From Acidobacteriota bacterium (lineage in GTDB: Bacteria; Acidobacteriota; CAIWXX01): a DNA stretch of 64,000 nucleotides. The notes beneath the pieces were generated by a model. That model worked only from the letters and a program-made list of their open reading frames with translations. It did not search any database and was not told where the DNA came from. The position numbers were made by a program, and so were the translations under genes. Location: the NCBI GenBank assembly GCA_040755995.1, contig JBFMAF010000036.1:279652-343651 (forward strand), read 5' to 3'. This document shows positions 1-64,000 of this stretch, in pieces (positions within the stretch are counted from its first letter, which is position 1; every line of letters starts with the position of its first letter).

Positions 1-1
1 C

Positions 2-1276
2 TTCACACCGAGCGAGGATGGGACGCCCCAGGACGATAGAGGGTTGGCAAACGGCAAACCCGCGGGATCGGACGACGTTGACGGAGCCATGCCACAGGAG
101 CTCCTCGCAACGATGGAAGAGGTGCCGCAATTCTCCCGGCCCTACGAACCCGTCGCCTGGGTGAGCGTCGCTCCGGAACGACTGCAGGAGATTCGAGGGG
201 AAGCGTCGGACCACACACTCCCGACTTCGTGCAATGCCCTTCTGAAGCACACCTGCACGTTTCTGCGCGACCCTGACGCTGCCTGGCGTTTCGCGGAGGT
301 GTCGCACCTGTTCGCGGAGGTCCGCGATTTCCTGCTGGCCGGCGAGCGGCTTCCTGATCTCGAGAAACTGGTCGACATGTTGGATGGGCTGGCCACAGGT
401 CCGCCTCCACCGTGGGACCCCGGGAGACGCGATGCGGTGCTTCAAGTGTTGAGCGGATGCCGGGAAAGGCGCGCCATCAAAAGGCTGTTACACACCACGG
501 CGGTGGCTCACCGCGTTGTCCCGCCCGAGCTGGTCCGGTTGGTGGGGCGTCTTTGCAGTGATCCGGTGGAGGTGGTGATGGAGACGCTGGTGGAGGAGCG
601 GAGTCCGGCGGCCCGCGCGCTCGCCAGGCAGCTGCTGGAACACTTCGGGCGGAATCGAGTGGAGGAGCTGCGTGCGCGCTTCGCGAAGCTGCCCGGAAGC
701 ATGGCCAGTGACCTCCTTCGGGTCCTCGCGCACATCGACCTGGACAACTCCGCGATGTTCATCGCCCGGCAGTCCTGGCACACCGACCCCGGTGTTCAAG
801 ACGAGGCGCTGTGGCACCTGGAGAACATTCCCTATTCGGGCCCCCTCGGCAGGCACCTCTTCGAGGCCGCCTGCAGGCTCGATCCGTCACGGCGTGTTCG
901 GGTTTTCAAGCTGATCTTGCAGAGCAAAGACCCGCGTTTTGTCGATCGAATGGCCCGGCACATCGAGCAGCAGGGGGACGTGATTTCTCCGCAGGATGCT
1001 GAGGAGCTCGGGAGGGTGATGGGGCGGCTCGGAGGCACATCTCGGGTCCCGCTCTGGAAGGCGTGGCTCACCCCGGCCGGCTGGATACGCAAGATCTTGC
1101 GAGGCCCGATGGCGTGCCAGATCGCCGCGGCCGGGGCGCTCAGCGAGATTCGCAGTGAGGAGGTGCGGGCGATTCTGGAGGAAGCGGCGGCCTGTGCGAA
1201 GGGTAGCCCGGTCTTGGAATGGATCGAGCGCTCGATAGAGAGGTGGGAGGCCGGCGCAGGGAGGAAATCGAAGTGA
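2..1276 (+). CDS. Alpha-helical (HEAT-repeat-like) hypothetical protein, 5'-truncated by the window edge
   Basis: Frame is open from position 2. Leu/Arg-rich helical repeats (e.g. DPGVQDEALWHL). Its stop overlaps the GTG of the next gene. Confidence 0.6.
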   Translation, partial: FTPSEDGTPQDDRGLANGKPAGSDDVDGAMPQELLATMEEVPQFSRPYEPVAWVSVAPERLQEIRGEASDHTLPTSCNALLKHTCTFLRDPDAAWRFAEVSHLFAEVRDFLLAGERLPDLEKLVDMLDGLATGPPPPWDPGRRDAVLQVLSGCRERRAIKRLLHTTAVAHRVVPPELVRLVGRLCSDPVEVVMETLVEERSPAARALARQLLEHFGRNRVEELRARFAKLPGSMASDLLRVLAHIDLDNSAMFIARQSWHTDPGVQDEALWHLENIPYSGPLGRHLFEAACRLDPSRRVRVFKLILQSKDPRFVDRMARHIEQQGDVISPQDAEELGRVMGRLGGTSRVPLWKAWLTPAGWIRKILRGPMACQIAAAGALSEIRSEEVRAILEEAAACAKGSPVLEWIERSIERWEAGAGRKSK

Positions 1277-2736
1277 GCACGATCTCGACTGGGGTCGCGG
1301 GCCTCGAGCAGGCTCTGGCTCGCGCCGCACTCTCGGATGACCGGGAGCTGGCGGCGAAGGTGCGCGAGGATGGCAGACGGTTCGTGTTTCTATTGGGCGG
1401 GCTCATGCGCATGAGCCGGCTTTACGATCCAGAGAATTCTGCCTACATCTCCCCGTCCAACGACGCCGCCGCGGCCTTGGCTGGACTTGTCGAGCTTCTC
1501 GGCGCGGTCCACATAGTGTGCGTCGAGGACCAGATCTACATCAACGACATCCGCCTGCGCGTGGCCGCGTCGGAGCAGGCGGTGGCCGACAGTTTCATTG
1601 CGAGTCTTGCGGCGCACAAGGTTGGAGGGCTGTCGCTTCACCGCGGGCTGCGCCCAGACCAGGTGAAGCACCTGGCCATGACCCTGGCGCGTCCCCAGGC
1701 AACCTCGGTTCACCCCCTTCAGAGTATCCGCTCTCACCTGGCCTCGCTCACCTCTGTCGAGGTGACGGGAGAATACCGTTTCAGGGTCGCGGGCGAAGGG
1801 GAGAAGAAGAAGAGGGACATGGGCGCGGCGCTCGGGCAATGCGACGCAGTCATAAAGGAGGCACTGAAGAACCTGGGTGCAGATCGCATGCCCAACCCTT
1901 TGCCTGTCAGACGCTCGGTGATCGAACTGCTCGAAGCCATCCGCGCAGACCCGAACGAAGCCCTGGCTTCTTTGCGGCGCAGGCAGGCGGGAATCGCCGG
2001 CCAGCAGCATCTGGTTGCGGTCTCCAGCCAGGCAATGCTTCTCGGCCAGGCACTCGGGCTGTCTGATGCCGACTTGAGCGATCTTGGAGTGGCCGCGATG
2101 CTGCACGACGTCGGCGCGATCACTTGCCCCGACCGGACAGGCCACGCGGCGGCCGGCGCGCGAATCCTCCTGCGGCAGCGCGGCTTCCACGAGGCAAAGG
2201 TCCGCCGCCTCCTGCTAGTCCTGGAACATCATCTCCCTTATGTTCAGTCCGGAGAAAGGGGCGTCGCGCGGGACGACATTCCGTCGCTCTTCGCCCGCAT
2301 AGTACATATTGTTGACGACTACGACGTCCTCACGGCCTCGCTCCCCGGCAAGGTCCCCGCGATGGTGCCTGCCAGGGCTCTCGGCCTCATGTGGGCGGCG
2401 CATACGTACGACCCGGACCTCCTAGCCCTGTTCGTTCAGCTGATGGGTCGCTTGCCTCCGGGCTCTCTCCTCGAGCTTTCGGACGGCAGGTGGGCGGTCA
2501 GCGTTTCGGGCGGACGGGACCGCGAGCGATTCACGTGGCCCGTCGTCCGAATCGTACGCTGCGCGGACGGAACGCCGCCCACGGTGCCCGAAACGATCGA
2601 CCTGTATGAGTCGCGGGCAAGCCTCCGGCCCAAACGCCTGCTGGATCCGACAGCCCGCGAGCAGCGGGATCTCCAGGGCTTGGTCGAGGGTGCACTGAAG
2701 CCTCGGCCCGCGCCCGATTCAAGCCCTCCCGCGTGA
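1273..2736 (+). CDS. HD-domain phosphohydrolase (degenerate HD-GYP-like)
   Basis: LHDVG, HAAAGARIL, EHH and ARIVHIVDDYD motifs; no GYP motif; GTGA overlap with the upstream gene. Confidence 0.75.
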   Translation: MSTISTGVAGLEQALARAALSDDRELAAKVREDGRRFVFLLGGLMRMSRLYDPENSAYISPSNDAAAALAGLVELLGAVHIVCVEDQIYINDIRLRVAASEQAVADSFIASLAAHKVGGLSLHRGLRPDQVKHLAMTLARPQATSVHPLQSIRSHLASLTSVEVTGEYRFRVAGEGEKKKRDMGAALGQCDAVIKEALKNLGADRMPNPLPVRRSVIELLEAIRADPNEALASLRRRQAGIAGQQHLVAVSSQAMLLGQALGLSDADLSDLGVAAMLHDVGAITCPDRTGHAAAGARILLRQRGFHEAKVRRLLLVLEHHLPYVQSGERGVARDDIPSLFARIVHIVDDYDVLTASLPGKVPAMVPARALGLMWAAHTYDPDLLALFVQLMGRLPPGSLLELSDGRWAVSVSGGRDRERFTWPVVRIVRCADGTPPTVPETIDLYESRASLRPKRLLDPTAREQRDLQGLVEGALKPRPAPDSSPPA

Positions 2737-3045
2737 GCCGCGCAGAATCTCGCCGGAGCCAGCCCACGGAATCCGCGGCCCGGATCACAGGAGACATTTC
2801 AAGAGATCTCGCCAGCGTGGGGGCGCCGGAGGAAGAACGACTGCTTCGGACGCTTGAGGAGTCGTGGGACTATCTGCATTCTTACAGGAACGTTGGCCGG
2901 CACCGTCGAGTCGTGATGCTGCCACAGCGGCGTTGCTCGACGAAGGGAGGTCACCCTCCATCATCGCCCGCAGAACCTTCTCCAAGGCTCTCGCGTACTT
3001 AAGGGCGAGTGACCGTGACGGACCGAGAGAAATGAAAGGAACACC

Positions 3046-4383
3046 ATGAGACCGCGAGATTCACTCTGCCTTGCGTTGTTGACGGCGTGCCTCGCCGCGC
3101 TTTCTCTGCCCACGTGCGTCATCGGGCAGGATTCGGCCACACCCGCGCCCGCCGCCATCTCGCATTTCGATCCAGTGGCCGCGACGAATGCGTATCTGGC
3201 AACCGTGCCGCCCGACAAACGGGCTCGTTCCGACGCGTATTTCGAAGGCGGATACTGGCTGCAGTTGTGGGATTTCCTGCTGGGAGCTGGCGTAGCGCTC
3301 ATCCTGCTTGCCGGCAGATTCTCAGCTCGGATGCGGGACCTGGCCGAGAGGCTCACGCGCCGGAAGCCGCTCCAAACGCTTGCTTACTGGATTCAGTATC
3401 TGCTCGTCATCACGATCGTTCTCTTTCCGATGACCGTCTACGAGGGGTTTTTCCGCGAGCACAAGTACGGGCTGGCGACTCAGAACTTCGGCTCGTGGAT
3501 GGGCGATCAGCTGAAGGGCATCCTCGTCGGGCTTGTTCTCGGCGGTATCATTGTCGCCGTCCTTTACGGCGTTGTCAGGAAGCTGCAGCGCACGTGGTGG
3601 CTCTGGGGGGCGGTTGTCTCGATAGTGTTTCTCGCTCTTGTGCAGCTGATCGCTCCGATCTACATATCGCCGCTCTTCAACAAGTACACCAGGCTCACCG
3701 ATCCAGCGGTCCGCGACCCAATACTGAGGCTGGCCCATTCCAATGGGATCGAAGCAGATGATGTGTATGTCATGGACGCGTCAAGACAGACGACGCGCAT
3801 CTCCGCCAACGTAAGCGGCTTTCTAGGAACCGAGCGGATTACGCTCAACGACAACCTGCTGAATCGCTGCTCGCTCGGCGAGGTCGAAACTGTGATGGCT
3901 CACGAAATCGGTCATGCCGTCTTGCACCATGTTTACGGCGGGCTCTTTTTCTTTTCCGTGATCCTGGCAATCGGTTTTGCCTACCTGCGATGGGCATTCG
4001 ACTGGGTGGTGAAACGGAAGGGGACGGCCTGGGGTATCAGGGGAATCGGGGACGTGGCCGGCCTGCCCCTTGTCGTGCTCCTGTTCTCGATCTTCTTCTT
4101 CGTCCTGACGCCAATCATCAATACGTACGTGCGGACGATAGAGGCCGAGGCGGACCTGTTCGCGTTGAATGCGGCCCGCCAACCCGATGCCGAGGCGCTG
4201 GTTGACCTGAAGCTCGGGGAGTACAGAAAGCTGGATCCGGGACCGATCGAGGAGTTCCTTTTCTTCGACCATCCGAGCGGCCGGAGCAGGATCTTCATGG
4301 CGATGCGGTGGAAGGCCTTCAACAAGGCGGCCGCAGCACAGGCGGGCGCGCCCGCCACTTCGCAGAATCAGCGAATGCAGTAG
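3046..4383 (+). CDS. M48 family (Ste24/CAAX-type) membrane zinc metalloprotease
   Basis: HEIGH zinc motif, EAEAD, DHPS, multiple TM segments; AAAGGA RBS. Confidence 0.9.
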   Translation: MRPRDSLCLALLTACLAALSLPTCVIGQDSATPAPAAISHFDPVAATNAYLATVPPDKRARSDAYFEGGYWLQLWDFLLGAGVALILLAGRFSARMRDLAERLTRRKPLQTLAYWIQYLLVITIVLFPMTVYEGFFREHKYGLATQNFGSWMGDQLKGILVGLVLGGIIVAVLYGVVRKLQRTWWLWGAVVSIVFLALVQLIAPIYISPLFNKYTRLTDPAVRDPILRLAHSNGIEADDVYVMDASRQTTRISANVSGFLGTERITLNDNLLNRCSLGEVETVMAHEIGHAVLHHVYGGLFFFSVILAIGFAYLRWAFDWVVKRKGTAWGIRGIGDVAGLPLVVLLFSIFFFVLTPIINTYVRTIEAEADLFALNAARQPDAEALVDLKLGEYRKLDPGPIEEFLFFDHPSGRSRIFMAMRWKAFNKAAAAQAGAPATSQNQRMQ

Positions 4384-4394
4384 TCAGCTTTGTG

Positions 4395-4445
4395 GAGGGA
4401 GGCGCCCAGGAGCGCCGCACCGAGATCCTGGCACGCCTGACGCTC
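4395..4445 (+). repeat. 51-bp direct repeat, copy A
   Basis: 46/51 identical to 6707-6757; abuts the stop codon of the phosphoesterase gene. Confidence 0.85.
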
Positions 4446-6608
4446 TTACGGCTGAGAACTCTGGATGACCCTCGTGTAGGTGACGTTGCCGCTTTCGTCC
4501 ATGTTCTGCGCGGTGGCGGTGTCACCGTCGATGGTCCACAGGGTCCAGCGGCCGTTTCCGGTCCGGACGCATCCGGAGGCTCCATCCAGCCACTGGACGA
4601 TCCCCCCCACGGTGAAGCTGTCGTCGAAGATGTGAACGTGGCCGCAGATGTAAGCGTCCACGCCGTGGGCTTGTAGGACCTGCCAGAACCTGTCCCGCTG
4701 GCTCTTGTACGTGCCGAGAGAAGCCACGCCGAGCCACGCTGGGCATGTGAGGATGGCTCCGTCGGCCCCCACGGCGGTGTACTCCGATGCCTTCAGTTCG
4801 TCAGGGAACCAGTGTTCGATCCCCAGGAGGTTCGACCTGGTGCCGGAATTCTGGGAGACCCATTCGACACCGTCCTCGGAGGTGAGCACCGCGCCCCCGT
4901 CCCCCATGACGACAAAAATGTGTGCGCAGGTGACCGCGTTCAAGTTGGATGATACACCCGAGACCTGCGGACTCCACCTCAGGGTGTCCTGGGATGTCAG
5001 GATGGTCCCCGCATCCCCCACGGCTGCGAAGAGGGGCATCCCACTGGCGGAGCCGCTGGTGACACCGCCGAGGTCCGCCGTCGTGGGTGAGGCCTGGGCC
5101 GTCCACGTCTTGGCATCGTGGGACGTCAGGATCGTCCCGCCGTTACCCACCGCAATGTAGTATGTGTGACCGCCCTCCGTGGCGCCTTGCGTGACGGCGT
5201 TGAGGTTGTGGTTCGTGCCGGAGGTTTCGGCGGTCCATGTGACGCCGTCGGGGGAAGTGAGGATCGTGCCATCATTGCCCACGGCAACGTAGAGAGTGCT
5301 ACCCGAGAAGACACCGTTTAGATGGTGCACCGTGCCGGAGGCGCGCTGCGTCCAGGTGCTTCCGGTGAGCGGGCAGGTCAAGATCGTGCCGGAGTCGCCC
5401 ACGGCAACCAGAAGGGAGCCGGCGGCCACTCCCCGCAGCGTGGCGGTGGTTCCCGAAGTCTGTGCTGTCCAGTTCACGCCGTCCTCTGACGACAGGATCG
5501 TGCCGGACGACCCGACGGCCGCCCGGTTGGCGACGGCGTACAGGGTGGACTGCGTTCCCGAGTGGCTGGCGGTCCACCGGATCCCATCCGGCGCCCACGC
5601 CTCGGGGTGCCCGAAGACGAAGATGTGGCGGACGAGCGCCTGCTGGGCCGCCGCGAGGTCCGCGTCCAGCCAGTCGATGACCGCGTCGTGCAGGTCGTAG
5701 AGATCGTCGTAGGAGGTCTTCGCGTTCGCGTCATAATGACAGGCGTCAATGGAGGCCACGTGGGTGTTCTGGTAGGTGAAGGAAAAGGCCGTTCCGAGAT
5801 AGCCCGGTGGGCCGTTCTGCGGCTGGCCCGGAAACTCCTGGTTGAAGAGCGAGTAAGGATCAAACGCAGGCGTACAGGAAGCGTCGTTCCCCGATCCCAG
5901 GCCGCTGCAAGCGGGGTGCATCTCATGGTTTCCGGGGCTGATTGTGAAGGGGTACTGAGTGAAGGCGGCCGTTTCGATCAGCGGCTGGATCGCAGCTTTG
6001 AACACGCTGTACATCTGCTGGGTGGTGGCCAGGTCGCTGTTCCCGTAGAAGAGGTCCCCCACGTGGATCGTGAAGGCCGGCCTCTTGGCGATGGCCGCGT
6101 TCACGATGTTCTGGAAGGATGGCGTCACATGCTGCGAATCGTCCTCCGCGGACCCACCCCGGTTGTCCCCCATGTCCGCAAACGTGAAGGGAGCATCGCT
6201 GTAATCAGCCGTCGTGAAGGTGTGATCCCTGGACTTGGCTCTTCCAGTCTTCACCTTGTAGTGGAAAGTCGTGTTCTGTGGCAGGCGGGTGATTTCCACG
6301 GAGTGATCCAACGTAGCCGCCCTTTCGGTGCGGGTCTTGGAGTAATGGCCCTTACTCGTTCCCCACTTGACCGACCCCGCCTTGGCCTTGTCCGTCGTCC
6401 ACGTCACAGTGACCTTGCTTCCGGAGATCTTGTGGACTTCGGGTCCGTGCGTGATATGAATTCTGCTTCCGGTTTGGGCTATGAGAGGCAGTCCTGCTAT
6501 CGATACCAGGACTCCCGCGGCCACGAGCGCCATGGAAAGCCACCTCAAGCTACGTGATCCACAATTCTGACTGACGGTCGTCCCCCGGTGCACCCTTCGC
6601 TCTCTCAT
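4446..6608 (-). CDS. Secreted purple-acid-phosphatase-like metallophosphoesterase with FN3 domain and inserted 7-blade beta-propeller
   Basis: GDNRG, GDLFY, GNHE, FGH and GHVH motifs; seven WT..SGT..L..V...AVG..GTILTS repeats; GGGAGG RBS before ATG 6608. Confidence 0.85.
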   Translation of the reverse strand: MRERRVHRGTTVSQNCGSRSLRWLSMALVAAGVLVSIAGLPLIAQTGSRIHITHGPEVHKISGSKVTVTWTTDKAKAGSVKWGTSKGHYSKTRTERAATLDHSVEITRLPQNTTFHYKVKTGRAKSRDHTFTTADYSDAPFTFADMGDNRGGSAEDDSQHVTPSFQNIVNAAIAKRPAFTIHVGDLFYGNSDLATTQQMYSVFKAAIQPLIETAAFTQYPFTISPGNHEMHPACSGLGSGNDASCTPAFDPYSLFNQEFPGQPQNGPPGYLGTAFSFTYQNTHVASIDACHYDANAKTSYDDLYDLHDAVIDWLDADLAAAQQALVRHIFVFGHPEAWAPDGIRWTASHSGTQSTLYAVANRAAVGSSGTILSSEDGVNWTAQTSGTTATLRGVAAGSLLVAVGDSGTILTCPLTGSTWTQRASGTVHHLNGVFSGSTLYVAVGNDGTILTSPDGVTWTAETSGTNHNLNAVTQGATEGGHTYYIAVGNGGTILTSHDAKTWTAQASPTTADLGGVTSGSASGMPLFAAVGDAGTILTSQDTLRWSPQVSGVSSNLNAVTCAHIFVVMGDGGAVLTSEDGVEWVSQNSGTRSNLLGIEHWFPDELKASEYTAVGADGAILTCPAWLGVASLGTYKSQRDRFWQVLQAHGVDAYICGHVHIFDDSFTVGGIVQWLDGASGCVRTGNGRWTLWTIDGDTATAQNMDESGNVTYTRVIQSSQP

Positions 6609-6706
6609 GCGTCGCGTGCCTCCCTGAAGCAATGTTATCACGCCTACACCGCCGCGGCTACGAGTCTTCAGCGGTTCGGGCCGTAGTCAGTTGACTGCGC
6701 GACGTC

Positions 6707-6757
6707 GAGGGAAGCGCCCAGGAGCGCCCTGCCGAGATCCTGGCACGCCAGACGCTC
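6707..6757 (+). repeat. 51-bp direct repeat, copy B
   Basis: 46/51 identical to 4395-4445. Confidence 0.85.
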
Positions 6758-7190
6758 GCCCGTGTCCCAGAGCACCACGGTGTGGCTCTTGACCAGGCAG
6801 GCGACAACCCCAGTGACCCGGTCCCGCGGGAGGAAGCGGCAGCTCACGAGCAATGGGAAGTCGCCGGCGGCCCGACACTATAGAGGACCCCTCGTCGTTC
6901 GTTGCAGAGGTAGGGCCTCCCGCTGGTCCCAGGCTTGCGAGGCGCCCGCTATTGGTGCTGCTTGCCCGACCGTTGTCGAGCAGATAGACCGAAGCTCCGG
7001 GCGCGTAATTGCTGCTTGCCAGGGGTGCGAACCTGCCTACCGATGCCACGCACGGCAAGCGGAGGAGCTGGCCGCGACCGTGTAGGCCGGCGGAGCACGC
7101 CACGTGGCTGCGACCGCCAGATTGGCCAATTCTCTCACGGATTCCGCTCTTGAAAGTGTGACGATCACAACAATCGAGAAGGAGTGGCAC

Positions 7191-9368
7191 ATGAGAAAGC
7201 GGACGGTTGTTTGCGCGTTGAGCCTGTTGGCCTTGGCGGCTGGCGCCAGGTACCTCATGGTGAGGGCCGATCCGGGGCGGCATCATCCAGCGGGACACTC
7301 ACATGGTGGAACCGGGGATATCGCCAAACTTGAGCAGGAATCGAGGGAGAGGGGCTACGGCGGCATGTTCCTGTGCCGGAAAACGGCAGGGGGCGTAGTT
7401 CAGGAGCTTCTCGGCCGCTTCACCTCCGACGCCCGAAGCGGATTCGAAAACGCGGTCATCACTTTCGTGAAGGAGCAGAAGAGCCTGTTCGAGATACGCG
7501 ATATGGATGCGGAATTCGAGAAGAAGTATGTATCTACGGACGGCCAAGGCATGATGCACCTGCGGATGCGCCAGATGTATAGAGGCCTACCCGTGCTCGA
7601 CCGTGTCCTGATTGCCCGCGCGGACCGTGATGGATGTCTCAACTGGATATGGACCAACTATCGGCCTTCGATCGACATATCCACCAGCCCAGTGGTGTCC
7701 CCCGAGAGCGCCGTCGAGAGCATTCGGGCCAGGAACGAGGCGGCGGATTCCAGAATGGCCCAGACAGACTTGGCGATATACGTCAACGACAGGCAGCGCC
7801 CAACACTAGTGCATCGCATATGGATGGGAATTGGGCTGGGTGCCTTCGAGTACCTGGTCGACGCGACCAACGGGAGGATCCTCGAGAAGACCCCCCTTTT
7901 CCGAACCGCGGCGACAAAGGGGACAGGGAGAAACGCACTGGGCCAGACCATCACCAATCTGAACATGTGGCAAAGAGAGGACTTCCCTCGCGACGCAGAT
8001 TGGGACAGCGAGATGATGGCGGCGAGGAAGGGCGCCTTCAACCTCGTCGACCTCAGCAAGCCAAGACTTGGCGCCATATACACCATGACATGTTACAGGA
8101 CGTGGTACAACCCCTGGGATTTCGTACGAAGTGCAAACAATCAGTTCTTCTCGGCCACCAGGTCCGACTCGCATCCGAGGGGTGTGAGCGTGCACGACTA
8201 TTTCAGGCGGACGCTGGACTATTTCGACCATGAGCATCTCCGGAACGGGATGGATGACCAGGGGCAGAATGTGATCGCGACCGTCGACACGGGTGACGAT
8301 CCGAGAACGGGTGGTGATGAGAGTGCGAACGCCGCGTGGGAGAGTCGGTTCGAGAGGTTCTTTTTCGGAGTGTACGGCGGCGATCGTCCGTTTTCCGCCG
8401 CGCTGGATGTGGTCGCTCACGAGTACACACATGCTGTCACGGACCATACGTCCAATTTGCGATACGAGAATCAGTCGGGAGCCCTGAACGAGTCCATCTC
8501 AGACATCTTCGGCACTCTGGTCGAACACGACAAGGATCCGAAGAGATCTGATTGGTTGATGGGCGAAGACTGCTACCTCTACGGTGATGCGGTGCGTAAC
8601 ATGGCAAACCCAAAGCAGTATGCGCAGCCCGACACCGTCGGGGGCCAGTACTATGTTCCACCAACTCCATACCCAAGCGAGGCCAATGACTATGGAGGCG
8701 TTCACACTAACTCTGGGATTCCGAACAAGGCGTTCTACCTCATGTGCGTGGGAGGCACGCATAACGGCATCAAGGTTGCTCCCATCTACAACTACCCAGG
8801 GTACGAATGGTTCAGCGAATACATGGCAGGGTACTTTTTCTATGCTCTGGACTTGAGCCTGGCCCCGAGAGATGACTTCATGGCCGCGCGGAGCAAGATG
8901 TTGGCCTACCTCAGCGGCGGATACCCTGGGACGTGGGAGTACTACTCGAGCGTACAGAACGCCTGGGCAGCGGTCGGCGTCGGAAAGCCTTGGGACCAGT
9001 GGGAGCCAAACAACACACGGGCCCAAGCAACGCCACTGCGCAATCATGCGCAGACCGAAGGATACATCGTTTCGGATTACGATTACGGCGGTACCGACGA
9101 TGAGGACTTCTTCAAGATCGGCCCGCTGGTCGGAAGCGTAGACATAAAGGCCACCCTCACCAACTTGCCCAAGGACTACGATCTTGAACTCTTGGACTAC
9201 TCGGGGAATGTTCTCATACGGTCGGACAATGCGGGCACAGCGGATGAGGGGCTGGCGTACGGATATCGCGTGTACGGCTACCTGGCCTACTACCTATACC
9301 TTCGCGTCTATGGATACGATCACGCGGGGAGCATGGAGAAGTCTTACACCCTGACGGCGACTTGGTGA
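7191..9368 (+). CDS. M4 (thermolysin-like) prepro-metallopeptidase with C-terminal PPC-like domain
   Basis: Signal peptide, propeptide, HEYTH, ALNES, GVHTNSG; C-terminal EPNNT...DEDFF...YYLRV; AGGAG RBS. Confidence 0.9.
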   Translation: MRKRTVVCALSLLALAAGARYLMVRADPGRHHPAGHSHGGTGDIAKLEQESRERGYGGMFLCRKTAGGVVQELLGRFTSDARSGFENAVITFVKEQKSLFEIRDMDAEFEKKYVSTDGQGMMHLRMRQMYRGLPVLDRVLIARADRDGCLNWIWTNYRPSIDISTSPVVSPESAVESIRARNEAADSRMAQTDLAIYVNDRQRPTLVHRIWMGIGLGAFEYLVDATNGRILEKTPLFRTAATKGTGRNALGQTITNLNMWQREDFPRDADWDSEMMAARKGAFNLVDLSKPRLGAIYTMTCYRTWYNPWDFVRSANNQFFSATRSDSHPRGVSVHDYFRRTLDYFDHEHLRNGMDDQGQNVIATVDTGDDPRTGGDESANAAWESRFERFFFGVYGGDRPFSAALDVVAHEYTHAVTDHTSNLRYENQSGALNESISDIFGTLVEHDKDPKRSDWLMGEDCYLYGDAVRNMANPKQYAQPDTVGGQYYVPPTPYPSEANDYGGVHTNSGIPNKAFYLMCVGGTHNGIKVAPIYNYPGYEWFSEYMAGYFFYALDLSLAPRDDFMAARSKMLAYLSGGYPGTWEYYSSVQNAWAAVGVGKPWDQWEPNNTRAQATPLRNHAQTEGYIVSDYDYGGTDDEDFFKIGPLVGSVDIKATLTNLPKDYDLELLDYSGNVLIRSDNAGTADEGLAYGYRVYGYLAYYLYLRVYGYDHAGSMEKSYTLTATW

Positions 9369-9611
9369 CGGAAACGCCGTGGCGCTTGGGAGCCTCCTTA
9401 GCCATTTCGAAGGGCTTTGTCTTCTCTGAGATCGTGGGGGGCGCAACTCGGTATAGCGCGTACGGAGGTTGCGCTCCACTGCGAGCTTCGCGGCTTCGTG
9501 TGTCTTGGGTCGATCCGGCGCTCCGCTCAGGCTCGCGGACTCACGTCCCTCCTGCACCCTCCGTCTTGTGGCTGAACCAACAGACCCGCCGACCCGGCCG
9601 ACTGCCTCGGA

Positions 9612-9640
9612 TTGACAAACCGCCCCTTACAATCGACAAT
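9612..9640 (+). promoter_or_regulatory. Putative sigma70 promoter of the ECF sigma gene
   Basis: TTGACA-N17-GACAAT. Confidence 0.45.
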
Positions 9641-9652
9641 TGCCTGATAGTG

Positions 9653-10249
9653 ATGCACGCCGGAGACCACCTTGGGGATGATCTGACCAGGTTGCTGGAA
9701 CGCTGGGGGAGCGGCGATGAGGCCGCTCGGGAGGAGCTGATGCGTCTCTTGTATGATCAGCTCAAGACCATGGCACACCGTTGTATGAGGAGCGAGCGCC
9801 CCGACCATACGCTCCAACCCACCGAGATCGTTCACGAGGCGTATTTGAGGCTCTGCGGGGTCCAGGGTCTTCGTTGGGAAAGCCGGGCCCAGTTCTTCGC
9901 GTTCGCAGCACAGGTGATGCGCCACATCCTCGTGGACCACGCGCGCAGAAGGAGAGCCGCGAAGCGATCCTGGGGGGTGGAAAGGCTCAGCGCAGAGATG
10001 CTGGCAGAACACGGCCGGGACAAAACCGTGGATGTGCTGGAGTTGGAGCGGGCACTGGAGCGGCTGGAGAAGATAGATCTCCGGCAGAGCCGTATCGTCG
10101 AATTGCGCTACTTTGCAGGTATGACGCTTGAAGAAGTCGCGTCCGTGATTGGTGTCTCCAGTTCCACCGTCAAGACAGATTGGGACATGGCCAGGGCCTG
10201 GTTGAGGCGTCAGATGCGGCGCCAAGACGGGAATTCCACCGCGCGCTGA
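9653..10249 (+). CDS. ECF sigma factor (kinase-associated type)
   Basis: DHTLQPTEIVHEAYLRL, MRHILVDHARR, VELRYFAGMTLEE, W.MARAWL. Confidence 0.92.
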   Translation: MHAGDHLGDDLTRLLERWGSGDEAAREELMRLLYDQLKTMAHRCMRSERPDHTLQPTEIVHEAYLRLCGVQGLRWESRAQFFAFAAQVMRHILVDHARRRRAAKRSWGVERLSAEMLAEHGRDKTVDVLELERALERLEKIDLRQSRIVELRYFAGMTLEEVASVIGVSSSTVKTDWDMARAWLRRQMRRQDGNSTAR

Positions 10250-10291
10250 CGGTCCGGTAGCGCTCACACCCCTCACGCACGCCTCCCAGGA

Positions 10292-10320
10292 TTGACACAC
10301 ACTTGCCACTGACGTATGGT
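10292..10320 (+). promoter_or_regulatory. Putative sigma70 promoter of the kinase gene
   Basis: TTGACA-N17-TATGGT, upstream of TTG 10354. Confidence 0.45.
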
Positions 10321-10353
10321 CCCGGGCAAACAGACCGGGCAGGGGGACCGAGT

Positions 10354-13300
10354 TTGACGCCAGAGCGATGGCTGGAGATCCGAGAGTTGTTCAGGGTGGC
10401 TGTCGAGCTGCCGCCCGGCAGGCGTGAACAGTACCTGGCGGAGCACTGCAAGGGCCATCCCGCGTTGCAGCACGAGGTTGACTCCCTTGTCGCGGCACTC
10501 CAGGAGGACCCGGACTTCCTTCACCAGCCGGCAGTGGAGCAGCTGTCTTCCGGCAGTGCCGAGGGGGCCGCAGCGCATCCGGAATTCACCGCAGGCGAGT
10601 TGGTTGCCGAGCGATACAAGATTGTTCGCTTCGTCGCCAGAGGAGGGATGGGAGAAGTCTACGAGGCGGAGGATACGGAGCTGCGGACAAGGGTCGCGAT
10701 GAAGACGATCCATTCCGCGGTGGCAGATCCTGTACATGCGATAGCGCGCCTCCGGCGCGAAGTCAACCTGGCCCGCAAGATCGCTCACCCCAACGTGTGC
10801 CGCGTGTTCGACGCCGGAAGACACCGGACTCGGACTACTGACGGTCGCACCAAGGACACGGTATTCCTCACAATGGAGTTATTGGAGGGCGAAACCTTGG
10901 CACAGCGTATGGCCAGGGACGGACCGCTGCGGTTCGATCTCGCAGTCCGGATTCTGGCCCAGGTAGCAGAGGCGCTTCATGCGGCGCACACGCTGGGAAT
11001 CGTACACCGCGACTTGAAGAGCTCAAACGTGATGCTGGTTGGACCGCCGGGTGGTGACGATGTGCGGGCGTCGGTCACCGATTTCGGCATGGCCAGAGGG
11101 ATTTCCCCGCTCTTCGAGCACACTGAAACAATCACTGCCTCCGGTCAGATAGTCGGAACTCCGGCCTACATGTCGCCGGAGCAGGTCGAGGGTAAGGAGG
11201 TGTCGCCTGCGAGCGACATATACTCCTTGGGCGTGGTCATGTACGAGATGGCCACGGGGAGGCGGCCATTCGTCGGGGACACACCTCTTTCCACTGCACT
11301 GAAGCGGCTGACCCAGGCGCCGCCGTCGCCGCGCGTTCACACGCCCGATCTCGACGGTCGCTGGGAGACGGCCATGTTACGGTGCATGCAACGGGACCCC
11401 CGAGAGCGCTTCACGACCCCGTTGGAGGTGGTCAGGTTGATGCGCGGCGAATCTGTGCCGGTCTCGCGCAAGGTGCGTATCCGGAGATGGACGGCTGCTG
11501 CTGCGGTGCTGCTGGCGGCCATTCTGGGATCTGTCTCGCTTTGGCTCATGACCGCATCGCCCAGGACTCCTCGTCCGAGCGTCGCAGTACTCGGGTTCAG
11601 GAATCTGTCGGGACAACAGGACACCCGCTGGCTGTCCAAGGCATTCTCAGAGATGCTGAACACGGAATTAGGGGCGGGCGAAAAGGTCCGCCTCGTTCCG
11701 GACGAGGTTGTGGAACGCAGCAAGACCGAGCTGGGATTGCGGGGGGCCGATAGCCTCACCGAGGATGCACTGGCTCGCCTGCGCGCCAACCTGAATGCCG
11801 ACTTCGTCGTGGTGGGTTCATATGTCGCGTTGGCAAGGGGGGGCAGCACGCAGATCCGCCTCGACACTCGGCTTCAAGATACTCGATCAGGCGAGACCAT
11901 AGCACTGCATTCCGAAACTGGAACCGAAGACGATCTGTTTGGGATTGTTGCACGCAGTGGAAGGGAGCTGCGCGTGAATCTCGGGGTTCCCGATCCCAGC
12001 TCAAGCGAGATCGGCTCCATTCACGCCGCACTTCCCGCCAATATCGAGGCCGCAAGAATGTACGCGGATGGCCTGGAACTGCTGGAGCGATTCGACGCGC
12101 TTGCGGCCCGGGAGAAGCTCGAGAAGGCAGTATCCCTTGACCCGAGGTTTGCACTTGGGCATGCCGCGCTTTCCGAGGCCTGGAAGACGCTCGGATACGA
12201 TGCCAGAGCCGCAAGAGAAGCCAAGAACGCCTTCGAGCTCTCTGGCGGATTGCCGCGTGAAGACCGGCTGCTGGTGGAGGCACGCCATCGTGAAGCTGCC
12301 GGAGAATGGGACCAGGCAATCAAGATCTCCGCCGCGCTCTTCACGTTCTTCCCCGACAGCATCGAGTACGGCCTGCAATTGGCCGACCTGCAGACAACGA
12401 GTGGGGCTGCCGGCGAGGCGATGGCGACGCTCCGGGAAACGAGGGCGCTGCCTGCCCCAGCGCGGGATGACCCGCGGATTGATCTTGCAGAGGCGAGGGC
12501 CGCCGCCTCGGTGGCCGACTACCACAGGCAGCTAGCCCTGGCCACACGCGCCGGAGAAACCGGGCAGGCCCGCGGCGCCAAACTCCTGGTGGCCAGCGCC
12601 AGATTGGCCGAAGCCGATGCCATGTGGAGACTCGGGAGCCGGACCCAGGCAAGGTCAGCCGCCGAGGCCGCGCGAGCGCTCTACGACGGCGTGGGAGACA
12701 CCGTCGGGAGCGCCCGATGCTCGCTGATGATAGGCAACATCATCGCCGACCAAGGAGATACGGCTGGCGCGTGGAGGGCCTACCAAGACGCGGCAATAAT
12801 GTTCCGGAACATCGGGAACAAGGCCGGAGAGGCGCGAGCCCTGGCCTCCATCGGAGACTTGTGCCGGAGTCTGGGGAACGTCGCCGAGGCGAAGTCCCTG
12901 ACCCGGCAGGCACTAGCGCTGTTCCAGGAACTCGAGGATCGGAGAGGAGTGGCCGGGTGTTTGAACACCATCGCGACCGACATCTGGAGTGAAGGCGACC
13001 TGGGTGCGGCACTCCGCGTCTACAAGGAATCCCTGGGCTTGGCTCGCGCCCTGAATGACGGACATAGCGTTTCCACCATGCTGAACAACGAAGCCAGCAT
13101 CCTGACGGAGATGGGCCGTCTCACGGAGGCAGCTGATAGACTCCAGGAGGCCCTTGATACATCCACGGCCATCGGCGATCAAGCTGTGATAGTGGGGACG
13201 CTGATCAACCTTGGCAACGTGTTATGGAGCAAAGGAGAGCCCGCAAAGGCCCGTACGATGCTGGAGCAAGCGATTGCAATCTGCCGGAACACTGGCCACA

Positions 13301-14058
13301 AGACCTTCCTTGTAAGGGCCTTGAGTAACTCAGCCGGATTGCTCCTCGACATGGCCATGACCGATGATGCAGCCGGCTCAGCAGAACAGGCACTGAAGAC
13401 CGCCACCGAGATTGGCGACAAGTACTGGCAATCCGTAGGGCTGGGACACTCAGGCGACATTCTGATGTGCAAAGGCGACCTGGCGGGCGCCGAGCTCAGA
13501 CACCAGGAGGCACTCCGATTGCGGACCGAGATCGGGGAGAAGTACAAGGCGGAGGAAAGCCGGTTGGCCCTCGCAGAAATCGCCCTCGAACAGGGTAGAC
13601 CCAAGGAGGCGGAACTGGCAGCGAGAAGCGCTGTCGCGGAATTCGCCTCGAGAAAGGTGTTCGAGAGCGAGGTGGCGGCGGCCGGACTCCTCACGAGGGC
13701 CCTGGTCGCACAGCGCATGGTCACAGCAGCACGCGCGGTCATGCGCGGGGTACAGGACCGGGCCATGAGTAGCGAGAACCTCTTCGCGCGACTGATCCTC
13801 AGTCCTACGATGGCGCGCCTGTACGCGGCAGAGGGTAACACAGCCGAGGCGCTGGCGCGTCTGGCGATCGCGATCAAAGAGGCAAAGGCCGCAGGCTTTG
13901 CCCGGATTGAACTGGAGGCTCGGCTTGCACAGGCCGAAATCGAGGTGAGTTCTGGGCACTCCGAAGGGCAGGCCCACCTGGAGGCCCTGGCGCGGGACGC
14001 GTCGGCCAGACAATTCAACCTCATCGCCAGCAAGGCCGCGGCGCGCCGCGGTGAATAG
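10354..14058 (+). CDS. Membrane Ser/Thr protein kinase with TolB-like and TPR domains
   Basis: GGMGEVY, VAMK, HRDLKSSN, DFG, GTPAYMSPE; one TM helix; long TPR array. Confidence 0.93.
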   Translation: MTPERWLEIRELFRVAVELPPGRREQYLAEHCKGHPALQHEVDSLVAALQEDPDFLHQPAVEQLSSGSAEGAAAHPEFTAGELVAERYKIVRFVARGGMGEVYEAEDTELRTRVAMKTIHSAVADPVHAIARLRREVNLARKIAHPNVCRVFDAGRHRTRTTDGRTKDTVFLTMELLEGETLAQRMARDGPLRFDLAVRILAQVAEALHAAHTLGIVHRDLKSSNVMLVGPPGGDDVRASVTDFGMARGISPLFEHTETITASGQIVGTPAYMSPEQVEGKEVSPASDIYSLGVVMYEMATGRRPFVGDTPLSTALKRLTQAPPSPRVHTPDLDGRWETAMLRCMQRDPRERFTTPLEVVRLMRGESVPVSRKVRIRRWTAAAAVLLAAILGSVSLWLMTASPRTPRPSVAVLGFRNLSGQQDTRWLSKAFSEMLNTELGAGEKVRLVPDEVVERSKTELGLRGADSLTEDALARLRANLNADFVVVGSYVALARGGSTQIRLDTRLQDTRSGETIALHSETGTEDDLFGIVARSGRELRVNLGVPDPSSSEIGSIHAALPANIEAARMYADGLELLERFDALAAREKLEKAVSLDPRFALGHAALSEAWKTLGYDARAAREAKNAFELSGGLPREDRLLVEARHREAAGEWDQAIKISAALFTFFPDSIEYGLQLADLQTTSGAAGEAMATLRETRALPAPARDDPRIDLAEARAAASVADYHRQLALATRAGETGQARGAKLLVASARLAEADAMWRLGSRTQARSAAEAARALYDGVGDTVGSARCSLMIGNIIADQGDTAGAWRAYQDAAIMFRNIGNKAGEARALASIGDLCRSLGNVAEAKSLTRQALALFQELEDRRGVAGCLNTIATDIWSEGDLGAALRVYKESLGLARALNDGHSVSTMLNNEASILTEMGRLTEAADRLQEALDTSTAIGDQAVIVGTLINLGNVLWSKGEPAKARTMLEQAIAICRNTGHKTFLVRALSNSAGLLLDMAMTDDAAGSAEQALKTATEIGDKYWQSVGLGHSGDILMCKGDLAGAELRHQEALRLRTEIGEKYKAEESRLALAEIALEQGRPKEAELAARSAVAEFASRKVFESEVAAAGLLTRALVAQRMVTAARAVMRGVQDRAMSSENLFARLILSPTMARLYAAEGNTAEALARLAIAIKEAKAAGFARIELEARLAQAEIEVSSGHSEGQAHLEALARDASARQFNLIASKAAARRGE

Positions 14059-14150
14059 GAGGCGCTCCCGGGTCTTCGGTGCGCGACCAGCGCGGGGCGG
14101 ATGCCAGGCCCCCGTCGCATGCACGCGGTTCTACCCGACAGGGGCCCGGA

Positions 14151-14276
14151 TTCGTCCCAGCGGTGAATAACTCGGCCGTGTTGCTGCTGGGCATTTGCAG
14201 GATGGATGATCCGGCCAGCGCCGCGGAACTGGCACTAAGAACTGCCATAGGTACCGGCGACGAGTACTGGCAGGCC
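14151..14276 (+). pseudogene. Diverged fragment of the kinase TPR region
   Basis: 22/42 aa identical to the segment encoded at 13309-13434. Confidence 0.7.
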
Positions 14277-14534
14277 GCCGCTGCGGTCCGGCAAAGACTC
14301 GCGTCAGCGCGCCGGGCTTGTCCTGCATTCGAGTCGCCTCGCAGCAGCCCCACGGCATCGTCCGCGTCGACCAATGGAGGTCGTGTTGACCGGTTTTCGA
14401 CCGATTTGCGCTTATGCATATGGGATGGGATGGCATCAATCTGAGCCCGGCCCCGATCTGGGTTGTATGCTTGGGGCTTACTTCCTCAGGATCGGGGCTG
14501 CAGTGTCAAGTCTACCAAGTATTGGAGGTCGATC

Positions 14535-14725
14535 ATGAAACAACACCACACTCCGTCGAGCAAACCCCCGCGGATCGTCATGACGGCGGTCGCTGCACTG
14601 TTTCTCAGTTCCCTCGCTGCGGCTGCGACGCAACCTTTGGCCTCGCTACAGATCGATCCGTCTGGCAAGTTCGTATATGTGGTCAGGCCTGGGACTAACT
14701 CGGTCTTGGGATACACAGTCAGTAC
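14535..14725 (+). pseudogene. N-terminal remnant of a secreted lactonase-type beta-propeller protein
   Basis: GGAGG RBS, signal peptide, one blade (IDPSGKFVYV..PGTNSVLGYTV), then non-protein-like sequence. Confidence 0.5.
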
Positions 14726-14950
14726 TCGCCTCCCTGAATCATCAATGCGTTGGGGACCCGCCTGTTCCTCACCAACAACACCGGTTCCATGGTACGAGGT
14801 TACACAGTGGATGTTGAGACGGGCGGACTGCTCCCCGGGCCGGTGGTGGTCACGCCCTGACGGCCTTGCCGCTCCTGGCAGGAGACGGCGCGCGGGCTGT
14901 GTGGCAATCGTCGGTTCCCGAAAGCCAAGTCATAGAAGGAGGGTAGTCTC

Positions 14951-16774
14951 ATGAGAACAGAATGTCTTTTCTACGTTGGTCTTGCGACGATCCTGGCGAC
15001 CTCCGCGCTGGCGGCAGGCGCCGGCCTCAAGCCGCTTGACGCCGCGCAGTTGGCGCGGATAGAAACGCTCCAGGCTGAACGCGCGGAGACGGCAGAAGCT
15101 TGGGTTTCCGCCAAGCGGCACGAGCTTGGCCTAAACGAGAGCTCTGGCTTCAGAGCAAGAAATGCGCACACCGATGAGTTCGGCCAGACTCATGTCCGTT
15201 TCGATCAATACTACAAAGGAGTCCGTGTCCTGGACGGAGAGATCATAGTGCACCTGGACGCAGACGGGAGACCGCTCAAGCCTACCTCTGCTCTGTGCGC
15301 CGGAATCGATCTCAGCGTGACGCCGACTCTGACCGGAGAAGTAGCAGCGCGGGTAGCCGAAGACGAGTTGGCGAAAGCAGGCGAGTGCTTCACGGATGGA
15401 AACGAGCTGGTCATCTACCCAGTTGTCCAGGTGGCGGTCAAGCCGTCCCGGTCTGGCGTTCGGAGTGATGACCTACGCGCCAGCGACATGATGCGAATGG
15501 TAGGTGGGTACGAGTTGGCCTATCTTGTCGAGACAATCGTGCAGGGCGATTCAGGAGCCTTCCACAGGTTTGGCACGCTGGTTGAGGCCCACACCGGCGC
15601 AATCTTGAGACAGCAGGACCTGACCGTCAAGCTGTCAAACCACACGGCACCACCGTCAGTATCGCTTGGTTCTCTGGACCCATGGCCCGTGACAGGTACG
15701 GGCAAATCCCTTTACAGTGGCAAAGTAAGTGTGTCTGCGTGCTTCTATGGTGCTCCCACTTGGGTCTCTCCCTTCTACTTGCAGGACGTGACCCGCGGGA
15801 ACACGACCACTGTCGACGCCATGCACCGAGAGGATCGTTGGGTATGGGACAAGAACTGCCAGTGCTTCCTGTGGACTCCTGTGTTCGACCCGATTTACAA
15901 AGACCCCGACAATACCTGGGGAGACTACGGCTGGTTCTGTCATGGGATGAACACGCAGTCGGACCGTGGCCAGACGGCCGCTGTCGACGCCCACTACGCG
16001 GCGCAGGTCACGTGGGACCTGTTTCAAAACGTCTTTCGACGCAACGGGTTTTCTGGAAACGGCTCGGGCGTTGTGATCCGTGTGCACTACGGCCAGATGC
16101 TCAACGATGCCATGGTGGACCTGAATTCCGGCTTGGTGGCGATAGGCGATGGGGATTGCATCCGCACTAGGCCCTGGGCATCCATAGATGTGGTGGGGCA
16201 CGAGCTGGGACATCTGTTTGAAGACTCATGCGTTGGGCTCTGGTGGGGAGGTTCCGAGGCACACGCGCTTGCCGAGGCAAATGCCGATATCATCGCGACA
16301 CTTGCCGAATTTTACGCACGAGGGGCTGGCGGAAAGGGCCAGACGATCCCTAACGCCGGTGGCAACTGGACACTTGGCGAGCAGATTGTGCTCAATGGCG
16401 GCGCCCTGCGCTACATGATCAAACCGAGCCTGGATGGCCAGAGCCCAGATGCCTGGAGTCCTGCCCTCGCAAACATCGCAGACCCACATATCAGCGCCGG
16501 CCCGATGAATCGGGCCTTTTACTTCATGGCACAGGGGGCATCTGCCGATCCCAATTCCCCGGCGTACTCCCCGTATCTTCCGAGGGGCATGGCGGGGATC
16601 GGCAATCACAACGCGGCGCGTATCTGGTACCGCGCGATGACGGTATATCTCACCAAGAACGCCACCTATCTGGACGCACGCGCCGCGTGCATGATGGCGG
16701 CGAAGGATCTCTACGGCCGCACCTCCACGGCGGTGGCGGTGCCCAGGGCCTTCACGGCTGTGAATGTGAACTGA
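14951..16774 (+). CDS. M4 family prepro-metallopeptidase
   Basis: Signal peptide, FTP propeptide (HVRFDQYYKGVRV), HELGH, ALAEA, PHISAG, IWYRAMTVYL. Confidence 0.9.
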   Translation: MRTECLFYVGLATILATSALAAGAGLKPLDAAQLARIETLQAERAETAEAWVSAKRHELGLNESSGFRARNAHTDEFGQTHVRFDQYYKGVRVLDGEIIVHLDADGRPLKPTSALCAGIDLSVTPTLTGEVAARVAEDELAKAGECFTDGNELVIYPVVQVAVKPSRSGVRSDDLRASDMMRMVGGYELAYLVETIVQGDSGAFHRFGTLVEAHTGAILRQQDLTVKLSNHTAPPSVSLGSLDPWPVTGTGKSLYSGKVSVSACFYGAPTWVSPFYLQDVTRGNTTTVDAMHREDRWVWDKNCQCFLWTPVFDPIYKDPDNTWGDYGWFCHGMNTQSDRGQTAAVDAHYAAQVTWDLFQNVFRRNGFSGNGSGVVIRVHYGQMLNDAMVDLNSGLVAIGDGDCIRTRPWASIDVVGHELGHLFEDSCVGLWWGGSEAHALAEANADIIATLAEFYARGAGGKGQTIPNAGGNWTLGEQIVLNGGALRYMIKPSLDGQSPDAWSPALANIADPHISAGPMNRAFYFMAQGASADPNSPAYSPYLPRGMAGIGNHNAARIWYRAMTVYLTKNATYLDARAACMMAAKDLYGRTSTAVAVPRAFTAVNVN

Positions 16775-16855
16775 TAGGCAAGTCCCTAACCCGGCAGAGC
16801 CGGAACCAAAGAGGGCGACGGTGTTGCCTGGCCTGCGCCTCCGAACCTCTCAGGA

Positions 16856-17212
16856 ATGCGGGAAGAAAGGCGCACTCACGGCTACACCAGCGGCGCGCGG
16901 ACGGGGGCGCTCAGGGTCGTGGTTTCGGGCCAGAATAGCAACCCCTGGGACTTCATCGTGCTGCCGGCCAACGGAAATGTGGAGCCCACGTCCGGCCCGG
17001 CATCCGGCGGTACTCGCGTCACGATCCTAGCCCCGGCGGGCACGTCGGGCACGCAATTCAACGTCCTCTTCGGCTCGACCGTCGCGCGAGAAATCCAGTT
17101 CATGCAGCCGAACATCATCACCTGCGACAGCCCTCCGGGCACGGGCACCGTCGACGTGAAAGTGACGTCGAGCGTCACATCGACAACGGTCGGTACATTC
17201 TCCTACCGGTAG
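16856..17212 (+). pseudogene. IPT/TIG-domain fragment
   Basis: VEPTSGPASGGTRVTI...V.FG...ITCDSPPGTGTVDVKV...FSY; no convincing start codon. Confidence 0.6.
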
Positions 17213-17465
17213 CGGTCCCTCCCGGCTGCGGACGCACGCTGCCTCCCCGGGGCAAGAAGAGCTCGTCGTGGGGGTGCGATGTCATGGGCCCCTTGCCGTG
17301 TGAATGATCACGCACTGCCCTGTCGTCCCGCTTCGTCTCAACGGCGATTCCAGTTGCAGGTATCCTCACTCTCCAGCGTCATAGCGCTCATCGTGCCATT
17401 CGCGTCCAGTCTCTGAAAAGCGCCATCGGCTACGGTCACGTCTTCGGCCTTCAGCCCGGTCACCC

Positions 17466-17518
17466 GAATCAGTGAATCAGTCCGAGGAATTGACTCTCTG
17501 GCTGCCGATCGATACACT
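17466..17518 (+). promoter_or_regulatory. Putative sigma70 promoter of the OYE operon with an upstream GAATCAGT tandem repeat
   Basis: TTGACT-N17-TACACT at 17490-17518; (GAATCAGT)x2 at 17466-17481. Confidence 0.5.
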
Positions 17519-17571
17519 GGTCGCCGTCGCCGGTTATCGAACAAGGACCGGCACAGGAGTGGGCCCATTCA

Positions 17572-19542
17572 ATGACAGCTCCAGGGGAAGCGAAGCTCAA
17601 GCATCTGTTCCAGCCTGGACGGATCGGCAGGTTCGTCACAAAGAACCGGGTCAAGTACGGTGCCTGCTGCGTCTCCAACTACAACACCCGCGACGGGTTC
17701 ATAACGGAGCGCGAGCTGGCGCGCACGCGCGTAATCGCTCAGACCGGCTGCGGCATCATCACAAACCAGGGGGCCTATCCCGACCCCGCCGGCGAAGGCA
17801 AGGCGTACTTCCGGCAGGTCGCCATCTACGACGACAGGTTTCTCCCGCAGTTTGAAAAAATCGCAGGCTACATCAAGGAGGCCGGCGCCGTCGGCATTCA
17901 ACAGATTCTGCACGCCGGGCGTTACGGCGGCATAGACCTGGGCTATTGCGTGCAACCTTCCGACGTGCCGCAAACCCTGCCGCACTTCAGACCGCCGCGG
18001 GTGCTCACGGTCCAGCAGATCCACGACATCGTCGGGCAACATGCCGACGCGGCCCGGCGCGCTATCCGCGCCGGATTCGACGGCACTGAAGTCACGAGCT
18101 TCATGGGATACCTGCTGGCCAACTTCAACTCCCGCTTCACGAACCAGCGCACCGACGAATACGGCGGCTCGGTCATTAACCGCGGCCGCTTTATGCGCGA
18201 GCTGATCGACGCCATCAAGCAGGCGACGCCCGACAACCCGCTCATCATCCGTCTGAACGGCGACGAGCTGATGCAGCGATGGGGCGGCAGCACCGAAGAC
18301 GAATGCTACGAGCTCATGCAGCAGGCCGTCGATTGCGGTGTCGACATGATCTCCGTCACCGTCGGCTGGCAGGAGGCTCCGGAATCATCTATCGGCCGCG
18401 ACATTCCACCCGGCTACTGGAATTACCTCTCGGGACGCGCCAAGAAGATGTTCCCCAATACCCTGATCGCTTTCGGCAACCGCTTGCCCGACCCGCGCAT
18501 GGCCGACGACTGCATCCGCGACAACGTTTTCGACTTCTGGGAAGTCTGCCGCCCGCTGCTGGCCGACCCCGAGCTCATTCACAAGGCTGCCGAAGACCGC
18601 CTTGAAGAGGCTCGTCACTGCATCGGCTCCCTCAACTGCCTCTCGCGCCTCTTCCGCGACCTGCCTTACACCTGCACCATGAACCCGGCTCTGGGGCACG
18701 AAGGCGAGCCCGAGTATCAGATCAGGCAGGCAGCGGTTCGAAAGAAGATCATGATCATCGGCGCCGGCCCGGCAGGAATGGAGTGCGCCATCACCGCGGC
18801 CGGGCGCGGTCACGACGTAACCGTCTTCGACAAGGCCGGCCGCATCGGAGGAAGCCTCGCAGCCTATATCGACAACGATCTGGCGCGGCCCGAGGATCTC
18901 AGATCAGTCATCGCGCACCACGAGGTCATGGCCAGAAAGCTGGGCGTCCAGATTCGCCTCAATACGGAAGTCGAAGCCAAGTTCATGCGCAGCGTGCTGC
19001 ACGAGTACGATGTGGCGGTCGTCGCCGCCGGCGCGAAGATGGATCGCGATGCGTGGCGAACGGTGGAGGGGCATGAGCTGATCGTGGATATCGCCGAGGT
19101 GGCACATCGCCGCGTGCAGCCGGGATCGAGGGTGGTTGTGATCGGTGGTGGCAAGATCGGCCTGACCGTTGCGGAGTACCTCAAGAAGAACGGGACGCAC
19201 GTCACCGTTCTCGAACAGTCCAGGCGCATAGCCGGGGATGTCAAGCCCTCTTTCAAGTGGCGCCACTCGTCGTGGGTGGAGGAGCTGGAGATTCCTTGTC
19301 TCACGAGCTCCCGGCCCGCGAAAATCACGCGCGAAGGCGTCAGCGTGATCAATGACAAAGGCAAGGAAACGTTCGTGCCGGCAGACATGGTGTTGTTTGC
19401 GGCGCCGCGCAGGCCCAACCAGGAGTTGTTCCACGAATTCGAGTGGATGATCGACGAGCTTCACGGCATCGGCGATGCGCTCATCCCCCGCGGCCTCGAA
19501 CAGGCCATTCACGAGGGATACCGGCTGGGCGCGAGGATCTAG
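17572..19542 (+). CDS. NADH:flavin oxidoreductase (old yellow enzyme, FadH/dienoyl-CoA-type; FMN, Fe-S, FAD)
   Basis: LFQPGRIG, AGFDG, NQRTDEYGGS, RPLLADP, CIGSLNC..C.MNP, GAGPAG, GGGKIG. Confidence 0.9.
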   Translation: MTAPGEAKLKHLFQPGRIGRFVTKNRVKYGACCVSNYNTRDGFITERELARTRVIAQTGCGIITNQGAYPDPAGEGKAYFRQVAIYDDRFLPQFEKIAGYIKEAGAVGIQQILHAGRYGGIDLGYCVQPSDVPQTLPHFRPPRVLTVQQIHDIVGQHADAARRAIRAGFDGTEVTSFMGYLLANFNSRFTNQRTDEYGGSVINRGRFMRELIDAIKQATPDNPLIIRLNGDELMQRWGGSTEDECYELMQQAVDCGVDMISVTVGWQEAPESSIGRDIPPGYWNYLSGRAKKMFPNTLIAFGNRLPDPRMADDCIRDNVFDFWEVCRPLLADPELIHKAAEDRLEEARHCIGSLNCLSRLFRDLPYTCTMNPALGHEGEPEYQIRQAAVRKKIMIIGAGPAGMECAITAAGRGHDVTVFDKAGRIGGSLAAYIDNDLARPEDLRSVIAHHEVMARKLGVQIRLNTEVEAKFMRSVLHEYDVAVVAAGAKMDRDAWRTVEGHELIVDIAEVAHRRVQPGSRVVVIGGGKIGLTVAEYLKKNGTHVTVLEQSRRIAGDVKPSFKWRHSSWVEELEIPCLTSSRPAKITREGVSVINDKGKETFVPADMVLFAAPRRPNQELFHEFEWMIDELHGIGDALIPRGLEQAIHEGYRLGARI

Positions 19543-19544
19543 TT

Positions 19545-19958
19545 GTGAAGAAGATCCTGCAGCCGCCGGGATGGAACCAACCGAAAGGCTACAGCAATGG
19601 TGTGTCGGTTCGCGGGGAGTTGGTTTTCGTGGCCGGACAGGTTGGATGGGATGAGCAGGGACGGTTTCGGACCGACGACCTGGCCGGTCAGGTGGAACAG
19701 GCATTGAAGAACGTGGTCGCGGTGCTGGCAGAAGCCGGGGCGCGGCCCGAGCATATTGTGCGCATGACCTGGTACCTTGGAGACAAGGATGAATACGATA
19801 GGGCGCAGAAGGACCTGGGCCGCGCCTTTCGAAGGATCATCGGTGACTACGGTATTGCGATGACGGCGGTGCAGGTGGCGGGTTTCGTCGAGCCAGGCGC
19901 CAAGGTCGAAATTGAAGTGACGGCCGTTGTTCCCGACATCGATGCCAAGGGAGAGTGA
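19545..19958 (+). CDS. Rid (YjgF/YER057c/UK114) family protein
   Basis: PKGYSNG, VFVAGQVG, KVEIEVTA; Met occupies the position of the catalytic Arg (AMTAVQV). Confidence 0.9.
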   Translation: MKKILQPPGWNQPKGYSNGVSVRGELVFVAGQVGWDEQGRFRTDDLAGQVEQALKNVVAVLAEAGARPEHIVRMTWYLGDKDEYDRAQKDLGRAFRRIIGDYGIAMTAVQVAGFVEPGAKVEIEVTAVVPDIDAKGE

Positions 19959-19983
19959 GGGCCTCATTTGCCGGAGTCCTGGA

Positions 19984-20421
19984 ATGCAAGCCCGTGATTC
20001 AGCGAGCCAGCAGGTGTTCGGCGAGCTCGGCCCGTGGCAGGCGATGCTGGAACGCAACAGCGAGCTTTTCTCCGGGGTGCAACCCGGCGCCAGGATCGGG
20101 ATCATGCCGCGCAGCGCACCGGGCTCTGCAGAGCAGCTCATGTTGGTATGGCAGGTCGCAGAGGGCGGTATCTCGGCGCGATTCGAGCTATTCGACGGCA
20201 TTCCTTCGATCAAAGCGGATCTCCTCCTGGCGGCTGACGCAGATGCCATGACTGCGATTCGCGACGCTCTGAGCGGAGACATCCTGGCTGCGATGAAGCG
20301 ACAGATCCGGCGAGGCGGCATTCTGGTTTACGTGCTCCGAACCAAGCGCCAGCTTCAGGACGCCGGCTACGAAGATCTTCTCGACTCTCTCGGATCAGGC
20401 TACCTTGGTGCCTGCCGGTGA
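19984..20421 (+). CDS. Hypothetical protein, possibly SCP2-like fold
   Basis: Operonic position; ADLLLAAD...QIRRGGI..YV pattern. Start codon uncertain. Confidence 0.55.
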   Translation: MQARDSASQQVFGELGPWQAMLERNSELFSGVQPGARIGIMPRSAPGSAEQLMLVWQVAEGGISARFELFDGIPSIKADLLLAADADAMTAIRDALSGDILAAMKRQIRRGGILVYVLRTKRQLQDAGYEDLLDSLGSGYLGACR

Positions 20422-20618
20422 TCTTCTACAATCCCGCCGGCGCCCCCGAGCTCGCCTGCGAACAGTGCGGTTGCCGCTGGTTCGATCGCACAAGCAATAA
20501 CAGGTGCTACGAATGTGGCACCGAGGTACCCGCGGAGTCGATTGCGGAGTTCGAGCGCGCGCTGAAGGAGTTTTCCGCTCGACGCGAGACACGGCCAAGG
20601 ACAGATGATAGGCTGTAG
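20418..20618 (+). CDS. Small Cys-rich zinc-ribbon/rubredoxin-like protein
   Basis: CEQCGC...CYECG; GTGA overlap with the upstream gene. Confidence 0.7.
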   Translation: MIFYNPAGAPELACEQCGCRWFDRTSNNRCYECGTEVPAESIAEFERALKEFSARRETRPRTDDRL

Positions 20619-20875
20619 GCTATTAGGCGCGTTAGCGCCTAGTCTTTACCAACATGTTGTCAGGTACGAGGCGACGAAGAACTCGTTGCCGTTGACGTCG
20701 CCGTCGTCGTGGTCGAACCCGTGGCCGTCGCCGACTACGCCGACGCCGACTGAAACGGCTACGTCAACGCCAACGGATACGGGACAGGCTGCGAACGGAG
20801 TGAGCCGCTTCTTCCGCGCGAAATCGCGGAAAAAGCATAGACTGTCAGCTGGCCTGCACAATAGCCTATCAGCCT
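20610..20875. repeat. Nested inverted-repeat element (REP/MITE-like)
   Basis: Outer arms AGGCTG(A)TAGGCTATT at 20610-20624 and 20860-20875; inner 21-bp arms at 20684-20704 and 20755-20775 (19/21). Confidence 0.6.
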
Positions 20876-21006
20876 GGAGACGGGCGGCCTCCGGATGCGG
20901 GTTCGTGCGATGCACCGCGCTGTGGACTCGGCAGGAACGCGTGATTCGGTCGAGCCATACCCAGGCGCGGGTACGCCCCAGGTTCACTTCCGGTGTGTGC
21001 TGTCAA

Positions 21007-21504
21007 TCAGCCGAGTTGTTCGATCGCCATTTCCACGATGGCGCGGGTCACGAACAGACTACTGACAACATAGAGATCCAGAAGATGTTGCCGAGCCGTT
21101 TCGAATGAGAAGATCCGCTCGCGGAACGCACGAACCACAACGCCGAGGGACCCGATTGGCGTGAGACCCAGTGTCTCGGCTGCCACCCGAGCTGCCAAGT
21201 CGTCGGTGAGAATGAGCGTCAGATGCAGTCTGCTGCACAGGTGCAAGCAGGCCAGCTCCCCGGCCTGAAGACCTGTGAAGGAATGTGCCAGCACAAACTG
21301 ATGGATCTCCGGCCCCGCAAGCGGATGGCGTTTCAGATTCCTCATGTCCAGAAGCAGTTCCGCATGAAGTCGCCCCTCACGCACTGCTTCGTCCCAGACC
21401 CCATCGAGTACATGCAGCTCCTCGAAAACCCCAAGAGCGGACAACGAGTCGATTTCCCAGAGGTGGATCAATGGGCCGGCGTCGACTACCGCTTTGTCGC
21501 CCAT
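21007..21504 (-). CDS. PIN-domain toxin-like protein (DUF3368-type)
   Basis: VVDAGPLIHL, LQAGELAC, ILTDDLAAR, GSLGVV. Confidence 0.85.
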   Translation of the reverse strand: MGDKAVVDAGPLIHLWEIDSLSALGVFEELHVLDGVWDEAVREGRLHAELLLDMRNLKRHPLAGPEIHQFVLAHSFTGLQAGELACLHLCSRLHLTLILTDDLAARVAAETLGLTPIGSLGVVVRAFRERIFSFETARQHLLDLYVVSSLFVTRAIVEMAIEQLG

Positions 21505-21734
21505 GCGAGGTCGGCTTGCATCGCAGCGTGCTGCCGCTCGGCGAGCTCTACCCAGTCAATCCCAACAGCGGACACGGCCTCGTCACGAGTCATCTGGCCT
21601 CGGAGGTACTTCCCGAGGATCCGATCTCGCCAAAGGCTGCGGATGCCGCACTCGAAGGCAAGAGCTATCACCTCGGCCTCAGACTTGTGTAGTTCCTCGC
21701 TCAGTGTCTTGATGTGAGCCAGCGCGTCTTGCAT
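21486..21734 (-). CDS. Putative antitoxin of the PIN protein
   Basis: 82-aa ORF overlapping the PIN gene start; YLRGQMTRDEA; TG-C-TATAAT upstream. Confidence 0.7.
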   Translation of the reverse strand: MQDALAHIKTLSEELHKSEAEVIALAFECGIRSLWRDRILGKYLRGQMTRDEAVSAVGIDWVELAERQHAAMQADLAWATKR

Positions 21735-21843
21735 CGGACCACTCCGGTTTCCGAACCCATTATAGCACGCGCAGCGGCGCGCCGTGCTCTCTCCGCGCTC
21801 TGGGGGCACCTGTCAGACCCCCAGCTCTCCTCCTGGACCGCAT

Positions 21844-23385
21844 TCACTCGTAGCGGAGCGCATCCACCGGATTCCGCCGCGCGGCGCGGGCCGCCTGGGC
21901 GCCGATCGTGACCACCGCGATTACCAGCGCCAGGGCGCCGGAGAGAGGGAAGATCCAGAGCTGAATCGGGATCCGATTCGCGAACTGCTGCAACCAGGCC
22001 TGCATGGCCACATAGGCTGCAGGCCAGGCCAGGAGATTGGCGAGCACCACGCACGCCGTGAAGTCCTTGACGAAGTGCGCGAAGACCCCGCCGACCGTCG
22101 CGCCCAGGCTCTTGCGGATGCCGACCTCCTTGGTACTCTGCTCGACCATGTACGAGGCAAGTCCGAAGAGGCCGATGCACGAGATGGCCAGTGCGATCAG
22201 GCTGAAAGCCCTGAAGAGCAGACCGATCTGATCTTCCCTGCGGTAGAGCTTGTCAATCGAATCATCCAGGAAGCGGTATTCGAAGGGGAACTCTGGGCTG
22301 TATGTCTCCCAGATCCTGCGCAGCAGACCAATGGTGCCCCGGAGATCGTCCGCCAGCACCCGCATGCAGATGATGCTGCAGTGCTCCGGGCCGTAGACAA
22401 GGAACAGCGGCTCGACGGAGTGATGGAGAGAGCGCAGCTGGAAGTCCTTCAGCACGCCGATAATGGTCCCCTCCCGGTCATCCCAGGTGAACCGCCTGCC
22501 AACAGGTTCCCGCATGCCCATCGCCCGCGCGGCGGACTCGTTTATGACGAAAGCCTGTGTGGCGTCCGTCGGGAACTCCTTCGAGAAGAATCGTGCCTGC
22601 GCCATGTGCATCCCGAAGGTCCGGGCGAAATCATCGTCCACAACGCACCATCTCATCTGCACACGCTGCTGTGGCTGCCTTCCTTCCCAGCCTGCACTGC
22701 TGGTCCCGTTGCGCTCATAGATGGCAAGTTGATCCACGGCCGCCACACTCAGCACACTCGGTTGCCGCAGCAGTTCCGCCTTGATCGTCTCGTACTTCTC
22801 GGCCAATTGACCTCGGGTCTCCACATAGATCAGGTTCTCCTTCGCGAAACCGAGCGGCGCGTGGCGCAGGAAATGGATCTGGGAATAGACGATACCGGTC
22901 GCGATCATCAGGCCGATGGAAGCGGCAAACTGCAGAACCACCAAGACCCGACGTTGGCGGGCCGCCGCTGGTCCAAAGCGCCGGACTCCTTTGAGGACAG
23001 CGGCAGGCTGGAATGAAGACAGAAGCTGCGCTGGAAAGCCGCCCGCCACGGCGCCTGCGGGCAGGCCGATCGCAAGGATCTCCCCACCGTGCTGCCACAG
23101 GTCGCCCCAGTCCGACGGCGATGCCTGACCCGAGAGCTCGCGGAACGCCGGCAGCAGCAGTCTCGCCAGCACAGCCTCCGCCCCCGTGGCCGCCACGGCC
23201 ATCAGCATGGATTCGAAGAAGATCTGCCCGATCAGATCCACCCGGCGCGCCCCCAACACTTTGCGCACGCCCACCTCCTTGGCGCGGCGGGCGGCGGTGG
23301 CTGTGGTCAGGTTGATGAAGTTGATGCAGGCAATCATCAGAATCGCCGCCGCGATTGATGAGAGGATGTAGTCTCCCTGCAACAC
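21844..23385 (-). pseudogene. MacB/FtsX-family ABC permease, N-terminally truncated
   Basis: IACINFINL, KEVGVRKVLGA, LVVLQFA, NPVDALRYE. It begins at the first FtsX domain and lacks the N-terminal periplasmic domain. Confidence 0.8.
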
Positions 23386-23532
23386 GCCACGAACGCCGTC
23401 CGGACGGCGGACCGTGTCTTCGCATCTTACATTCGTTCCCGCGAGTGTCGGTTCCGAGGAGAGTTGGTAGATGAGCCGCTCGACCAGGCTGGAGTTCGAG
23501 GCGGCGGACCAGTCGGAAGAATACGAATCCCT

Positions 23533-25584
23533 CTATCGGCTGATCTTCATGGTGAGCACCCCGGCCCCCCCGGTGCCCGCCAACAGGGTACTCGGCGCTG
23601 AAGGATTGATCGCAAGCGCTCCTATGTACGCGTTCGCCATTCCTGCGCTTGACATCGCCCTCCAGCTGGCACCTCCATCCTCGCTCACGTACACACCACG
23701 ACCATAGGTGCCGAGATATACCCTTGTCGGAGCAATCGGGTCAATCGTCAGCGAGCACGGCGTTGTATAGTCCGGTAGGTCAGGTGTTAGCCTGCTCCAA
23801 CCGCCTCCTCCGTTCGTGCTCTTGTACACGTCATATGGCCAGACCAATGCGTAGAGGTTGCTGGGCGTCACAGGGTCGACCGTCAGGGATTCCACCAGTT
23901 GGCGCTCCAGGCCGCGCCTGGCGGCCTGCCAGCTACTGCCTCCGTTGGTACTCTTAAGGACCCCATCTCCGGTCCCAACGTAGATGGTACCCGACCTTCC
24001 TGGGTCGACAGCCAGTGATCTTGCGTACGCATAATGTGGCAATACGACGCGATGCCAGTGAGAGCCCGAGTCGCTACTCTCGAAGAAGTCGCCCAATAGT
24101 ACAGCGTAGAGGGTAGATGTCTTCTTCGGGTCGATTGCCAGTGCGTCGAGGTAGATAGCGTCTACCTGACGGGGCAGTCCCTCATCTGCGGCACTCCAAG
24201 TCCCACCTCCATCCGTGCTCTCGAGCACGGCTGGGCCATCCGAGCGCCCATTTGTGTATAGGGTAGATGGGATCTGAGGGTTGACCGCGAGTGCCAGGAT
24301 GCTATGTCCCGAAGGGTCCCCTAGCACCTTCTTCCAGGATCGGCCTCCGTTCGTGCTCTTGAACAGGCCCGTCATCTGCGTCCCAGCGTATACTATGCCT
24401 GGTCTGGCCGGGCTGGTCGCGAAGGTCGTGACCATGGTGTTCGCGATACCGCTATTGGAGGAACGCCAGCTCTCGCCTCCATCCGTGCTACTGAACAGAC
24501 CGGAGTGGGTGGCGCCACAATACACCGCGAGCGGCGTCGCGGGGTCAACGGCCAACGCTTGCACTGCCACGGCCAGAGGTCTCATGGTTGGCAGGCCATT
24601 GTTCATGTCGCTCCAACTCGCGCCCCTGTTTGTGCTCTTGAAGACTCCGCGCATCGATCCGGCATAGATGGTAGAGGGGTTCGTTGGGTCGATCGCCAAG
24701 TCTACCACGTAGGGGTCTTCCGGAATGCCTCGACTGATAGGGAACCAGTGGCTGCCACCGTCCACCGTGTAGAAGATCCCCCCCAGGTAACCGGTCTGGG
24801 CAGCATAGACTCTAGGGGGTGTGCTCTCCTCAAGCGCAATGGCAGTAATGCGGCTATTCTCTGAAATCCACCCATGATTGATGGGCGTCCAAGAACGGCC
24901 CTTGTTCGTGCTCGTGCGCACTCCACCAGTAGTTCCGGCATAGATGGTCTCAGGTTCACTGCGCGTAATAGCCAGAGCGTTCACGATCAAGCCCAACAAC
25001 CCAGCCTTGCACTCAACCCAACGGTCACCGCCATTGGTGCTCTTGTACAGTCCTCCCATGCCCCCTGCGTACAAGGTCGTCGGCGTCGCAGGATCAACAA
25101 CCAAAGCGAGCAGGTCAGTGTTCGTCAGTCCGATGCTAGCCGCGCGCCAGGTAGCGCCCCCATCTGTGCTCTTGAAGATACCTCCAGCGGTTGCAGCGTA
25201 GATCGTCGCCGGTGCTCCAGGATCGATGGCGAGCCGACTAATGACAGTGTTGTCCAAACCCTTATTTATTGCGCGCCAGGAATTGCCCCCGTTTGTGCTC
25301 TTGAAAACGCCACCTCCTTCTTCGTCGCCGGTGTCATAGCCGGTGGCGTCCACACCGCTCCGTAGGCGGTGGTCAAGCGTAAACTTTCCCTGAATCCCGG
25401 TCCCCAGGTAGATAGTAGCAGGGGCGGACGGAACAATCGCAATTGCGCTCACGCTGCCCCCGAAAGGGCCATGGCTGGTCCATGTCTCTACTCCGCCTGA
25501 GGTTGTTGGCTCAGCCGGAACTGCAACGGTGACAATCGATATCAAGAACAAGGAGCCAGTTCGTCGCTGTCGCTTCATGGTCAC
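23533..25584 (-). CDS. Secreted BNR/Asp-box beta-propeller repeat protein
   Basis: About 14 diverged LAIDP..P..Y.G...G.FKSTNGG.SW repeats; signal peptide. Confidence 0.88.
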   Translation of the reverse strand: MTMKRQRRTGSLFLISIVTVAVPAEPTTSGGVETWTSHGPFGGSVSAIAIVPSAPATIYLGTGIQGKFTLDHRLRSGVDATGYDTGDEEGGGVFKSTNGGNSWRAINKGLDNTVISRLAIDPGAPATIYAATAGGIFKSTDGGATWRAASIGLTNTDLLALVVDPATPTTLYAGGMGGLYKSTNGGDRWVECKAGLLGLIVNALAITRSEPETIYAGTTGGVRTSTNKGRSWTPINHGWISENSRITAIALEESTPPRVYAAQTGYLGGIFYTVDGGSHWFPISRGIPEDPYVVDLAIDPTNPSTIYAGSMRGVFKSTNRGASWSDMNNGLPTMRPLAVAVQALAVDPATPLAVYCGATHSGLFSSTDGGESWRSSNSGIANTMVTTFATSPARPGIVYAGTQMTGLFKSTNGGRSWKKVLGDPSGHSILALAVNPQIPSTLYTNGRSDGPAVLESTDGGGTWSAADEGLPRQVDAIYLDALAIDPKKTSTLYAVLLGDFFESSDSGSHWHRVVLPHYAYARSLAVDPGRSGTIYVGTGDGVLKSTNGGSSWQAARRGLERQLVESLTVDPVTPSNLYALVWPYDVYKSTNGGGGWSRLTPDLPDYTTPCSLTIDPIAPTRVYLGTYGRGVYVSEDGGASWRAMSSAGMANAYIGALAINPSAPSTLLAGTGGAGVLTMKISR

Positions 25585-25597
25585 GCCTCAGTGTCGA

Positions 25598-25960
25598 TCA
25601 GTAGTCATCCGACAGGAGTCCAACAGTCCTGAGCTCCCTCAGGAGCTCCGGCCTGGCTTCGCGAAGCCTCCTAACGCGCTTTCGCTTGTAGGGCGCTATC
25701 TCGGCCACCTGACGAACCAGCATCGCCAGCGACGCGATTCGCTCCTCGGATGAGCCTATCAGTTCCTGGAGTCGAAGGACGTTCTTCTCTGAAATATGCG
25801 ACTGCGTCATGAGTCCCAAGACCTCATCCTCTTGCTCGATCCTCGCAATCATCTCCGCGGGGAGTCGCTGACACTTCTTGCATATGTGGCGGACGTGACC
25901 CCGGCCAGAGAATTGCTCGTTCGGCCGGGACTTTCTACAGATACGGCAATAGTGACTCAT
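25598..25960 (-). CDS. Hypothetical zinc-binding protein
   Basis: MSHYCRIC...HICKKC; ATGA overlap with the Mo-subunit gene stop. Confidence 0.7.
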   Translation of the reverse strand: MSHYCRICRKSRPNEQFSGRGHVRHICKKCQRLPAEMIARIEQEDEVLGLMTQSHISEKNVLRLQELIGSSEERIASLAMLVRQVAEIAPYKRKRVRRLREARPELLRELRTVGLLSDDY

Positions 25961-28335
25961 GTTTCCAGAGCCCCGCGTTCCTTCTCGCGAAGCGCTGCGA
26001 CAATCTTCTCCGGGGTGATCGGCAGGTCGCGGATGCGGATGCCGATGGCGTCGCAGATGGCGTTGGCGATGGCGGGGGCGGTCGGGACGAGGCCGGGTTC
26101 GCCGACTCCTTTGGCTCCGAAGGGGCCCGCGGGGTCGTTCGTTTCGACGAAGGCGACATCGATCGGAAAACTCATGTCTCCGGCGGTCGGGAGCTTGTAG
26201 TCGGTGAAGCTCGGGTTCAGGATGCGGCCGCGCTCGGTGCGCACCTCCTCGTAGAGCCCGTAGCCGATCCCCTGCGCCAGCGCTCCGTAGATCTGCCCGC
26301 GCAGGGCCTGCGGATGCAGCACGCGCCCGACGTCGTGCACGGCGACGATCCGCAGAATACGCACGTCGCCCGTCTCTTCGTCCACTTCGACTTCCACACC
26401 TTGCGTTCCGAATGCGTAGGTCGCCGACATGTTGCCGAGGCCCTTCTCCCAATCGGGGAGCTCCGAAGGCGGGTCGTAGAACGCTTCCACGGTCAGCATG
26501 TTTCCTCCAGGACGGAAGTGGATCCCGCGCAGAATCTTCCCGAGCTCGATCGGCGCGCGGGGGTCGGAGGCGAGCGGCCCATCCTTGAGGAAGAGCCGGC
26601 CATCGGCGAGATCGAGCAGGCCCGGGCGGATCTCGCCGATATCGGAGTGCCCGCGTAGAGCTCGCCTCAACTCCTCAGCGTACACAGGCGCGGCCAGCTC
26701 AAAGAGACGCTCCCGCAGCTTCGCGGCCGCGAGCGCGACGGCCGAGAGCGCCGTGAACGCGCCGCGGCTCGCGTGCGTCCCCACGTCCCACGGACACGTG
26801 GCGGTGTCGGTCTGGTTGACGATGACGTTCTCGGGACGCACACCGACGAATTCGGCGACGCCTACCGCGAGCGCTGCGTGGTGGCCCTGCCCCATTTCCA
26901 CACCGCCCGCGTACACGTATACGTTGCCGAAATCGTCCAGACGCATGATCACACCGCTGGCATCCGAGCGGTAGATGCGCCCGGAACCTCCGACGTGCAT
27001 CAGCGATGCGATCCCGACACCGCGCCGCTTCGACCGGCCCTTCCCCCGCTTCTCACTCCACCCGAGCCGAGCGGCCGTCTGATCGATGCACTCGGGAAGA
27101 CCGCACGTTCCGATCTTCAGGCCCATCGGAGTCACATCTCCGGGCCGGTTGCTGTTGAGACGCCGGATATCGAGCGCATCCATGCCGGCCGCTTCGGCGA
27201 GCTCATCCAGGTTGCTCTCGATGGCCCAGGTCACCTCCGGGTTTCCATAGCCGCGCATGGCCTGGCAGTACGTGTTGTTCGTGTAGACGATCTGCGCTTC
27301 GAAGCGCACGGCGGGCACCCGATAGAGCGACGTCGCGGGCAGCATCATCACGCCGGGGTACGTCGCTCCCCACGACGTGTAGGCGCCGTTGTCCTGCAGC
27401 ACGTCGATCTCGCGGAAGGTGAGCCGGCCCGAGCTGTCGCAGCCCTGTTCGATCGACACGACAGCGCACTGGCGCGGCGACAGATACGCGAACTCCTCCT
27501 CGCGCGTGTAGAGGATCTTCACCGGGCGCCCCGTCGCGCGGGCGAGCAGGATCGCGATGTATTCGTAGGCGTGTGTGTCGAGCCCCGTGCCGAAGCCGCC
27601 GCCGAGTGCCGGCACGATGACGCGGCTGTTGCGGCCGGGGAGGCCCATGTCGGCCAGCGCGCGGTTGAAGTCGCGCTGCGCCAGGAACGGGATCTGCGTC
27701 TTCGCCCAGATCGTCAGGTTGCCGCGATCGTCCATCTCGGCGATGCAGCCGGCCGTGCCCATGCAGCTCTGCTGGATGCGCGGCACCGAAAACTGCCCGG
27801 AGACGATGTGCGCCGAGCGTCGCCGGGCCTCCGGCAGGTCGCCCGAGACATGGCGGAACGTGAGCGGCACGCGGTTGTCCGCTCGAGGCTTGCCCGAAGG
27901 GTCGGTTTCGTGCACAAGAGGCGCGCCCTCGGCGAGCGCCTCGCGCGGATCGAACACACCGGGCAGCGGCTCGTACTCGACGCGAATCGCATCCACAGCC
28001 TCGGCCGCAATCTCCGGATCGATCGCCGCCACCGCCGCCACCTCGTCGCGGAACTGCCGGACCTTGCCCTTCTTGAGCGCGAAGTTGTCGCGAAGGAAGC
28101 CGATCCGCACCTCGGGCGTGTTTGACGCCGTCAACACGGCACACACACCAGGCATGCGCTCGGCGCGCGATGCGTCGACATTCACGATCCGGGCGTGAGC
28201 GTGCTCGGAGAATTTGATCTTTCCGTAGAGCATCCGCGGGCGCGTGATGTCATGGATGTACTCGGCCGCACCGCGTGCCTTGGCGCCGGCATCGGGTCGC
28301 GGGATCTCTCTGCCGATGAACCGGTGCTCGCTCAT
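25957..28335 (-). CDS. Xanthine dehydrogenase family molybdopterin-binding subunit (candidate indoleacetate hydroxylase)
   Basis: GGGFG, AMRGYG, EMGQG, HASRG, HDVG, AKGVGEPG motifs. Confidence 0.9.
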   Translation of the reverse strand: MSEHRFIGREIPRPDAGAKARGAAEYIHDITRPRMLYGKIKFSEHAHARIVNVDASRAERMPGVCAVLTASNTPEVRIGFLRDNFALKKGKVRQFRDEVAAVAAIDPEIAAEAVDAIRVEYEPLPGVFDPREALAEGAPLVHETDPSGKPRADNRVPLTFRHVSGDLPEARRRSAHIVSGQFSVPRIQQSCMGTAGCIAEMDDRGNLTIWAKTQIPFLAQRDFNRALADMGLPGRNSRVIVPALGGGFGTGLDTHAYEYIAILLARATGRPVKILYTREEEFAYLSPRQCAVVSIEQGCDSSGRLTFREIDVLQDNGAYTSWGATYPGVMMLPATSLYRVPAVRFEAQIVYTNNTYCQAMRGYGNPEVTWAIESNLDELAEAAGMDALDIRRLNSNRPGDVTPMGLKIGTCGLPECIDQTAARLGWSEKRGKGRSKRRGVGIASLMHVGGSGRIYRSDASGVIMRLDDFGNVYVYAGGVEMGQGHHAALAVGVAEFVGVRPENVIVNQTDTATCPWDVGTHASRGAFTALSAVALAAAKLRERLFELAAPVYAEELRRALRGHSDIGEIRPGLLDLADGRLFLKDGPLASDPRAPIELGKILRGIHFRPGGNMLTVEAFYDPPSELPDWEKGLGNMSATYAFGTQGVEVEVDEETGDVRILRIVAVHDVGRVLHPQALRGQIYGALAQGIGYGLYEEVRTERGRILNPSFTDYKLPTAGDMSFPIDVAFVETNDPAGPFGAKGVGEPGLVPTAPAIANAICDAIGIRIRDLPITPEKIVAALREKERGALET

Positions 28336-28808
28336 CTCTCCCCTCTCCGCAGCCCCGCTGCCGCGTGGACGGCCTCGACGATTTGCACATATCCTGTGCA
28401 CCGGCAGATGTTCCCGACAAGTGCATCGCGAATATCGGACTCGCTGGGAGTGGGGTTTCGGTCCAGCAGCGCCTGTACCGACAGGATCATTCCGGGAGAG
28501 CAGAACCCGCATTGGATTCCGCCTTGCTCCACGAATGCCTGCTGAACTGCCGATAGCTCGGTTCCGCGCGGCAGGCCCTCGATCGTCGTGACCTCCCGCC
28601 CCTCCGCCTCGAGAGCCGGAAAGAGGCAGGAGTTAACCGGTCGCCCGTCCACCAGCACGGTACACGCCCCGCACTCACCCTTGCCACAGCCTTCCTTGGT
28701 CCCCGTCAAATGAAAGTGGTCACGCAGGACTTCCAGAAGCAGTTTGCTCCCCTCGACCTCGCCCAATACCGGCGAGCCATTGAGAGTGAATGCGAGGGGA
28801 TGCTTCAT
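28332..28808 (-). CDS. Xanthine dehydrogenase family 2x[2Fe-2S] subunit
   Basis: [23 protein letters not shown]. Confidence 0.95.
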
Positions 28809-29665
28809 GGTCTTGCCTGCCCCAGGAGCGTTTCCAGAGCGCGTCTCACGAAGACGCCGGTGATGTGTCTCCGGTATTCTTCACCGGCACGCAAGTCGCA
28901 AATCGGGGCTACGCTCTCGCGCGCAAGATTCGCCGCGGCCAGGAGGAGATCGCGTTTCATCTCTTGCCCGGTCAGCAGGCGTTCGACGGATTCAAGTCGT
29001 CGAGGTGTCGGGGCCACCGAACCGACGGCTACGCGCGCTTTCACGCAAGTGGCTCCATCCAGCTCGAGCAGGACAGCGACGCTCGCGAGCGCGAGGTCCA
29101 TGGCGACGCGTCTCTTCTTGAAGAAAATCGCACGAGCGTTCGGCGCAGGTGGGTCTAGGACCACACCCGTGACGAGGTCATGCGGCCCGAGGCGCGTCTG
29201 TCGAGGCCCGAGGAAGAATTCTTCGAGCGGGATCTCGTCTTCCTGCCCGCCCGGGCGACGGACGGCGAGTCGCGCCCCCAGTACCAAGAGCGGCGGGGCG
29301 GTGTCGGCGCAGGGGCTCGCCGTGCAGAGATTGCCGCCCACGGTCGCCACGTTTCGGATCTGCACCGAGCCCATCGAAGCCATCGCCTGCACCAGGACCG
29401 GGAAGCGTGAGGAAAGTGCCGGGTCGCCGATGCAGTCAGCGATCGGTGTGGCCGAGCCGACTCGGACGAAGCCGTCTGCACGCACGCCGGAGAGCTCCGC
29501 GATGCGGCGAAGCGAGACCAGCGCCGCCGGGCTCTCTTTGCGTTCCTTCATGCGCACAATCAGGTCGGTGCCGCCGGCCAGATACTTCGCACCTTCTGTG
29601 CGCGCCTTCAACTCCTGCGCCTCTTCCACACTACGCGGGCGCAAGAACTCGAAACGCCCCCTCAT
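28805..29665 (-). CDS. Xanthine dehydrogenase family FAD-binding subunit
   Basis: AGGTDL, QIRNVATVGGN, ASPCAD; no HcrB-type [4Fe-4S] insertion. Confidence 0.93.
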   Translation of the reverse strand: MRGRFEFLRPRSVEEAQELKARTEGAKYLAGGTDLIVRMKERKESPAALVSLRRIAELSGVRADGFVRVGSATPIADCIGDPALSSRFPVLVQAMASMGSVQIRNVATVGGNLCTASPCADTAPPLLVLGARLAVRRPGGQEDEIPLEEFFLGPRQTRLGPHDLVTGVVLDPPAPNARAIFFKKRRVAMDLALASVAVLLELDGATCVKARVAVGSVAPTPRRLESVERLLTGQEMKRDLLLAAANLARESVAPICDLRAGEEYRRHITGVFVRRALETLLGQARP

Positions 29666-30876
29666 GCGATAACTCCTTCTTGCCGCAACGCGGCGACTTC
29701 ACTTTCACGCAGCCCGGCCTCCCGCAGCACCGCATCGGTGTGCTCGCCGTATGCCGGAGCAAAGGGCAGCTCGCCTCCGCGACTCTCGAGGTGCGGCGTC
29801 GAGACCGCCGGCGGCGGCAAACGGACGAGACGGCCGTCGGGGGCCAGTGTTCGGAGCGCCGCCGCTTTCACGAAGTCCAGATCGGCAACCTTATCAACCG
29901 GCGTGATCGGCGCATGCGGTACCGTCGCGGCTCGGAGGACCTCGGCCACTTCGGCAAACGAGTGCCGGCTCGTGATCTCCTCGATCGCGCGAAAGATGTC
30001 CGCCTTGTGCGCGCGGCGCCCTTCATTCGTCGCGAATTCGCCGCGCCCGAGCGCCGCGAACATCGGATGGCGCGACAGGCGCTGCCACTGCGCGTCGCTC
30101 CCGATCGCAATGTAGATGTATCCGTCGCGCGTACGATAGGCGTTCACCGGAATGAACTGGCGATGCTCATTGCCGGCGCGGCGAAGCTCGGAGGGCGGGC
30201 TTCCCATGTCGAGCATCGGCAGGAAAGTGTGCAGCCACGACACCGCCGCCTGCGCCATCGATATGTCGATGCGCTTCCCACGGCGGGTGCGATCGCGCTC
30301 GGCCAGCGCCAACATCACCTGCAGAAACGCTTCGTCCCCCGCTTTGAGGTCGATCAGCGGCGGGCCGCACTGGAGCGGCGGGCCGTCGGCGTGGCCGGTG
30401 AGGTCCATGTAGCCGCAGAGCGCCTGCAGCATCGGATCGTAGCCGGGAACGTCCGGGTAGGCCGAGCCCATCGCCGAAATGCAGCACCAGACGAGCTCAG
30501 GGCGAGCCGCCGAGAGCGTCTCGTAGTCTATCCCAAGCTCGGTGTGGCGCGCGGGCAGCGTGTTCGTGCAAAAGACGTCCGCAGGCAGCTCGCGCACGAG
30601 CCGCAGCAGAAGTTGTCGTCCTTCCGGACGTTTCAGATTCAGCGCAATCGCTTCCTTGCCCACATTCGGCGCGACGTAGTAGCTGTGGCGGTCATCGCCG
30701 GCGATCCTACGGCCGACATACCGGTTCGGGTCTCCCTTGGTCTCGCGCCCTGAAGCCGGTGTCGGCTCGACGCGAATCACGCGGAGGCCCTGATGGACGA
30801 GGCGCAGCGTGGCGTAAGACATCGACAGTGCCTGTTCGAGCGCCAGGACAAGGGGCACGTTCTTGGAAGCCGGCAC
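29662..30876 (-). CDS. Family III (CaiB/BaiF) CoA-transferase
   Basis: VIRVEP, GDPNR, NVGK..IALNLK, GYDPMLQA, IDLKAG. Confidence 0.9.
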   Translation of the reverse strand: MPASKNVPLVLALEQALSMSYATLRLVHQGLRVIRVEPTPASGRETKGDPNRYVGRRIAGDDRHSYYVAPNVGKEAIALNLKRPEGRQLLLRLVRELPADVFCTNTLPARHTELGIDYETLSAARPELVWCCISAMGSAYPDVPGYDPMLQALCGYMDLTGHADGPPLQCGPPLIDLKAGDEAFLQVMLALAERDRTRRGKRIDISMAQAAVSWLHTFLPMLDMGSPPSELRRAGNEHRQFIPVNAYRTRDGYIYIAIGSDAQWQRLSRHPMFAALGRGEFATNEGRRAHKADIFRAIEEITSRHSFAEVAEVLRAATVPHAPITPVDKVADLDFVKAAALRTLAPDGRLVRLPPPAVSTPHLESRGGELPFAPAYGEHTDAVLREAGLRESEVAALRQEGVIA

Positions 30877-30970
30877 GATTTCACCTAGCCCATCTTGGAC
30901 GCAGACGATGCAAGCCAGGTCCGTCCACCTCTATGTCCAGCTGATCCGCGGTGCTGTGGGTGGATCAAGG

Positions 30971-32998
30971 CTACAACCGCACCCGTTCCACGTAGGTGCC
31001 CAGCTCGTCCTTGAGCGTTGCACAAACCTCGCCGACGGAGGCATACGCAGAAACCGCCTCGAGGATCGGTGGCATGACGTTGTCGTGGGCTCGCGCCGCC
31101 TCACGCACTCGCCGCAGCAGACTCGCCACCGCCGCTCCGTCTCGCTCGCGCCTCACCCGTTCGAGCCGTGCGATCTGCCGCCGCGCCTCCTCTTCTCGAT
31201 ACGGGTGCATTTCCACAGGATGCGGCTGCTCCTCCTCGCGGCAACAATTCAGGCCGACCTTCTTGATGGCCCCACTGCGTATCTGTTTCTCGCGCTCATA
31301 GGCGCTGCGATTGACCGCAGCCTGCACGCGGCCGTCGGCGATCGCCGGGATGATCCCGCCCTGCGAGCTGATCTCTTCGAGAATCCTCTCGATCAGCGAT
31401 TCCATCTCGTTTGTCGTGGATTCGACAAACCACGACCCGGCGAGAGGGTCCACAGTGTCGCAGGCCCCTACCTCGTACATCAGGATCTGCATCGTACGCA
31501 GCGACAGACGCGCCGCGTGTTCGCTCGGGATCGTGTAAGCCTCGTCGTACGAGCACAGTGCCATCGTCTGCGTGCCGGAAAGGGCGCTGGCGAGGGCGTA
31601 GTAGGCGCCGCGCGCGATGTTGTTCTCGGGCTGCTCGATTGTGAGCCCGGCTCCGCCGCCGCCTGCGATCATGCGAAGCTGCATGGCGCGCGGGTCCTTC
31701 GCACCGTAGCGCTCGCGCAGGATCCGCGCGTAGAGCCGCCTTCCGGCGCGGAACTTCGCCACCTGCTCCCAGAGGTTTCCATGTATGTCGAAGTTGAAGG
31801 ATAGCCCCCGCGCCACTTCGTCAACCGCGAGCCCTCGCGACATCATGTGATCGACATAGGCGAAGGCGATCGCGAGCCCGTAGGCCATCTCTTGCGCCGG
31901 CGTCGCACCGGACTCGCGGATGTGGTAGCCGCACACGGACACCGGGTTGTAGTGAGGGACGTGCTCGGCGCAAAACGCGATCGTGTCGCCAACGAGCCGG
32001 ACGCTGTCTTCGACCGGGAAGATCCACGTGCCGCGCCCGACGAACTCCTTGAGGATGTCGTTTTGCGCCGTACCGCGAAGCTGACCGAGCTCGAAGCCGC
32101 GCTTCTTCGCCATCGCGAAAAACATCGCCATGATCGGCGCAGCGGCGCCGTTGATCGTGAGCGAGACGGTGGTGCGGTTGAGGTCGATTCCCTCGAACGC
32201 CTCCTCGATGTCGGCGAGCGTGTCCACTGCCATGCCGACCCGGCCGACTTCGCCCGCGGCCATGGGGTCGTCGGAATCGAGGCCGCATTGAGTCGGAAGA
32301 TCGAAGGCGACGTTGAGCCCCGTCTGCCCGTGCGCAATCAGGTACAGGAATCGTTCGTGCGTTTCCGCGGCCGTCCCGAAGCCGGAGTACTGCCGCATGG
32401 TCCAGGGGCGCTGGCGGTACATCAGCGGGTGGATGCCGCGAGTGAAGGGGTACTCGCCCGGAGCACCGATGCCGTTCCAGCCGCCACTGGCTTCGACATC
32501 GCTCGCCGCATAGACGGGCTTTATCTCGATGCCGGACTCCCATCGCACCTCGCGGGACTCGACACTCGTGCGCACGGCGGCGGCAACGGGCGCCGCGGCC
32601 CTGGCGGTTCGCCCTCGGATGAACGTCACGATATCTTCGAATGAAGCTCCTGTTGGAAAAACTGCGGCGACGCCGAGTTGCATGAGCGCCTCATGATCGC
32701 GCGGCGGCACGTTCCCGCCGACGATCAGGGTCGCGCAATCCATGATGCCTGCCGCGCGCAGCTCTTCCACCACACGCTCGCACAGCGGCACGTGGGCGCC
32801 CGAGAGAATCGAGAGGCCCACGACATCGACATCCTCGTCTCGCGCGGCGCGCGCAATAGCTTCGGGACTCTGGCGCAGCCCGGTGTAGATGACCTCCATG
32901 CCCGCGTCCATGAGGGCGCGGCAGATGAGCTTCGCGCCGACATCGTGCCCGTCCAGGCCGGGCTTGGCCACGAGCACGCGGACCGGCCGCTCGCTCAC
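30971..32998 (-). CDS. Adenosylcobalamin-dependent acyl-CoA mutase, B12-binding domain fused N-terminally to the catalytic barrel
   Basis: LDGHDVG and GLSILSG (B12 domain), then PGEYPFTRG, MRQYSGF, AFDLPTQ, QNDILKE, GYHIRE. Confidence 0.92.
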   Translation of the reverse strand: MSERPVRVLVAKPGLDGHDVGAKLICRALMDAGMEVIYTGLRQSPEAIARAARDEDVDVVGLSILSGAHVPLCERVVEELRAAGIMDCATLIVGGNVPPRDHEALMQLGVAAVFPTGASFEDIVTFIRGRTARAAAPVAAAVRTSVESREVRWESGIEIKPVYAASDVEASGGWNGIGAPGEYPFTRGIHPLMYRQRPWTMRQYSGFGTAAETHERFLYLIAHGQTGLNVAFDLPTQCGLDSDDPMAAGEVGRVGMAVDTLADIEEAFEGIDLNRTTVSLTINGAAAPIMAMFFAMAKKRGFELGQLRGTAQNDILKEFVGRGTWIFPVEDSVRLVGDTIAFCAEHVPHYNPVSVCGYHIRESGATPAQEMAYGLAIAFAYVDHMMSRGLAVDEVARGLSFNFDIHGNLWEQVAKFRAGRRLYARILRERYGAKDPRAMQLRMIAGGGGAGLTIEQPENNIARGAYYALASALSGTQTMALCSYDEAYTIPSEHAARLSLRTMQILMYEVGACDTVDPLAGSWFVESTTNEMESLIERILEEISSQGGIIPAIADGRVQAAVNRSAYEREKQIRSGAIKKVGLNCCREEEQPHPVEMHPYREEEARRQIARLERVRRERDGAAVASLLRRVREAARAHDNVMPPILEAVSAYASVGEVCATLKDELGTYVERVRL

Positions 32999-34113
32999 GG
33001 ATACAGCCCTCGCGCTATCGCGCCGCGCAGGATCTCGGATGTTCCTCCGCCGATGAGCGTGAAGCGCACGTCGCGCAGGTAGCGTTCGACGGGATACTCG
33101 CTCGCGAACCCGTAGCTCGCCATGACGCGGGCGGCGCGATCGCAGATGCGGAGCGCGGCCTCCGAGGCGAAGAGCTTCGCCATGGCTGCTTCATTTTCGT
33201 TGGGAAGCTTCTGGTCGCTTCTCCAGGCCGCCCAGTAGGTGAGCCTCCGCGCGGCTTCAAGATCGACGGTCATCTCGGCCAGGTGCTCCTGCACGGCCTG
33301 ATGATCCTTGATCGGTTTCCCGAACTGCTTCCGTACGGCTGCGTACGCCACGGCCTGTTCATGGGCCGCGGCGGCCACACCGAGTGCGAGCGCGGCGGTC
33401 ATGACGCGGATCTCGGCCAGCACCTCCCGGAGGTAGGTGCCGCCGGCGTCCCTTTCGCCGAGGAGGCACGTGGCCGGCGTGTCGTCAAAAGAGACCTCGG
33501 AAGTGAGCGACGCGCGCACGCCCATCTTGTCGATGTCCTTGCCGATCGACAGCCCGGGCGCCCCGGCTTCGACCAGAAATACCGAAAGGCTCTTCTCGCC
33601 CGTCTTCGCGAACACCGTGAACATCTGCGCCGCGCGGGCCGAGGTGACCCAGGTCTTGCAACCGGTCAAGCAAAAACGCCCATCACGCTCGACCGCGCGC
33701 GTCGTCATCGCCATGAGATCGCTGCCGGCGTCGGGCTCCGTCATGCAGATGGCGCCGACGATTTCGCCTCTAAGAGCTCCCGGCAGCAGCCGCGCGCGCA
33801 CCTCATCCTTTGCGAAACGCTGGACGAAAGTCGTCCCCATCAGTGACTGCAACGCGCAGGCAGCGGCTACAGAGAGGCTCCCGCGCGCGAGCTGCTCGAT
33901 GGCGAGGACGTACGACACCACGTCGGCGCCGCTCCCATCTGGCTCCGGGTACCGCATGCCGAAAAGCCCGAGCTCCCCGGCGCGCCGGAAAAGCTCGTTC
34001 GGGAAGCGCGGGTTGCGGTCGAGCTCCGCGGCGGCAGGGCGCACCTCGCGCTCGGCAAAAGCGCGAAACGCCTCCTGAACCGCCCGCAGCTCTGCGGTCA
34101 GAGCAAAGTCCAT
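32995..34113 (-). CDS. Acyl-CoA dehydrogenase
   Basis: MTEPDAGSD, KTWVT, KMGVRAS, RKQFGKPI, IGGGTSEI. Confidence 0.95.
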   Translation of the reverse strand: MDFALTAELRAVQEAFRAFAEREVRPAAAELDRNPRFPNELFRRAGELGLFGMRYPEPDGSGADVVSYVLAIEQLARGSLSVAAACALQSLMGTTFVQRFAKDEVRARLLPGALRGEIVGAICMTEPDAGSDLMAMTTRAVERDGRFCLTGCKTWVTSARAAQMFTVFAKTGEKSLSVFLVEAGAPGLSIGKDIDKMGVRASLTSEVSFDDTPATCLLGERDAGGTYLREVLAEIRVMTAALALGVAAAAHEQAVAYAAVRKQFGKPIKDHQAVQEHLAEMTVDLEAARRLTYWAAWRSDQKLPNENEAAMAKLFASEAALRICDRAARVMASYGFASEYPVERYLRDVRFTLIGGGTSEILRGAIARGLYP

Positions 34114-34172
34114 ATGTTGCCCATCTTCGCGAGCAGGCCGTTCATCGCAGGGAATTCCCGGACCACCGGTCC

Positions 34173-34211
34173 AGAGTAAAGCCTCCCGCAGCTTGTGTCA
34201 ATACTGTTGAC
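34173..34211 (-). promoter_or_regulatory. Putative sigma70 promoter of the acyl-CoA DH / mutase / Mo-enzyme operon
   Basis: Minus-strand TTGACA-N17-TACTCT (34201-34173); GTCAA-N5-TTGAC inverted repeat over the -35. Confidence 0.55.
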
Positions 34212-34380
34212 CATGTTGCAGCTTCCGGGTTTCGAGTGGGTGACCACTATGGGTTGTTGTCAGGAGACGCGAGTGCCGTTTCCCGGTACTTCTTTCGCTG
34301 CAAATAGGGCGCGCGCCGGGTTGCAACAGACGCGGAGACGCGGTGAGGGGGAGACGCGGAGACCCCGACGGAGGGCACGC

Positions 34381-34592
34381 GTTGCATCGCTGCCGACGCG
34401 GTAGATCGTTTCAACACCTAGCCCGCCGCGTTGGCGGCCGGCCCCGGCCGAGTCGCGCAGGTATTCGTGCTTGATCAGCGTGTGCGGCGTCATGTGCTCG
34501 AACATCTCGCAGTCCTGGTCCAGGACGCCGCCCGAGGCGTCTATCATCCCGATGTGGTCGTAGCCGTCGCAGTCGCGCATCGCGCCGGAGCC
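34381..34592 (-). pseudogene. Internal 212-bp fragment of hydantoinase B (copy 3)
   Basis: Colinear, ungapped copy of 49638-49849 with scattered substitutions. Confidence 0.92.
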
Positions 34593-34886
34593 AGGTTGGT
34601 CAGACAGGTGTGCATCCCTTCCGGATCCAGCGGCGCATCCCGGATCTTATCACGAAGGTTGCAGCGCAGCTCGATGCCGATCTTGCGGGCAACGTCGGGA
34701 TAGACTGGAATTCCTGTCAAGAAGGAGTGGCCGGCCGTACTCCTGGCTCAAGTTCCTTCTGTTCTGTCTCCTTCTGTTTCTCGTTCTGGCCACCGCGGCA
34801 AACATGTGCCTGGAATACCTGTTCGCCTGAGCTGGATCACAGCACTGCCGCCGGCGGTTCGTCTGAGAATTCCGACAGCCCGATTC

Positions 34887-35021
34887 CTACTGCGTCGATT
34901 CGGATTCGGGTGGTGGCGGCGGAACATTCTCAGGGGCCGGGGCCTGCCGCGCACGACACCCGGACAGGATCGAGACCGCCAATGTCATCACGATGAACAG
35001 CAAGGCCAGACGCTTTTTCAT
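34887..35021 (-). CDS. Small Pro-rich lipoprotein (44 aa)
   Basis: MKKRLALLFIVMTLAVSILSGCRARQAPAPENVPPPPPESESTQ; LSGC lipobox; GGAGGA RBS. Below the ORF-track length cutoff. Confidence 0.7.
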   Translation of the reverse strand: MKKRLALLFIVMTLAVSILSGCRARQAPAPENVPPPPPESESTQ

Positions 35022-35035
35022 TCTTTCCTCCACGA

Positions 35036-35398
35036 TCATTTTGTTAACTTATGATTCCTTCCCGCCGACCGGGTCAAAGTTACTGCGGCAGCCTGTTCGG
35101 ATCGATAAGTCTCCAATAGTTTGGGCGGCAAAGCAGTGATGGCGTCAACCTCGAACGGCGGATCCGGGTGCATGCCCGCAATCTGATTCAACTGCGTGAC
35201 TGCCAGGTTGATGCTGCTGCTGATCCTCTCGGAGTTTTCCGGAGTCACCCCCTGGATTTCGATGATCGTCATCGCCACGCCGATATTGCCCGCCGCATTG
35301 AAAACCAGCCGCTGCATCTCGTTTGCCGACGCGTGCTGCGCAAAAAACAGTAACAGCACCGCCCCAACTGTTGGAATCGACAAAATGCGTCTTTTCAT
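35036..35398 (-). CDS. Secreted hypothetical protein
   Basis: Signal peptide ending ASA; GGAGGGG RBS. Confidence 0.6.
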   Translation of the reverse strand: MKRRILSIPTVGAVLLLFFAQHASANEMQRLVFNAAGNIGVAMTIIEIQGVTPENSERISSSINLAVTQLNQIAGMHPDPPFEVDAITALPPKLLETYRSEQAAAVTLTRSAGRNHKLTK

Positions 35399-35438
35399 CC
35401 TCCCCTCCGGCGCGGTGATCCTGCACCGCGCAAGAGCT

Positions 35439-36365
35439 TTATTCTTTCACAAGCAACACCAGGTCCCGGCCCCATTGCCCGAAATCGGTGACAAGCCAGA
35501 CCTGAAAGGTGTAGGACCCCGGTTGTGCCGAACCAGGAATCGGGAATTGAATCTCGTGCGCGTGCAGGCCGTTCCCTTTCTGCAGGGCGTCCTTTCGCGG
35601 GTTCGTGAGAAGTGCATTGCCGTCGAAAAGAACCTGCAGGCGCACATTAACCGCGGTCTCCTGTGCAGAAGCGAGTCCCGCCACCTGGAACGAGAGTTTG
35701 ACCGTGACCTTTTCGCCTTTTCGAATCTCCGCGGGCTGTACTTCGGCGGCGACCAGTTCCACTTTCGGCTCGGACCCGGGTTGCGGAGGCGGCGGCGGGA
35801 CAACAGGCGGCGGGGCGCCGTCTCCGAACTTCTCGTCGGGTCTGGATTCCATCGCATCGGCCGTCACTTCGCCCTCCACTGTCGCAACATTGCGCAGCGC
35901 CTGCACGATCTTTTCCGGGCGGACGTCGGTGGAGGTCAGCTTGCGGCCGAAATGGATCTGAATGCGCGTTCCCAGCTCGAAGAGACGCTGCTTCTCCGCA
36001 TCTTTCCAGTCGTACGCAAACACGCTGCCGCCGCTGTTGACATTGAGCACGACGTTGTCCTTGCGCACTTCCACCTCGCGGATGGTAGCGCGCTCTCCGC
36101 GGAGCACCGAGGGCGGACCGATCCGGAGCGTCTTGAGATAGAACTCCCGGTCGTAGTCTCCGTTCCAGACCACCACGAGCGCTTCGGCTACCGGGAAATC
36201 GACCTTCGGAACGATGGCCTTTCCTGTGAGATACCGTTTCAGGTTTTCTTTCTCCGCCTCTGTTGCCAGACCCGCCTGCAGCAGGGAAGAAGACGACAGA
36301 ACAAGACAGAGAGCAGTCAGGGCGACGCTACACGCGGAAGAACCACGGAGTCCTTTGTTCGTCAT
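35439..36365 (-). CDS. Secreted hypothetical protein with Pro-rich linker and C-terminal Ig-like domain
   Basis: Signal peptide, PPPVVPPPPP, IPGSAQPGSYTF; ATGA overlap with the upstream gene. Confidence 0.7.
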   Translation of the reverse strand: MTNKGLRGSSACSVALTALCLVLSSSSLLQAGLATEAEKENLKRYLTGKAIVPKVDFPVAEALVVVWNGDYDREFYLKTLRIGPPSVLRGERATIREVEVRKDNVVLNVNSGGSVFAYDWKDAEKQRLFELGTRIQIHFGRKLTSTDVRPEKIVQALRNVATVEGEVTADAMESRPDEKFGDGAPPPVVPPPPPQPGSEPKVELVAAEVQPAEIRKGEKVTVKLSFQVAGLASAQETAVNVRLQVLFDGNALLTNPRKDALQKGNGLHAHEIQFPIPGSAQPGSYTFQVWLVTDFGQWGRDLVLLVKE

Positions 36366-39010
36366 TTCCGACTGCACAAGCTGTTTGCCCGGGCCTGAAT
36401 CTGGGCCTGGGTTCCCGTGGCGATCAGCTTCATGTTGGTGACCCGGGCATACTCCTGAGGTGTCATGCCATCGTCATCGCCATCGCCAAATCCCATGACC
36501 ATGTAGTTCTTGCAGCCCGCATCGTGCAGGAGCAGGCCCCAGGAGACGGGGTCCGGGGCGGAGACAGTGTTGATGGAGCAGCACTCCCCGGGGGACTGGC
36601 CTCCCGGAGGGGTTTCGCCTGTGCCGGTCGGGCCGGGCGCTGCAGGTGCAGGTGCGGACGGCTGACGCGTCATGGTCTTCTGGACTTGAGTCAGGATGTC
36701 GCGGATTTGGGCTGCGGCTTCCCTTCGACGGCGATCGCGCTCAGCGATCCTGTCCCGTTCGCTTGCCGAGGCGCCTCTGGTCTGCGCGTTTTCGATCTCC
36801 GCAATCATGTCCTTCGCCCTGGCGCGTTCGCAGGGGCCGCCCTCGATGCGGCGCAGCGAGCCGAGAGCCCCGTCGTAGTCATCGGTTTGAATCTGCGCGT
36901 AGGCCTGGCTGAGCATCTGTTCGGCAAACGCCTGCTTTTGGGCCAGGTTCCGCATCCGGGGCAGGTCCTTTGCGATGCGCGGGTCCGCGGGATGCAGGCC
37001 GGCGGCCTGTTCCATGAACTGGATGGCGCTTCGGTAATCGCAGGCCGGCGCATCGGCCAGCGCTTGCGCCGTGCGGATGAGCGCATCGGCCTGGGCCTGC
37101 CCGGCGGATGGCGGCGACGCGCCTCCGCCCTGCGACGAACCCCCGACAGTTGCCCCGCCGACTGCCGCTTCCCAGTCTGCGGCTCCGGCGGCGGGGGACC
37201 CGGTCCGATCCGGTGGCGCCTGTTGCAGGGATGCTGCAGCATCGGCGCACTTCCGGGCGTTGGCCGCGGCGTTGTTCGCGGGTTCCACGAGCAGTTCGGC
37301 GGCGTCCACCCAGGTGGTCGTTTCGGCGATCAGGCCGGCATCCCACTGCGGTTCCGCGATGCCGCTCAGGCCGGCGGAGACGGACTGCAGAAAGGCGGAA
37401 AGGGTGCGGACCCTGTTCGCATGAGCAGCGAGTGGATTCTCCAGCCCGGCGGCCAGAGAAGCGACGGTCGACGCGTGCGATTGAATCCGCGCGTAGAGGT
37501 TTTCGAACTCTTTGCGCAGCCCGGCTGCCTGTTGCGCGTCGGGATGCGTGGAGAGCAGCTTCAACCCCTCCTGCAGATAGCCGGCGCTCTCGTTCTGGAC
37601 GGCCCTGATCTCCTGGGCCATGGCCGAAATCTCTGCGATCTTGCCCTCCCCATCGACAATCGCCTCTTCCAGCGGCTTCAGGGCGGACGAGAGACGATTC
37701 GCTTCGGCACGGGCACTCCGCAATTCCTCGGAGAGAAGCGACCCGGAACCGGACATTTGATTCAACTGGGCCAGTGCCTGGTTTGCGCGGTTCCATTCAC
37801 TGTCTGCGATTCTCGCGTTCGACTCCGCCTCGGCGGCGGCCGACTGGATGAGAGGCAGAAGCCGGCTGCGCTCCGCCGCGTCGGCGGAGTTCTTCAGGGT
37901 CTCGGCAGAACTGCAGGCTTCCAGGGCTTTCTCCCGCGCAAGACCCCGTGCCGTCGCCACCCGGTTGCACGCGGCCTGGATCTCTGCCGAGGATTGGGCG
38001 GCCTGCCGGGGCAGTTGCCCGATTTCCGCTGCCCGGGCGTTGATCCGGGATACGGTGTCCTGAAGCGCCCGGGCTCCATGATCCAGGATCGCGATCGTCT
38101 GATCCCTTGCAGCCTGACTGCTGCTCATTCCCGATGCCGTCTGCTGCGCTTTCCCGGCAATCGACGCGGCTCGAGCTGCGGCATCGCGCATCTTCTGAAG
38201 GAGGTCGTCGACCGATACGCCGGCCTCCGCCGGGGGCACCGCCGGCGGAGTCCCGACTGCGGCCAGAAGCTCGCGGCAGCGATCCAGCTTCCACGCGTAG
38301 ATGTCGCGAAGCTTCTCGAAATCGGCCCGGATGCCGAGCTTCGCGTCCCAGCTTTGAACAAAACTCCGGCTGATTTGATAGTGCTTGTGCTGCACGCCGC
38401 ACGACGCGTCCTCAGTGTCCTGCCACGTGTATGGTCCGCTCAGATTCTGCTGGCCGCCCCCCTTCCATTTCTCCTCCAGGAAATCCCATCTCTTGACCAG
38501 GGACTCGCATGCCTTCGGATCTGTTGCCGAGGTGGCTTTGAATTGATCTTCGAACTTCACGAGCAAGCCCAACCAGGCGATTCTGGACTCCTGCAGATCC
38601 ATGTACGTTTCCTCGGGCCCGCATTCTTCGCCACCTTCCAGCCGGATGCGGTGGTGGACCGCCTCGTGCCACAGGCTGACAGGAGCCTCGGAAAGGTTGA
38701 TCGTCCGTACCACCAGCAGGTGGTTCTTCACCCCTCGCGGTAAGCGCGCCTCGGAAGGGTAGTACTTGCCTTGCACAAGCAGATCCGGATCCAGCTGGAT
38801 GTCGAGATCCGCGAAGAGATCGCCCCGCATGTCGGCCCTGGAGCCGGGATTCACGGCTTCGTAGAACAGGTAGGCCCGGTATCCGTCCAGAAAGTCCCCG
38901 AGGATGATTGCGACGGACGAATTGAGGCTGGTATCCTCGCCGGCCGCGGGGGATGTCGCGAAGAGCGGAAGCAACAACAGCGCGATCAGGCATGCGGGCT
39001 TTCGTTGCAC
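36362..39010 (-). CDS. Large secreted protein with HExxH motif, coiled-coil region and TPR-like segment
   Basis: Signal peptide; LWHEAVHH..EE; long Ala-rich helical region; AAGGAG RBS. Confidence 0.75.
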   Translation of the reverse strand: MQRKPACLIALLLLPLFATSPAAGEDTSLNSSVAIILGDFLDGYRAYLFYEAVNPGSRADMRGDLFADLDIQLDPDLLVQGKYYPSEARLPRGVKNHLLVVRTINLSEAPVSLWHEAVHHRIRLEGGEECGPEETYMDLQESRIAWLGLLVKFEDQFKATSATDPKACESLVKRWDFLEEKWKGGGQQNLSGPYTWQDTEDASCGVQHKHYQISRSFVQSWDAKLGIRADFEKLRDIYAWKLDRCRELLAAVGTPPAVPPAEAGVSVDDLLQKMRDAAARAASIAGKAQQTASGMSSSQAARDQTIAILDHGARALQDTVSRINARAAEIGQLPRQAAQSSAEIQAACNRVATARGLAREKALEACSSAETLKNSADAAERSRLLPLIQSAAAEAESNARIADSEWNRANQALAQLNQMSGSGSLLSEELRSARAEANRLSSALKPLEEAIVDGEGKIAEISAMAQEIRAVQNESAGYLQEGLKLLSTHPDAQQAAGLRKEFENLYARIQSHASTVASLAAGLENPLAAHANRVRTLSAFLQSVSAGLSGIAEPQWDAGLIAETTTWVDAAELLVEPANNAAANARKCADAAASLQQAPPDRTGSPAAGAADWEAAVGGATVGGSSQGGGASPPSAGQAQADALIRTAQALADAPACDYRSAIQFMEQAAGLHPADPRIAKDLPRMRNLAQKQAFAEQMLSQAYAQIQTDDYDGALGSLRRIEGGPCERARAKDMIAEIENAQTRGASASERDRIAERDRRRREAAAQIRDILTQVQKTMTRQPSAPAPAAPGPTGTGETPPGGQSPGECCSINTVSAPDPVSWGLLLHDAGCKNYMVMGFGDGDDDGMTPQEYARVTNMKLIATGTQAQIQARANSLCSRK

Positions 39011-39208
39011 GGCTCCTTTATATACGAATATGGTTCGCTGTCAAGAAAGAAACGCTGATGAGCCTCAGCGGCCCTGCGGTTGGTGGGTCAGTAGAACGTC
39101 CGAACGGCTGTCCATGTCGTATTGCGGACCGAGTCGGTTCGGGAGATAATTTGATCGAGACACTCGATTTCAGCTCTCCAGCGAGGGAGAGCCTACACGC
39201 TGCACTGG

Positions 39209-39335
39209 CTAGTAGCTCCGGTTCGCACGCAGGCGGGCGGTTTCTTCGGCGAGCACCTCGCAGGTGTCGGGATCGAGGGCCACGCCGTAGTGGCGGCGGG
39301 CGCTTTCGAGCGAAAGGATGCCGTCGCGGACTTCC
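39209..39335 (-). pseudogene. 3' tail of hydantoinase B (copy 2), fused in frame to a short hydrophobic ORF starting at 39454
   Basis: EVRDGILSLESARRHYGVALDPDTCEVLAEETARLR matches the C-terminus of 49283-51025. Confidence 0.88.
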
Positions 39336-39474
39336 CTGTCCATCTCCTCCGAATCAGGATTCCGCCATCCGGAGATGATCCCGTCGAGAGCCCCGCTCAC
39401 CAGGATCGCCAGGGCAAGAACGACGAGCGCAATGAACCGGACCATCGATCGCATGCGTGTGTGATATCACAATG

Positions 39475-39492
39475 TAGTTTGACGTCAAACTA
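39475..39492. promoter_or_regulatory. Perfect 18-bp palindrome, candidate operator
   Basis: TAGTTTGACGTCAAACTA between divergent ORFs. Confidence 0.5.
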
Positions 39493-39651
39493 ACTGGTCG
39501 ATGTGGTATCATGCGCAACTGTCAAGCAGCTACGGATGCCAAGAACCAACGACATCACCACCGGGCGCCCGCAAAGAGGTATCATGGCCCGGCGTCCGAC
39601 AGGAGGCAGCCCGGAGGTGTGGATCGTGTGCAATGCGCGGATGGGTGAGTC

Positions 39652-40743
39652 ATGTGGACCCAGGTGGTGATTCTGCTGGTCAGCCTGGCCGTACTGGCCG
39701 CCGGCGCTGAGGCGCTCGTGAGGGGGGCGTCACGGCTGGCGCTGAGCCTCGGCATATCGTCCCTCGTAGTCGGCCTGACGGTCATAGCTTACGGAACCAG
39801 TGCCCCAGAGATGCTGGTGAGCGTGCTGGCGGCGCTGCGTGGCAACGCCGACATCGCCGTGGCCAACGTAGTCGGCAGCAACCTCTTCAACACGCTGCTG
39901 ATCCTGGGCCTGTGCGCCATCGTACGTCCGCTTCTCGTGACCCCGCGGCTTCTCAGGCGCGACGTCCCAATCATGATCGGTGCCACCGTGCTGCTGGCGA
40001 CCGTGGCCGTCGACGGCCGCATAAGCCGGATCGAGGGCCTGTTGCTGGCCGCCGGCACCGCCGCCTATACGCTTTTCTGCATTCGGACGGCACGCGGGCG
40101 GGACCACCATGTTGAGCACGGCGGAGACGACCGTCGGGGCTCCGGCAGCAATCGGCTCAAGAATTGCGGGCTGGTGGTTGCCGGCCTCGTCATCATGATC
40201 CTCGGCGCCCGGTCGCTGGTATCAAGCGCGGTGGCCATCGCGCGAGCCGTTGGCGTGAGCGACCTCATCATAGGGCTCACGGTAGTCGCGGCGGGCACCT
40301 CGCTGCCCGAAGTCGCAACTTCGGTCGTCGCCACCCTGCGCGGCCAGCGTGACATCGCGATCGGCAACGTGATTGGAAGCAACATCAGCAATATCCTCGC
40401 GATCATCGGGATATCTGCGCTGATCGCCCCCGGGGGACTTCCCGTCGGCACGCAGCTGGTCCACTTCGACCTCCCCGTGTTACTGGCCGTATCGCTGATC
40501 TGCCTGCCGCTCATGATCACCGGGCGGCTCTTTGCGCGCTGGGAGGGGGCGTTGTTCCTCAGCTACTACCTGCTCTATTCCGTCTACGTGGCGCGATACG
40601 CTACCGGTCACGTCCAACTCGGGCTTATCGCCAATCTCACGGCGGCGGTGGTGGTTCCGCTGTCCGCTGCCGCCCTCTTTATCGAGGTCTTCCGCGCGAT
40701 CGTATCGCGCAAGAAGGCCCAGCAGGCTCGCACCGTCCAATGA
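39652..40743 (+). CDS. Calcium/sodium antiporter (YrbG family)
   Basis: Two alpha repeats: GTSAPE/GSNLFN and GTSLPE/GSNISN. Confidence 0.93.
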   Translation: MWTQVVILLVSLAVLAAGAEALVRGASRLALSLGISSLVVGLTVIAYGTSAPEMLVSVLAALRGNADIAVANVVGSNLFNTLLILGLCAIVRPLLVTPRLLRRDVPIMIGATVLLATVAVDGRISRIEGLLLAAGTAAYTLFCIRTARGRDHHVEHGGDDRRGSGSNRLKNCGLVVAGLVIMILGARSLVSSAVAIARAVGVSDLIIGLTVVAAGTSLPEVATSVVATLRGQRDIAIGNVIGSNISNILAIIGISALIAPGGLPVGTQLVHFDLPVLLAVSLICLPLMITGRLFARWEGALFLSYYLLYSVYVARYATGHVQLGLIANLTAAVVVPLSAAALFIEVFRAIVSRKKAQQARTVQ

Positions 40744-40886
40744 GCCTCGCCAGGACCGCTGCGGCAGGAGCCCTTGCTCCGCCACCGAGCCGGCCCCGGC
40801 GTCAACCGATCACGACGGCCCGATGGCCCACCAGCGATCCACAGACTGACCGGTCCCACGGCATTATTGAAATCTCATAGCTCAGC

Positions 40887-40916
40887 CTTGAAATTTCAAG
40901 ATTGAACCGCTAGATT
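40887..40916 (+). promoter_or_regulatory. Putative leaderless promoter with a 14-bp palindrome over the -35
   Basis: CTTGAAATTTCAAG; TTGAAA-N17-TAGATT, 6 nt before ATG 40923. Confidence 0.5.
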
Positions 40917-40922
40917 GTCTGC

Positions 40923-42065
40923 ATGATAGACAGACCCGTAGACAAGGCCGCAATCCGCAAGCTGATGGCGGGTTTCCCTGTGACTGCCATCCTTGGCCCA
41001 CGGCAAGCAGGAAAGACTACACTTGCGAGAGAGTTCGCCGCGGTCCATTTCTTTGACCTGGAAAACCCTCGGGACCTTGCCATGTTCGCCGAGCCGCAGC
41101 TCACGCTGGAGTCGCTCTCCGGACTGATCGTGATCGACGAGATCCAGCGGGTGCCGGAGCTGTTCCCACTGATCCGGCATCTGGTGGACACGCGTTCAGA
41201 CCAGCGTTATCTGATCTTGGGGAGCGCTTCTCGGCGTCTGATTCGCCAGTCATCGGAGTCGTTGGCTGGCCGGATCGCCATCCATGAGCTCGGGGGATTC
41301 CGTCTCTCGGATGTGGGAGCGGATCACTCGCGAGAGCTCTGGATGCGCGGTGGGTTGCCACCATCTTTCACCGCGGTCACGGATGACCACAGCCATCTCT
41401 GGCGAGAGCAGTACGTCACAACACTGCTCGAGCGCGATATTCCCCAACTTGGCATCACGATCCCTTCGGCGACCCTTCGACGCTTCTGGACCATGCTTTG
41501 CCACTGCCACGGTCAGGTCCTCAACCAGTCCGAACTGGCGCGTGCGTTCGGGATCTCCGACATGACCGTCAGGAATTATCTCGACATCTTGGAAGGAGCA
41601 TTCATGGTCCGTCTTCTCCAGCCCTGGTACATGAACATCGGCAAGCGCCTTGTGAAACGCCCCAAGCTGTATCTGCGGGACTCCGGTCTCCTGCACGCTC
41701 TGCTTGCCGTACGTTCGCACCGTGACTTGGCGGGGCACAACAAGATCGGGGCCTCATGGGAGGGGTTTGCGGTGGAGGCCGCCGCCCGCTCCATCGGCAA
41801 ACGCAACGACGAGCTCGCCTTCTGGTCCACGCACGCCGGGGCCGAGGTCGATCTGTTCTGGCAGGAACACGGCGAGAACTGGGCAGTTGAAGTAAAGTAC
41901 TCCGATGCGCCGCGGCTCACACGGTCGATGGCGATCGCCGTCGAAGATCTCGCGCTATCGCACCTGTGGGTGCTCTACCCTGGGAACGCGGCCTATCCCC
42001 TCGCTCCCAAGATCACCACCCTCCCGATCAGCAGTGTTGGGGCCGAGTGGTCGTATCCTAACTGA
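40923..42065 (+). CDS. AAA+ ATPase with DUF4143 domain
   Basis: GPRQAGKT, IDEIQ, LGSAS, ESLAGR, PKLYLRDSG, EVD...VEVK. Confidence 0.92.
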   Translation: MIDRPVDKAAIRKLMAGFPVTAILGPRQAGKTTLAREFAAVHFFDLENPRDLAMFAEPQLTLESLSGLIVIDEIQRVPELFPLIRHLVDTRSDQRYLILGSASRRLIRQSSESLAGRIAIHELGGFRLSDVGADHSRELWMRGGLPPSFTAVTDDHSHLWREQYVTTLLERDIPQLGITIPSATLRRFWTMLCHCHGQVLNQSELARAFGISDMTVRNYLDILEGAFMVRLLQPWYMNIGKRLVKRPKLYLRDSGLLHALLAVRSHRDLAGHNKIGASWEGFAVEAAARSIGKRNDELAFWSTHAGAEVDLFWQEHGENWAVEVKYSDAPRLTRSMAIAVEDLALSHLWVLYPGNAAYPLAPKITTLPISSVGAEWSYPN

Positions 42066-42258
42066 CCTCAGGCACAATCCCCATCCATCACTCGCCGAAG
42101 ACCAAGCAGCGCGCTCAGCGCTGCCTGCAGCACACGACGGGCGGCGCGCGACTTCTCACGCATTTCCACGCTGATCTCGTGCGCCTCGGAAGAACACATC
42201 GCCGGAGAAACCGCTGTCACAGCGTGGTATCATCTAGTGATGTCGGATGGAGTAGCAG

Positions 42259-42507
42259 ATGAGGAACACAGGAATGCATCAACTCACACTTCGCCTTCCT
42301 GAGCGTCTCTTCCAGTCTGTGAAGAGGCTGGCTCGGAGGCATCGCACCAGCGTCAATCGTCTGGCCCAGCAAGGGTTGAGGCGGATCATCGAGGATGAGC
42401 TTGCGAGGAAGATGAGCGATGCGTACGAAGCGCTCGGGAGGTCGAAACACGAGAGCGACGTGAACGCCTATTTCAAAGCACAGGCGGAGGTCGTTAATCG
42501 TGACTGA
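42259..42507 (+). CDS. Ribbon-helix-helix antitoxin
   Basis: QLTLRLPERL..VKRLA...SVN; overlaps the toxin start. Confidence 0.75.
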   Translation: MRNTGMHQLTLRLPERLFQSVKRLARRHRTSVNRLAQQGLRRIIEDELARKMSDAYEALGRSKHESDVNAYFKAQAEVVNRD

Positions 42508-42871
42508 GTATCAGCGCGTCAGCCGGGGCGAAATCAGGGAGGTGGACTGGTCGCCCGGACGTGGCTCGGAACAGACCGGGAGGAGGCCGGCTCTGATTGT
42601 CCAGAACGATCATGGTAACCACACCGAATCCTACCCGAACACGATCGTCGTCGCGGTGAGCTCGAAAGGCCGCAATATTCCATTCCATGTGCGCATTGTG
42701 CCATCCGCCCAGAATGGCCTGAAGACGGAATCCCACGTGAAGTGTGAGCAGATTCTGACGGTGAGCAAAGCACGCATCGTTGGGAGGGCATGGGGACGCC
42801 TGACGAACGAGGAGATGGCCGAGGTCGAGGAGGCGATCAGGCTGAGTCTGGGAATGACGAAGTCACGGTAG
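42500..42871 (+). CDS. mazF: PemK/MazF family endoribonuclease toxin
   Basis: RGEI..VD.SPGRGSEQTGRRPALIVQND, CEQILTVSK. Confidence 0.92.
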   Translation: MTEYQRVSRGEIREVDWSPGRGSEQTGRRPALIVQNDHGNHTESYPNTIVVAVSSKGRNIPFHVRIVPSAQNGLKTESHVKCEQILTVSKARIVGRAWGRLTNEEMAEVEEAIRLSLGMTKSR

Positions 42872-42991
42872 GACCGATGGGGAGTAGGCAATCGGGCGGG
42901 CGACTCCCGGGATGAGGTCACCGCACGAGGCCGTGACGAGGCGCCGGGGGTCCCACTCGGAGCAGTCGAAGAGGATGCGCCTGTCCACCCG

Positions 42992-43198
42992 CTACTTCCG
43001 CCCTCCGCGCAGCCGCGCTGTCTCCTCGGAGAGCACCTCGCATGTGTGCGGATCGAGGGCGATGGCGTAGAGATCGCGGGCGCTTTCGAGCGAGAGGATG
43101 CCGCCGCGGACCTCCTGCTGCACTTTTTCTATCGGGCGTTCGGTGGGCGGGCCGTACCCGCCGCCTCCGCCGGCGTGCTGGACGTATGTTGTGCCTGC
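42992..43198 (-). pseudogene. 3' tail of hydantoinase B (copy 1)
   Basis: AGTTYVQHAGGGGGYGPPTERPIEKV..ETARLRG matches 49295-49489. Confidence 0.92.
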
Positions 43199-43331
43199 GT
43201 GGATTCGCGAACATAGCCGCATACGTGAACGGATTTCGGTCTGGAGCACTGTTCAGTCTAGCGCCCGTATGAACGAGGTCGAGTGGCCCGTCGTGCTTCT
43301 CAAGAAACACGGACCGAACAAGGACAAGGAC

Positions 43332-43365
43332 TTGACGTCTTCGAAGCCGTACAGTATCATGTACA
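43332..43365 (+). promoter_or_regulatory. yefM-yoeB promoter/operator
   Basis: TTGACG-N17-TATCAT; CGTACA (43348) and TGTACA (43360) 12 bp apart, resembling the TGTACA operator of E. coli yefM-yoeB. Confidence 0.7.
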
Positions 43366-43369
43366 TATC

Positions 43370-43621
43370 ATGAGAGCAATGACGTACACAGAGGCGAGAG
43401 AGAGACTATCCGAGACGATCGAACGCGTCTGCGAAGACCATGACCCCGTCACCATCACCAAGCGCCGGGACAGGGCGGTGATCATGATGTCTCTCGATGA
43501 TTACGAGTCGCTTCGGGAGACATCCTACCTTCTCAGGAGCCCGCGCAACGCCAGGCGACTTCTCGAATCCATTCGGGAGCTCGAGGAAGGGAAGGGGAGG
43601 GAGAGGAAGCTCCGCGAGTGA
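43370..43621 (+). CDS. yefM: YefM/Phd antitoxin
   Basis: MTYTEAR, PVTIT, ETSYLLRSPRNARRL. Confidence 0.93.
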   Translation: MRAMTYTEARERLSETIERVCEDHDPVTITKRRDRAVIMMSLDDYESLRETSYLLRSPRNARRLLESIRELEEGKGRERKLRE

Positions 43622-43869
43622 AGATCATTCTCTCTTCGCAATCATGGGAGGAGTACCTGTACTGGCAGAAGACGGATCGCCAGATGCTCAAGAGGATCAA
43701 CACCCTCATCAAGGACATAAGCCGAGACCCCTTCACAGGAACAGGGAAACCGGAGCCGCTGAAACACGCGTTGGCGGGCTACTGGTCACGACGGATCAAC
43801 GACCAACATCGCCTTGTCTACAAGGTGGAAGGGGACTCGCTTTTCATAGCGCAGCTCCGCTATCACTAG
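43618..43869 (+). CDS. yoeB: YoeB/Txe toxin
   Basis: WEEYLYWQ, GKPEPLK, WSRRIN..HRLVY, RYH. Confidence 0.95.
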   Translation: MKIILSSQSWEEYLYWQKTDRQMLKRINTLIKDISRDPFTGTGKPEPLKHALAGYWSRRINDQHRLVYKVEGDSLFIAQLRYH

Positions 43870-44379
43870 TGAGCCGAAAGGCGGCATGCTGCGCGACGGC
43901 CGCGAGGGAGCACGTTCAGACCTACGTGTAGCGGATTTGTCGCCGGTCGGTGGGCGGTGTCCGTGGTGCCCGGCTAGACATCTGGGCCGTTGCTCGGCTC
44001 TTTTCGGCCTCCTTGAACTGCCCCTTCCCGACACCCGTCTTCATCCGTTCTGACCCACCGGAAGACACGGACCTGGGGACCTGGGCCTTGCCGCAGCGCC
44101 TTTCCGCGGTCCTCGACGGAAAGAGCCAAGTCCTCTTTGGTCCGATCGGTGAGAGTGCTCACGTCTTCAACTCCTCGCCGCGGTGCTCACAACAACCGGT
44201 CTTTTTCGCAGAGCTCCCTGCCTTCCCTTTGAGATCGGCTTTCACCCGCGCATCTATCCTGCAAATGGCCGGCTTTCTCAGGCGACGGAAGAGCCGCGTG
44301 TTCACGAACAAGTGGGAAGCTGGCTGTTGGACGCGAGGCCGCTGCGTGTGTAGGATTCGATCCTGAAAGGAGACCCACG

Positions 44380-45384
44380 ATGCGGAGATTCCATGCGATC
44401 CTGCCGATTGCGCTCACCGCGCTTCTCGTCGCGCCGGAAGCGGCGCAGGCTGAGTCGACTGACGGCGCCAAGGTCGTCGAGTTGGCCAAGGGACTGTACA
44501 CGATCACAGGCTGGCCTGATTCAGGAAACCCTGCCTTCTTCGTCACCGGAGAAGGTGTGGTAGTCTTCGATTCGGGGGAATCCCCCCAGCGCGGACGCGC
44601 GATCGCGGCAAAGGTGAGGGAGACCACGGACCGGCCGATCAAGTACCTCGTCCTTACGCACTACCACGGCGACCACACCTACGGCCTCCAGAGTTTCCCC
44701 GACGGCACCATAGTCATCGGCAGCCACGAGGTTGCCGTGAACATCCTCCGGTTCAACGCCGAAGAGGCGAAGGGCCTTCCGTCGCGGCTCGCAGACACCC
44801 AGAAGAGGCTGGCCGAACTGGGCAAGGAGACATCACCTGAGGCAAGAGCCGAGGAACAGAGCCTGAAGGGACGCCTGCAAGCCCTCCAGCAGCTCGCGGA
44901 TCTACAGATCCGCTACCCCGACATCACCTTTCAAGACCGGCTGGGGATTCACTTGGGAGGGAAGACCCTGGAAGTCATCCGACCCGGGAGGACTCACACG
45001 AGTTGCAGCTGCGTGGTCAGGATTCCCGATCTCAAGGCGGTGATCATGGGGGACATGCTCTTCAACTACTCCCATCCCTACATCGACTACGACGCGGGAT
45101 CGGACACGGAGCGCTGGATGGAGTTCCTGCGGGAGAGTCTGACCTGGGACCTGGATGTAGTAGTGCCGGGCCACGGCCCTGCCGGCGGAAAGAAACACAT
45201 CGAGAGACAGATCCAGTACCTCGCCGATCTCAGGAAGGAGGTCGAGGACGCCATCCGCAAGGGGATGACGATCGAGGAGGCCAAGAAGGCCGTCACGATG
45301 GATGCCTACCGCGAGTACGAGTGGCCGGAAGGCCTGACATACGGAATCGAGGCCGTCTATCGGGAATTGAAGCGCACACCCTAG
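44380..45384 (+). CDS. Secreted MBL-fold metallo-hydrolase (cyclase-like)
   Basis: THYHGDH, HT, GDM, VPGHG; signal peptide. Confidence 0.88.
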   Translation: MRRFHAILPIALTALLVAPEAAQAESTDGAKVVELAKGLYTITGWPDSGNPAFFVTGEGVVVFDSGESPQRGRAIAAKVRETTDRPIKYLVLTHYHGDHTYGLQSFPDGTIVIGSHEVAVNILRFNAEEAKGLPSRLADTQKRLAELGKETSPEARAEEQSLKGRLQALQQLADLQIRYPDITFQDRLGIHLGGKTLEVIRPGRTHTSCSCVVRIPDLKAVIMGDMLFNYSHPYIDYDAGSDTERWMEFLRESLTWDLDVVVPGHGPAGGKKHIERQIQYLADLRKEVEDAIRKGMTIEEAKKAVTMDAYREYEWPEGLTYGIEAVYRELKRTP

Positions 45385-45988
45385 CGCGCACGCGACTTCC
45401 GGCGAGCCATCCGGCTCGGCAGACTGCTTCGTCAGGAAGATGAAGCCATCCTGGCGGATCTGGTGCCGCAGACCACTAAGACAATCGTTGACACTGCTTC
45501 CGATTTGCATGATATTCAGCACATGGCCTCACGAATCCCCAAGTTCGACCGAGCGCTCAAGCGAGTCCCCAGGCTGGCCCTCGGCGAGGTAGCTGCAAAC
45601 CTCCACCGCCTCGCCGTCGCGACCCAGCGCGTGCAGCAGGTAGGCGAAGGTGCTGGCGTCTTCGACCGATCGGCCGCTGGTCCATGAGATCCCAGTCGCC
45701 AGCTTCTTCTTGAGACTCGCGATGACCTTGGACTCATCTTCCCTGGCCTCGTCCAGTATCACGCGCGGGAGTTTCGATGTCGATGAGCGAGAGCAGCCGA
45801 CGCTCTGGACGTTGCGTGCTATTCCTGTGGCGGAATCGGCCCAGGGATGCTGGCACGGGTTTCGCTTGCTCGGGACATGAGCAGGGGGCACGCGTGGGCA
45901 CGTGCATGACCGAGTATGAGTATGAGGAAAGAGAAAAGGCGAGTGCTCTTGACGATTTCGTTGTATCGATTCAGAATGGAGGCAGTTT

Positions 45989-47281
45989 GTGGCGAGGAGT
46001 TCTGTCCATATTGAACCAGGGTCCAAGGGGCGCCTAAGGGTGATTATGCCCTATGAGTCGGAGCGAGTGGCGAAGATCAGGGCGAACCCTGATCGGCGCT
46101 GGCATCCCGTAGAGAAGTACTGGACGGTGCCGGACGCCGAGGGAATGCTGCCTCGACTTCTCGCCCTCTTCGCGGGAGAACCGGTTGAGGTGGACCCTTC
46201 GCTTCGTCCGGCTTGCCCGCTAGTCCAGCGCCCGGGGCAATCCGAACCAGCCGTCTGGAGTGGGACAGCAACCCGGCTGACCGTGAGCTCCACAAGGTTG
46301 GATGGGAAGACCACGGGAACTCCGCCATCTCAGTTCCTGGATCGGGTGTACGAGGCCATTCGAGCCCGGCACTACAGCGAACGAACCGAGCAAGCATATG
46401 TGGGGTGGATCAGGCGGTTTGTCGGCTTTCATGGAAACCGGCGTCCGTCGGAGATGGGCGAGGCCGAGGTTAACCGGTTCTTGACCGACCTCGCTGTCAG
46501 CCAGAAAGTGAGTGCCTCAACTCAAAATCAGGCCCTCTCGGCGCTCCTGTTGCTCTATCGGCACGTGTTGAACCGCCCGATGGGTGATCTCGGGCAAGTG
46601 ATCCGGGCTCGGAAGCCGGAGCGCCTCCCCGTGGTCATGACACGCAAGGAGGTGAAGGCCGTGCTGGCGAACTTGAGGGGCGAGAAGTGGCTGCAGGCCT
46701 CGCTCATGTACGGGGCGGGGTTGCTTCTGATGGAGTGCTTGCGCTTACGGGTTCAGGATATTGACTTCTTGCGTAACGAGATCCTTGTGCGAGATGGTAA
46801 GGGCGCCAGAGACCGCATCACGATGTTGCCCCAATCGCTCAAGGCGCCGCTTCAGGAGCATCTCAAGTAAGTCATGGAGGTACACGAACGCGACCTACTG
46901 GAAGGCTGGGGTCGCGTCCTATTGCCGGACGCACTGGACCGCAAGTATCCCAACGCCTCGAAGGACTGGCGTTGGCAATGGGTTTTCCCACAGGAGAACC
47001 GATGGAGGAACCTGAAGACCGGCAAGGAAGGTCGGCATCATATCGATGAATCGCTCATCCAGAAAGCCGTGCGCGAGGCGGTCTCGAAGGCGGGCTTGAC
47101 GAAGCGGGCCACATGCCACACCTTTCGACATTCCTTCGCCACCCACTTGCTCGAAGGCGGGTACGACATCCGGACGGTGCAGGAACTGCTGGGTCACAGC
47201 GATGTTACGACGACGATGATCTATGCGCATGTCCTCAACCGTGGGCCGGCCGGCGTGCGCAGTCCGGTTGACGGACTTTGA
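45989..47281 (+). pseudogene. intI: Integron integrase with extra N-terminal domain; inactivated
   Basis: [10 protein letters not shown], IntI-specific [17 protein letters not shown] patch, [15 protein letters not shown]; in-frame TAA at 46868-46870; catalytic Arg replaced by Leu (CTT 46724). Confidence 0.92.
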
Positions 47282-47429
47282 GGCAATCAGGAGGACTTAT
47301 GCCGATCCGCATAAGACGGGAGGACTGGTCAAGCATCGGACGCAAGTACATGAGCCAGCAGCAGCCATGGCGATTCTGCCAGACGATTCACTCGGGTGCT
47401 ATGCCGACAAGAAACCGAGATTCGGCAGC

Positions 47430-47459
47430 TTATCCGGATCAGTCTAATTATTGTTAGGC
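47430..47459 (+). mobile_element. Putative attI site downstream of intI
   Basis: GTTAGGC core at 47453-47459, the exact complement of GCCTAAC closing cassette 1. Confidence 0.65.
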
Positions 47460-47485
47460 CGCTCAAGGCCGGGGACCGATCAGAG

Positions 47486-48013
47486 ATGATCAAGACTACC
47501 GCTCGCTTGGCGACCCGACTGGGCCTCGTTGTGGCAGTTGTCGGAACGATTGGGTGCGACCGTGTAACAAAGCACTTGGCTACGAGTGCACTCGCGGGCA
47601 TGCCCAGTCGGTCCTATCTCGCCGATACGGTCTGGCTTGGATACACCGAGAATAGCGGCGGGTTCCTGAGCGTTGGCGCCGATCTGCCACCAGGCGCTCG
47701 AACGCTGATCTTCACGTGTGGCACTGGACTGATGTTGGTCGCCCTAAGCCTGCTTGCAATGCGGCACAGGTGGCGCGGCTGGCCAGCGATCGGTTTGGCA
47801 CTGCTTGTCGCCGGTGGTACCTCGAACTGGATCGACCGCGTCGTTCGTGGCAGTGTCGTCGATTTCCTGAATGTAGGCATCGGTCCCCTTCGAACCGGCG
47901 TTTTCAACGTCGCTGACATGGCGATCATGCTTGGGGCAGTCATCGTCGTCGTCAGCTTCCGCCACACGACGAAGGGACCGAGGACTGTGGCCAAGAACGA
48001 CGGCACGGCCTAA
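47486..48013 (+). CDS. lspA: Lipoprotein signal peptidase II (integron cassette 1)
   Basis: CDRVTK, ENSGGF, GG.SNWIDR, VVDF, FNVAD; stop codon lies within attC R''. Confidence 0.9.
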   Translation: MIKTTARLATRLGLVVAVVGTIGCDRVTKHLATSALAGMPSRSYLADTVWLGYTENSGGFLSVGADLPPGARTLIFTCGTGLMLVALSLLAMRHRWRGWPAIGLALLVAGGTSNWIDRVVRGSVVDFLNVGIGPLRTGVFNVADMAIMLGAVIVVVSFRHTTKGPRTVAKNDGTA

Positions 48014-48085
48014 CATGCGCTGCACCCGACGCCGCCCGCGTCGCTCGCGCGCCGCAGTCGGCGCGGGTGAGCGCCAACGTTATAC
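48008..48085 (+). mobile_element. attC site
   Basis: GCCTAAC-ATGCGCTGCACCCGAC ... GCGGGTGAGCGCCAAC-GTTATAC imperfect hairpin. Confidence 0.9.
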
Positions 48086-48115
48086 CGCTGTGCATAGTGC
48101 AGATGGAGGAAGACA

Positions 48116-49261
48116 GTGACCGATGAATGTGTCCGTGACTTTGGACCGTTTACTGGGGTCACGTGGTTGAACTGTGCCCATCAAGGCCCGTTGCCGCGTA
48201 TCGCGGCCGAAGAAGCTTATGAGGCGATAGCGTGGAAAGTCGCCCCTTATGAACTTACCACAGAACGATTCAATCGCGTTCCGGCACGCCTTAAAAGCGC
48301 TTTGGCTCGGCTTATTGGAGCTTCTGCGGATGAGATCATTCTGGGAAATAGTGCTTCCTACGGACTTCACCTCCTGGCTAATGGAATCCCCTGGGGGCAA
48401 GGAGACGAAGTTCTCCTCGTCGCGGGCGACTTTCCATCTGACATTCTCCCGTGGCTGCGGCTCGAAAAATATGGCGTTCGTATCTGCCTACTCCATTGCC
48501 AAAACCCGCTTCCCGATCCGGATGAGCTTGACAGGGCTCTGTCCCCTCGAACGCGGCTCTTTTGCTCCACCTGGGTTCACTCTTTTTCCGGCGTGACCGC
48601 TGATCTCGAAGGACTTGGCTCCGTCCGCCGTCGGAATGGTGTCACCTTTGTCGTCAACGCCTCTCAGGCGCTTGGTGCATGCCCGCTAGATGTACGGGTG
48701 GTTCCAATTGATGCTGTCGTCTGCGTCGGTTTCAAATGGCTGTGCGGTGCCTGTGGAACAGGTTTCTGTTGGATGAAACCGGAGCTATTGGCTTCGCTTC
48801 AGTGCAACCAATCCTATTGGCTTGCCGAAATGACAGCGGATGATTTAGGCAAAGAAAGCGTCGAGCCACATCTGCCAAAGGGTCCGCCCACGGCACGCAC
48901 CTACGATGTGTTCGGCACAGCCAGTTTTTTCAATTTCAAACCTTGGGCGGCCTCGGTAGAGTACCTGTTGGCGAAAGATATCGAACGCATTGCCGCCTAC
49001 GACCAAGACCTTGTGGATCAGCTCAGTGCTGGCCTAGATCCGAACAAATATGCTTTGACAAGCCCACCTGCTGGGGCGGCGCGTTCGACGCTGGTGTTTG
49101 TCTCGCATCGCGACCCCAGGCGTAACGATGAGATCCAAATGAAACTCAAGAATGCTGGCATCGAGGCGGCATATCGGAATGAAAGATTGCGTTTCTCACC
49201 TCATCTGTACCATACAAGTGCAGACATCACAAAAGCGTTGGCTGTGCTCAACGCTGCGTAA
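48116..49261 (+). CDS. Class V aminotransferase-fold PLP enzyme (integron cassette 2)
   Basis: WLNCAHQGP, VVNASQ, FKWLCG, LRFSPHLY; visibly lower GC than its flanks. Confidence 0.85.
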   Translation: MTDECVRDFGPFTGVTWLNCAHQGPLPRIAAEEAYEAIAWKVAPYELTTERFNRVPARLKSALARLIGASADEIILGNSASYGLHLLANGIPWGQGDEVLLVAGDFPSDILPWLRLEKYGVRICLLHCQNPLPDPDELDRALSPRTRLFCSTWVHSFSGVTADLEGLGSVRRRNGVTFVVNASQALGACPLDVRVVPIDAVVCVGFKWLCGACGTGFCWMKPELLASLQCNQSYWLAEMTADDLGKESVEPHLPKGPPTARTYDVFGTASFFNFKPWAASVEYLLAKDIERIAAYDQDLVDQLSAGLDPNKYALTSPPAGAARSTLVFVSHRDPRRNDEIQMKLKNAGIEAAYRNERLRFSPHLYHTSADITKALAVLNAA

Positions 49262-49269
49262 GGGAAGCG

Positions 49270-49296
49270 GTATAACAAGCGCCTATACCGGCGTTC
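49270..49296 (+). mobile_element. Truncated attC (left half) merged with the hydantoinase B stop region
   Basis: GTATAAC complements the GTTATAC opening cassette 2; followed by AAGCGCCTATACCGG; no right arm. Confidence 0.7.
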
Positions 49297-51025
49297 CGCG
49301 CAAGCGGGCGGTCTCCTCTGCGAGCAGTTCGAAGGTGGCCGGATCGAGGGCCACTCTGTAGAGATCGCGGGCGCTTTCGAGCGAAAGGATGCCGTCGCGG
49401 ACTTCCTGCCGCACTTTTTCGATCGGGCGCTCGGTGGGCGGGCCGTAGCCGCCGCCTCCGCCGGCGTGCTGCACGTAGACGGTGCCCGCCGGCACTCCTG
49501 AGATGAGGTCCTTGCTCTTGGCCGTAAGGATGCGGCCGTCGGGATAGTGCAGCTCGATCTTGTTGAGCGTGCCAACGGTTGCGCCGTCGAGACCGAATGC
49601 TGGCTCGACGTCGCCGTCGCCGAAGGCGACAATTTGTGTTGCGTCGCCGCCGACGCGGTAGATCGTTTCAACACCCAGGCCGCCGCGCTGGCGCCCGGCA
49701 CCACCCGAGTCGCGCAGGTATTCGTGTTTGATCAGCGTGTGCGGTGTTGTGTGCTCGAACATCTCGTAGTCCTGGTCGAGCACGCCGCCTGAGGCGTCGA
49801 TCATGCCGATGTGATCGTAGCCGTCGCAATCGCGCATCGCGCCGGAGCCGCCTTTGAGGCCCATGAACAGAATGTCCACGTAGGTGTCGTTGCGGTGCGG
49901 GTTGAGGCCGGTCGAGAGCGAGCAGAGGAGCTGGTTCCACCCGGCCGTCACGCGCTCGGGGATGACGGGCGCCAGCGCACGGATGATCGCGTCGGCGTTC
50001 GGCGGGCAGAGATGATTTCCAAAAGTCGTCGCCGCGGGGTAGGCGGCATTGAGGATCGTCCCCTCCGGGATGACGATCTCGATCGGCTGCAGCATCCCGT
50101 CGTTATGCGGGATATCGGGATTGACCATCTGGAGGAACGTGAGGATCGTGGCCGAAGCGCTCGACGTATACGTCCCGTTGACGAAGCCCTTCGTCTGCGG
50201 GTCGCTCTGAGAATAGTCGAACGTGATGTGCCGGTCCTCGACCTTCACGCGCACTCGGATCTTGAAGGTCGAGCCCTCGTTTTTACCGTCGTAGTAAACC
50301 GTGCTCTCGCCGAAATACTCGCCCTGTGGAATGCGCGCAATCTCGGCCTCCATCATCTTGCGCGACGCTTCGAAGAGATACTCCTTGTGAGCCAGAATCG
50401 CGTCGAGGCCGTACTTGTCGATGAGCGAGAGCAGCCGGCGCTCGCCCACTGTGCACGCGCCGATCTCCGCCCGCATGTCCTCTTCGACGATCGGCAGCCG
50501 GATGTTGGCGAAGATCAACTCCCAGACGTCCCGGCGCAACCTTCCGCGCTCATAGACCTTCACCGCGGGAATCCTCAGCGCCTCCTGCCATACCTCCGTC
50601 GCGTTCGGGTTGTACCCGCCGCGCACGGCGCCGCCAATATCAGCCTGATGTCCTTTGGCCGCCGCCCACCCCACGAGCGTCTCGCCAGAGAAGACCGGCT
50701 TGAACGCCGCCACATCGTTGTTCTGGTTCCCGAACGAGAAAACGTCGTTGTGAAAGAACACATCTCCTGGATAGACCTCGCCGCGAAAGCGCTCGGCGAT
50801 GTGCTTGCACACGGGGCTCAGCGAAAAGCTGAGGATGGGGAGATTCTCGGTCTGCTCGAGCATCCTCCCCTCGGCGTCGTACAGCCCCGTGACGAAGTCC
50901 TTCGCCTCGCACAGGATCGGCGAGCGCGTGGTCTTCTCCAACGTCAGGCTCATCTCATCGGTTATCGCCTTGAATGCGTTGCCGATTATCGCAGCGAGCA
51001 CCTTGTCCGTCTTGGGCTTCATCAT
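49283..51025 (-). CDS. Hydantoinase B/oxoprolinase family subunit
   Basis: RSPIL.EAKD, PGDVFFHND, HQADIGG, QEALRIP, AGRQRGGLG, GGGGGYG. Confidence 0.93.
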   Translation of the reverse strand: MMKPKTDKVLAAIIGNAFKAITDEMSLTLEKTTRSPILCEAKDFVTGLYDAEGRMLEQTENLPILSFSLSPVCKHIAERFRGEVYPGDVFFHNDVFSFGNQNNDVAAFKPVFSGETLVGWAAAKGHQADIGGAVRGGYNPNATEVWQEALRIPAVKVYERGRLRRDVWELIFANIRLPIVEEDMRAEIGACTVGERRLLSLIDKYGLDAILAHKEYLFEASRKMMEAEIARIPQGEYFGESTVYYDGKNEGSTFKIRVRVKVEDRHITFDYSQSDPQTKGFVNGTYTSSASATILTFLQMVNPDIPHNDGMLQPIEIVIPEGTILNAAYPAATTFGNHLCPPNADAIIRALAPVIPERVTAGWNQLLCSLSTGLNPHRNDTYVDILFMGLKGGSGAMRDCDGYDHIGMIDASGGVLDQDYEMFEHTTPHTLIKHEYLRDSGGAGRQRGGLGVETIYRVGGDATQIVAFGDGDVEPAFGLDGATVGTLNKIELHYPDGRILTAKSKDLISGVPAGTVYVQHAGGGGGYGPPTERPIEKVRQEVRDGILSLESARDLYRVALDPATFELLAEETARLRGTPV

Positions 51026-51052
51026 GCCAAAGCTCCCGCGAAGTCGCTCTTG

Positions 51053-51110
51053 GCCACAGAGGCACAGAGCCACAGAGCCGACCCTCTCCGTGCCTCAGTG
51101 TCTCCGTGGC
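51053..51110. repeat. REP-like hairpin of CACAGAG-type octamer units
   Basis: GCCACAGAGGCACAGAGCCACAGAG paired with CTCCGTGCCTCAGTGTCTCCGTGGC (20/25). Confidence 0.7.
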
Positions 51111-51119
51111 AGTACCTTT

Positions 51120-53186
51120 TCATTGGCTCGCCTTCAGCACGACGCTGCCGGCCTCGTCCACTTCCCCCGTATATGCCGCGCTGACGAAGACGGTGGTGTC
51201 GGTGCGCTCGAGCAGCGCGGGCCCGCGGATGACGTTGCCGGCCATCAGCCGGTGCCCGTCGTAGACCGGCACTTCTGCGAAGCTGCCGGACTCCGGCACG
51301 AAGGCCCGCCTGGATCCCTTTCGAATCTCACTCGCATCCGCGCCGCCGCGCGGGTAGCGAGGCAGTGCCGGCGGGCGGGTCCGCCCCAGCGATCGTACAC
51401 GCACGTTGATCAGCTCCAGCCCCGTGCCCTCGGCCTTGAGCTGATATCCGTACAGCCGGTCGTGCTCGGCGTGGAACAGCTCGGCGATCGCCGGCCAATC
51501 TCCCGCCGCGATCAGCTCGGGCGTGACCGGGAGAGTCACCTCGTGGTACTGCTTCAAGTAGCGCAAGTCCAGCGCCACCTGATTTTCGATCGTCCCTGCC
51601 CCCTCGGCCTCAAGCTGCCTCCGCCCCTCGGCCGCCATCTCATCCACCAGGCTTCTCAGACGCTCGCGTCCGATCGCCCCAAGCGGCTCCACGCACGATC
51701 TGACGAAATCATGTTGCAGGTCGCAGAGCAACATGCCGGTGGCACATAGTGTCGATGCGGCGTAGGGGATGATCACGGTTGGGATGTCGAGCTCCGTCGC
51801 GATCATGCAAGCGTGAAGGGGTCCGGCTCCGCCAGCCACCAGCAGCGGGAATTCGCGCGGGTCGAGCCCGCGCTTGACCGTGATCTCGCGCACGCCGTTG
51901 GCCATGTTGCTGTTGATGACCCGGTACATGCCCGCCGCGGCTTCTTCGGTAGAAAGCGAAAGCGGACGCGCGATGTGAACCTCGATCGCGCTGTGGGCGG
52001 CCGTCACGTCGAGCTTCAGCCGCCCCCCGGCGAAGTAGGCGGGGTCGAGGTAGCCGAGCACGAGGTTGGCGTCGGTCGAGGTCGGGCGCTCGCCTCCTCG
52101 CCCGTAGCAGGCGGGGCCCGGCAGCGCGCCGGCCGAAGCCGGTCCCATCCGCAGCAGGCCGCCCTCGTCGATCCACCCGATGCTCCCGCCTCCCGCGCCG
52201 ATCGTGCTGATGTCGAGCATCGGAAGCGCGATCCGCAAGCGGTCGATTTCGCCGTCATGACGCAGTGCGGCAGCGCCGTGGCGCACCAGTGACGCATCGA
52301 AGCTGGTCCCACCCATGTCGACCAGGATGCAGTCGTCGCGTCCCTGCGCCGAAGCGAAGACGGCCGCGGCGCGCGGGCCGCCGGCAGGGCCTGAGAGCAG
52401 TGTCGATGCCGGCAGGCGCTCGGTCGCAGCAGGGACCGCCAGGCCGCCATTCGACTGCATGATCAGCAGCACCCCCGCAAAACCCGCTCCGGCGAGCCTC
52501 GAAGTGAGGTTCTGCATGTAGCCCTTCACCACCGGGCCGACGTAGGCGTTGAGCACAGTTGTCGAGACGCGATCATAGAAACGTATGACCGGCAGCACCT
52601 CTGAGGAGACGCTGGTGAAGAGTCCGGGCAGCGTTTGGCGCACGAGCGCCGCAGCGGCACGCTCGTGAGCCGCGTTTGCATAGGAATGCATGAAGCAGAT
52701 GGCAACGCTCGTCACCCCGTCCCGCCTGAGGGTCTCGGTGGCACGCCCCACCGATCCCAGATCCAGCGGCGCGGTCTCCTCACCACGGAAGTCGATTCTC
52801 CCCGTCACGGGGATGCGAAGCCGGCGTGGCACCAGCGGCACGACATTCTGAAAGCGGTTGTCATACTGTCTTTCTCGGATGCCGCGCCGCATCTCCAGGG
52901 CGTCCCTCACGCCCTCGGTTGTGATAAGCGCCGTAGGCGCCCCGCTTCGTGTCAACACGGCGTTGGTGGCGACCGTAGTCCCGTGGACGATCAGCGATGT
53001 TGCGCGCGCGAAGTCGGCGACCGGCATGCCTCGTGCTTCCGCCATGAGACGGATGCCGTCGAGTACACCCAGCGACGGGTCCTGCGGGGTCGAGAGAACC
53101 TTGAAGGAGCCGACCGATCCGTCCTCCGCCCAGAGGAACAGGTCGGTGAAAGTGCCGCCGACGTCGATGCCTACTTTGAAGCTCAT
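51120..53186 (-). CDS. Hydantoinase A/oxoprolinase family ATP-binding subunit
   Basis: GIDVGGTFTD, HGTTVATN, LLSGPAGG, DMGGTSFD, IGAGGGSI, GGAGPLH. Confidence 0.95.
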   Translation of the reverse strand: MSFKVGIDVGGTFTDLFLWAEDGSVGSFKVLSTPQDPSLGVLDGIRLMAEARGMPVADFARATSLIVHGTTVATNAVLTRSGAPTALITTEGVRDALEMRRGIRERQYDNRFQNVVPLVPRRLRIPVTGRIDFRGEETAPLDLGSVGRATETLRRDGVTSVAICFMHSYANAAHERAAAALVRQTLPGLFTSVSSEVLPVIRFYDRVSTTVLNAYVGPVVKGYMQNLTSRLAGAGFAGVLLIMQSNGGLAVPAATERLPASTLLSGPAGGPRAAAVFASAQGRDDCILVDMGGTSFDASLVRHGAAALRHDGEIDRLRIALPMLDISTIGAGGGSIGWIDEGGLLRMGPASAGALPGPACYGRGGERPTSTDANLVLGYLDPAYFAGGRLKLDVTAAHSAIEVHIARPLSLSTEEAAAGMYRVINSNMANGVREITVKRGLDPREFPLLVAGGAGPLHACMIATELDIPTVIIPYAASTLCATGMLLCDLQHDFVRSCVEPLGAIGRERLRSLVDEMAAEGRRQLEAEGAGTIENQVALDLRYLKQYHEVTLPVTPELIAAGDWPAIAELFHAEHDRLYGYQLKAEGTGLELINVRVRSLGRTRPPALPRYPRGGADASEIRKGSRRAFVPESGSFAEVPVYDGHRLMAGNVIRGPALLERTDTTVFVSAAYTGEVDEAGSVVLKASQ

Positions 53187-53776
53187 GGTGAGACCGCCTT
53201 CATGCCGAGCGCGAAGGCACGGCGGCCGGCTGGTCCCCCAGGGCAGGCCGACTCGACCACGCGCACAATCGATTGAGGATCGAGAGGCAGAATTTGCAGG
53301 GCCGCTAGAGCGCCGAGCATGACCAGGTTGAGTGATCGAGACGACCCCGCGGCTCTCGCAATTGCCGGACCGTCAAGAGTGACAACCTCACACGTCGCCT
53401 CGCGTAGAGCCGACAGCATCCCGCTCAAGTCGGGGTAGGGCAGCCCCTTCTGCGCCAGAGTGAACGGAGGGACCTTCCCGGTGCTGATCACCACGCGCGC
53501 GCGCCGCGAGAGGCGCGGGACCGCACGCAAGGCTTCGATCGGCTCCAGTGCCAGCAGCGCGTCGGCCGCCGCCGGTCCTATGAAGGAGCTGTACCCGGGT
53601 CCGATGACAACCGTGGACTCCACACTGCCACCACGCTGCGACATTCCGTGAAGCTGCCCCAGCACGACCGGCTTTCCTTCTGCGAGCGCGGCTTCTCCCA
53701 GGACACGCGCCACGCTCAGAACTCCTTGGCCGCCGACTCCCACCACCAGCAACCGGAAGCGGCCGTTTGGCGTCAT
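53183..53776 (-). CDS. iorB: Indolepyruvate oxidoreductase beta subunit
   Basis: VGVGGQG, HGMSQRGGSV, LEPIEALR, NLVMLGA. Confidence 0.92.
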   Translation of the reverse strand: MTPNGRFRLLVVGVGGQGVLSVARVLGEAALAEGKPVVLGQLHGMSQRGGSVESTVVIGPGYSSFIGPAAADALLALEPIEALRAVPRLSRRARVVISTGKVPPFTLAQKGLPYPDLSGMLSALREATCEVVTLDGPAIARAAGSSRSLNLVMLGALAALQILPLDPQSIVRVVESACPGGPAGRRAFALGMKAVSP

Positions 53777-56700
53777 GAGCGCTCCAGCGCCGGGCGGATG
53801 GCGCCGTTTGGACAGAAGACAACGCAGACGCCACAGCCGTTACAAGCTCCCGGATCGATTGCGACGTGTCCGTCCGCCAGATAGAAAGCCGGGCAGCCGA
53901 AAAGGTCGATGCACGCGCGGCAGTTGCCGCACATTCCGCAGACCGCACACCGAGCAGCTTCGGTGCGCGCCTGCGCTTCCGTCAGCGCGCCGACGACTTC
54001 ATCGAAGCTGTCAGCGCGCGTGTCCGGCAACAGATGCGGCGGTGCCTGGCGCCAGACATTGTCGGCTCGCCGGTAACGCGTGCGCTGCGTCTGCGGATGC
54101 GGCCATGCACTCATCAGGGGCGCCGGCGGCCGGCGATCCGAGGCTTCAGCACCCCGCAAGGATCGATCGATCCCCCACGCGGCGCGCAAACCCCATGCGA
54201 TCGCCTCTGTAACGGTGCGGGCCCCGCCCGCCAGGTCCCCGCCGGCGAACACGCGCGGGTGGGATGTAGCAGCAGTCTCGCTGTCCACACGAAGCCCGCC
54301 TCCGTCCGTGCGCTCGAGCGCCAGGTCATCGAGGGCAGGGGACTGCCCTGTGGCTAGCAGCACCAAGTCCGTCTCGTAGAGCTCTTCAGAGCCTTCGACC
54401 ACCAACGGCCGCGGCCGCCCGGAAGCATCCGGGGCTCCCGGTTGCGTCCGCGCGAACACCACACCGCCGGCAGCCAGCGCCGTCGGCTGCAGGTGCGTCC
54501 GGACTTCGATGCCCTCTTCCGCAGCCGCATCGATTTCAGTGGCGATGGCCGGCATCTCCTCGCGCCCGCGCCGGTAAGCGATCAGAACGTGAAGCGCGCC
54601 GGCGCGTCGAGCGGTGCGTGCCGCATCGACCGCCGCATTGCCGCCGCCGATCACAACCACCCGCCGCGCCGTGGTGAGGCCGCCATCTTTGGCTCGCTTC
54701 AAGTACGCCAGAGCATCCAGGTGGGGCGGCGCACCCGGTGAGGCCGGAAGATCGAGCCGAGCGGGCATCTGCGCGCCTAACGCGAGGAAGACGGCCGAAT
54801 GCGACTCGACGAGAGCCGACAACTTGATGTCTCGACCCAGGAAACATCCCCCTTGAAAAGCGACGCCGAGCGCGAGGATGCGATCGACATCGCGACGCAA
54901 CGCGTCAGGAGGCAGACGGAACTGCGGGATGCCGTAGCGGAGGAGCCCTCCTGGTTCGGCTTCAGCGTCATACAGGATGACGGCGTAGCCGCGCAATCTC
55001 AGCTCGTGAGCCGCGGCGAGCCCGGCAGGGCCGGCGCCGACGACGGCGACGCTGCGATCGTGATCGGGTTCCTTCGGCGGGTCGTACGGGAGGCGCTCCC
55101 GCCTGGCGGCCCAGTCCATCACGAACCGCTTCAGATCGTTGATCGCAACGGGCCCGTCGTGGCCTGCCCGCACGCAGACTTCCTCGCATGGTTTATGACA
55201 GACGCGGCAGACGGAGTCAGGGAGCGGCAGGCGGCTCATGATGAGCGCGAGCGCCCGCTCGTACTGGCCCGCTGCGATGTGCCCGGCGTATCCCTGGACG
55301 CAAAGGCCGAGTGGACAGTGGACGGCGCAGGGGGCGACCGGCTGCGGCCACGCAGCTTCCGGAGCCGCCGCCGTCCAGCCCTCGAGAGCGCGGCTGCGCG
55401 CCATGTGGCGCTCGTGTCCTCGGGAGATATCCAGATCGCAACGCATTCCGCACCCGCTGCGGCCGCACGTGGCGCAACGATCGGGATCGATCTCGAAAAT
55501 GGTGCGCGAAGATGGCGCGCCTGTCAGTCGCGATTCCCATACCGGGCAAGGATGCTCGACCACGATCACGCTTACACCCTTCGCGTCGCGTGCGCCTTCG
55601 AAAGCCAGGATGGTTCCGGCGAGATCCTTGACGGGATCGACGATCTGGACATCGTTCGCCCCGAGGGCCCTCGCTACGTCGGCTATCGGAGCGCGGTGAG
55701 TGATTTTCCCGTTTTCGAGGCCTGTGGCGGGGCTCTCCTGGAAACCCGTCATGGCGGTCACGCCGTTGTCCAGGATCACGGCCACCATCGAGACGCTTTC
55801 TTTGATGGCGTTCAGCAGCGGCGGAATGCCGGAGTGGAAGAAGGTGGAGTCTCCCATGAAACCGACGGTGCGCTTGCCGGTCATGCGCGAAACACCTGCG
55901 GCCAATGTGAAGCCCGCTCCCATGCACAGCAAAGCATCAGCCGTATCAAGAGGCGGTCCGAAGCCCAGGGTGTAGCAGCCGATGTCGCTGAAGAAAAGCT
56001 GGTCTTCGGGGAAAGCCGCGCGGGCTGCGAAGTACGTCGCACGGTGGGGACAGCCGGAGCAAAGCACGGGGGGCCGCGCAGGAAGATCGGCGGTCCCGGG
56101 CGCCGGCGCCGTAGCGCTGTGAGGGGTCCCTAATCCGAACGCATCAAAGAGCGCACGCGCGATGATCTCCGGCGTGTACTCGAAAGGCTCCGGCAGATGG
56201 CCCGATCGTTTTCCCAGGGTGGTCACGCTCAGTCCATGACGCGCCGAGAGCGCGAGCAGCGTGTCCTCGATAAACGGAGACAGCTCCTCCAGGACGAGTA
56301 CCTTATCCGCGCGTCTAAGCAGGTTCACGAGCGCCTGCTCCGGGAACGGATAGACTCCACGCATTGTGGCGAGAGCCACGTTGGCCTCGGCCCCGAGCTC
56401 GTGGAGCACATCCGCGCACGTGGCAGCGGGGGCGCCGGATGCGAGGACGATACATGCACCTTCGCCCTCGACCCTGAACAGCTCTTCCATGGTTCTGCGC
56501 GCCGTATCCAGTCGCTTGGGGATTTGCATCCGCATGACACGCGCGTTGGCCGGGATCGGCACCAGCCGCCGCGGGTCGCGCTCGAAGCCCCGTACCTCAC
56601 GCGTGCCCAGCGCGCCGTAGAGCACCGGAGCCCGCGTGTGCGCCACACGCGTCGTGATTCGGAGAAGCACAGGGAGGCTGCTGCGCTCGGACAGCTCGAA

Positions 56701-57189
56701 GGCGAGGCGCGTCAGTGTGAGCGCGTCCTGTGGGGTCGTGGGATCCAGCACCGGAATGTGCAACATCGGCCCCAGGTACCGCTGGTCCTGTTCGTTTGGG
56801 CTCGTTAGACAGGATGGGTCGCCGGCGCTCACGATGACCATACCACCCCGCACGCCGATGTAGGGAATGGTCGTGAGCGGATCGCCCGCCACCATCAGGC
56901 CGAGGTGCTTCATGGCGGTGATGGCGCGAGCGCCGGCCAGTGAGGCCGCGAACGCCATCTCGATCGCAACCTTCTCGTTGACCGAGTACTCGAAGACGAT
57001 GCCGGCCCGCTTCGCCAGCCTGGCGAAAGCGTCAGTTACTTCAGAGGACGGTGTTCCCGGATAACCGCTGGCAAAGGCGACTCCCGCTTCGATCGCGCCT
57101 CGAACGACGGCCTCATTGCCGAGCAGCAACACCGCGCGCCCGGGCGCGTCCAGGAGCAGCGGACTTGCTTCATGGGTATCCTGAAGCAT
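53773..57189 (-). CDS. iorA: Indolepyruvate oxidoreductase alpha subunit with inserted GltD-like FAD/NAD(P)H module
   Basis: GNEA, GYPGTPSSE, NEKVA, DIGCY, GDSTFFHSG, DN..TAMTG; then PC..HCP, CRVCHKPCE, GAGPAG, GGGNAA; terminal 2x[4Fe-4S] motifs. Confidence 0.9.
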   Translation of the reverse strand: MLQDTHEASPLLLDAPGRAVLLLGNEAVVRGAIEAGVAFASGYPGTPSSEVTDAFARLAKRAGIVFEYSVNEKVAIEMAFAASLAGARAITAMKHLGLMVAGDPLTTIPYIGVRGGMVIVSAGDPSCLTSPNEQDQRYLGPMLHIPVLDPTTPQDALTLTRLAFELSERSSLPVLLRITTRVAHTRAPVLYGALGTREVRGFERDPRRLVPIPANARVMRMQIPKRLDTARRTMEELFRVEGEGACIVLASGAPAATCADVLHELGAEANVALATMRGVYPFPEQALVNLLRRADKVLVLEELSPFIEDTLLALSARHGLSVTTLGKRSGHLPEPFEYTPEIIARALFDAFGLGTPHSATAPAPGTADLPARPPVLCSGCPHRATYFAARAAFPEDQLFFSDIGCYTLGFGPPLDTADALLCMGAGFTLAAGVSRMTGKRTVGFMGDSTFFHSGIPPLLNAIKESVSMVAVILDNGVTAMTGFQESPATGLENGKITHRAPIADVARALGANDVQIVDPVKDLAGTILAFEGARDAKGVSVIVVEHPCPVWESRLTGAPSSRTIFEIDPDRCATCGRSGCGMRCDLDISRGHERHMARSRALEGWTAAAPEAAWPQPVAPCAVHCPLGLCVQGYAGHIAAGQYERALALIMSRLPLPDSVCRVCHKPCEEVCVRAGHDGPVAINDLKRFVMDWAARRERLPYDPPKEPDHDRSVAVVGAGPAGLAAAHELRLRGYAVILYDAEAEPGGLLRYGIPQFRLPPDALRRDVDRILALGVAFQGGCFLGRDIKLSALVESHSAVFLALGAQMPARLDLPASPGAPPHLDALAYLKRAKDGGLTTARRVVVIGGGNAAVDAARTARRAGALHVLIAYRRGREEMPAIATEIDAAAEEGIEVRTHLQPTALAAGGVVFARTQPGAPDASGRPRPLVVEGSEELYETDLVLLATGQSPALDDLALERTDGGGLRVDSETAATSHPRVFAGGDLAGGARTVTEAIAWGLRAAWGIDRSLRGAEASDRRPPAPLMSAWPHPQTQRTRYRRADNVWRQAPPHLLPDTRADSFDEVVGALTEAQARTEAARCAVCGMCGNCRACIDLFGCPAFYLADGHVAIDPGACNGCGVCVVFCPNGAIRPALERS

Positions 57190-57196
57190 GACAAGA

Positions 57197-57225
57197 AGAT
57201 TAGGCCCAAAGGGGTGATTCGTCAA
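57197..57225 (-). promoter_or_regulatory. Putative leaderless sigma70 promoter of the ior-hydantoinase operon
   Basis: TTGACG-N17-TAATCT, 7 nt before ATG 57189. Confidence 0.6.
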
Positions 57226-57333
57226 GTTAGACTGGGGGGCCCCTGGGCTACTTGGCTGTTGGGCGGCCGGGTCACGCGCGCCCGGGCGAGCCGTTTCGTC
57301 CAGGACCGAAGTAGCGTCCGAGACTGCACGGAC

Positions 57334-58008
57334 CGTGCCGTGCTGAAAGAGTGCTGGAGGCTACAGTACATCTCACCCGAGGACTACCACAGGGCGATCG
57401 ACTTCCGAACGGTCCGGGGCGAGACATTGCCCCGCTGCCGCGCGCTCACGCAGGGAGAAAGGAGAGATATTTTCTCGGCATGCTCGATAGACGAGACGCC
57501 GGCGGGCGTGCGCGACGCGGCGCTTCTGGCAGTGCTCTACGGCGCAGGCCTGCGTCGAACCGAAGCGGCGGCTATCGAGCTTGCCGACTGCAGGGACCAC
57601 GGCCGCGAACTCGTCGTGAAAGGCAAGGGAAGGAAAGAGCGCATGGCTTAACTCCCGCGTGGCGCGGCCGAAGCCCTCGCCGGATGGCTTGGAGCCAGGG
57701 GAGAACGGCCGGGAGCGCTCTTCCTCCCCATCAACAAGGGCGGAAGGATACTCAAGCGCCGCATCACCTCACAGGCGATCTATCTCCACTTGGTCAAGCG
57801 TGCGAAGCAGGCGCGGACCGGCAGGTTCTCCCCACATGACCTGCGCCGGAGATTTGTCAGCGATCTCTTGGAGGCCGGCGCCGATCTCGCCACCGTCCAG
57901 AGGCTCGCCGGGCACTCATCGATCGATACAACCAGGCGCTACGATCGCCGCAGCGGAGAGACGAAGAGACGCGCCGTCGAGCTCCTCCACGTGCCGTACA
58001 GGACGTGA
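57334..58008 (+). pseudogene. Tyrosine recombinase, 5'-truncated with in-frame stop
   Basis: YGAGLRR, KGKG, HDLRR, AGH, RYDR; TAA at 57649-57651 with the frame continuing. Confidence 0.88.
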
Positions 58009-58417
58009 CCTGGCTGACACCTCACCACGAGAGCACGCGCTCGCACGGATCTCCAACCCATGTCTCATTCCCGTCGCCCCACCATTTGTCGATCGACCCG
58101 CGGCGAATCCACATTCCGATCCCACGGCCGGATTGCTTCATGCGCACGCCACGCCACCGTGCTCGCCGAACTGAGCCCGCGACGCTGAGCCGGCCTGGGC
58201 CCTTCCACCTCGATAGCTCCTCCTGCCACGCATCGAAGACTCGCCGGGCCTCCCTCTCGGTGCGGAAGGGGCAGTATCGAAGGCCCCAACCGCCAAACGC
58301 CTCGTCCTTCTCGAAGCAGAATGCGATCATCTGTATCAGCGTGATCCTCACGGCTAGGCAGTATACTGATCTCGAGAAGGCGCCGCCACGCCGATCGCCG
58401 CGACGGCGGGCGGCCTC

Positions 58418-58540
58418 TCAGGTGGCTCTGTATTTCGCCAGCGGAGCCACCCAGGACAATTGTCCACCGAGTGCCTGGCACAACTTCGCGTCTGCTGTTA
58501 CGAAGGTCGCCTTGAGGGATTCTGCCAGTGCCAGGTACGT
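58418..58540 (-). pseudogene. C-terminal fragment of a VapC PIN toxin
   Basis: TYLALAESLKATFVTADAKL; directly abuts the truncated TIG domain. Confidence 0.7.
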
Positions 58541-60807
58541 ATGGCGCCGAAGCGCTGCCCGATGATTGTGATGCTGTCGCCGACCTTCCCGGATGACGGC
58601 GAGATCCGTTCGATCAGCGGCGCCTCGGGGGCGACAGGCTTGCGAGTGTACGAGTAGACCCCGCAGGAGGTGGCTGCGATCAAGGTGTTGCCGTCGCTGG
58701 GGTGGAAGAGAACGTCTGACATCCAGAATGGCCCGAGTCCGGTGGAATCGAACGCACTCCAGGTCTCCGCTTCGTCTGTCGAGATCATCACGGTGCCATA
58801 TCCGGCGGCGATCAGCGTACGCGTGTTCGTCGGGTCGATTGCGAGAGCCCAGGCATACAGATTCGTCAATCCGGTGTTGACGGCCTTTCAGCTAGTAGCA
58901 CCAGCGTTGGTGCTCTTGAACACGCCGCCACCCGAGCCCGCGTAGACGGTTGCCGGATTCGTCGGGTCGATCGCAAGAGCGTAGACATACAGACTCGTCA
59001 GTCCTGTGTTGACCGCCTTCCAGCTAGCGCCACGGTTGGTGCTCTTGAATACGCCGCTACCGCCAGTGCCCGCGTAGACGGTTGCCGGATTCATCGGGTC
59101 GATCGCAAGAGTGCAGACGTACAGATTCGTCAATCCTGTGTTGACGGCCTTCCAGCTAGCACCACGGTTGGTGCTCTTGAATACGCCACCAGCGTAAGTG
59201 CCCGCGTAGACGGTTGCCGGATTCGTCGGGTCGATCGCAAGAGTCCAGACATAGTCAGTGGTCAATCCCGTGTTGACGGCCTTCCAGCTAGCACCAGCGT
59301 CGGTGCTCTTGAATACGCCAGTACTCCAAAGGCCCGCGTAGATGGTTGGCGGATTCATCGGGTCGATCGCAAGAGCGTAGACACGCGGACTCGTCAATCC
59401 TGTGTTGACGGCCTTCCAGCTAGCACCACGGTTGGTGCTCTTGAATACGCCACCGTTCAAAGTGCCCGCGTAGACGGTTGCCGGATTCGTCGGGTCGATC
59501 GCAAGAGCGAAGACATACAGATTCGTCAATCCTGTGTTGACGGCCTTCCAGCTAGCACCACCGTTGGTGCTCTTGAATACGCCACCGTTCCAAGGGCCCG
59601 CGTAGACGGTTGCCGGATTCGTCGGGTCGATCGCAAGAGCCCAGACATCCAGATTCGTCAATCCTGTGTTGACGGCCTTCCAGCTAGCACCACCGTTGGT
59701 GCTCTTGAATACGCCGCCACCGCCAGTGCCCGCGTAGACGGTTGCCGGATTCGGCGGGTCGATCGCAAGAGCACGGACAAGCAGACCCGTCAACCCAGTG
59801 CTGACGGCCTCCCAGCCAGCACCACGGTCGGTGCTCTTGAATACGCCGCCACCCCAAGTGCCCGCGTAGACGGTTGCCGGATTCGTCGGGTCGATCGCAA
59901 GAGCCAAGACCCACAGATTCGTCAATCCTGTGTTGAGGGCCTTCCAGCTAGCACCACGGTTGGTGCTCTTGAATACGCCACCCCAGGTGCCCGCGTAGAC
60001 GGTTGCCGGATTCGCCGGGTCGATCGCAAGAGCGTAGACACGCCGCCTCGTCAATCCTGTGTTGACGGCCTTCCAGCTAGCACCAGCGTTGGTGCTCTTG
60101 AATACGCCGCCATGGTAAGTGCCCGCGTAGACGGTTGCCGGATTCGTCGGGTCGATCGCAAGAGCCAAGACATACAGATCCGTCAATCCTGTGTTGACGG
60201 CCTTCCAGCTAGCACCAGCGTTGGTGCTCTTGAATACGCCGCCGCCGTCAGTGCCCGCGTAGACGGTTGCCGGATTCGTCGGGTCGGTCGCAAGAGCGTA
60301 GACATACAGATTCGTCGATCCGGTGTTGACGGCCTTCCAGCTAGCGCCGCCGTTGGTGCTCTTGAATACGCCACCAGCGTAAGTGCCCGCGTAGACGGTT
60401 GCCGGATTCGCCGGGTCGATCGCGAGTGCGTAGACATACAGATTCGTCGATCCGGTGTTGACGGCCTTCCAGCTAGCGCCGCCGTTGGTGCTCTTGAATA
60501 CGCCACCAGCGTAAGTGCCCGCGTAGACGGTTGCCGGATTCGTCGGGTCGATCGCAAGAGCCAAGACATACAGATTCGTCAATCCTGTGTTGACGGCCTT
60601 CCAGCTAGCACCAGCGTTGGTGCTCTTGAATACGCCGCCATGGTAGGTGCCCGCGTAGACGGTTGCCGGATTCGTCGGGTCGACCGCAAGAGCCCGGATG
60701 TCGCCCCCATAAGGTCCATGCGTTGTCCAGACGTTGTTCCCTCCCGAAGCCACGGTGGCGGTCAGCGCGAGCACACTCAGTGCGGAACACCAAGGGAACG
60801 TTTTCAT
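58498..60807 (-). pseudogene. Secreted BNR beta-propeller protein with truncated IPT/TIG domain; in-frame TGA
   Basis: Signal peptide, 14 near-identical plus 2 diverged blades, TGA at a Trp position (58888-58890), then ISPSSGKVGDSITIIGQRFG. Confidence 0.85.
58862..60700 (-). repeat. Tandem array of 14 coding repeats of about 132 bp
   Basis: Unit ALAIDPTNPATVYAG...GVFKSTN.GASWKAVNTGLT, conserved at synonymous sites. Confidence 0.97.
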
Positions 60808-61001
60808 TTCAACCTCCAGAATGCCATCGAGAGGGCATCATTCACCGCCCAGATGCGCCTCGGCATGACCGCTCCCCGCGGTCGTTGGGACTGGGTCAAC
60901 CAGTGCCATCCACGGGAATAGAGAACTGGTAGAAAGGTTGCTACCACTGTCGCGCGAAGCCGAATCATACTCAGAACCTAGCTCGCTTCGCTCGCAATTG
61001 C

Positions 61002-61136
61002 AATGGTGGAATGCTGGAATGATGGAGGACTGGGTTCCGGACGGGAGCGCAGGTGGTACAGACGGTGTTCTCGCCCCAGCCTCGATGCCACCCGCAGAGA
61101 TCACACGGGCACCCATCATTCCAACATTCCATTATT
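61002..61136. repeat. REP-like inverted repeat of TGGAATG-type octamers
   Basis: 61002-61025 versus 61113-61136, 21/24 complementary. Confidence 0.7.
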
Positions 61137-61451
61137 CCTGCTCAATCGCCGACGGACTCGCAGGGAGCCAGTGGTTTTCAATTTGGTTGTAGAGTTTCCT
61201 AGACGTTTACAATGGATCGGTGGCAGCAAGTCAAGCAGATCCGGCGGTTTCGACTCTCCCCAGAACGTCAATCAGTGGTAAAGTCGCCCGGGTGAGATCC
61301 ACGAAGCATCGAAAAAAGCCCATAAAATCGGCTGCCCGGGCCGGCGCGAAGGCCTCGACTTCACCCCTTTTCCGATGAGCTCGTCCCGAGGAGATCCGCG
61401 GCGATCGCCGGGAAACGTCGGCAGGGCGCGACTGCGACCGAGTCGATCGTG

Positions 61452-62339
61452 TCAACGGCGTAGCCCAGTACCGCGCGTGGAGCGCGAGGCCTGGCGTCGG
61501 CGCCGACACTGTCCAGGCGGTTCCGTCGGCCGGAGCGGCCTGGGCGCTCTCGCGTTCAATAGCTCCTCTTCGATCCTGCCCAACTCCATACAGACGTGCC
61601 GCATGTGAGCGCCCCGCAACGGTCCTGCCAGCTCGTTGAGAGCGCGAACGAACGGCCGAACAAGCTTGAGCATCTCCTTGTCAAGTGTCGATATGCTGAG
61701 ACCCTCTAGCAAATCTACGCTGCTCATTAGGACTTCGTAGAGGGGGAGTGGCTCACTCTGCATGTCGCGCTCACTAGTCATCGCGCGCGTCAGGGCAAGG
61801 ACTTCTTCTAGGATGTCGCGCTCACTGCGCGGCGCGCTGTCGGCATTGGGCTGGTGCTTTTCCAGCTGCGCGTTCACTTGCTTGTGTAGGTCGGGCCACC
61901 ACTTGCAGAAAACAGATTCCAAGACGTGTGGGACAAGGGCGGCTTCTCCCAGTTCGCTGTTCATCATCTTGACGAGGCGCTTCATATCGACTCTGTCGAA
62001 CCGCGCTGCCTGAAACTGGACGAGCGGGCCCTTGACATCGCTAGGTTCCAGACCGCCCAGAAGAATCGGACAGACTTTGGACCGATCGAGGTTCTTCCCG
62101 AGGGCGCCAGCCTCGAAGACTAGCCAGGGAGCATTCTGGTTTTCGGGAGTCAAGACGAGAAGGCCGATTCGTGACGCATCAAGTTCCCTGGAAATCTCAG
62201 AGTTCCACCGAGCGCCTTTCACAATGTCGTCCGGGGTGAAGTAAGGCCGGACGGCTTGCAGGACACTGGGAAGCCACTGACGCAGAATCTCTGCAACGGC
62301 ACGGCTGCGTTCGCCAGACCAACTGATGAAGACCTTCAT
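61452..62339 (-). CDS. TIR-domain protein
   Basis: MKVFISWSG, DIVKGARW, PWLVFEAGA (catalytic Glu position); AGGAG RBS. Confidence 0.88.
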   Translation of the reverse strand: MKVFISWSGERSRAVAEILRQWLPSVLQAVRPYFTPDDIVKGARWNSEISRELDASRIGLLVLTPENQNAPWLVFEAGALGKNLDRSKVCPILLGGLEPSDVKGPLVQFQAARFDRVDMKRLVKMMNSELGEAALVPHVLESVFCKWWPDLHKQVNAQLEKHQPNADSAPRSERDILEEVLALTRAMTSERDMQSEPLPLYEVLMSSVDLLEGLSISTLDKEMLKLVRPFVRALNELAGPLRGAHMRHVCMELGRIEEELLNARAPRPLRPTEPPGQCRRRRQASRSTRGTGLRR

Positions 62340-62399
62340 TTCGTGCTCCTCCCGATCATGGTAATGCTGCTACGTCAGCTCACTCATCCGTCGCCTCGG

Positions 62400-63383
62400 T
62401 TAGATCCCGATTCGTTCGATCTCATCGAGCGTGATTTGATCCGTGGTCCGATCGTAGAGCTTCGTCGTACGTGGCGATTCGTGGGCCGCTATCTGCTGAG
62501 CGTGCTCAAGGGTCCCTCCGCCCTGCAGATAGGCCGTGATTCCCGTTGCGCGAAAGGTATGGCAGCAACACTCCGTGTCGATGCCGGCCGCGCGGACGCG
62601 CCGGCGGATCATCCGCCATGCATCGCTCTGACGCATGGGGGTGTGGGTAAGGGGACGTCCTGGCCCCTTGGCGACGGTTCGAAACAGAGGCCCTTTCTTG
62701 TCGTCCCGGATTCCGGCCGCTTCAATATACGCGTCGACGGCGGCCTCGGCTTTGTGATGGGCGGGGACATCGTGGCGCTTGCCGCCCTTTTCGTGCAGGC
62801 GGAACCACCACCGCTTGCCCTGCGGATAGTAATCCTCGACCTTCATTGTGAGAGCGGCGCCGATTCGGGCGAAGCTATAGACCAGGAGGCTGATGAGCGC
62901 CTTGTCGCGAGGTGCGACAACGGACCCGGTGTCGATACTATCGAGGAGGTTGCGGGCCTCCTCGACCGTGAGAACGGGCGTCCTGCCGCGCTTGACCACA
63001 TGCCTCGGCCCGCGCACGGAGCTCGCCGGGTTCCCAGTGACGACGTTCCCGACGACGAGCCAGTCGAAGAGCATGCGAACGGCGGCGAGGCGCTGCTTCA
63101 CGGTCGGCTTGGAGTGGGTGGTCTGCAGATCCTCGAGCCAGGCCGCAACGATCGACGGCCCGATCCCGCTGAGATTCGAGATGCCGCGCTCTCCGCACCA
63201 AGCGAAGAAGTCCGAGACGGCCCGCGCGTACGCGCGTCGCGTGTTCCGATTCCTGATGTTGGCGGTGAAGAACTCGATGAAGCGCAGCTGCGTCCTCTCG
63301 CCGGCGCCGGCGATCGCCGCCGGCAGGCCAGCGAATCCGGCCCTTGCGAGCGCCATGGGGACAGGCACGTCGGTGCTCATCAC
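62400..63383 (-). CDS. Tyrosine recombinase (resolvase/integrase), intact
   Basis: FARIG (R), EKGGK, HTFRATG, AHES, LYDR. Confidence 0.93.
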   Translation of the reverse strand: MMSTDVPVPMALARAGFAGLPAAIAGAGERTQLRFIEFFTANIRNRNTRRAYARAVSDFFAWCGERGISNLSGIGPSIVAAWLEDLQTTHSKPTVKQRLAAVRMLFDWLVVGNVVTGNPASSVRGPRHVVKRGRTPVLTVEEARNLLDSIDTGSVVAPRDKALISLLVYSFARIGAALTMKVEDYYPQGKRWWFRLHEKGGKRHDVPAHHKAEAAVDAYIEAAGIRDDKKGPLFRTVAKGPGRPLTHTPMRQSDAWRMIRRRVRAAGIDTECCCHTFRATGITAYLQGGGTLEHAQQIAAHESPRTTKLYDRTTDQITLDEIERIGI

Positions 63384-63415
63384 TACGAATGATAAAGGAG
63401 GTTATCATGCGTAGT
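63382..63415. mobile_element. Candidate recombination core site: 14-bp inverted repeat with 6-bp spacer
   Basis: ACTACGAATGATAA-AGGAGG-TTATCATGCGTAGT (13/14), overlapping the recombinase start. Confidence 0.75.
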
Positions 63416-63631
63416 TAAAGCATCTCTCAGCGCAGCCGATCCGGCTCCGGAGCGCCGTGCCCGCGCCCTCTGCGGCGATCGGCGCGGAGCTGACAATGGG
63501 GGGATGCTTAGACCCTTACCTCGGTCGCGATCGTTGAACCTGGGGCATCGTGGCGCGTCGTTGTGCATCGTCGGACGGTCAGCACCGCCAAAGCCCGGTC
63601 TGCAGCTACTTCGGTTTGGCCAGGGGCGCGA

Positions 63632-63964
63632 TTACTCGAGAATTGGTGCGACCTTCGCGAGCACTTCATCCACGATCGCATCGGGCGCGCTTTCCAGCCT
63701 TTTGCCGCCACGCGCCCCAAGGTCAAGCGCGCGCGGCTGGTCGCAACGAACGAGGCCAGTGGTCTGAGTTCCAGCTCCGGTTAGCGGCACGGCGAAGCCA
63801 GCCGTTCGAGCGAAGCTCCCGGCGCTCGTGATCGGCAGGACTACGGGGACCTTGGTCAGCCGGTTGATGGCTCCCGGCGAAACGACAAACACAGGGCGGC
63901 GGCCTTTTTGCTCGTGTCCCGATGTTGGGTCGAGGCTGACCAGCCAGATCTCTCCGCGCTTCAT
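63632..63964 (-). CDS. pemK: PemK/ChpB family toxin
   Basis: MKRGEIWLVSLDPTSGHEQKGRRP, RCDQPRALD. Confidence 0.93.
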   Translation of the reverse strand: MKRGEIWLVSLDPTSGHEQKGRRPVFVVSPGAINRLTKVPVVLPITSAGSFARTAGFAVPLTGAGTQTTGLVRCDQPRALDLGARGGKRLESAPDAIVDEVLAKVAPILE

Positions 63965-64000
63965 CAGATGAGCTCGTCGCCCGCCGGCCCGTTATCGAGC
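63964..64000 (-). CDS. PemI-type antitoxin, 3' end only
   Basis: LDNGPAGDELI* with TGATG overlap onto the toxin start. Confidence 0.75.
   Translation of the reverse strand, partial: LDNGPAGDELI

Follow-up and report, generated by a model that had tools for sequence, protein, structure and literature searches.

To our knowledge, little has been documented on how bacteria break down the tryptophan ring without oxygen. For Ferroglobus placidus, a proposal for tryptophan catabolism made by Aklujkar in 2014 reportedly has an aminotransferase and an indolepyruvate oxidoreductase (IOR) feeding an iaa-type route; its likeness to the locus described here would lie in that arrangement. The iaa operon of Aromatoleum aromaticum EbN1 represents the known anaerobic indoleacetate pathway, whose first step in the 2021 scheme is CoA activation (excerpt of PMC8360864); the same excerpt credits F. 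placidus with an iaaF orthologue. Parts of our locus also resemble Pyrococcus-type IorAB and the NfnB/GltD/NfnA flavoprotein modules.

The window (the whole 64,000-nt stretch that was analysed) holds ten genes of interest in two blocks, all on the (−) strand. The original prediction had placed a co-oriented iorA-iorB-hydantoinase A/B block at 49283–57189, and an acyl-CoA dehydrogenase, B12 mutase, family III CoA-transferase and XDH-family Mo enzyme at 25957–34113. Both blocks were found at exactly these coordinates, and the Mo enzyme comprised three genes. The features are as follows.

53773–57189, (−): iorA, 1138 aa (TIGR03336, Pfam and PDB matches; alignment against the ends of unfused IorA)
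53935–55335, (−): NADP(H)-type flavoprotein module carried as an insert in iorA (GGGNAA and YRR motifs; PDB matches)
53183–53776, (−): iorB, indolepyruvate oxidoreductase beta subunit (TIGR03334)
51120–53186, (−): iaaC orthologue, hydantoinase A-type subunit of a predicted ATP-dependent lactam opener (57% to Aromatoleum-locus IaaC)
49283–51025, (−): iaaE orthologue, hydantoinase B-type subunit (70% to Aromatoleum-locus IaaE; trees)
34114–49282, no strand: accessory cargo between the blocks, 15.2 kb (profile searches and sequence inspection)
32995–34113, (−): iaaF orthologue, decarboxylating (amino)benzylmalonyl-CoA dehydrogenase type (54%; GGG motif)
30971–32998, (−): iaaG-iaaH fusion, B12 mutase, 675 aa (54% and 64% to two Aromatoleum-locus subunits)
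29662–30876, (−): iaaL orthologue, family III CoA-transferase (56%; next paralogue 31%)
28805–29665, (−): iaaI orthologue, FAD subunit of the Mo hydroxylase, 286 aa (37%)
28332–28808, (−): iaaJ-type 2Fe-2S subunit (49%; ties with a paralogue on contig C18)
25957–28335, (−): iaaK orthologue, molybdenum subunit of a divergent subclade (41%; tree and motifs)

All ten frames were open, full length and tightly overlapping, with 4-nt overlaps at six of the eight within-block junctions and 94-nt gaps at two. GC content was 0.66 in each block versus 0.61 in the 15,169-nt gap. As predicted, no CoA ligase, hydratase or thiolase was detected among the 52 window ORFs scanned. The Fe-S and Mo subunits, which had looked like a candidate fusion, are separate genes: the long ORF that starts at 28512 runs across the Fe-S gene in a different frame.

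Orthology with the iaa genes

The reference for comparison was locus L039 of Aromatoleum sp. LC066, in which gene letters were assigned by order and domain content; its iaaF matched the published strain EbN1 primers at 21/22 and 20/22 bases. Eight of the nine Iaa proteins of this locus had a clear genome-wide best match inside the window (IaaC 57, E 70, F 54, G 54, H 64, I 37, K 41 and L 56% identity), and for IaaC the window protein was the sole match in the genome. For IaaJ, the window match tied with the paralogue. According to the excerpt of PMC8360864, the IaaF subclass is defined by GGG in place of a YEG motif. The window IaaF carries this replacement, and GGG was present in 53/54 dehydrogenases at ≥45% identity versus 2/77 below 45%. 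Trees placed the hydantoinase B (IaaE) and the Mo subunit in iaa clades. The hydantoinase B tree was made with FastTree and repeated with IQ-TREE on 31 selected rows; its outgroup was distant hydantoinase B proteins (no named 5-oxoprolinase was among the rows), and its root is unsure because this outgroup did not form one side of a branch. The branch of the Mo subunit is long, and the protein has GTGLD and GNPE where Aromatoleum-type IaaK has GSKLD and GNLQ.

Reciprocal best hits, the GGG motif and the trees thus concurred, as the predicted identity with the anaerobic indoleacetate pathway had it. We concluded that the two blocks, iorA-iorB-iaaC-iaaE and iaaF-iaaGH-iaaL-iaaIJK, are by sequence orthologues of the Aromatoleum iaa genes, and that the locus is a variant of the known pathway and not a new kind of system. 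In common with EbN1, it has orthologous iaaC, E, F, G, H, I, J, K and L, the order C-E-F-G-H, the IaaF GGG, the glycine-rich mutase motif and, largely, the Mo catalytic-site motifs. In contrast to EbN1, iorAB occupies the iaaB slot, iaaL lies ahead of iaaIJK, iaaG and iaaH are fused, the Mo subunit is just 41% identical, and the operon is cut by 15 kb. The cluster also lacks iaaA, iaaB, iaaM, iaaP and a regulator, for which no orthologue was found in the genome.

The idea that chance has set side by side a group of paralogues with housekeeping roles or from other pathways (5-oxoprolinase, acetophenone carboxylase, 4-hydroxybenzoyl-CoA reductase, methylmalonyl-CoA mutase) draws on the top NCBIfam and PDB matches, which were caprolactamase, 4-hydroxybenzoyl-CoA reductase alpha, and hydroxyisobutyryl- or methylmalonyl-CoA mutase. 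Clustering with such families had been named as what would overturn the prediction; it was looked for and did not occur, and identity to the Iaa proteins was much higher. Equivalog scores were far under cut-off: 533.5 versus 994.6 bits (alpha) and 119.2 versus 404.6 (beta) for 4-hydroxybenzoyl-CoA reductase, 588 versus 876 for methylmalonyl-CoA mutase, 676 (CapA) and 376 (CapB) versus 1000 for caprolactamase, and 85–343 versus 1250–1500 for the acetophenone carboxylase models ApcA/C/D. The exception was the methylmalonyl-CoA mutase domain models, which any such mutase passes. The FAD subunit has 286 aa versus ~320 aa for 4-hydroxybenzoyl-CoA reductase beta, whose 321-position model was matched in two stretches. 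The mutase has its B12 domain at the N-terminus, not the C-terminus, and MIAGGGG aligned where an HCQTSG-type motif is expected; it keeps the Tyr and Arg that we take to be the carboxylate-binding residues. The genome also has separate mutase and Mo enzyme paralogues, and the gene order is conserved across many loci. On best hits, trees and gene order, we count the chance assembly of paralogues as already refuted.

Entry into the pathway and the two gene fusions

Across 97 iaa loci, the slot before iaaC held iorB in 12, the IaaB ligase in 23 and both in none; in 62 it held neither or was cut off. Among the 58 loci with ≥2.5 kb upstream, 28 had neither, and three genomes (G042, G027, G216) carried iaaCE without an adjoining ior. 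The original prediction had listed CoA activation after lactam opening; activation does belong to the scheme, but the excerpt of PMC8360864 has it first, and IOR is therefore a direct substitute for the ligase. Since iorAB or the ligase precedes iaaC and never both, IOR likely supplies indoleacetyl-CoA directly in place of IaaB. This exclusion is not statistical evidence, because the exchange amounts to one switch in the tree. No IaaB orthologue was found in the genome (best match 38% versus 47–70% within iaa loci), and no match to an IaaM-type uptake or binding protein. The predicted feeding from tryptophan would follow from gene order, iorAB standing in front of the iaa genes; IORs also accept phenylpyruvate and hydroxyphenylpyruvate, three arylpyruvates overall (excerpt of PMC13285125). 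Our literature search found no published link of ior with iaa, although Ebenau-Jehle 2012 and Aklujkar 2014 may report ior in iaa clusters.

IorA consists of an indolepyruvate oxidoreductase alpha core (residues ~1–590) and an NfnB/GltD-like Fe-S flavoprotein module (~619–1085) inserted in the ferredoxin domain. Like Pyrococcus-type IorAB, the window proteins form an alpha-beta gene pair in the two-subunit layout, with the TPP motif and C-terminal ferredoxin motifs, and TIGR03336 and TIGR03334 were their top family matches. They differ from that type in the ~470 extra residues and in scoring below both curated cut-offs (IorA 613.8 bits versus 650.9; IorB 162.8 versus 205.8), in the case of IorA because the inserted module breaks the alpha model. 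No IOR-type chain was among the PDB matches of IorA at E 1e-20; residues 615–1114 aligned with NfnB/GltD/NfnA modules (PDB 4ylf, 2vdc, 9n5u, 9bov) at E 1e-54 to 1e-91, and the GGGNxA and YRR motifs of those modules are also in the insert. This suggests NADP+ rather than ferredoxin as the acceptor. Unlike in Nfn systems, no small NfnA-type partner gene lies beside iorA and the electron donor would be a 2-oxoacid; lacking that partner, the locus does not imply electron bifurcation. Within the phylum, 3/401 genomes had the fused IorA, in every case ahead of iaaC. The fusion is widespread, with at least 120 homologues among the matches listed, and raises the question of a 2-oxoacid oxidoreductase reducing NADP+ unaided. 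Unfused iaa-linked IorAs and fused IorAs were sister clades (support 98). Our literature search found no study of an IorA-GltD/NfnB fusion, and the excerpt of PMC5109826 describes none. In the iaaG-iaaH fusion, the B12-binding domain comes first and the mutase barrel second. The original prediction had counted two fusions without naming them; if they are the joining of IorA to the flavoprotein module and of the small to the large mutase subunit, both fusions are real and each recurs elsewhere. We rejected the notion that the mutase fusion is unique: it was in 0/67 loci, but 31 database proteins have it.

The blocks were also found adjacent elsewhere, as the prediction needed. Whereas the iaa core genes stand 15 kb apart in the window, iaaF directly followed iaaE in 45/97 loci and ior-C-E-F was continuous in 10/97, namely genome G156 and nine other ior-bearing loci. 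G156 (Acidobacteriota by database label) has the window's exact gene order, unbroken, and its Mo subunit belongs to the window-type subclade. Its cluster adds a hydratase and a thiolase gene (iaaP and iaaA) and a HisC-type aminotransferase, with no IaaB orthologue, and holds the whole gene set in one place. The closest relative, G001, keeps ior-iaaCE at 71–90% with an aminotransferase directly before iorA, whose orthologue (75%) is on contig C5 of the present genome. The second block is missing there (best matches to IaaF, IaaH and IaaK of 39, 47 and 37%); an assembly gap is possible because G001 is in 350 contigs.

Our preferred reading, which we hold to be probable, is that the ten genes are iaa orthologues with iorAB replacing the IaaB ligase, likely carrying tryptophan carbon from indolepyruvate to 2-aminocinnamoyl-CoA without oxygen, and that both blocks probably formed a single unbroken operon before repeated insertions interrupted it in the 3' half of iaaE. 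We observed the gene content, the orthology, the gene order of relatives, the fusions and the iaaE pieces, and the Iaa reactions come from the literature; substrate, acceptor and expression we infer. An aminotransferase encoded elsewhere would make indolepyruvate, which IorAB would convert to indoleacetyl-CoA and CO2, the flavoprotein module probably passing the electrons to NADP+. IaaIJK would hydroxylate C2, IaaCE would open the lactam at the cost of ATP, IaaL would move the CoA, the fused B12 mutase would yield (2-aminobenzyl)malonyl-CoA, and IaaF would oxidize and decarboxylate it. With IOR where the ligase would be, such an iaa cluster offers a short, testable gene list for anaerobic tryptophan-ring breakdown.

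It is unlikely that the two halves, although their iaa genes are intact, no longer form one pathway here, with IorAB serving the fermentation of aromatic amino acids in general and the iaa genes either an outgoing relic or used only as far as ring opening. Such a division would fit G001, if its missing block is no assembly artefact, and the gene content of the genome (99.8% complete): no orthologue of IaaA (best matches 36–41%) or IaaP (29–34%, partial), no class I benzoyl-CoA reductase or AbmA-type enzyme over cut-off, no BoxB, and no BamB in the two of six tungsten-enzyme candidates checked. Also present are genes of the 2-hydroxyacyl-CoA dehydratase type and one of the ADP-forming acyl-CoA ligase type, both typical of amino-acid fermenters. 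It is opposed by the intact, overlapping frames, by the promoter-like site before the second block (below), and by generic hydratases, dehydrogenases and a thiolase that could complete beta-oxidation. We give still less weight to a cluster acting on a close analogue, such as a substituted indole or free indoleacetate that IaaL would activate, with ior adjacent incidentally. The divergent Mo subunit and the 28 loci with neither gene before iaaC would suit an analogue, as would the intermolecular CoA-transfer activity with succinate reported for IaaL in the excerpt of PMC8360864; against it, G156 unites the same Mo subclade with aminotransferase, IOR and all later iaa genes, the two kinds of IorA are sisters, and neither IaaM-type uptake protein nor IaaB was found. 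A wider extension of the preferred reading is possible but doubtful: the ancestral iaa pathway would be an anaerobic tryptophan pathway via indolepyruvate oxidoreductase, here of a ferredoxin-independent indolepyruvate:NADP+ type, and the ligase-fed auxin route of Aromatoleum one derived proteobacterial branch. The route in this acidobacterium would end with the export of an aminocinnamoyl or aminobenzoyl product whose ring has been opened. In several lineages, new genes would repeatedly have entered at the 3' half of iaaE without the help of an integrase.

The gap, the iaaE pieces and the promoter candidates

The gap carries a class V aminotransferase, a signal peptidase II-like protein, an integron integrase broken by an in-frame stop, an MBL-fold hydrolase, a MazF-like toxin, an AAA/DUF4143 ATPase, a Na/Ca antiporter and a coiled-coil protein. 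The aminotransferase (48116–49261) was rejected as a pathway member: it is on the opposite strand, its matches are cysteine-desulfurase-like, and no kynureninase model was among the matches listed. The gap also holds three orphan hydantoinase B (iaaE) pieces, absent from the original prediction.

43004–43186, (−): orphan iaaE piece, codons 516–577 (86% to the resident gene; 14/25 mismatches at third codon positions)
39228–39335, (−): orphan iaaE piece, codons 540–575 (86%; 7/15 mismatches at third positions)
34381–34592, (−): orphan iaaE piece, codons 392–462 (90%; 17/21 mismatches at third positions), 268 nt before the iaaF start

Most differences between the pieces and the resident gene fall on third codon positions, so the pieces come from other functional alleles. 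Orphan-piece hits were obtained in four loci, of which L120 (flanking repeat) and L155 (41-nt weak match) were dropped; a G009 piece at a contig end was left out of the count. G042, of another family, is split at the same iaaE end by 32.5 kb with six pieces. The cargo lacks a working integrase of its own and is bracketed by long imperfect copies of part of a chromosomal gene. That gene is catabolic and sits in the middle of an operon, its pieces are stacked, and it was struck in two families. In the preferred reading, in which the 3' half of iaaE took more than one insertion, incoming DNA with part of another iaaE allele would have recombined in, leaving one piece each time, and the stacked pieces would be a record of an operon surviving as an insertion hotspot.

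For the split itself, one could suppose that the pieces are attachment-site remnants of a site-specific integrase that targets a point around codon 540 of iaaE, in the way that islands use tRNA genes. Four pieces (one in the window, three in G042) do start at codons 540–548, and the broken integrase lies inside the gap. Yet other pieces start at codons 3, 117, 255, 335, 392, 445, 490, 510, 516, 520 and 562. The window recombinases had no match in the stretches of eight relatives, no integrase was found among 25 G042 insert ORFs scanned, and a crude search found no attC-like pair in the gap. Moreover, 18 different genes of the genome have a downstream tail piece. Targeting by an integrase is accordingly improbable; integrons and genomic islands differ from this gap, which has no intact integrase and no shared attachment site and whose junctions vary. 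The notion that such pieces are peculiar to iaaE was rejected, as 84/3687 ORFs have a nearby orphan piece.

The original prediction gave each block its own sigma70-like promoter. Strict scans found no promoter before either block, each −10 box matching only 3/6, and no terminator; Rfam found nothing in the window or in the G027 iaaF leader. Two candidates below the strict threshold were located.

57197–57225, (−): sigma70-like promoter candidate (TTGACG, 17 nt, TAATCT); its end lies 7 nt upstream of the iorA ATG
34173–34201, (−): sigma70-like promoter candidate (TACTCT, 17 nt, TTGACA upstream) before iaaF

The first would presumably give a leaderless transcript, and the second may keep the second half of the pathway usable. 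A relaxed motif (TTGACN-N16-18-TANNNT) had five sites in the window, and the only two on the (−) strand, at 57225 and 34201, lie directly before the blocks. Genome-wide, 275/684 relaxed sites were near an ORF start versus 7.6% of random positions; the promoter claim is therefore plausible at this relaxed level. G042 and G027 also have a promoter-like site before iaaF.

Two blocks of an indoleacetate-type gene cluster

The ten genes that the original prediction had assigned to a split cluster for tryptophan or indolepyruvate catabolism were all present, and all lay on the minus strand. They form two blocks separated by a 15,169-nt gap, which itself contains a broken integrase gene:

57189-49283, minus strand: block one, comprising iorA (57189-53773), iorB, hydantoinase A and hydantoinase B
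45989-47281, plus strand: integron integrase in the gap, in two pieces split by an in-frame TAA at 46868
34113-25957, minus strand: block two, comprising acyl-CoA dehydrogenase, B12 mutase, family III CoA-transferase, and the FAD, Fe-S and Mo subunits of an XDH-family enzyme

Genes overlapped by 4 nt at six of the eight within-block junctions, and GC content was 0.66 in both blocks versus 0.61 in the gap. The genome that carries the window (G000) is 7.7 Mb long and 99.8% complete. We assigned it to Acidobacteriota from G001, a genome of its family, whose IorA matched a database protein (P0003) with the label Acidobacteria.

As the reference set for proteins of the anaerobic indoleacetate (iaa) pathway we used locus L039 of Aromatoleum sp. 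LC066. Its genes run from a regulator, thiolase and ligase through two hydantoinase subunits, the dehydrogenase and two mutase subunits to three Mo-enzyme subunits, the CoA-transferase and a binding protein. The dehydrogenase gene agreed with the published primers for EbN1 iaaF at 21 of 22 bases for one and 20 of 22 for the other. A search of G000 bore out the proposed iaa identity: the window held the first match for IaaC (57% identity), IaaE (70%), IaaF (54%), IaaG (54%), IaaH (64%), IaaI (37%), IaaK (41%) and IaaL (56%), and for IaaJ the window protein tied with a paralogue. According to PMC8360864, GGG replaces YEG in all IaaF proteins. The window IaaF carries this replacement, as did 53 of the 54 dehydrogenases with at least 45% identity, versus 2 of the 77 with less. 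In trees, the window hydantoinase B was nested within the IaaE clade, and the Mo subunit, which has two motif changes, clustered with IaaK (support 99) on a long branch common to G156, a genome of another family, and locus L032. The window proteins scored under the cut-offs of the families that had been named as alternatives.

Of the two gene fusions in the prediction, we take one to be the mutase, in which IaaG and IaaH are indeed joined in gene order. This fusion was found in none of 67 loci, and it was present in 31 other database proteins, 13 of which carry the Iaa-type MIAGGGG motif.

A different cluster in genome G016 (L020, 727-19545) combines two hydantoinase pairs with an XDH-family trio, whose FAD subunit has 328 aa, an isochorismatase-fold gene and a CoA-transferase; its dehydrogenase has GAG where the Iaa type has GGG. 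This cluster is iaa-like and probably serves another substrate.

Indolepyruvate oxidoreductase in the ligase slot

The legend to Fig. 1 of PMC8360864 has the pathway open with activation to form indoleacetyl-CoA, catalysed by the ligase IaaB. PMC5109826 describes indolepyruvate oxidoreductases (IORs) as converting arylpyruvates to arylacetyl-CoA, and PMC13285125 gives phenyl-, hydroxyphenyl- and indolepyruvate as IOR substrates. We scored the slot directly before iaaC in 97 loci. It held iorB in 12, a ligase in 23 and both in none; in 62 it held neither or was cut off. Among the 58 loci in which the upstream sequence extended for 2.5 kb or more, the corresponding counts were 10, 20 and 0, with neither gene in 28. 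One ligase locus (L187) additionally has a distant ior on the opposite strand. An IaaB orthologue was absent from G000, from its closest relative G001 and from G156 (best matches 36-39%).

In IaaE trees, the ligase loci grouped together as a single clade, and the loci with unfused ior formed its sister group. With Bacteroidota sequences as root, the ligase type was nested among ior types, a placement that depends on an unsure root. Because the tree shows one switch only, the mutual exclusion of ior and ligase fits substitution without proving it. The iaa pathway itself is already published, and the presence of ior inside iaa clusters may be as well, a point that passages of PMC6221969 and PMC6737245 do not decide; the present locus adds the slot count before iaaC and the tree placing the ligase type on a single branch.

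Residues 619-1085 of the window IorA are an NfnB/GltD-like module, which we take to be the second fusion in the prediction; comparison with unfused IorAs placed the module inside the ferredoxin domain. This IorA has at least 120 homologues; those listed are 52-81% identical, and 117 of 120 align over at least 97% of the length. Among the matches listed, labels included Acidobacteria, Planctomycetes, Krumholzibacteria and Deltaproteobacteria, GGGNxA was kept in 114 of 120, and YRR, which we take to mark NADP(H) preference, in 74 of 120. When the window core was placed in a tree with 30 of the 120 homologues and the matches from the loci, fused cores formed the sister group of the unfused, iaa-linked ones (support 98). 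A survey of 401 genomes of the phylum, with two candidates scored per genome, found fused IorA in three, always before iaaC; IaaE was found in nine of the 401. Full-length fused IorA was absent from five other iaa-bearing genomes searched.

An iaa cluster of a Flavobacteriales MAG (L034) has a distant full-length fused IorA (30%), with iorB after the CoA-transferase. Upstream of iorA, the window contains short ORFs (57351-58174, plus strand), the first of which resembles a decayed tyrosine recombinase by eye and gave no match in a family search. In G001, an aminotransferase occupies this position.

Probable interruption of the operon at iaaE

Adjacency of the two blocks in other genomes, on which the prediction depended, was observed: an uninterrupted ior-iaaC-iaaE-iaaF run occurred in 10 of the 97 loci with an IaaE-type gene, and iaaF lay directly 3' of iaaE in 45. 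In G156, of the same phylum, fused iorA, iorB and iaaC, E, F, G, H, L, I, J and K follow the window's order without a gap, with a HisC-type aminotransferase behind and iaaP-iaaA types in front. Database entries P0001 (an IorA, 80%) and P0122 (a fused mutase, 81%) both give a longest contig of 16,849 bases, and there are three more such pairs; if both genes are on that one contig, there would be no room there for a 15 kb gap.

The flanks of the intact G156 cluster (L190 9862-13560 and L189 2280-6332) contain, besides a reductive dehalogenase-family gene that passes its cut-off (TIGR02486), genes for a sodium symporter and two flavoproteins and one resembling benzoylformate decarboxylase; this content hints at halogenated indole substrates.

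The gap holds three orphan pieces of iaaE, on the same strand and at 86-90% identity. Third codon positions account for 17 of 21, 14 of 25 and 7 of 15 of their mismatches, and this concentration indicates that the pieces come from other alleles and accumulated their differences while still coding. In G042, of another family, iaaE and iaaF are separated by 32.5 kb holding six pieces, with no integrase among the 25 ORFs of the insert. In genome G027, two pieces lie on the contig that carries iaaE and a third on a different contig; G001 has two, both from the 5' part of iaaE, and one piece each was found in 2 of 88 other loci. Piece junctions were spread over codons 3 to 562, four of them at 540-548. 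The locus adds a hotspot at which this operon has been cut in two families, in each case at iaaE. Further partial copies of the integron integrase lie on contigs C47, C55 and C34, and a crude search found no attC-like pair near the integrase.

Pieces like those of iaaE would result from homologous recombination on one side combined with an illegitimate second joint. Across G000, a nearby orphan piece accompanies 84 of 3687 ORFs, and for 18 genes a same-strand copy of the gene's 3' end (87-592 nt, 76-96% identical) lies downstream; third positions hold 248 of 426 mismatches in these tail pieces. We read the tail pieces as traces, across the genome, of cargo inserted at the ends of genes. Together with the iaaE pieces, they fit both insertion accompanied by target duplications of long and variable extent (PMC2853133) and hotspots at core genes that are integrase-free (PMC5635113).

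A promoter-like site precedes iaaF in the window, G042 and G027, and could allow transcription of the second half despite the cut. Between this site and iaaF, G027 (L198 ~8975-9270) and G042 (L193 ~4805-5095) have a common conserved leader of ~290 nt with an apparent stem, which could be a regulatory RNA; an Rfam search of the G027 copy gave no match.

Adjoining the broken integrase is a metallo-beta-lactamase-fold hydrolase (44380-45384, plus strand) with top matches to SoxH-related models and all beta-lactamase models far below cut-off. Defence-like cargo in the gap, at 40923-42871 (plus) and 36362-39010 (minus), includes an AAA/DUF4143 protein that matches PDC-S01, a MazF-like toxin and a coiled-coil protein of 882 aa, for which the LmuB match was weak.

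Pathway completeness and other features of the window

G000 had no IaaA orthologue (36-41% identity versus 52-80% in iaa loci) and no IaaP or IaaM orthologue. BcrB-like matches were below cut-off, two of three scoring higher as 2-hydroxyacyl-CoA dehydratases; a search for BoxB found none, and AbmA-type matches spanned the reductase half only. Generic beta-oxidation enzymes were present. By gene content, G000 is predicted to encode ring opening, and ring destruction is not evident. G001 retains aminotransferase-iorAB-iaaCE, and block two was not found there. Tungsten enzymes were considered as ring-attacking candidates; the two tested of six were both aldehyde oxidoreductases.

Elsewhere in the window, a beta-propeller gene (58826-60698, minus) consists of ~14 tandem 132-nt repeats at ~88% identity and has a distant paralogue at 23533-25584. 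A TIR-domain gene (61452-63964, minus) matching PADLOC TIR-TM (E 1.5e-70) adjoins a XerD-like recombinase as well as a toxin of the ChpB/MazF type at the contig end. An ECF sigma factor (TIGR02999) and a Ser/Thr kinase-TPR protein lie between two thermolysin-family peptidases (7104-16774, plus); together with an M48 peptidase (3046-4383), these genes fit a protein-degrading lifestyle. A 54-nt direct repeat (89%; 4392-4445 and 6704-6757) flanks a phosphoesterase gene (4446-6641).

Follow-up and report, generated by a model that had tools for sequence, protein, structure and literature searches.

An indolepyruvate oxidoreductase subunit with a GltD-like cassette inserted in its ferredoxin domain: a predicted NADP+-reducing enzyme at the head of an iaa-like gene cluster

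Indolepyruvate oxidoreductases (IORs) of the IorAB type, known from Pyrococcus and Thermococcus (TIGR03336/TIGR03334), deliver their electrons to free ferredoxin. Other 2-oxoacid oxidoreductases have replaced ferredoxin with a pyridine nucleotide: Euglena PNO, a PFOR with an appended cytochrome-P450-reductase module, uses NADP+, and the phenylglyoxylate:NAD+ oxidoreductase (Pad) of Aromatoleum uses NAD+ by way of a separate flavoprotein subunit. To our knowledge, neither of these combines an IOR with a GltD cassette inserted into it. PRK12771/DsrL-like flavoproteins, too, consist of a GltD-like body and, C-terminal to it, a 2[4Fe-4S] domain, and some of their genes adjoin genes for 2-oxoacid oxidoreductases (PMC7596348). 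Here, we describe an IorA protein that carries a GltD-like cassette within its own ferredoxin domain, an arrangement for which we found no description in the literature searched, subscription journals lying outside that coverage.

The window, i.e., the whole stretch of 64,000 nucleotides that was analyzed, encodes on its minus strand an iorA-gltD fusion of 1138 aa in one open frame (53773-57189). Homolog N-termini agree with the ATG at 57189, with an in-frame TTG also present at 57225; a promoter/terminator scan upstream of iorA found none. The initial annotation had described an IorA carrying a GltD-like NAD(P)H oxidoreductase, and every motif it quoted was recovered, namely CATCGRSGCGMRC at aa 572-584, GAGPAG at 718-723, GGGNAA at 848-853, GCPA at 1098-1101, and CNGCGVC at 1116-1122. 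Pfam assigned POR_N (31-191), PFOR_II (247-304), and TPP_enzyme_C (402-544) to the IorA part and Fer4_20 (619-697), Pyr_redox_2 (713-998), and Fer4 (1110-1132) to the rest, so that the IorA domain order of POR_N, PFOR_II, TPP-binding, and 2[4Fe-4S] is kept, together with the TPP and proximal-cluster motifs. The IorA model TIGR03336 matched aa 20-576 with 613.9 bits, below its curated cut-off of 650.9, and, because the insert divides the model, the match is broken into two pieces (3-556 and 536-595).

The fusion is real. A domain-architecture search, as the initial annotation had proposed, found TPP_C, Fer4_20, and Pyr_redox_2 in 120/120 of the matches listed and POR_N in 119. Of 121 proteins aligned, 120 had this architecture, which 28 cluster representatives shared as well; this recurrence argues against a misassembly. 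Mobile-element remnants flank and interrupt the gene cluster in the window, which would favor an assembly error or chance chimera, but full-length fusions account for 148 of the 270 proteins collected, from many assemblies, they are carried by metagenome-assembled genomes of Acidobacteriota, Planctomycetota, Actinomycetota, Gemmatimonadota, and Myxococcota, and the cysteines at the junction are invariant. We therefore give an artifact, the outcome that would have undone the initial reading, practically no credence.

The first 563 residues (55501-57189, minus strand) form the IorA catalytic part, with YPGTP and the TPP motif GDSTFFHSG..N475, and the modeled fold of this part resembles PFOR/OOR/OGOR in structure comparison (Z 32-34). 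These motifs and C377/C380/C405/C548, which we take by analogy to be the proximal [4Fe-4S] ligands, were present in 120-121 of 121 aligned sequences. The gene for the IOR beta subunit, iorB (53183-53776, minus strand), overlaps iorA at an ATGA and was recognized by TIGR03334 and the POR Pfam family; its best NCBIfam matches were IorB models, all below their cut-offs (162.8 bits against 205.8 for TIGR03334). Since the fusion requires this adjacent IorB, the description of the enzyme as self-contained does not hold. The catalytic domains, the TPP and proximal-cluster motifs, the neighboring iorB, and a ferredoxin domain of the IorA type (CxxCxxC-x5-CPA) are all shared with IorAB. In contrast to IorAB, the ferredoxin domain of the fusion contains ~520 more residues, which would add FAD, a site for NAD(P), two clusters, and perhaps a site at the junction, with NADP+ predicted as acceptor instead of free ferredoxin.

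The insert is a circularly permuted GltD-like cassette (aa 616-1086; 53932-55344, minus strand), delimited by phmmer and structure comparison, with an FAD site, an NADP(H) site at Y872-R873-R874, and an extra cysteine, C630. Its candidate cluster ligands are C621/C672/C1081/C1084 for a distal cluster and C625/C664/C668/K687 for an FAD-proximal one. The best phmmer matches to the cassette were NfnA and StnC (E 1e-75 to 1e-90), and the same proteins, StnC from Sporomusa ovata (8OH5) and NfnA (9BOV, 9N5U), were its best structural matches (VIA Z 38.8-40.1, rmsd 2.2-4.3 Å over 464-494 residues). Counted on the phmmer alignment, K687 corresponds to StnC K170 and R758 to R239. All 23 candidate Cys ligands of the fusion were present in 119-121 of 121 close sequences, the glycine motifs for FAD and NAD(P) and R758 were invariant, and K687 was found in 121/121 close sequences and in 23/28 distant representatives. 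We infer that K687 is the fourth ligand of the FAD-proximal cluster; the functional meaning of Lys versus Glu at this cluster is far from clear according to PMC12018979. YRR, a mark of NADP(H) use in DsrL/NfnB (PMC7596348), occurred in 72/121 close sequences, and since the window copy has it, we predict that this copy uses NADP(H), whereas the 49/121 relatives with Glu at the end of the motif may be NAD(H) users.

The fusion shares with StnC/NfnA a permuted cassette ending in EA.RCxxC, an FAD-proximal cluster with a predicted Lys ligand, the YRR motif, and a 2[4Fe-4S] domain that occupies the same relative position. It differs from them in that the host is a TPP enzyme instead of a NuoG-like subunit, in that the gene runs examined contain no bifurcating StnB/NfnB partner, and in that NADP+ reduction is the predicted direction; at the position of StnC C114, it has V/I, with an invariant Cys one residue before. 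Structure prediction, also suggested by the initial annotation, gave an AF2 model of the fusion (pLDDT 92, pTM 0.86) in which residues 615-1131, the cassette plus the ferredoxin half, align to StnC 98-671 (Z 38.8, rmsd 2.2 Å, 464 residues), placing the ferredoxin half where the StnC wire continues. In StnC, a linear wire leads from FAD/NADPH along the counterpart stretch, and the FAD there does not bifurcate (PMC10482914).

The cassette had been thought to lie before the ferredoxin domain, but profile comparison placed it within the first Cys motif of that domain. Residues 564-615 (55345-55500, minus strand), comprising the first strand and CxxC (C572, C575) of the IorA ferredoxin domain, C584, and a linker helix, align to the profile of unfused IorA ferredoxin domains (23.5 bits); aa 535-584 cover the start of this profile and aa 1087-1134 its remainder, the rest of IorA's own 2[4Fe-4S] domain being aa 1087-1138 (53773-53931, minus strand). 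A strand is formed at E565-567 in the AF2 model. Contacts are predicted for 565-568 with I1131, C572 with A1130, and C575 with C1087, and the linker helix is modeled above the region of the first Cys motif. When docked as separate pieces, 556-615 and 616-1138 scored 0.85, compared to 0.00 for the best control, with at least 84% of contacts shared between runs and a partner pLDDT of at least 74; the mark used was reached by 116/157 solved pairs and 2/215 mismatched pairs. Because both pieces come from one chain and look like solved ferredoxins, passing this mark speaks for likeness and not for binding, and both the reassembly of the split domain and the fold of the fusion are modeled. The extra four-Cys cluster proposed initially stood for C572, C575, and C584 (121/121) but not for C580, which was present in only 56/121. 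With C630 kept in 121/121 aligned sequences, four cysteines are left over (C575/C584/C630/C1087), making an extra metal site at the junction possible.

IorA-GltD fusions seem to have had several origins and to have been lost again: an AU test (p = 0.001) rejected one common origin for all of them. The test set 24 rows against 16 on a quick tree (LG+G4), using 40 of the 90 rows of an earlier tree, with the group set by architecture but after the 90-row tree had been seen. A "Lys clade" was recovered at 0.998 in FastTree and left open by IQ-TREE. The reading of the fusion as an appended PRK12771 protein was ruled out by the trees and by a ferredoxin-profile test, in which the IorA-ferredoxin profile beat the PRK12771-ferredoxin profile for the ferredoxin half in 125/125 (mean 57 vs. 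21 bits). The PRK12771 model (NF009410) gave the fusion 428.7 bits against a cut-off of 516, and whereas PRK12771/DsrL-like flavoproteins exist as stand-alone proteins and have Glu at the cluster, the fusion has Lys, its cassette groups in a separate clade, and the ferredoxin half belongs to IorA itself. At one locus (L188), an unfused IorA is nested among fusions and the same gene cluster is kept; the pathway therefore does not depend on the cassette. A metagenome scan for distant fusions of the C630 type found none among 80 (76 unfused or cut-off IorA and 4 fusions with minimal inserts).

Downstream of iorB, and all on the minus strand, lie IaaC/E-like hydantoinase/oxoprolinase genes A (51120-53186, with an ATGA overlap with iorB) and B (49283-51025), an IaaF-like acyl-CoA dehydrogenase with GGG replacing YEG (32995-34113), an IaaGH-like B12-dependent acyl-CoA mutase with fused small and large subunits (30971-32998), an IaaL-like family III CoA-transferase (29662-30876), and the FAD (28805-29665), [2Fe-2S] (28356-28808, the tblastn match range), and molybdenum (25957-28512, the longest ORF, with a true start probably further in) subunits of a xanthine-dehydrogenase-family enzyme. 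Inserted DNA of ~15 kb (34114-49282), in which three diverged fragments of hyuB lie alongside integrase halves and TA toxins, interrupts the cluster. A supposed conserved 247-aa gene of the cluster turned out to be a shadow frame and was dropped. The window thus holds the lactamase pair, CoA transferase, B12 mutase, and Mo hydroxylase together (25957-34113 and 49283-53186), and the Mo hydroxylase presumably has the role assigned to it in the iaa gene set. By this gene content, the fusion gene heads an iaa-like cluster, presumably for anaerobic breakdown of indoleacetate (tryptophan/auxin).

The iaa clusters of Aromatoleum aromaticum/evansii likewise contain a hydantoinase-like pair, a family III CoA-transferase, a B12 mutase, a GGG acyl-CoA dehydrogenase, and a Mo hydroxylase, and some fusion loci also have the hydratase/dehydrogenase and thiolase. 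The published pathway is entered at indoleacetyl-CoA; in the fusion clusters, iorAB stands at the head in place of IaaM and the CoA ligase IaaB, which suggests that the cluster is fed from indolepyruvate. Seven loci have the full iorB-hyuA-hyuB-acd-mutase-CoA transferase run with gaps of ≤163 bp, and these contiguous runs therefore have no gap sufficient for IaaB or the binding protein IaaM. At least one iaa-like gene was found at 20/27 fusion loci; in four of the remaining seven, the flank was <1.5 kb, while three (L010, L023, and L026) had longer flanks and no iaa gene. Among the more distant IorA relatives, the cluster occurred at only 1/80 loci. The GGG motif, a mark of IaaF (PMC8360864), was seen in 12/12 acyl-CoA dehydrogenases at fusion loci, and other branches of acyl-CoA dehydrogenases also show GGG-like deviations. 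A search for benzoyl-CoA reductase in genome G000 gave a best BzdQ-like match below cut-off.

Conserved cofactor ligands, the StnC/NfnA match, and the position of the ferredoxin half on the StnC wire make a ferredoxin-independent arylpyruvate:NAD(P)+ oxidoreductase the best-supported reading of the predicted function. IORs take several arylpyruvates, and the iaa-like cluster narrows the substrate to indolepyruvate; we consider it reasonably probable that IorA-GltD and IorB form a CoA-acylating indolepyruvate:NADP+ oxidoreductase that feeds indoleacetyl-CoA into an iaa-type pathway. A spliced-in NADP-binding flavoprotein and the head position in a breakdown cluster suggest that the fusion probably makes NADPH directly. 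We infer the cofactor content, electron path, acceptor, substrate, and direction as follows. TPP would decarboxylate indolepyruvate and the acyl group would pass to CoA, as expected from membership of the IOR family, while two electrons would travel singly from the proximal cluster to both clusters of the re-formed ferredoxin domain and, possibly via the junction metal site, to the distal cluster of the cassette, the Lys-ligated cluster, and FAD, from which a hydride would reach NADP+. Judging from the potentials, this direction is presumably downhill. Indoleacetyl-CoA would then enter the neighboring pathway with no need for indoleacetate to be taken up or for an ATP-dependent CoA ligase.

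The electron path could also be branched, with the IOR half still reducing free ferredoxin and the cassette, in the role of a tethered ferredoxin:NADP+ reductase or an overflow valve, able to draw on the cell's ferredoxin pool as well. The ferredoxin domain is retained whole, loss of the cassette is tolerated, and the host encodes free ferredoxin-like ORFs and several other 2-oxoacid oxidoreductases, so nothing forces it to avoid ferredoxin; since RnfC was not found in G000 (99.84% complete), an outlet from ferredoxin to NADP would be of benefit. However, the first Cys motif in PFOR presumably binds the distal, ferredoxin-facing cluster, and the cassette is joined at this very motif, with the linker helix covering the region in the model; moreover, a general reductase would not need repeated splicing into the same loop. 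We thus regard a branched enzyme as unlikely, though it is the rival we take most seriously. Bifurcation or confurcation at the cassette FAD with a trans-acting partner, or NADPH-driven reductive carboxylation, is far less plausible still: Lys instead of Glu is found at the FAD-proximal cluster, as for the non-bifurcating FAD of StnC/NfnA and different from the bifurcating transhydrogenase NfnAB (NfnSL), no NfnA/NfnS- or HydB-like gene was found in the gene runs examined, the contiguous runs have no room for a small [2Fe-2S]/FAD subunit gene, and the pathway context is catabolic, even though the cassette folds like NfnB (Z 31.6-31.9) and R758, which corresponds to NfnB R201, is invariant.

With the same electron path, the substrate might instead be another aryl- or heteroaryl-2-oxoacid, the cluster being an iaa paralog for a different ring. 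The presumed orthology to Aromatoleum iaa rests on gene set and GGG motif; no characterized IaaF was among the best 120 matches to the acyl-CoA dehydrogenase of the window (plasmid matches ≤44%), orthologs of the 3-hydroxyacyl-CoA dehydrogenase/hydratase and thiolase were absent from the window (best G000 matches 33% and 37%, elsewhere), and two loci (L006 and L029) have a second, divergent hyu/acd/mutase set with 30-49% identity. Against this stand the combination of lactamase, Mo hydroxylase, CoA transferase, B12 mutase, and GGG dehydrogenase, which fits iaa, and TrpB2 directly upstream of the fusion at 1/27 loci (L016), and we hold another substrate to be improbable. Beyond the proposed NADP+ oxidoreductase, a doubtful extension is that the insertion created a new Fe-S site at the four junction cysteines, which would control electron flow between NAD(P)+ and an external carrier, with the fusion as a hub of the whole pathway, the IaaF-type dehydrogenase included, for which PMC8360864 leaves the anaerobic acceptor open. 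The hub role is speculation; repeated gain and loss of permuted GltD cassettes, which in this extension would be a reversible plug-in turning ferredoxin enzymes into NAD(P) enzymes, is supported.

If the proposed function is correct, a two-subunit enzyme would convert an aromatic 2-oxoacid to acyl-CoA and NADPH without ferredoxin and might serve in engineered pathways; the principle of its design has precedents in GltD-like modules and in PNO. Uncultured Acidobacteriota, Planctomycetota, Actinomycetota, Gemmatimonadota, and Myxococcota would gain an entry from tryptophan to oxygen-independent breakdown of the indole ring. The family also offers natural comparisons, with YRR (NADP-type) versus Glu (probably NAD-type) members, independent insertions in one loop, and clean losses, which bear on how electron acceptors are swapped in evolution.

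The gene at 53773-57189 on the reverse strand of the window is a single open frame of 1138 aa, which holds every motif quoted in the initial annotation. Pfam and NCBIfam models placed IorA at residues 20-576, a GltD-like Fe-S/FAD/NAD(P) module (the cassette) at ~619-1000 and a terminal ferredoxin motif. The protein would work as an IorA does and for the most part is one, although it scores below the cut-off of the IorA model. iorB follows directly with an ATGA overlap, and the fusion was the sole IorA-like gene found in the host genome (99.84% complete). All 120 listed matches (52-81% identity) share the fused domains, and among 270 classified proteins there were 148 full-length fusions (120 of the 121 close sequences, query included, plus 28 of 149 additional representatives), 76 unfused IorA and 46 others. 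These counts rule out the misassembly that had been raised as a possibility, and an artefact of any kind is virtually negligible. Named carriers are MAGs of Acidobacteriota, Planctomycetota, Acidimicrobiia, Gemmatimonadota, Myxococcota-type and Krumholzibacteriia lineages; since only 1 of 30 relatives of the host genome had a full-length copy, itself not treated as independent, the distribution is patchy.

We then located the insertion using profiles built from 70 unfused IorA C-termini and 30 PRK12771-type C-termini. The unfused-IorA profile matched residues 535-584 (23.5 bits; last TPP-domain Cys, first ferredoxin strand and CxxC) and again 1087-1134 (58 bits), while the PRK12771-type profile reached only 17 bits on 1087-1138, and the IorA profile scored higher in 125/125 fusions. 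The tail is therefore IorA's own and the cassette sits inside the first Cys motif of the ferredoxin domain; a GltD insertion into IorA had been correctly proposed, but not its placement before that domain. An AF2 model (pLDDT 92, pTM 0.86) has strands at 565-567 and 1131-1133, which pair when 556-615 and 616-1138 are modeled as a complex; in it C572 adjoins A1130 and C575 adjoins C1087. This complex scored 0.85, compared to 0.00 for the best control (agreement ≥84%, partner pLDDT ≥74), passing a mark attained by 116/157 solved pairs and 2/215 mismatched pairs; the pass shows likeness only, both pieces coming from one chain and resembling solved ferredoxins.

NfnA and StnC are the cassette's best solved relatives by sequence and by structure (Z 38.8-40.1, versus 31.6-31.9 to NfnB, NfnI-L and GltD). 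The EA.RCxxC segment comes last (C1081, C1084), as in StnC, whereas in ordinary GltD it lies at the start; both cassette ends thus meet at its distal cluster, which may be what makes it insertable in a loop. Identity as PRK12771 or NfnB was not borne out; the cassette is a StnC/NfnA-type GltD module. The query carries a YRR motif, also present in 72/121 close sequences, the remaining 49 ending in Glu; available extracts of one study link YRR with NADP(H) in DsrL and NfnB (PMC7596348). Glu-type sequences are scattered over the tree, a pattern suggestive of recurrent switching to NAD(H).

Twenty-three candidate ligand Cys, each in 119-121 of 121 close sequences, were allocated to the proximal cluster (4), two ferredoxin clusters (8) and the cassette (7), with four left over. 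Given the modeled contact of C575 with C1087 and the position of C630 on the interface, these are most simply read as a candidate junction site, C575/C584/C630/C1087, or alternatively one with C1090 in place of C575. Both C584 and C630 are present in 22/28 distant representatives; the other six lack C630 and also C584, except for one misaligned Cys in the fusion P0163. In the extra Cys cluster noticed initially, C580 is variable (56/121 close sequences). C661 is rarely kept in distant members (1/28).

Fusions of the C630/K687 type form a single starred clade in the tree of cassettes (15 rows, SH-aLRT 98), and those of other types fall in at least four further places; a single clade for all IorA-GltD fusions was rejected (p-AU 0.001). 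P0147, P0161 and L180 show a minimal insertion after the first Cys, and in P0163 the cassette is simply appended. In the IorA tree, unfused L188, L194, P0159 and P0150 nest in starred clades otherwise made up of fusions. This suggests loss of the cassette and restoration of the ferredoxin domain, though these are quick, midpoint-rooted trees and recombination could mimic the pattern. L188 retains an iaa-like cluster, resembling the anaerobic indoleacetate pathway of Aromatoleum. P0171, a 734-aa IorA, keeps both junction remnants while the flavin core is gone, an apparent intermediate of loss. Elsewhere, a similar cassette lies within an HdrA-like protein (P0232), which we take to be of the type named HdrL, and locus L091 and most of L027-L062 (Aminicenantes-labelled MAGs and the host genome) encode presumably NuoF-like proteins, so labelled from their motifs, that end in a permuted Lys-type GltD cassette.

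Downstream of the fusion, the conserved genes are iorB, hydantoinase A/B (hyuA/hyuB), acyl-CoA dehydrogenase, B12 mutase, family III CoA-transferase and Mo hydroxylase, with hydratase/dehydrogenase and thiolase as occasional extras; the Mo enzyme, IaaP and IaaA presumably have roles in the indoleacetate pathway. At least one cluster gene besides iorB was found in 20/27 fusion loci (four of the rest are too short to tell and three lack cluster genes; L005 and L007 are near-duplicates). By comparison, the cluster is absent from all 21 control loci, which show single weak matches only, and present in one of 80 IorA loci examined in addition. All 12 acyl-CoA dehydrogenases of fusion loci carry GGG instead of YEG, the mark of IaaF in the portion available of PMC8360864. 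Extracts of two further papers describe IaaCE as a hydantoinase-like ring opener (PMC8453981) and 2-aminobenzoyl-CoA as the end product (PMC9613470). In Acidimicrobiia, the fused iorA has beside it another hydantoinase/acyl-CoA dehydrogenase/mutase set (L006:1-3391 and L029:1-6585), which is divergent (30-49% identity), likewise bears GGG and points away from the fusion gene.

In the window, 15 kb of inserted DNA separates hyuB from the remaining cluster genes (25957-34113). It contains three diverged hyuB fragments (34260-34637, 39209-39454 and 42992-43249; 86-90% DNA identity to hyuB), two matching the hyuB 3' end, suggesting that islands integrated here more than once, at the 3' end of a protein-coding gene. 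Also present in the window are an integron-like-looking tyrosine integrase (45989-47281) split into two ORFs by a stop at 46870, tyrosine recombinases, one broken (57172-58008, just upstream of iorA) and one intact (62400-63383), two PemK/MazF-like and one YoeB-like toxin genes of toxin-antitoxin type plus a TIR-domain protein (42500-42871, 43618-43869, 63632-63964 and 61452-62339), and a BNR/sortilin-like protein of near-identical ~45-aa repeats (58498-60807; apparent frameshift near 58870). An OYE/FadH-like NADH:flavin oxidoreductase (17572-19542) lies 6 kb past the Mo-enzyme genes.

NAD(P)-linked OFORs have precedents in PNO and Pad, and one cluster of PFOR faces ferredoxin. With IorB, the fusion probably converts indolepyruvate, CoA and NADP+ to indoleacetyl-CoA, CO2 and NADPH by way of an internal electron wire; its cassette would be tied to the counterpart of that ferredoxin-facing cluster, and by its potentials the reaction would be downhill. 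A branched enzyme retaining ferredoxin use is unlikely. Canonical IOR is a ferredoxin enzyme, α2β2, in extracts of PMC12016516 and PMC9765128. The host genome encodes free ferredoxin-like ORFs and other OFORs, which argues against a forced need; it has a heme-copper oxidase subunit, and RnfC was not found in it.

A substrate other than indolepyruvate is decidedly improbable. The iaa pathway enters at indoleacetyl-CoA, the product IOR would form from indolepyruvate, and seven contiguous cluster runs leave no room for a CoA ligase gene. Bifurcation seems very improbable; K687 corresponds to StnC K170, which according to parts of PMC10482914 and PMC12018979 is the Lys that ligates the FAD-proximal cluster of a module that does not bifurcate, although PMC12018979 cautions that it is unclear what Lys in place of Glu signifies.

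Available parts of reviews on GltD-like modules and Nfn fusions (PMC8097209, PMC6405883) yielded no IOR fusion, and literature outside subscription journals yielded no description of an IorA-GltD fusion. Two proteins, P0129 and P0162, are IorA-GltD-IorB triple fusions in one chain and would be truly single-subunit versions of the enzyme.
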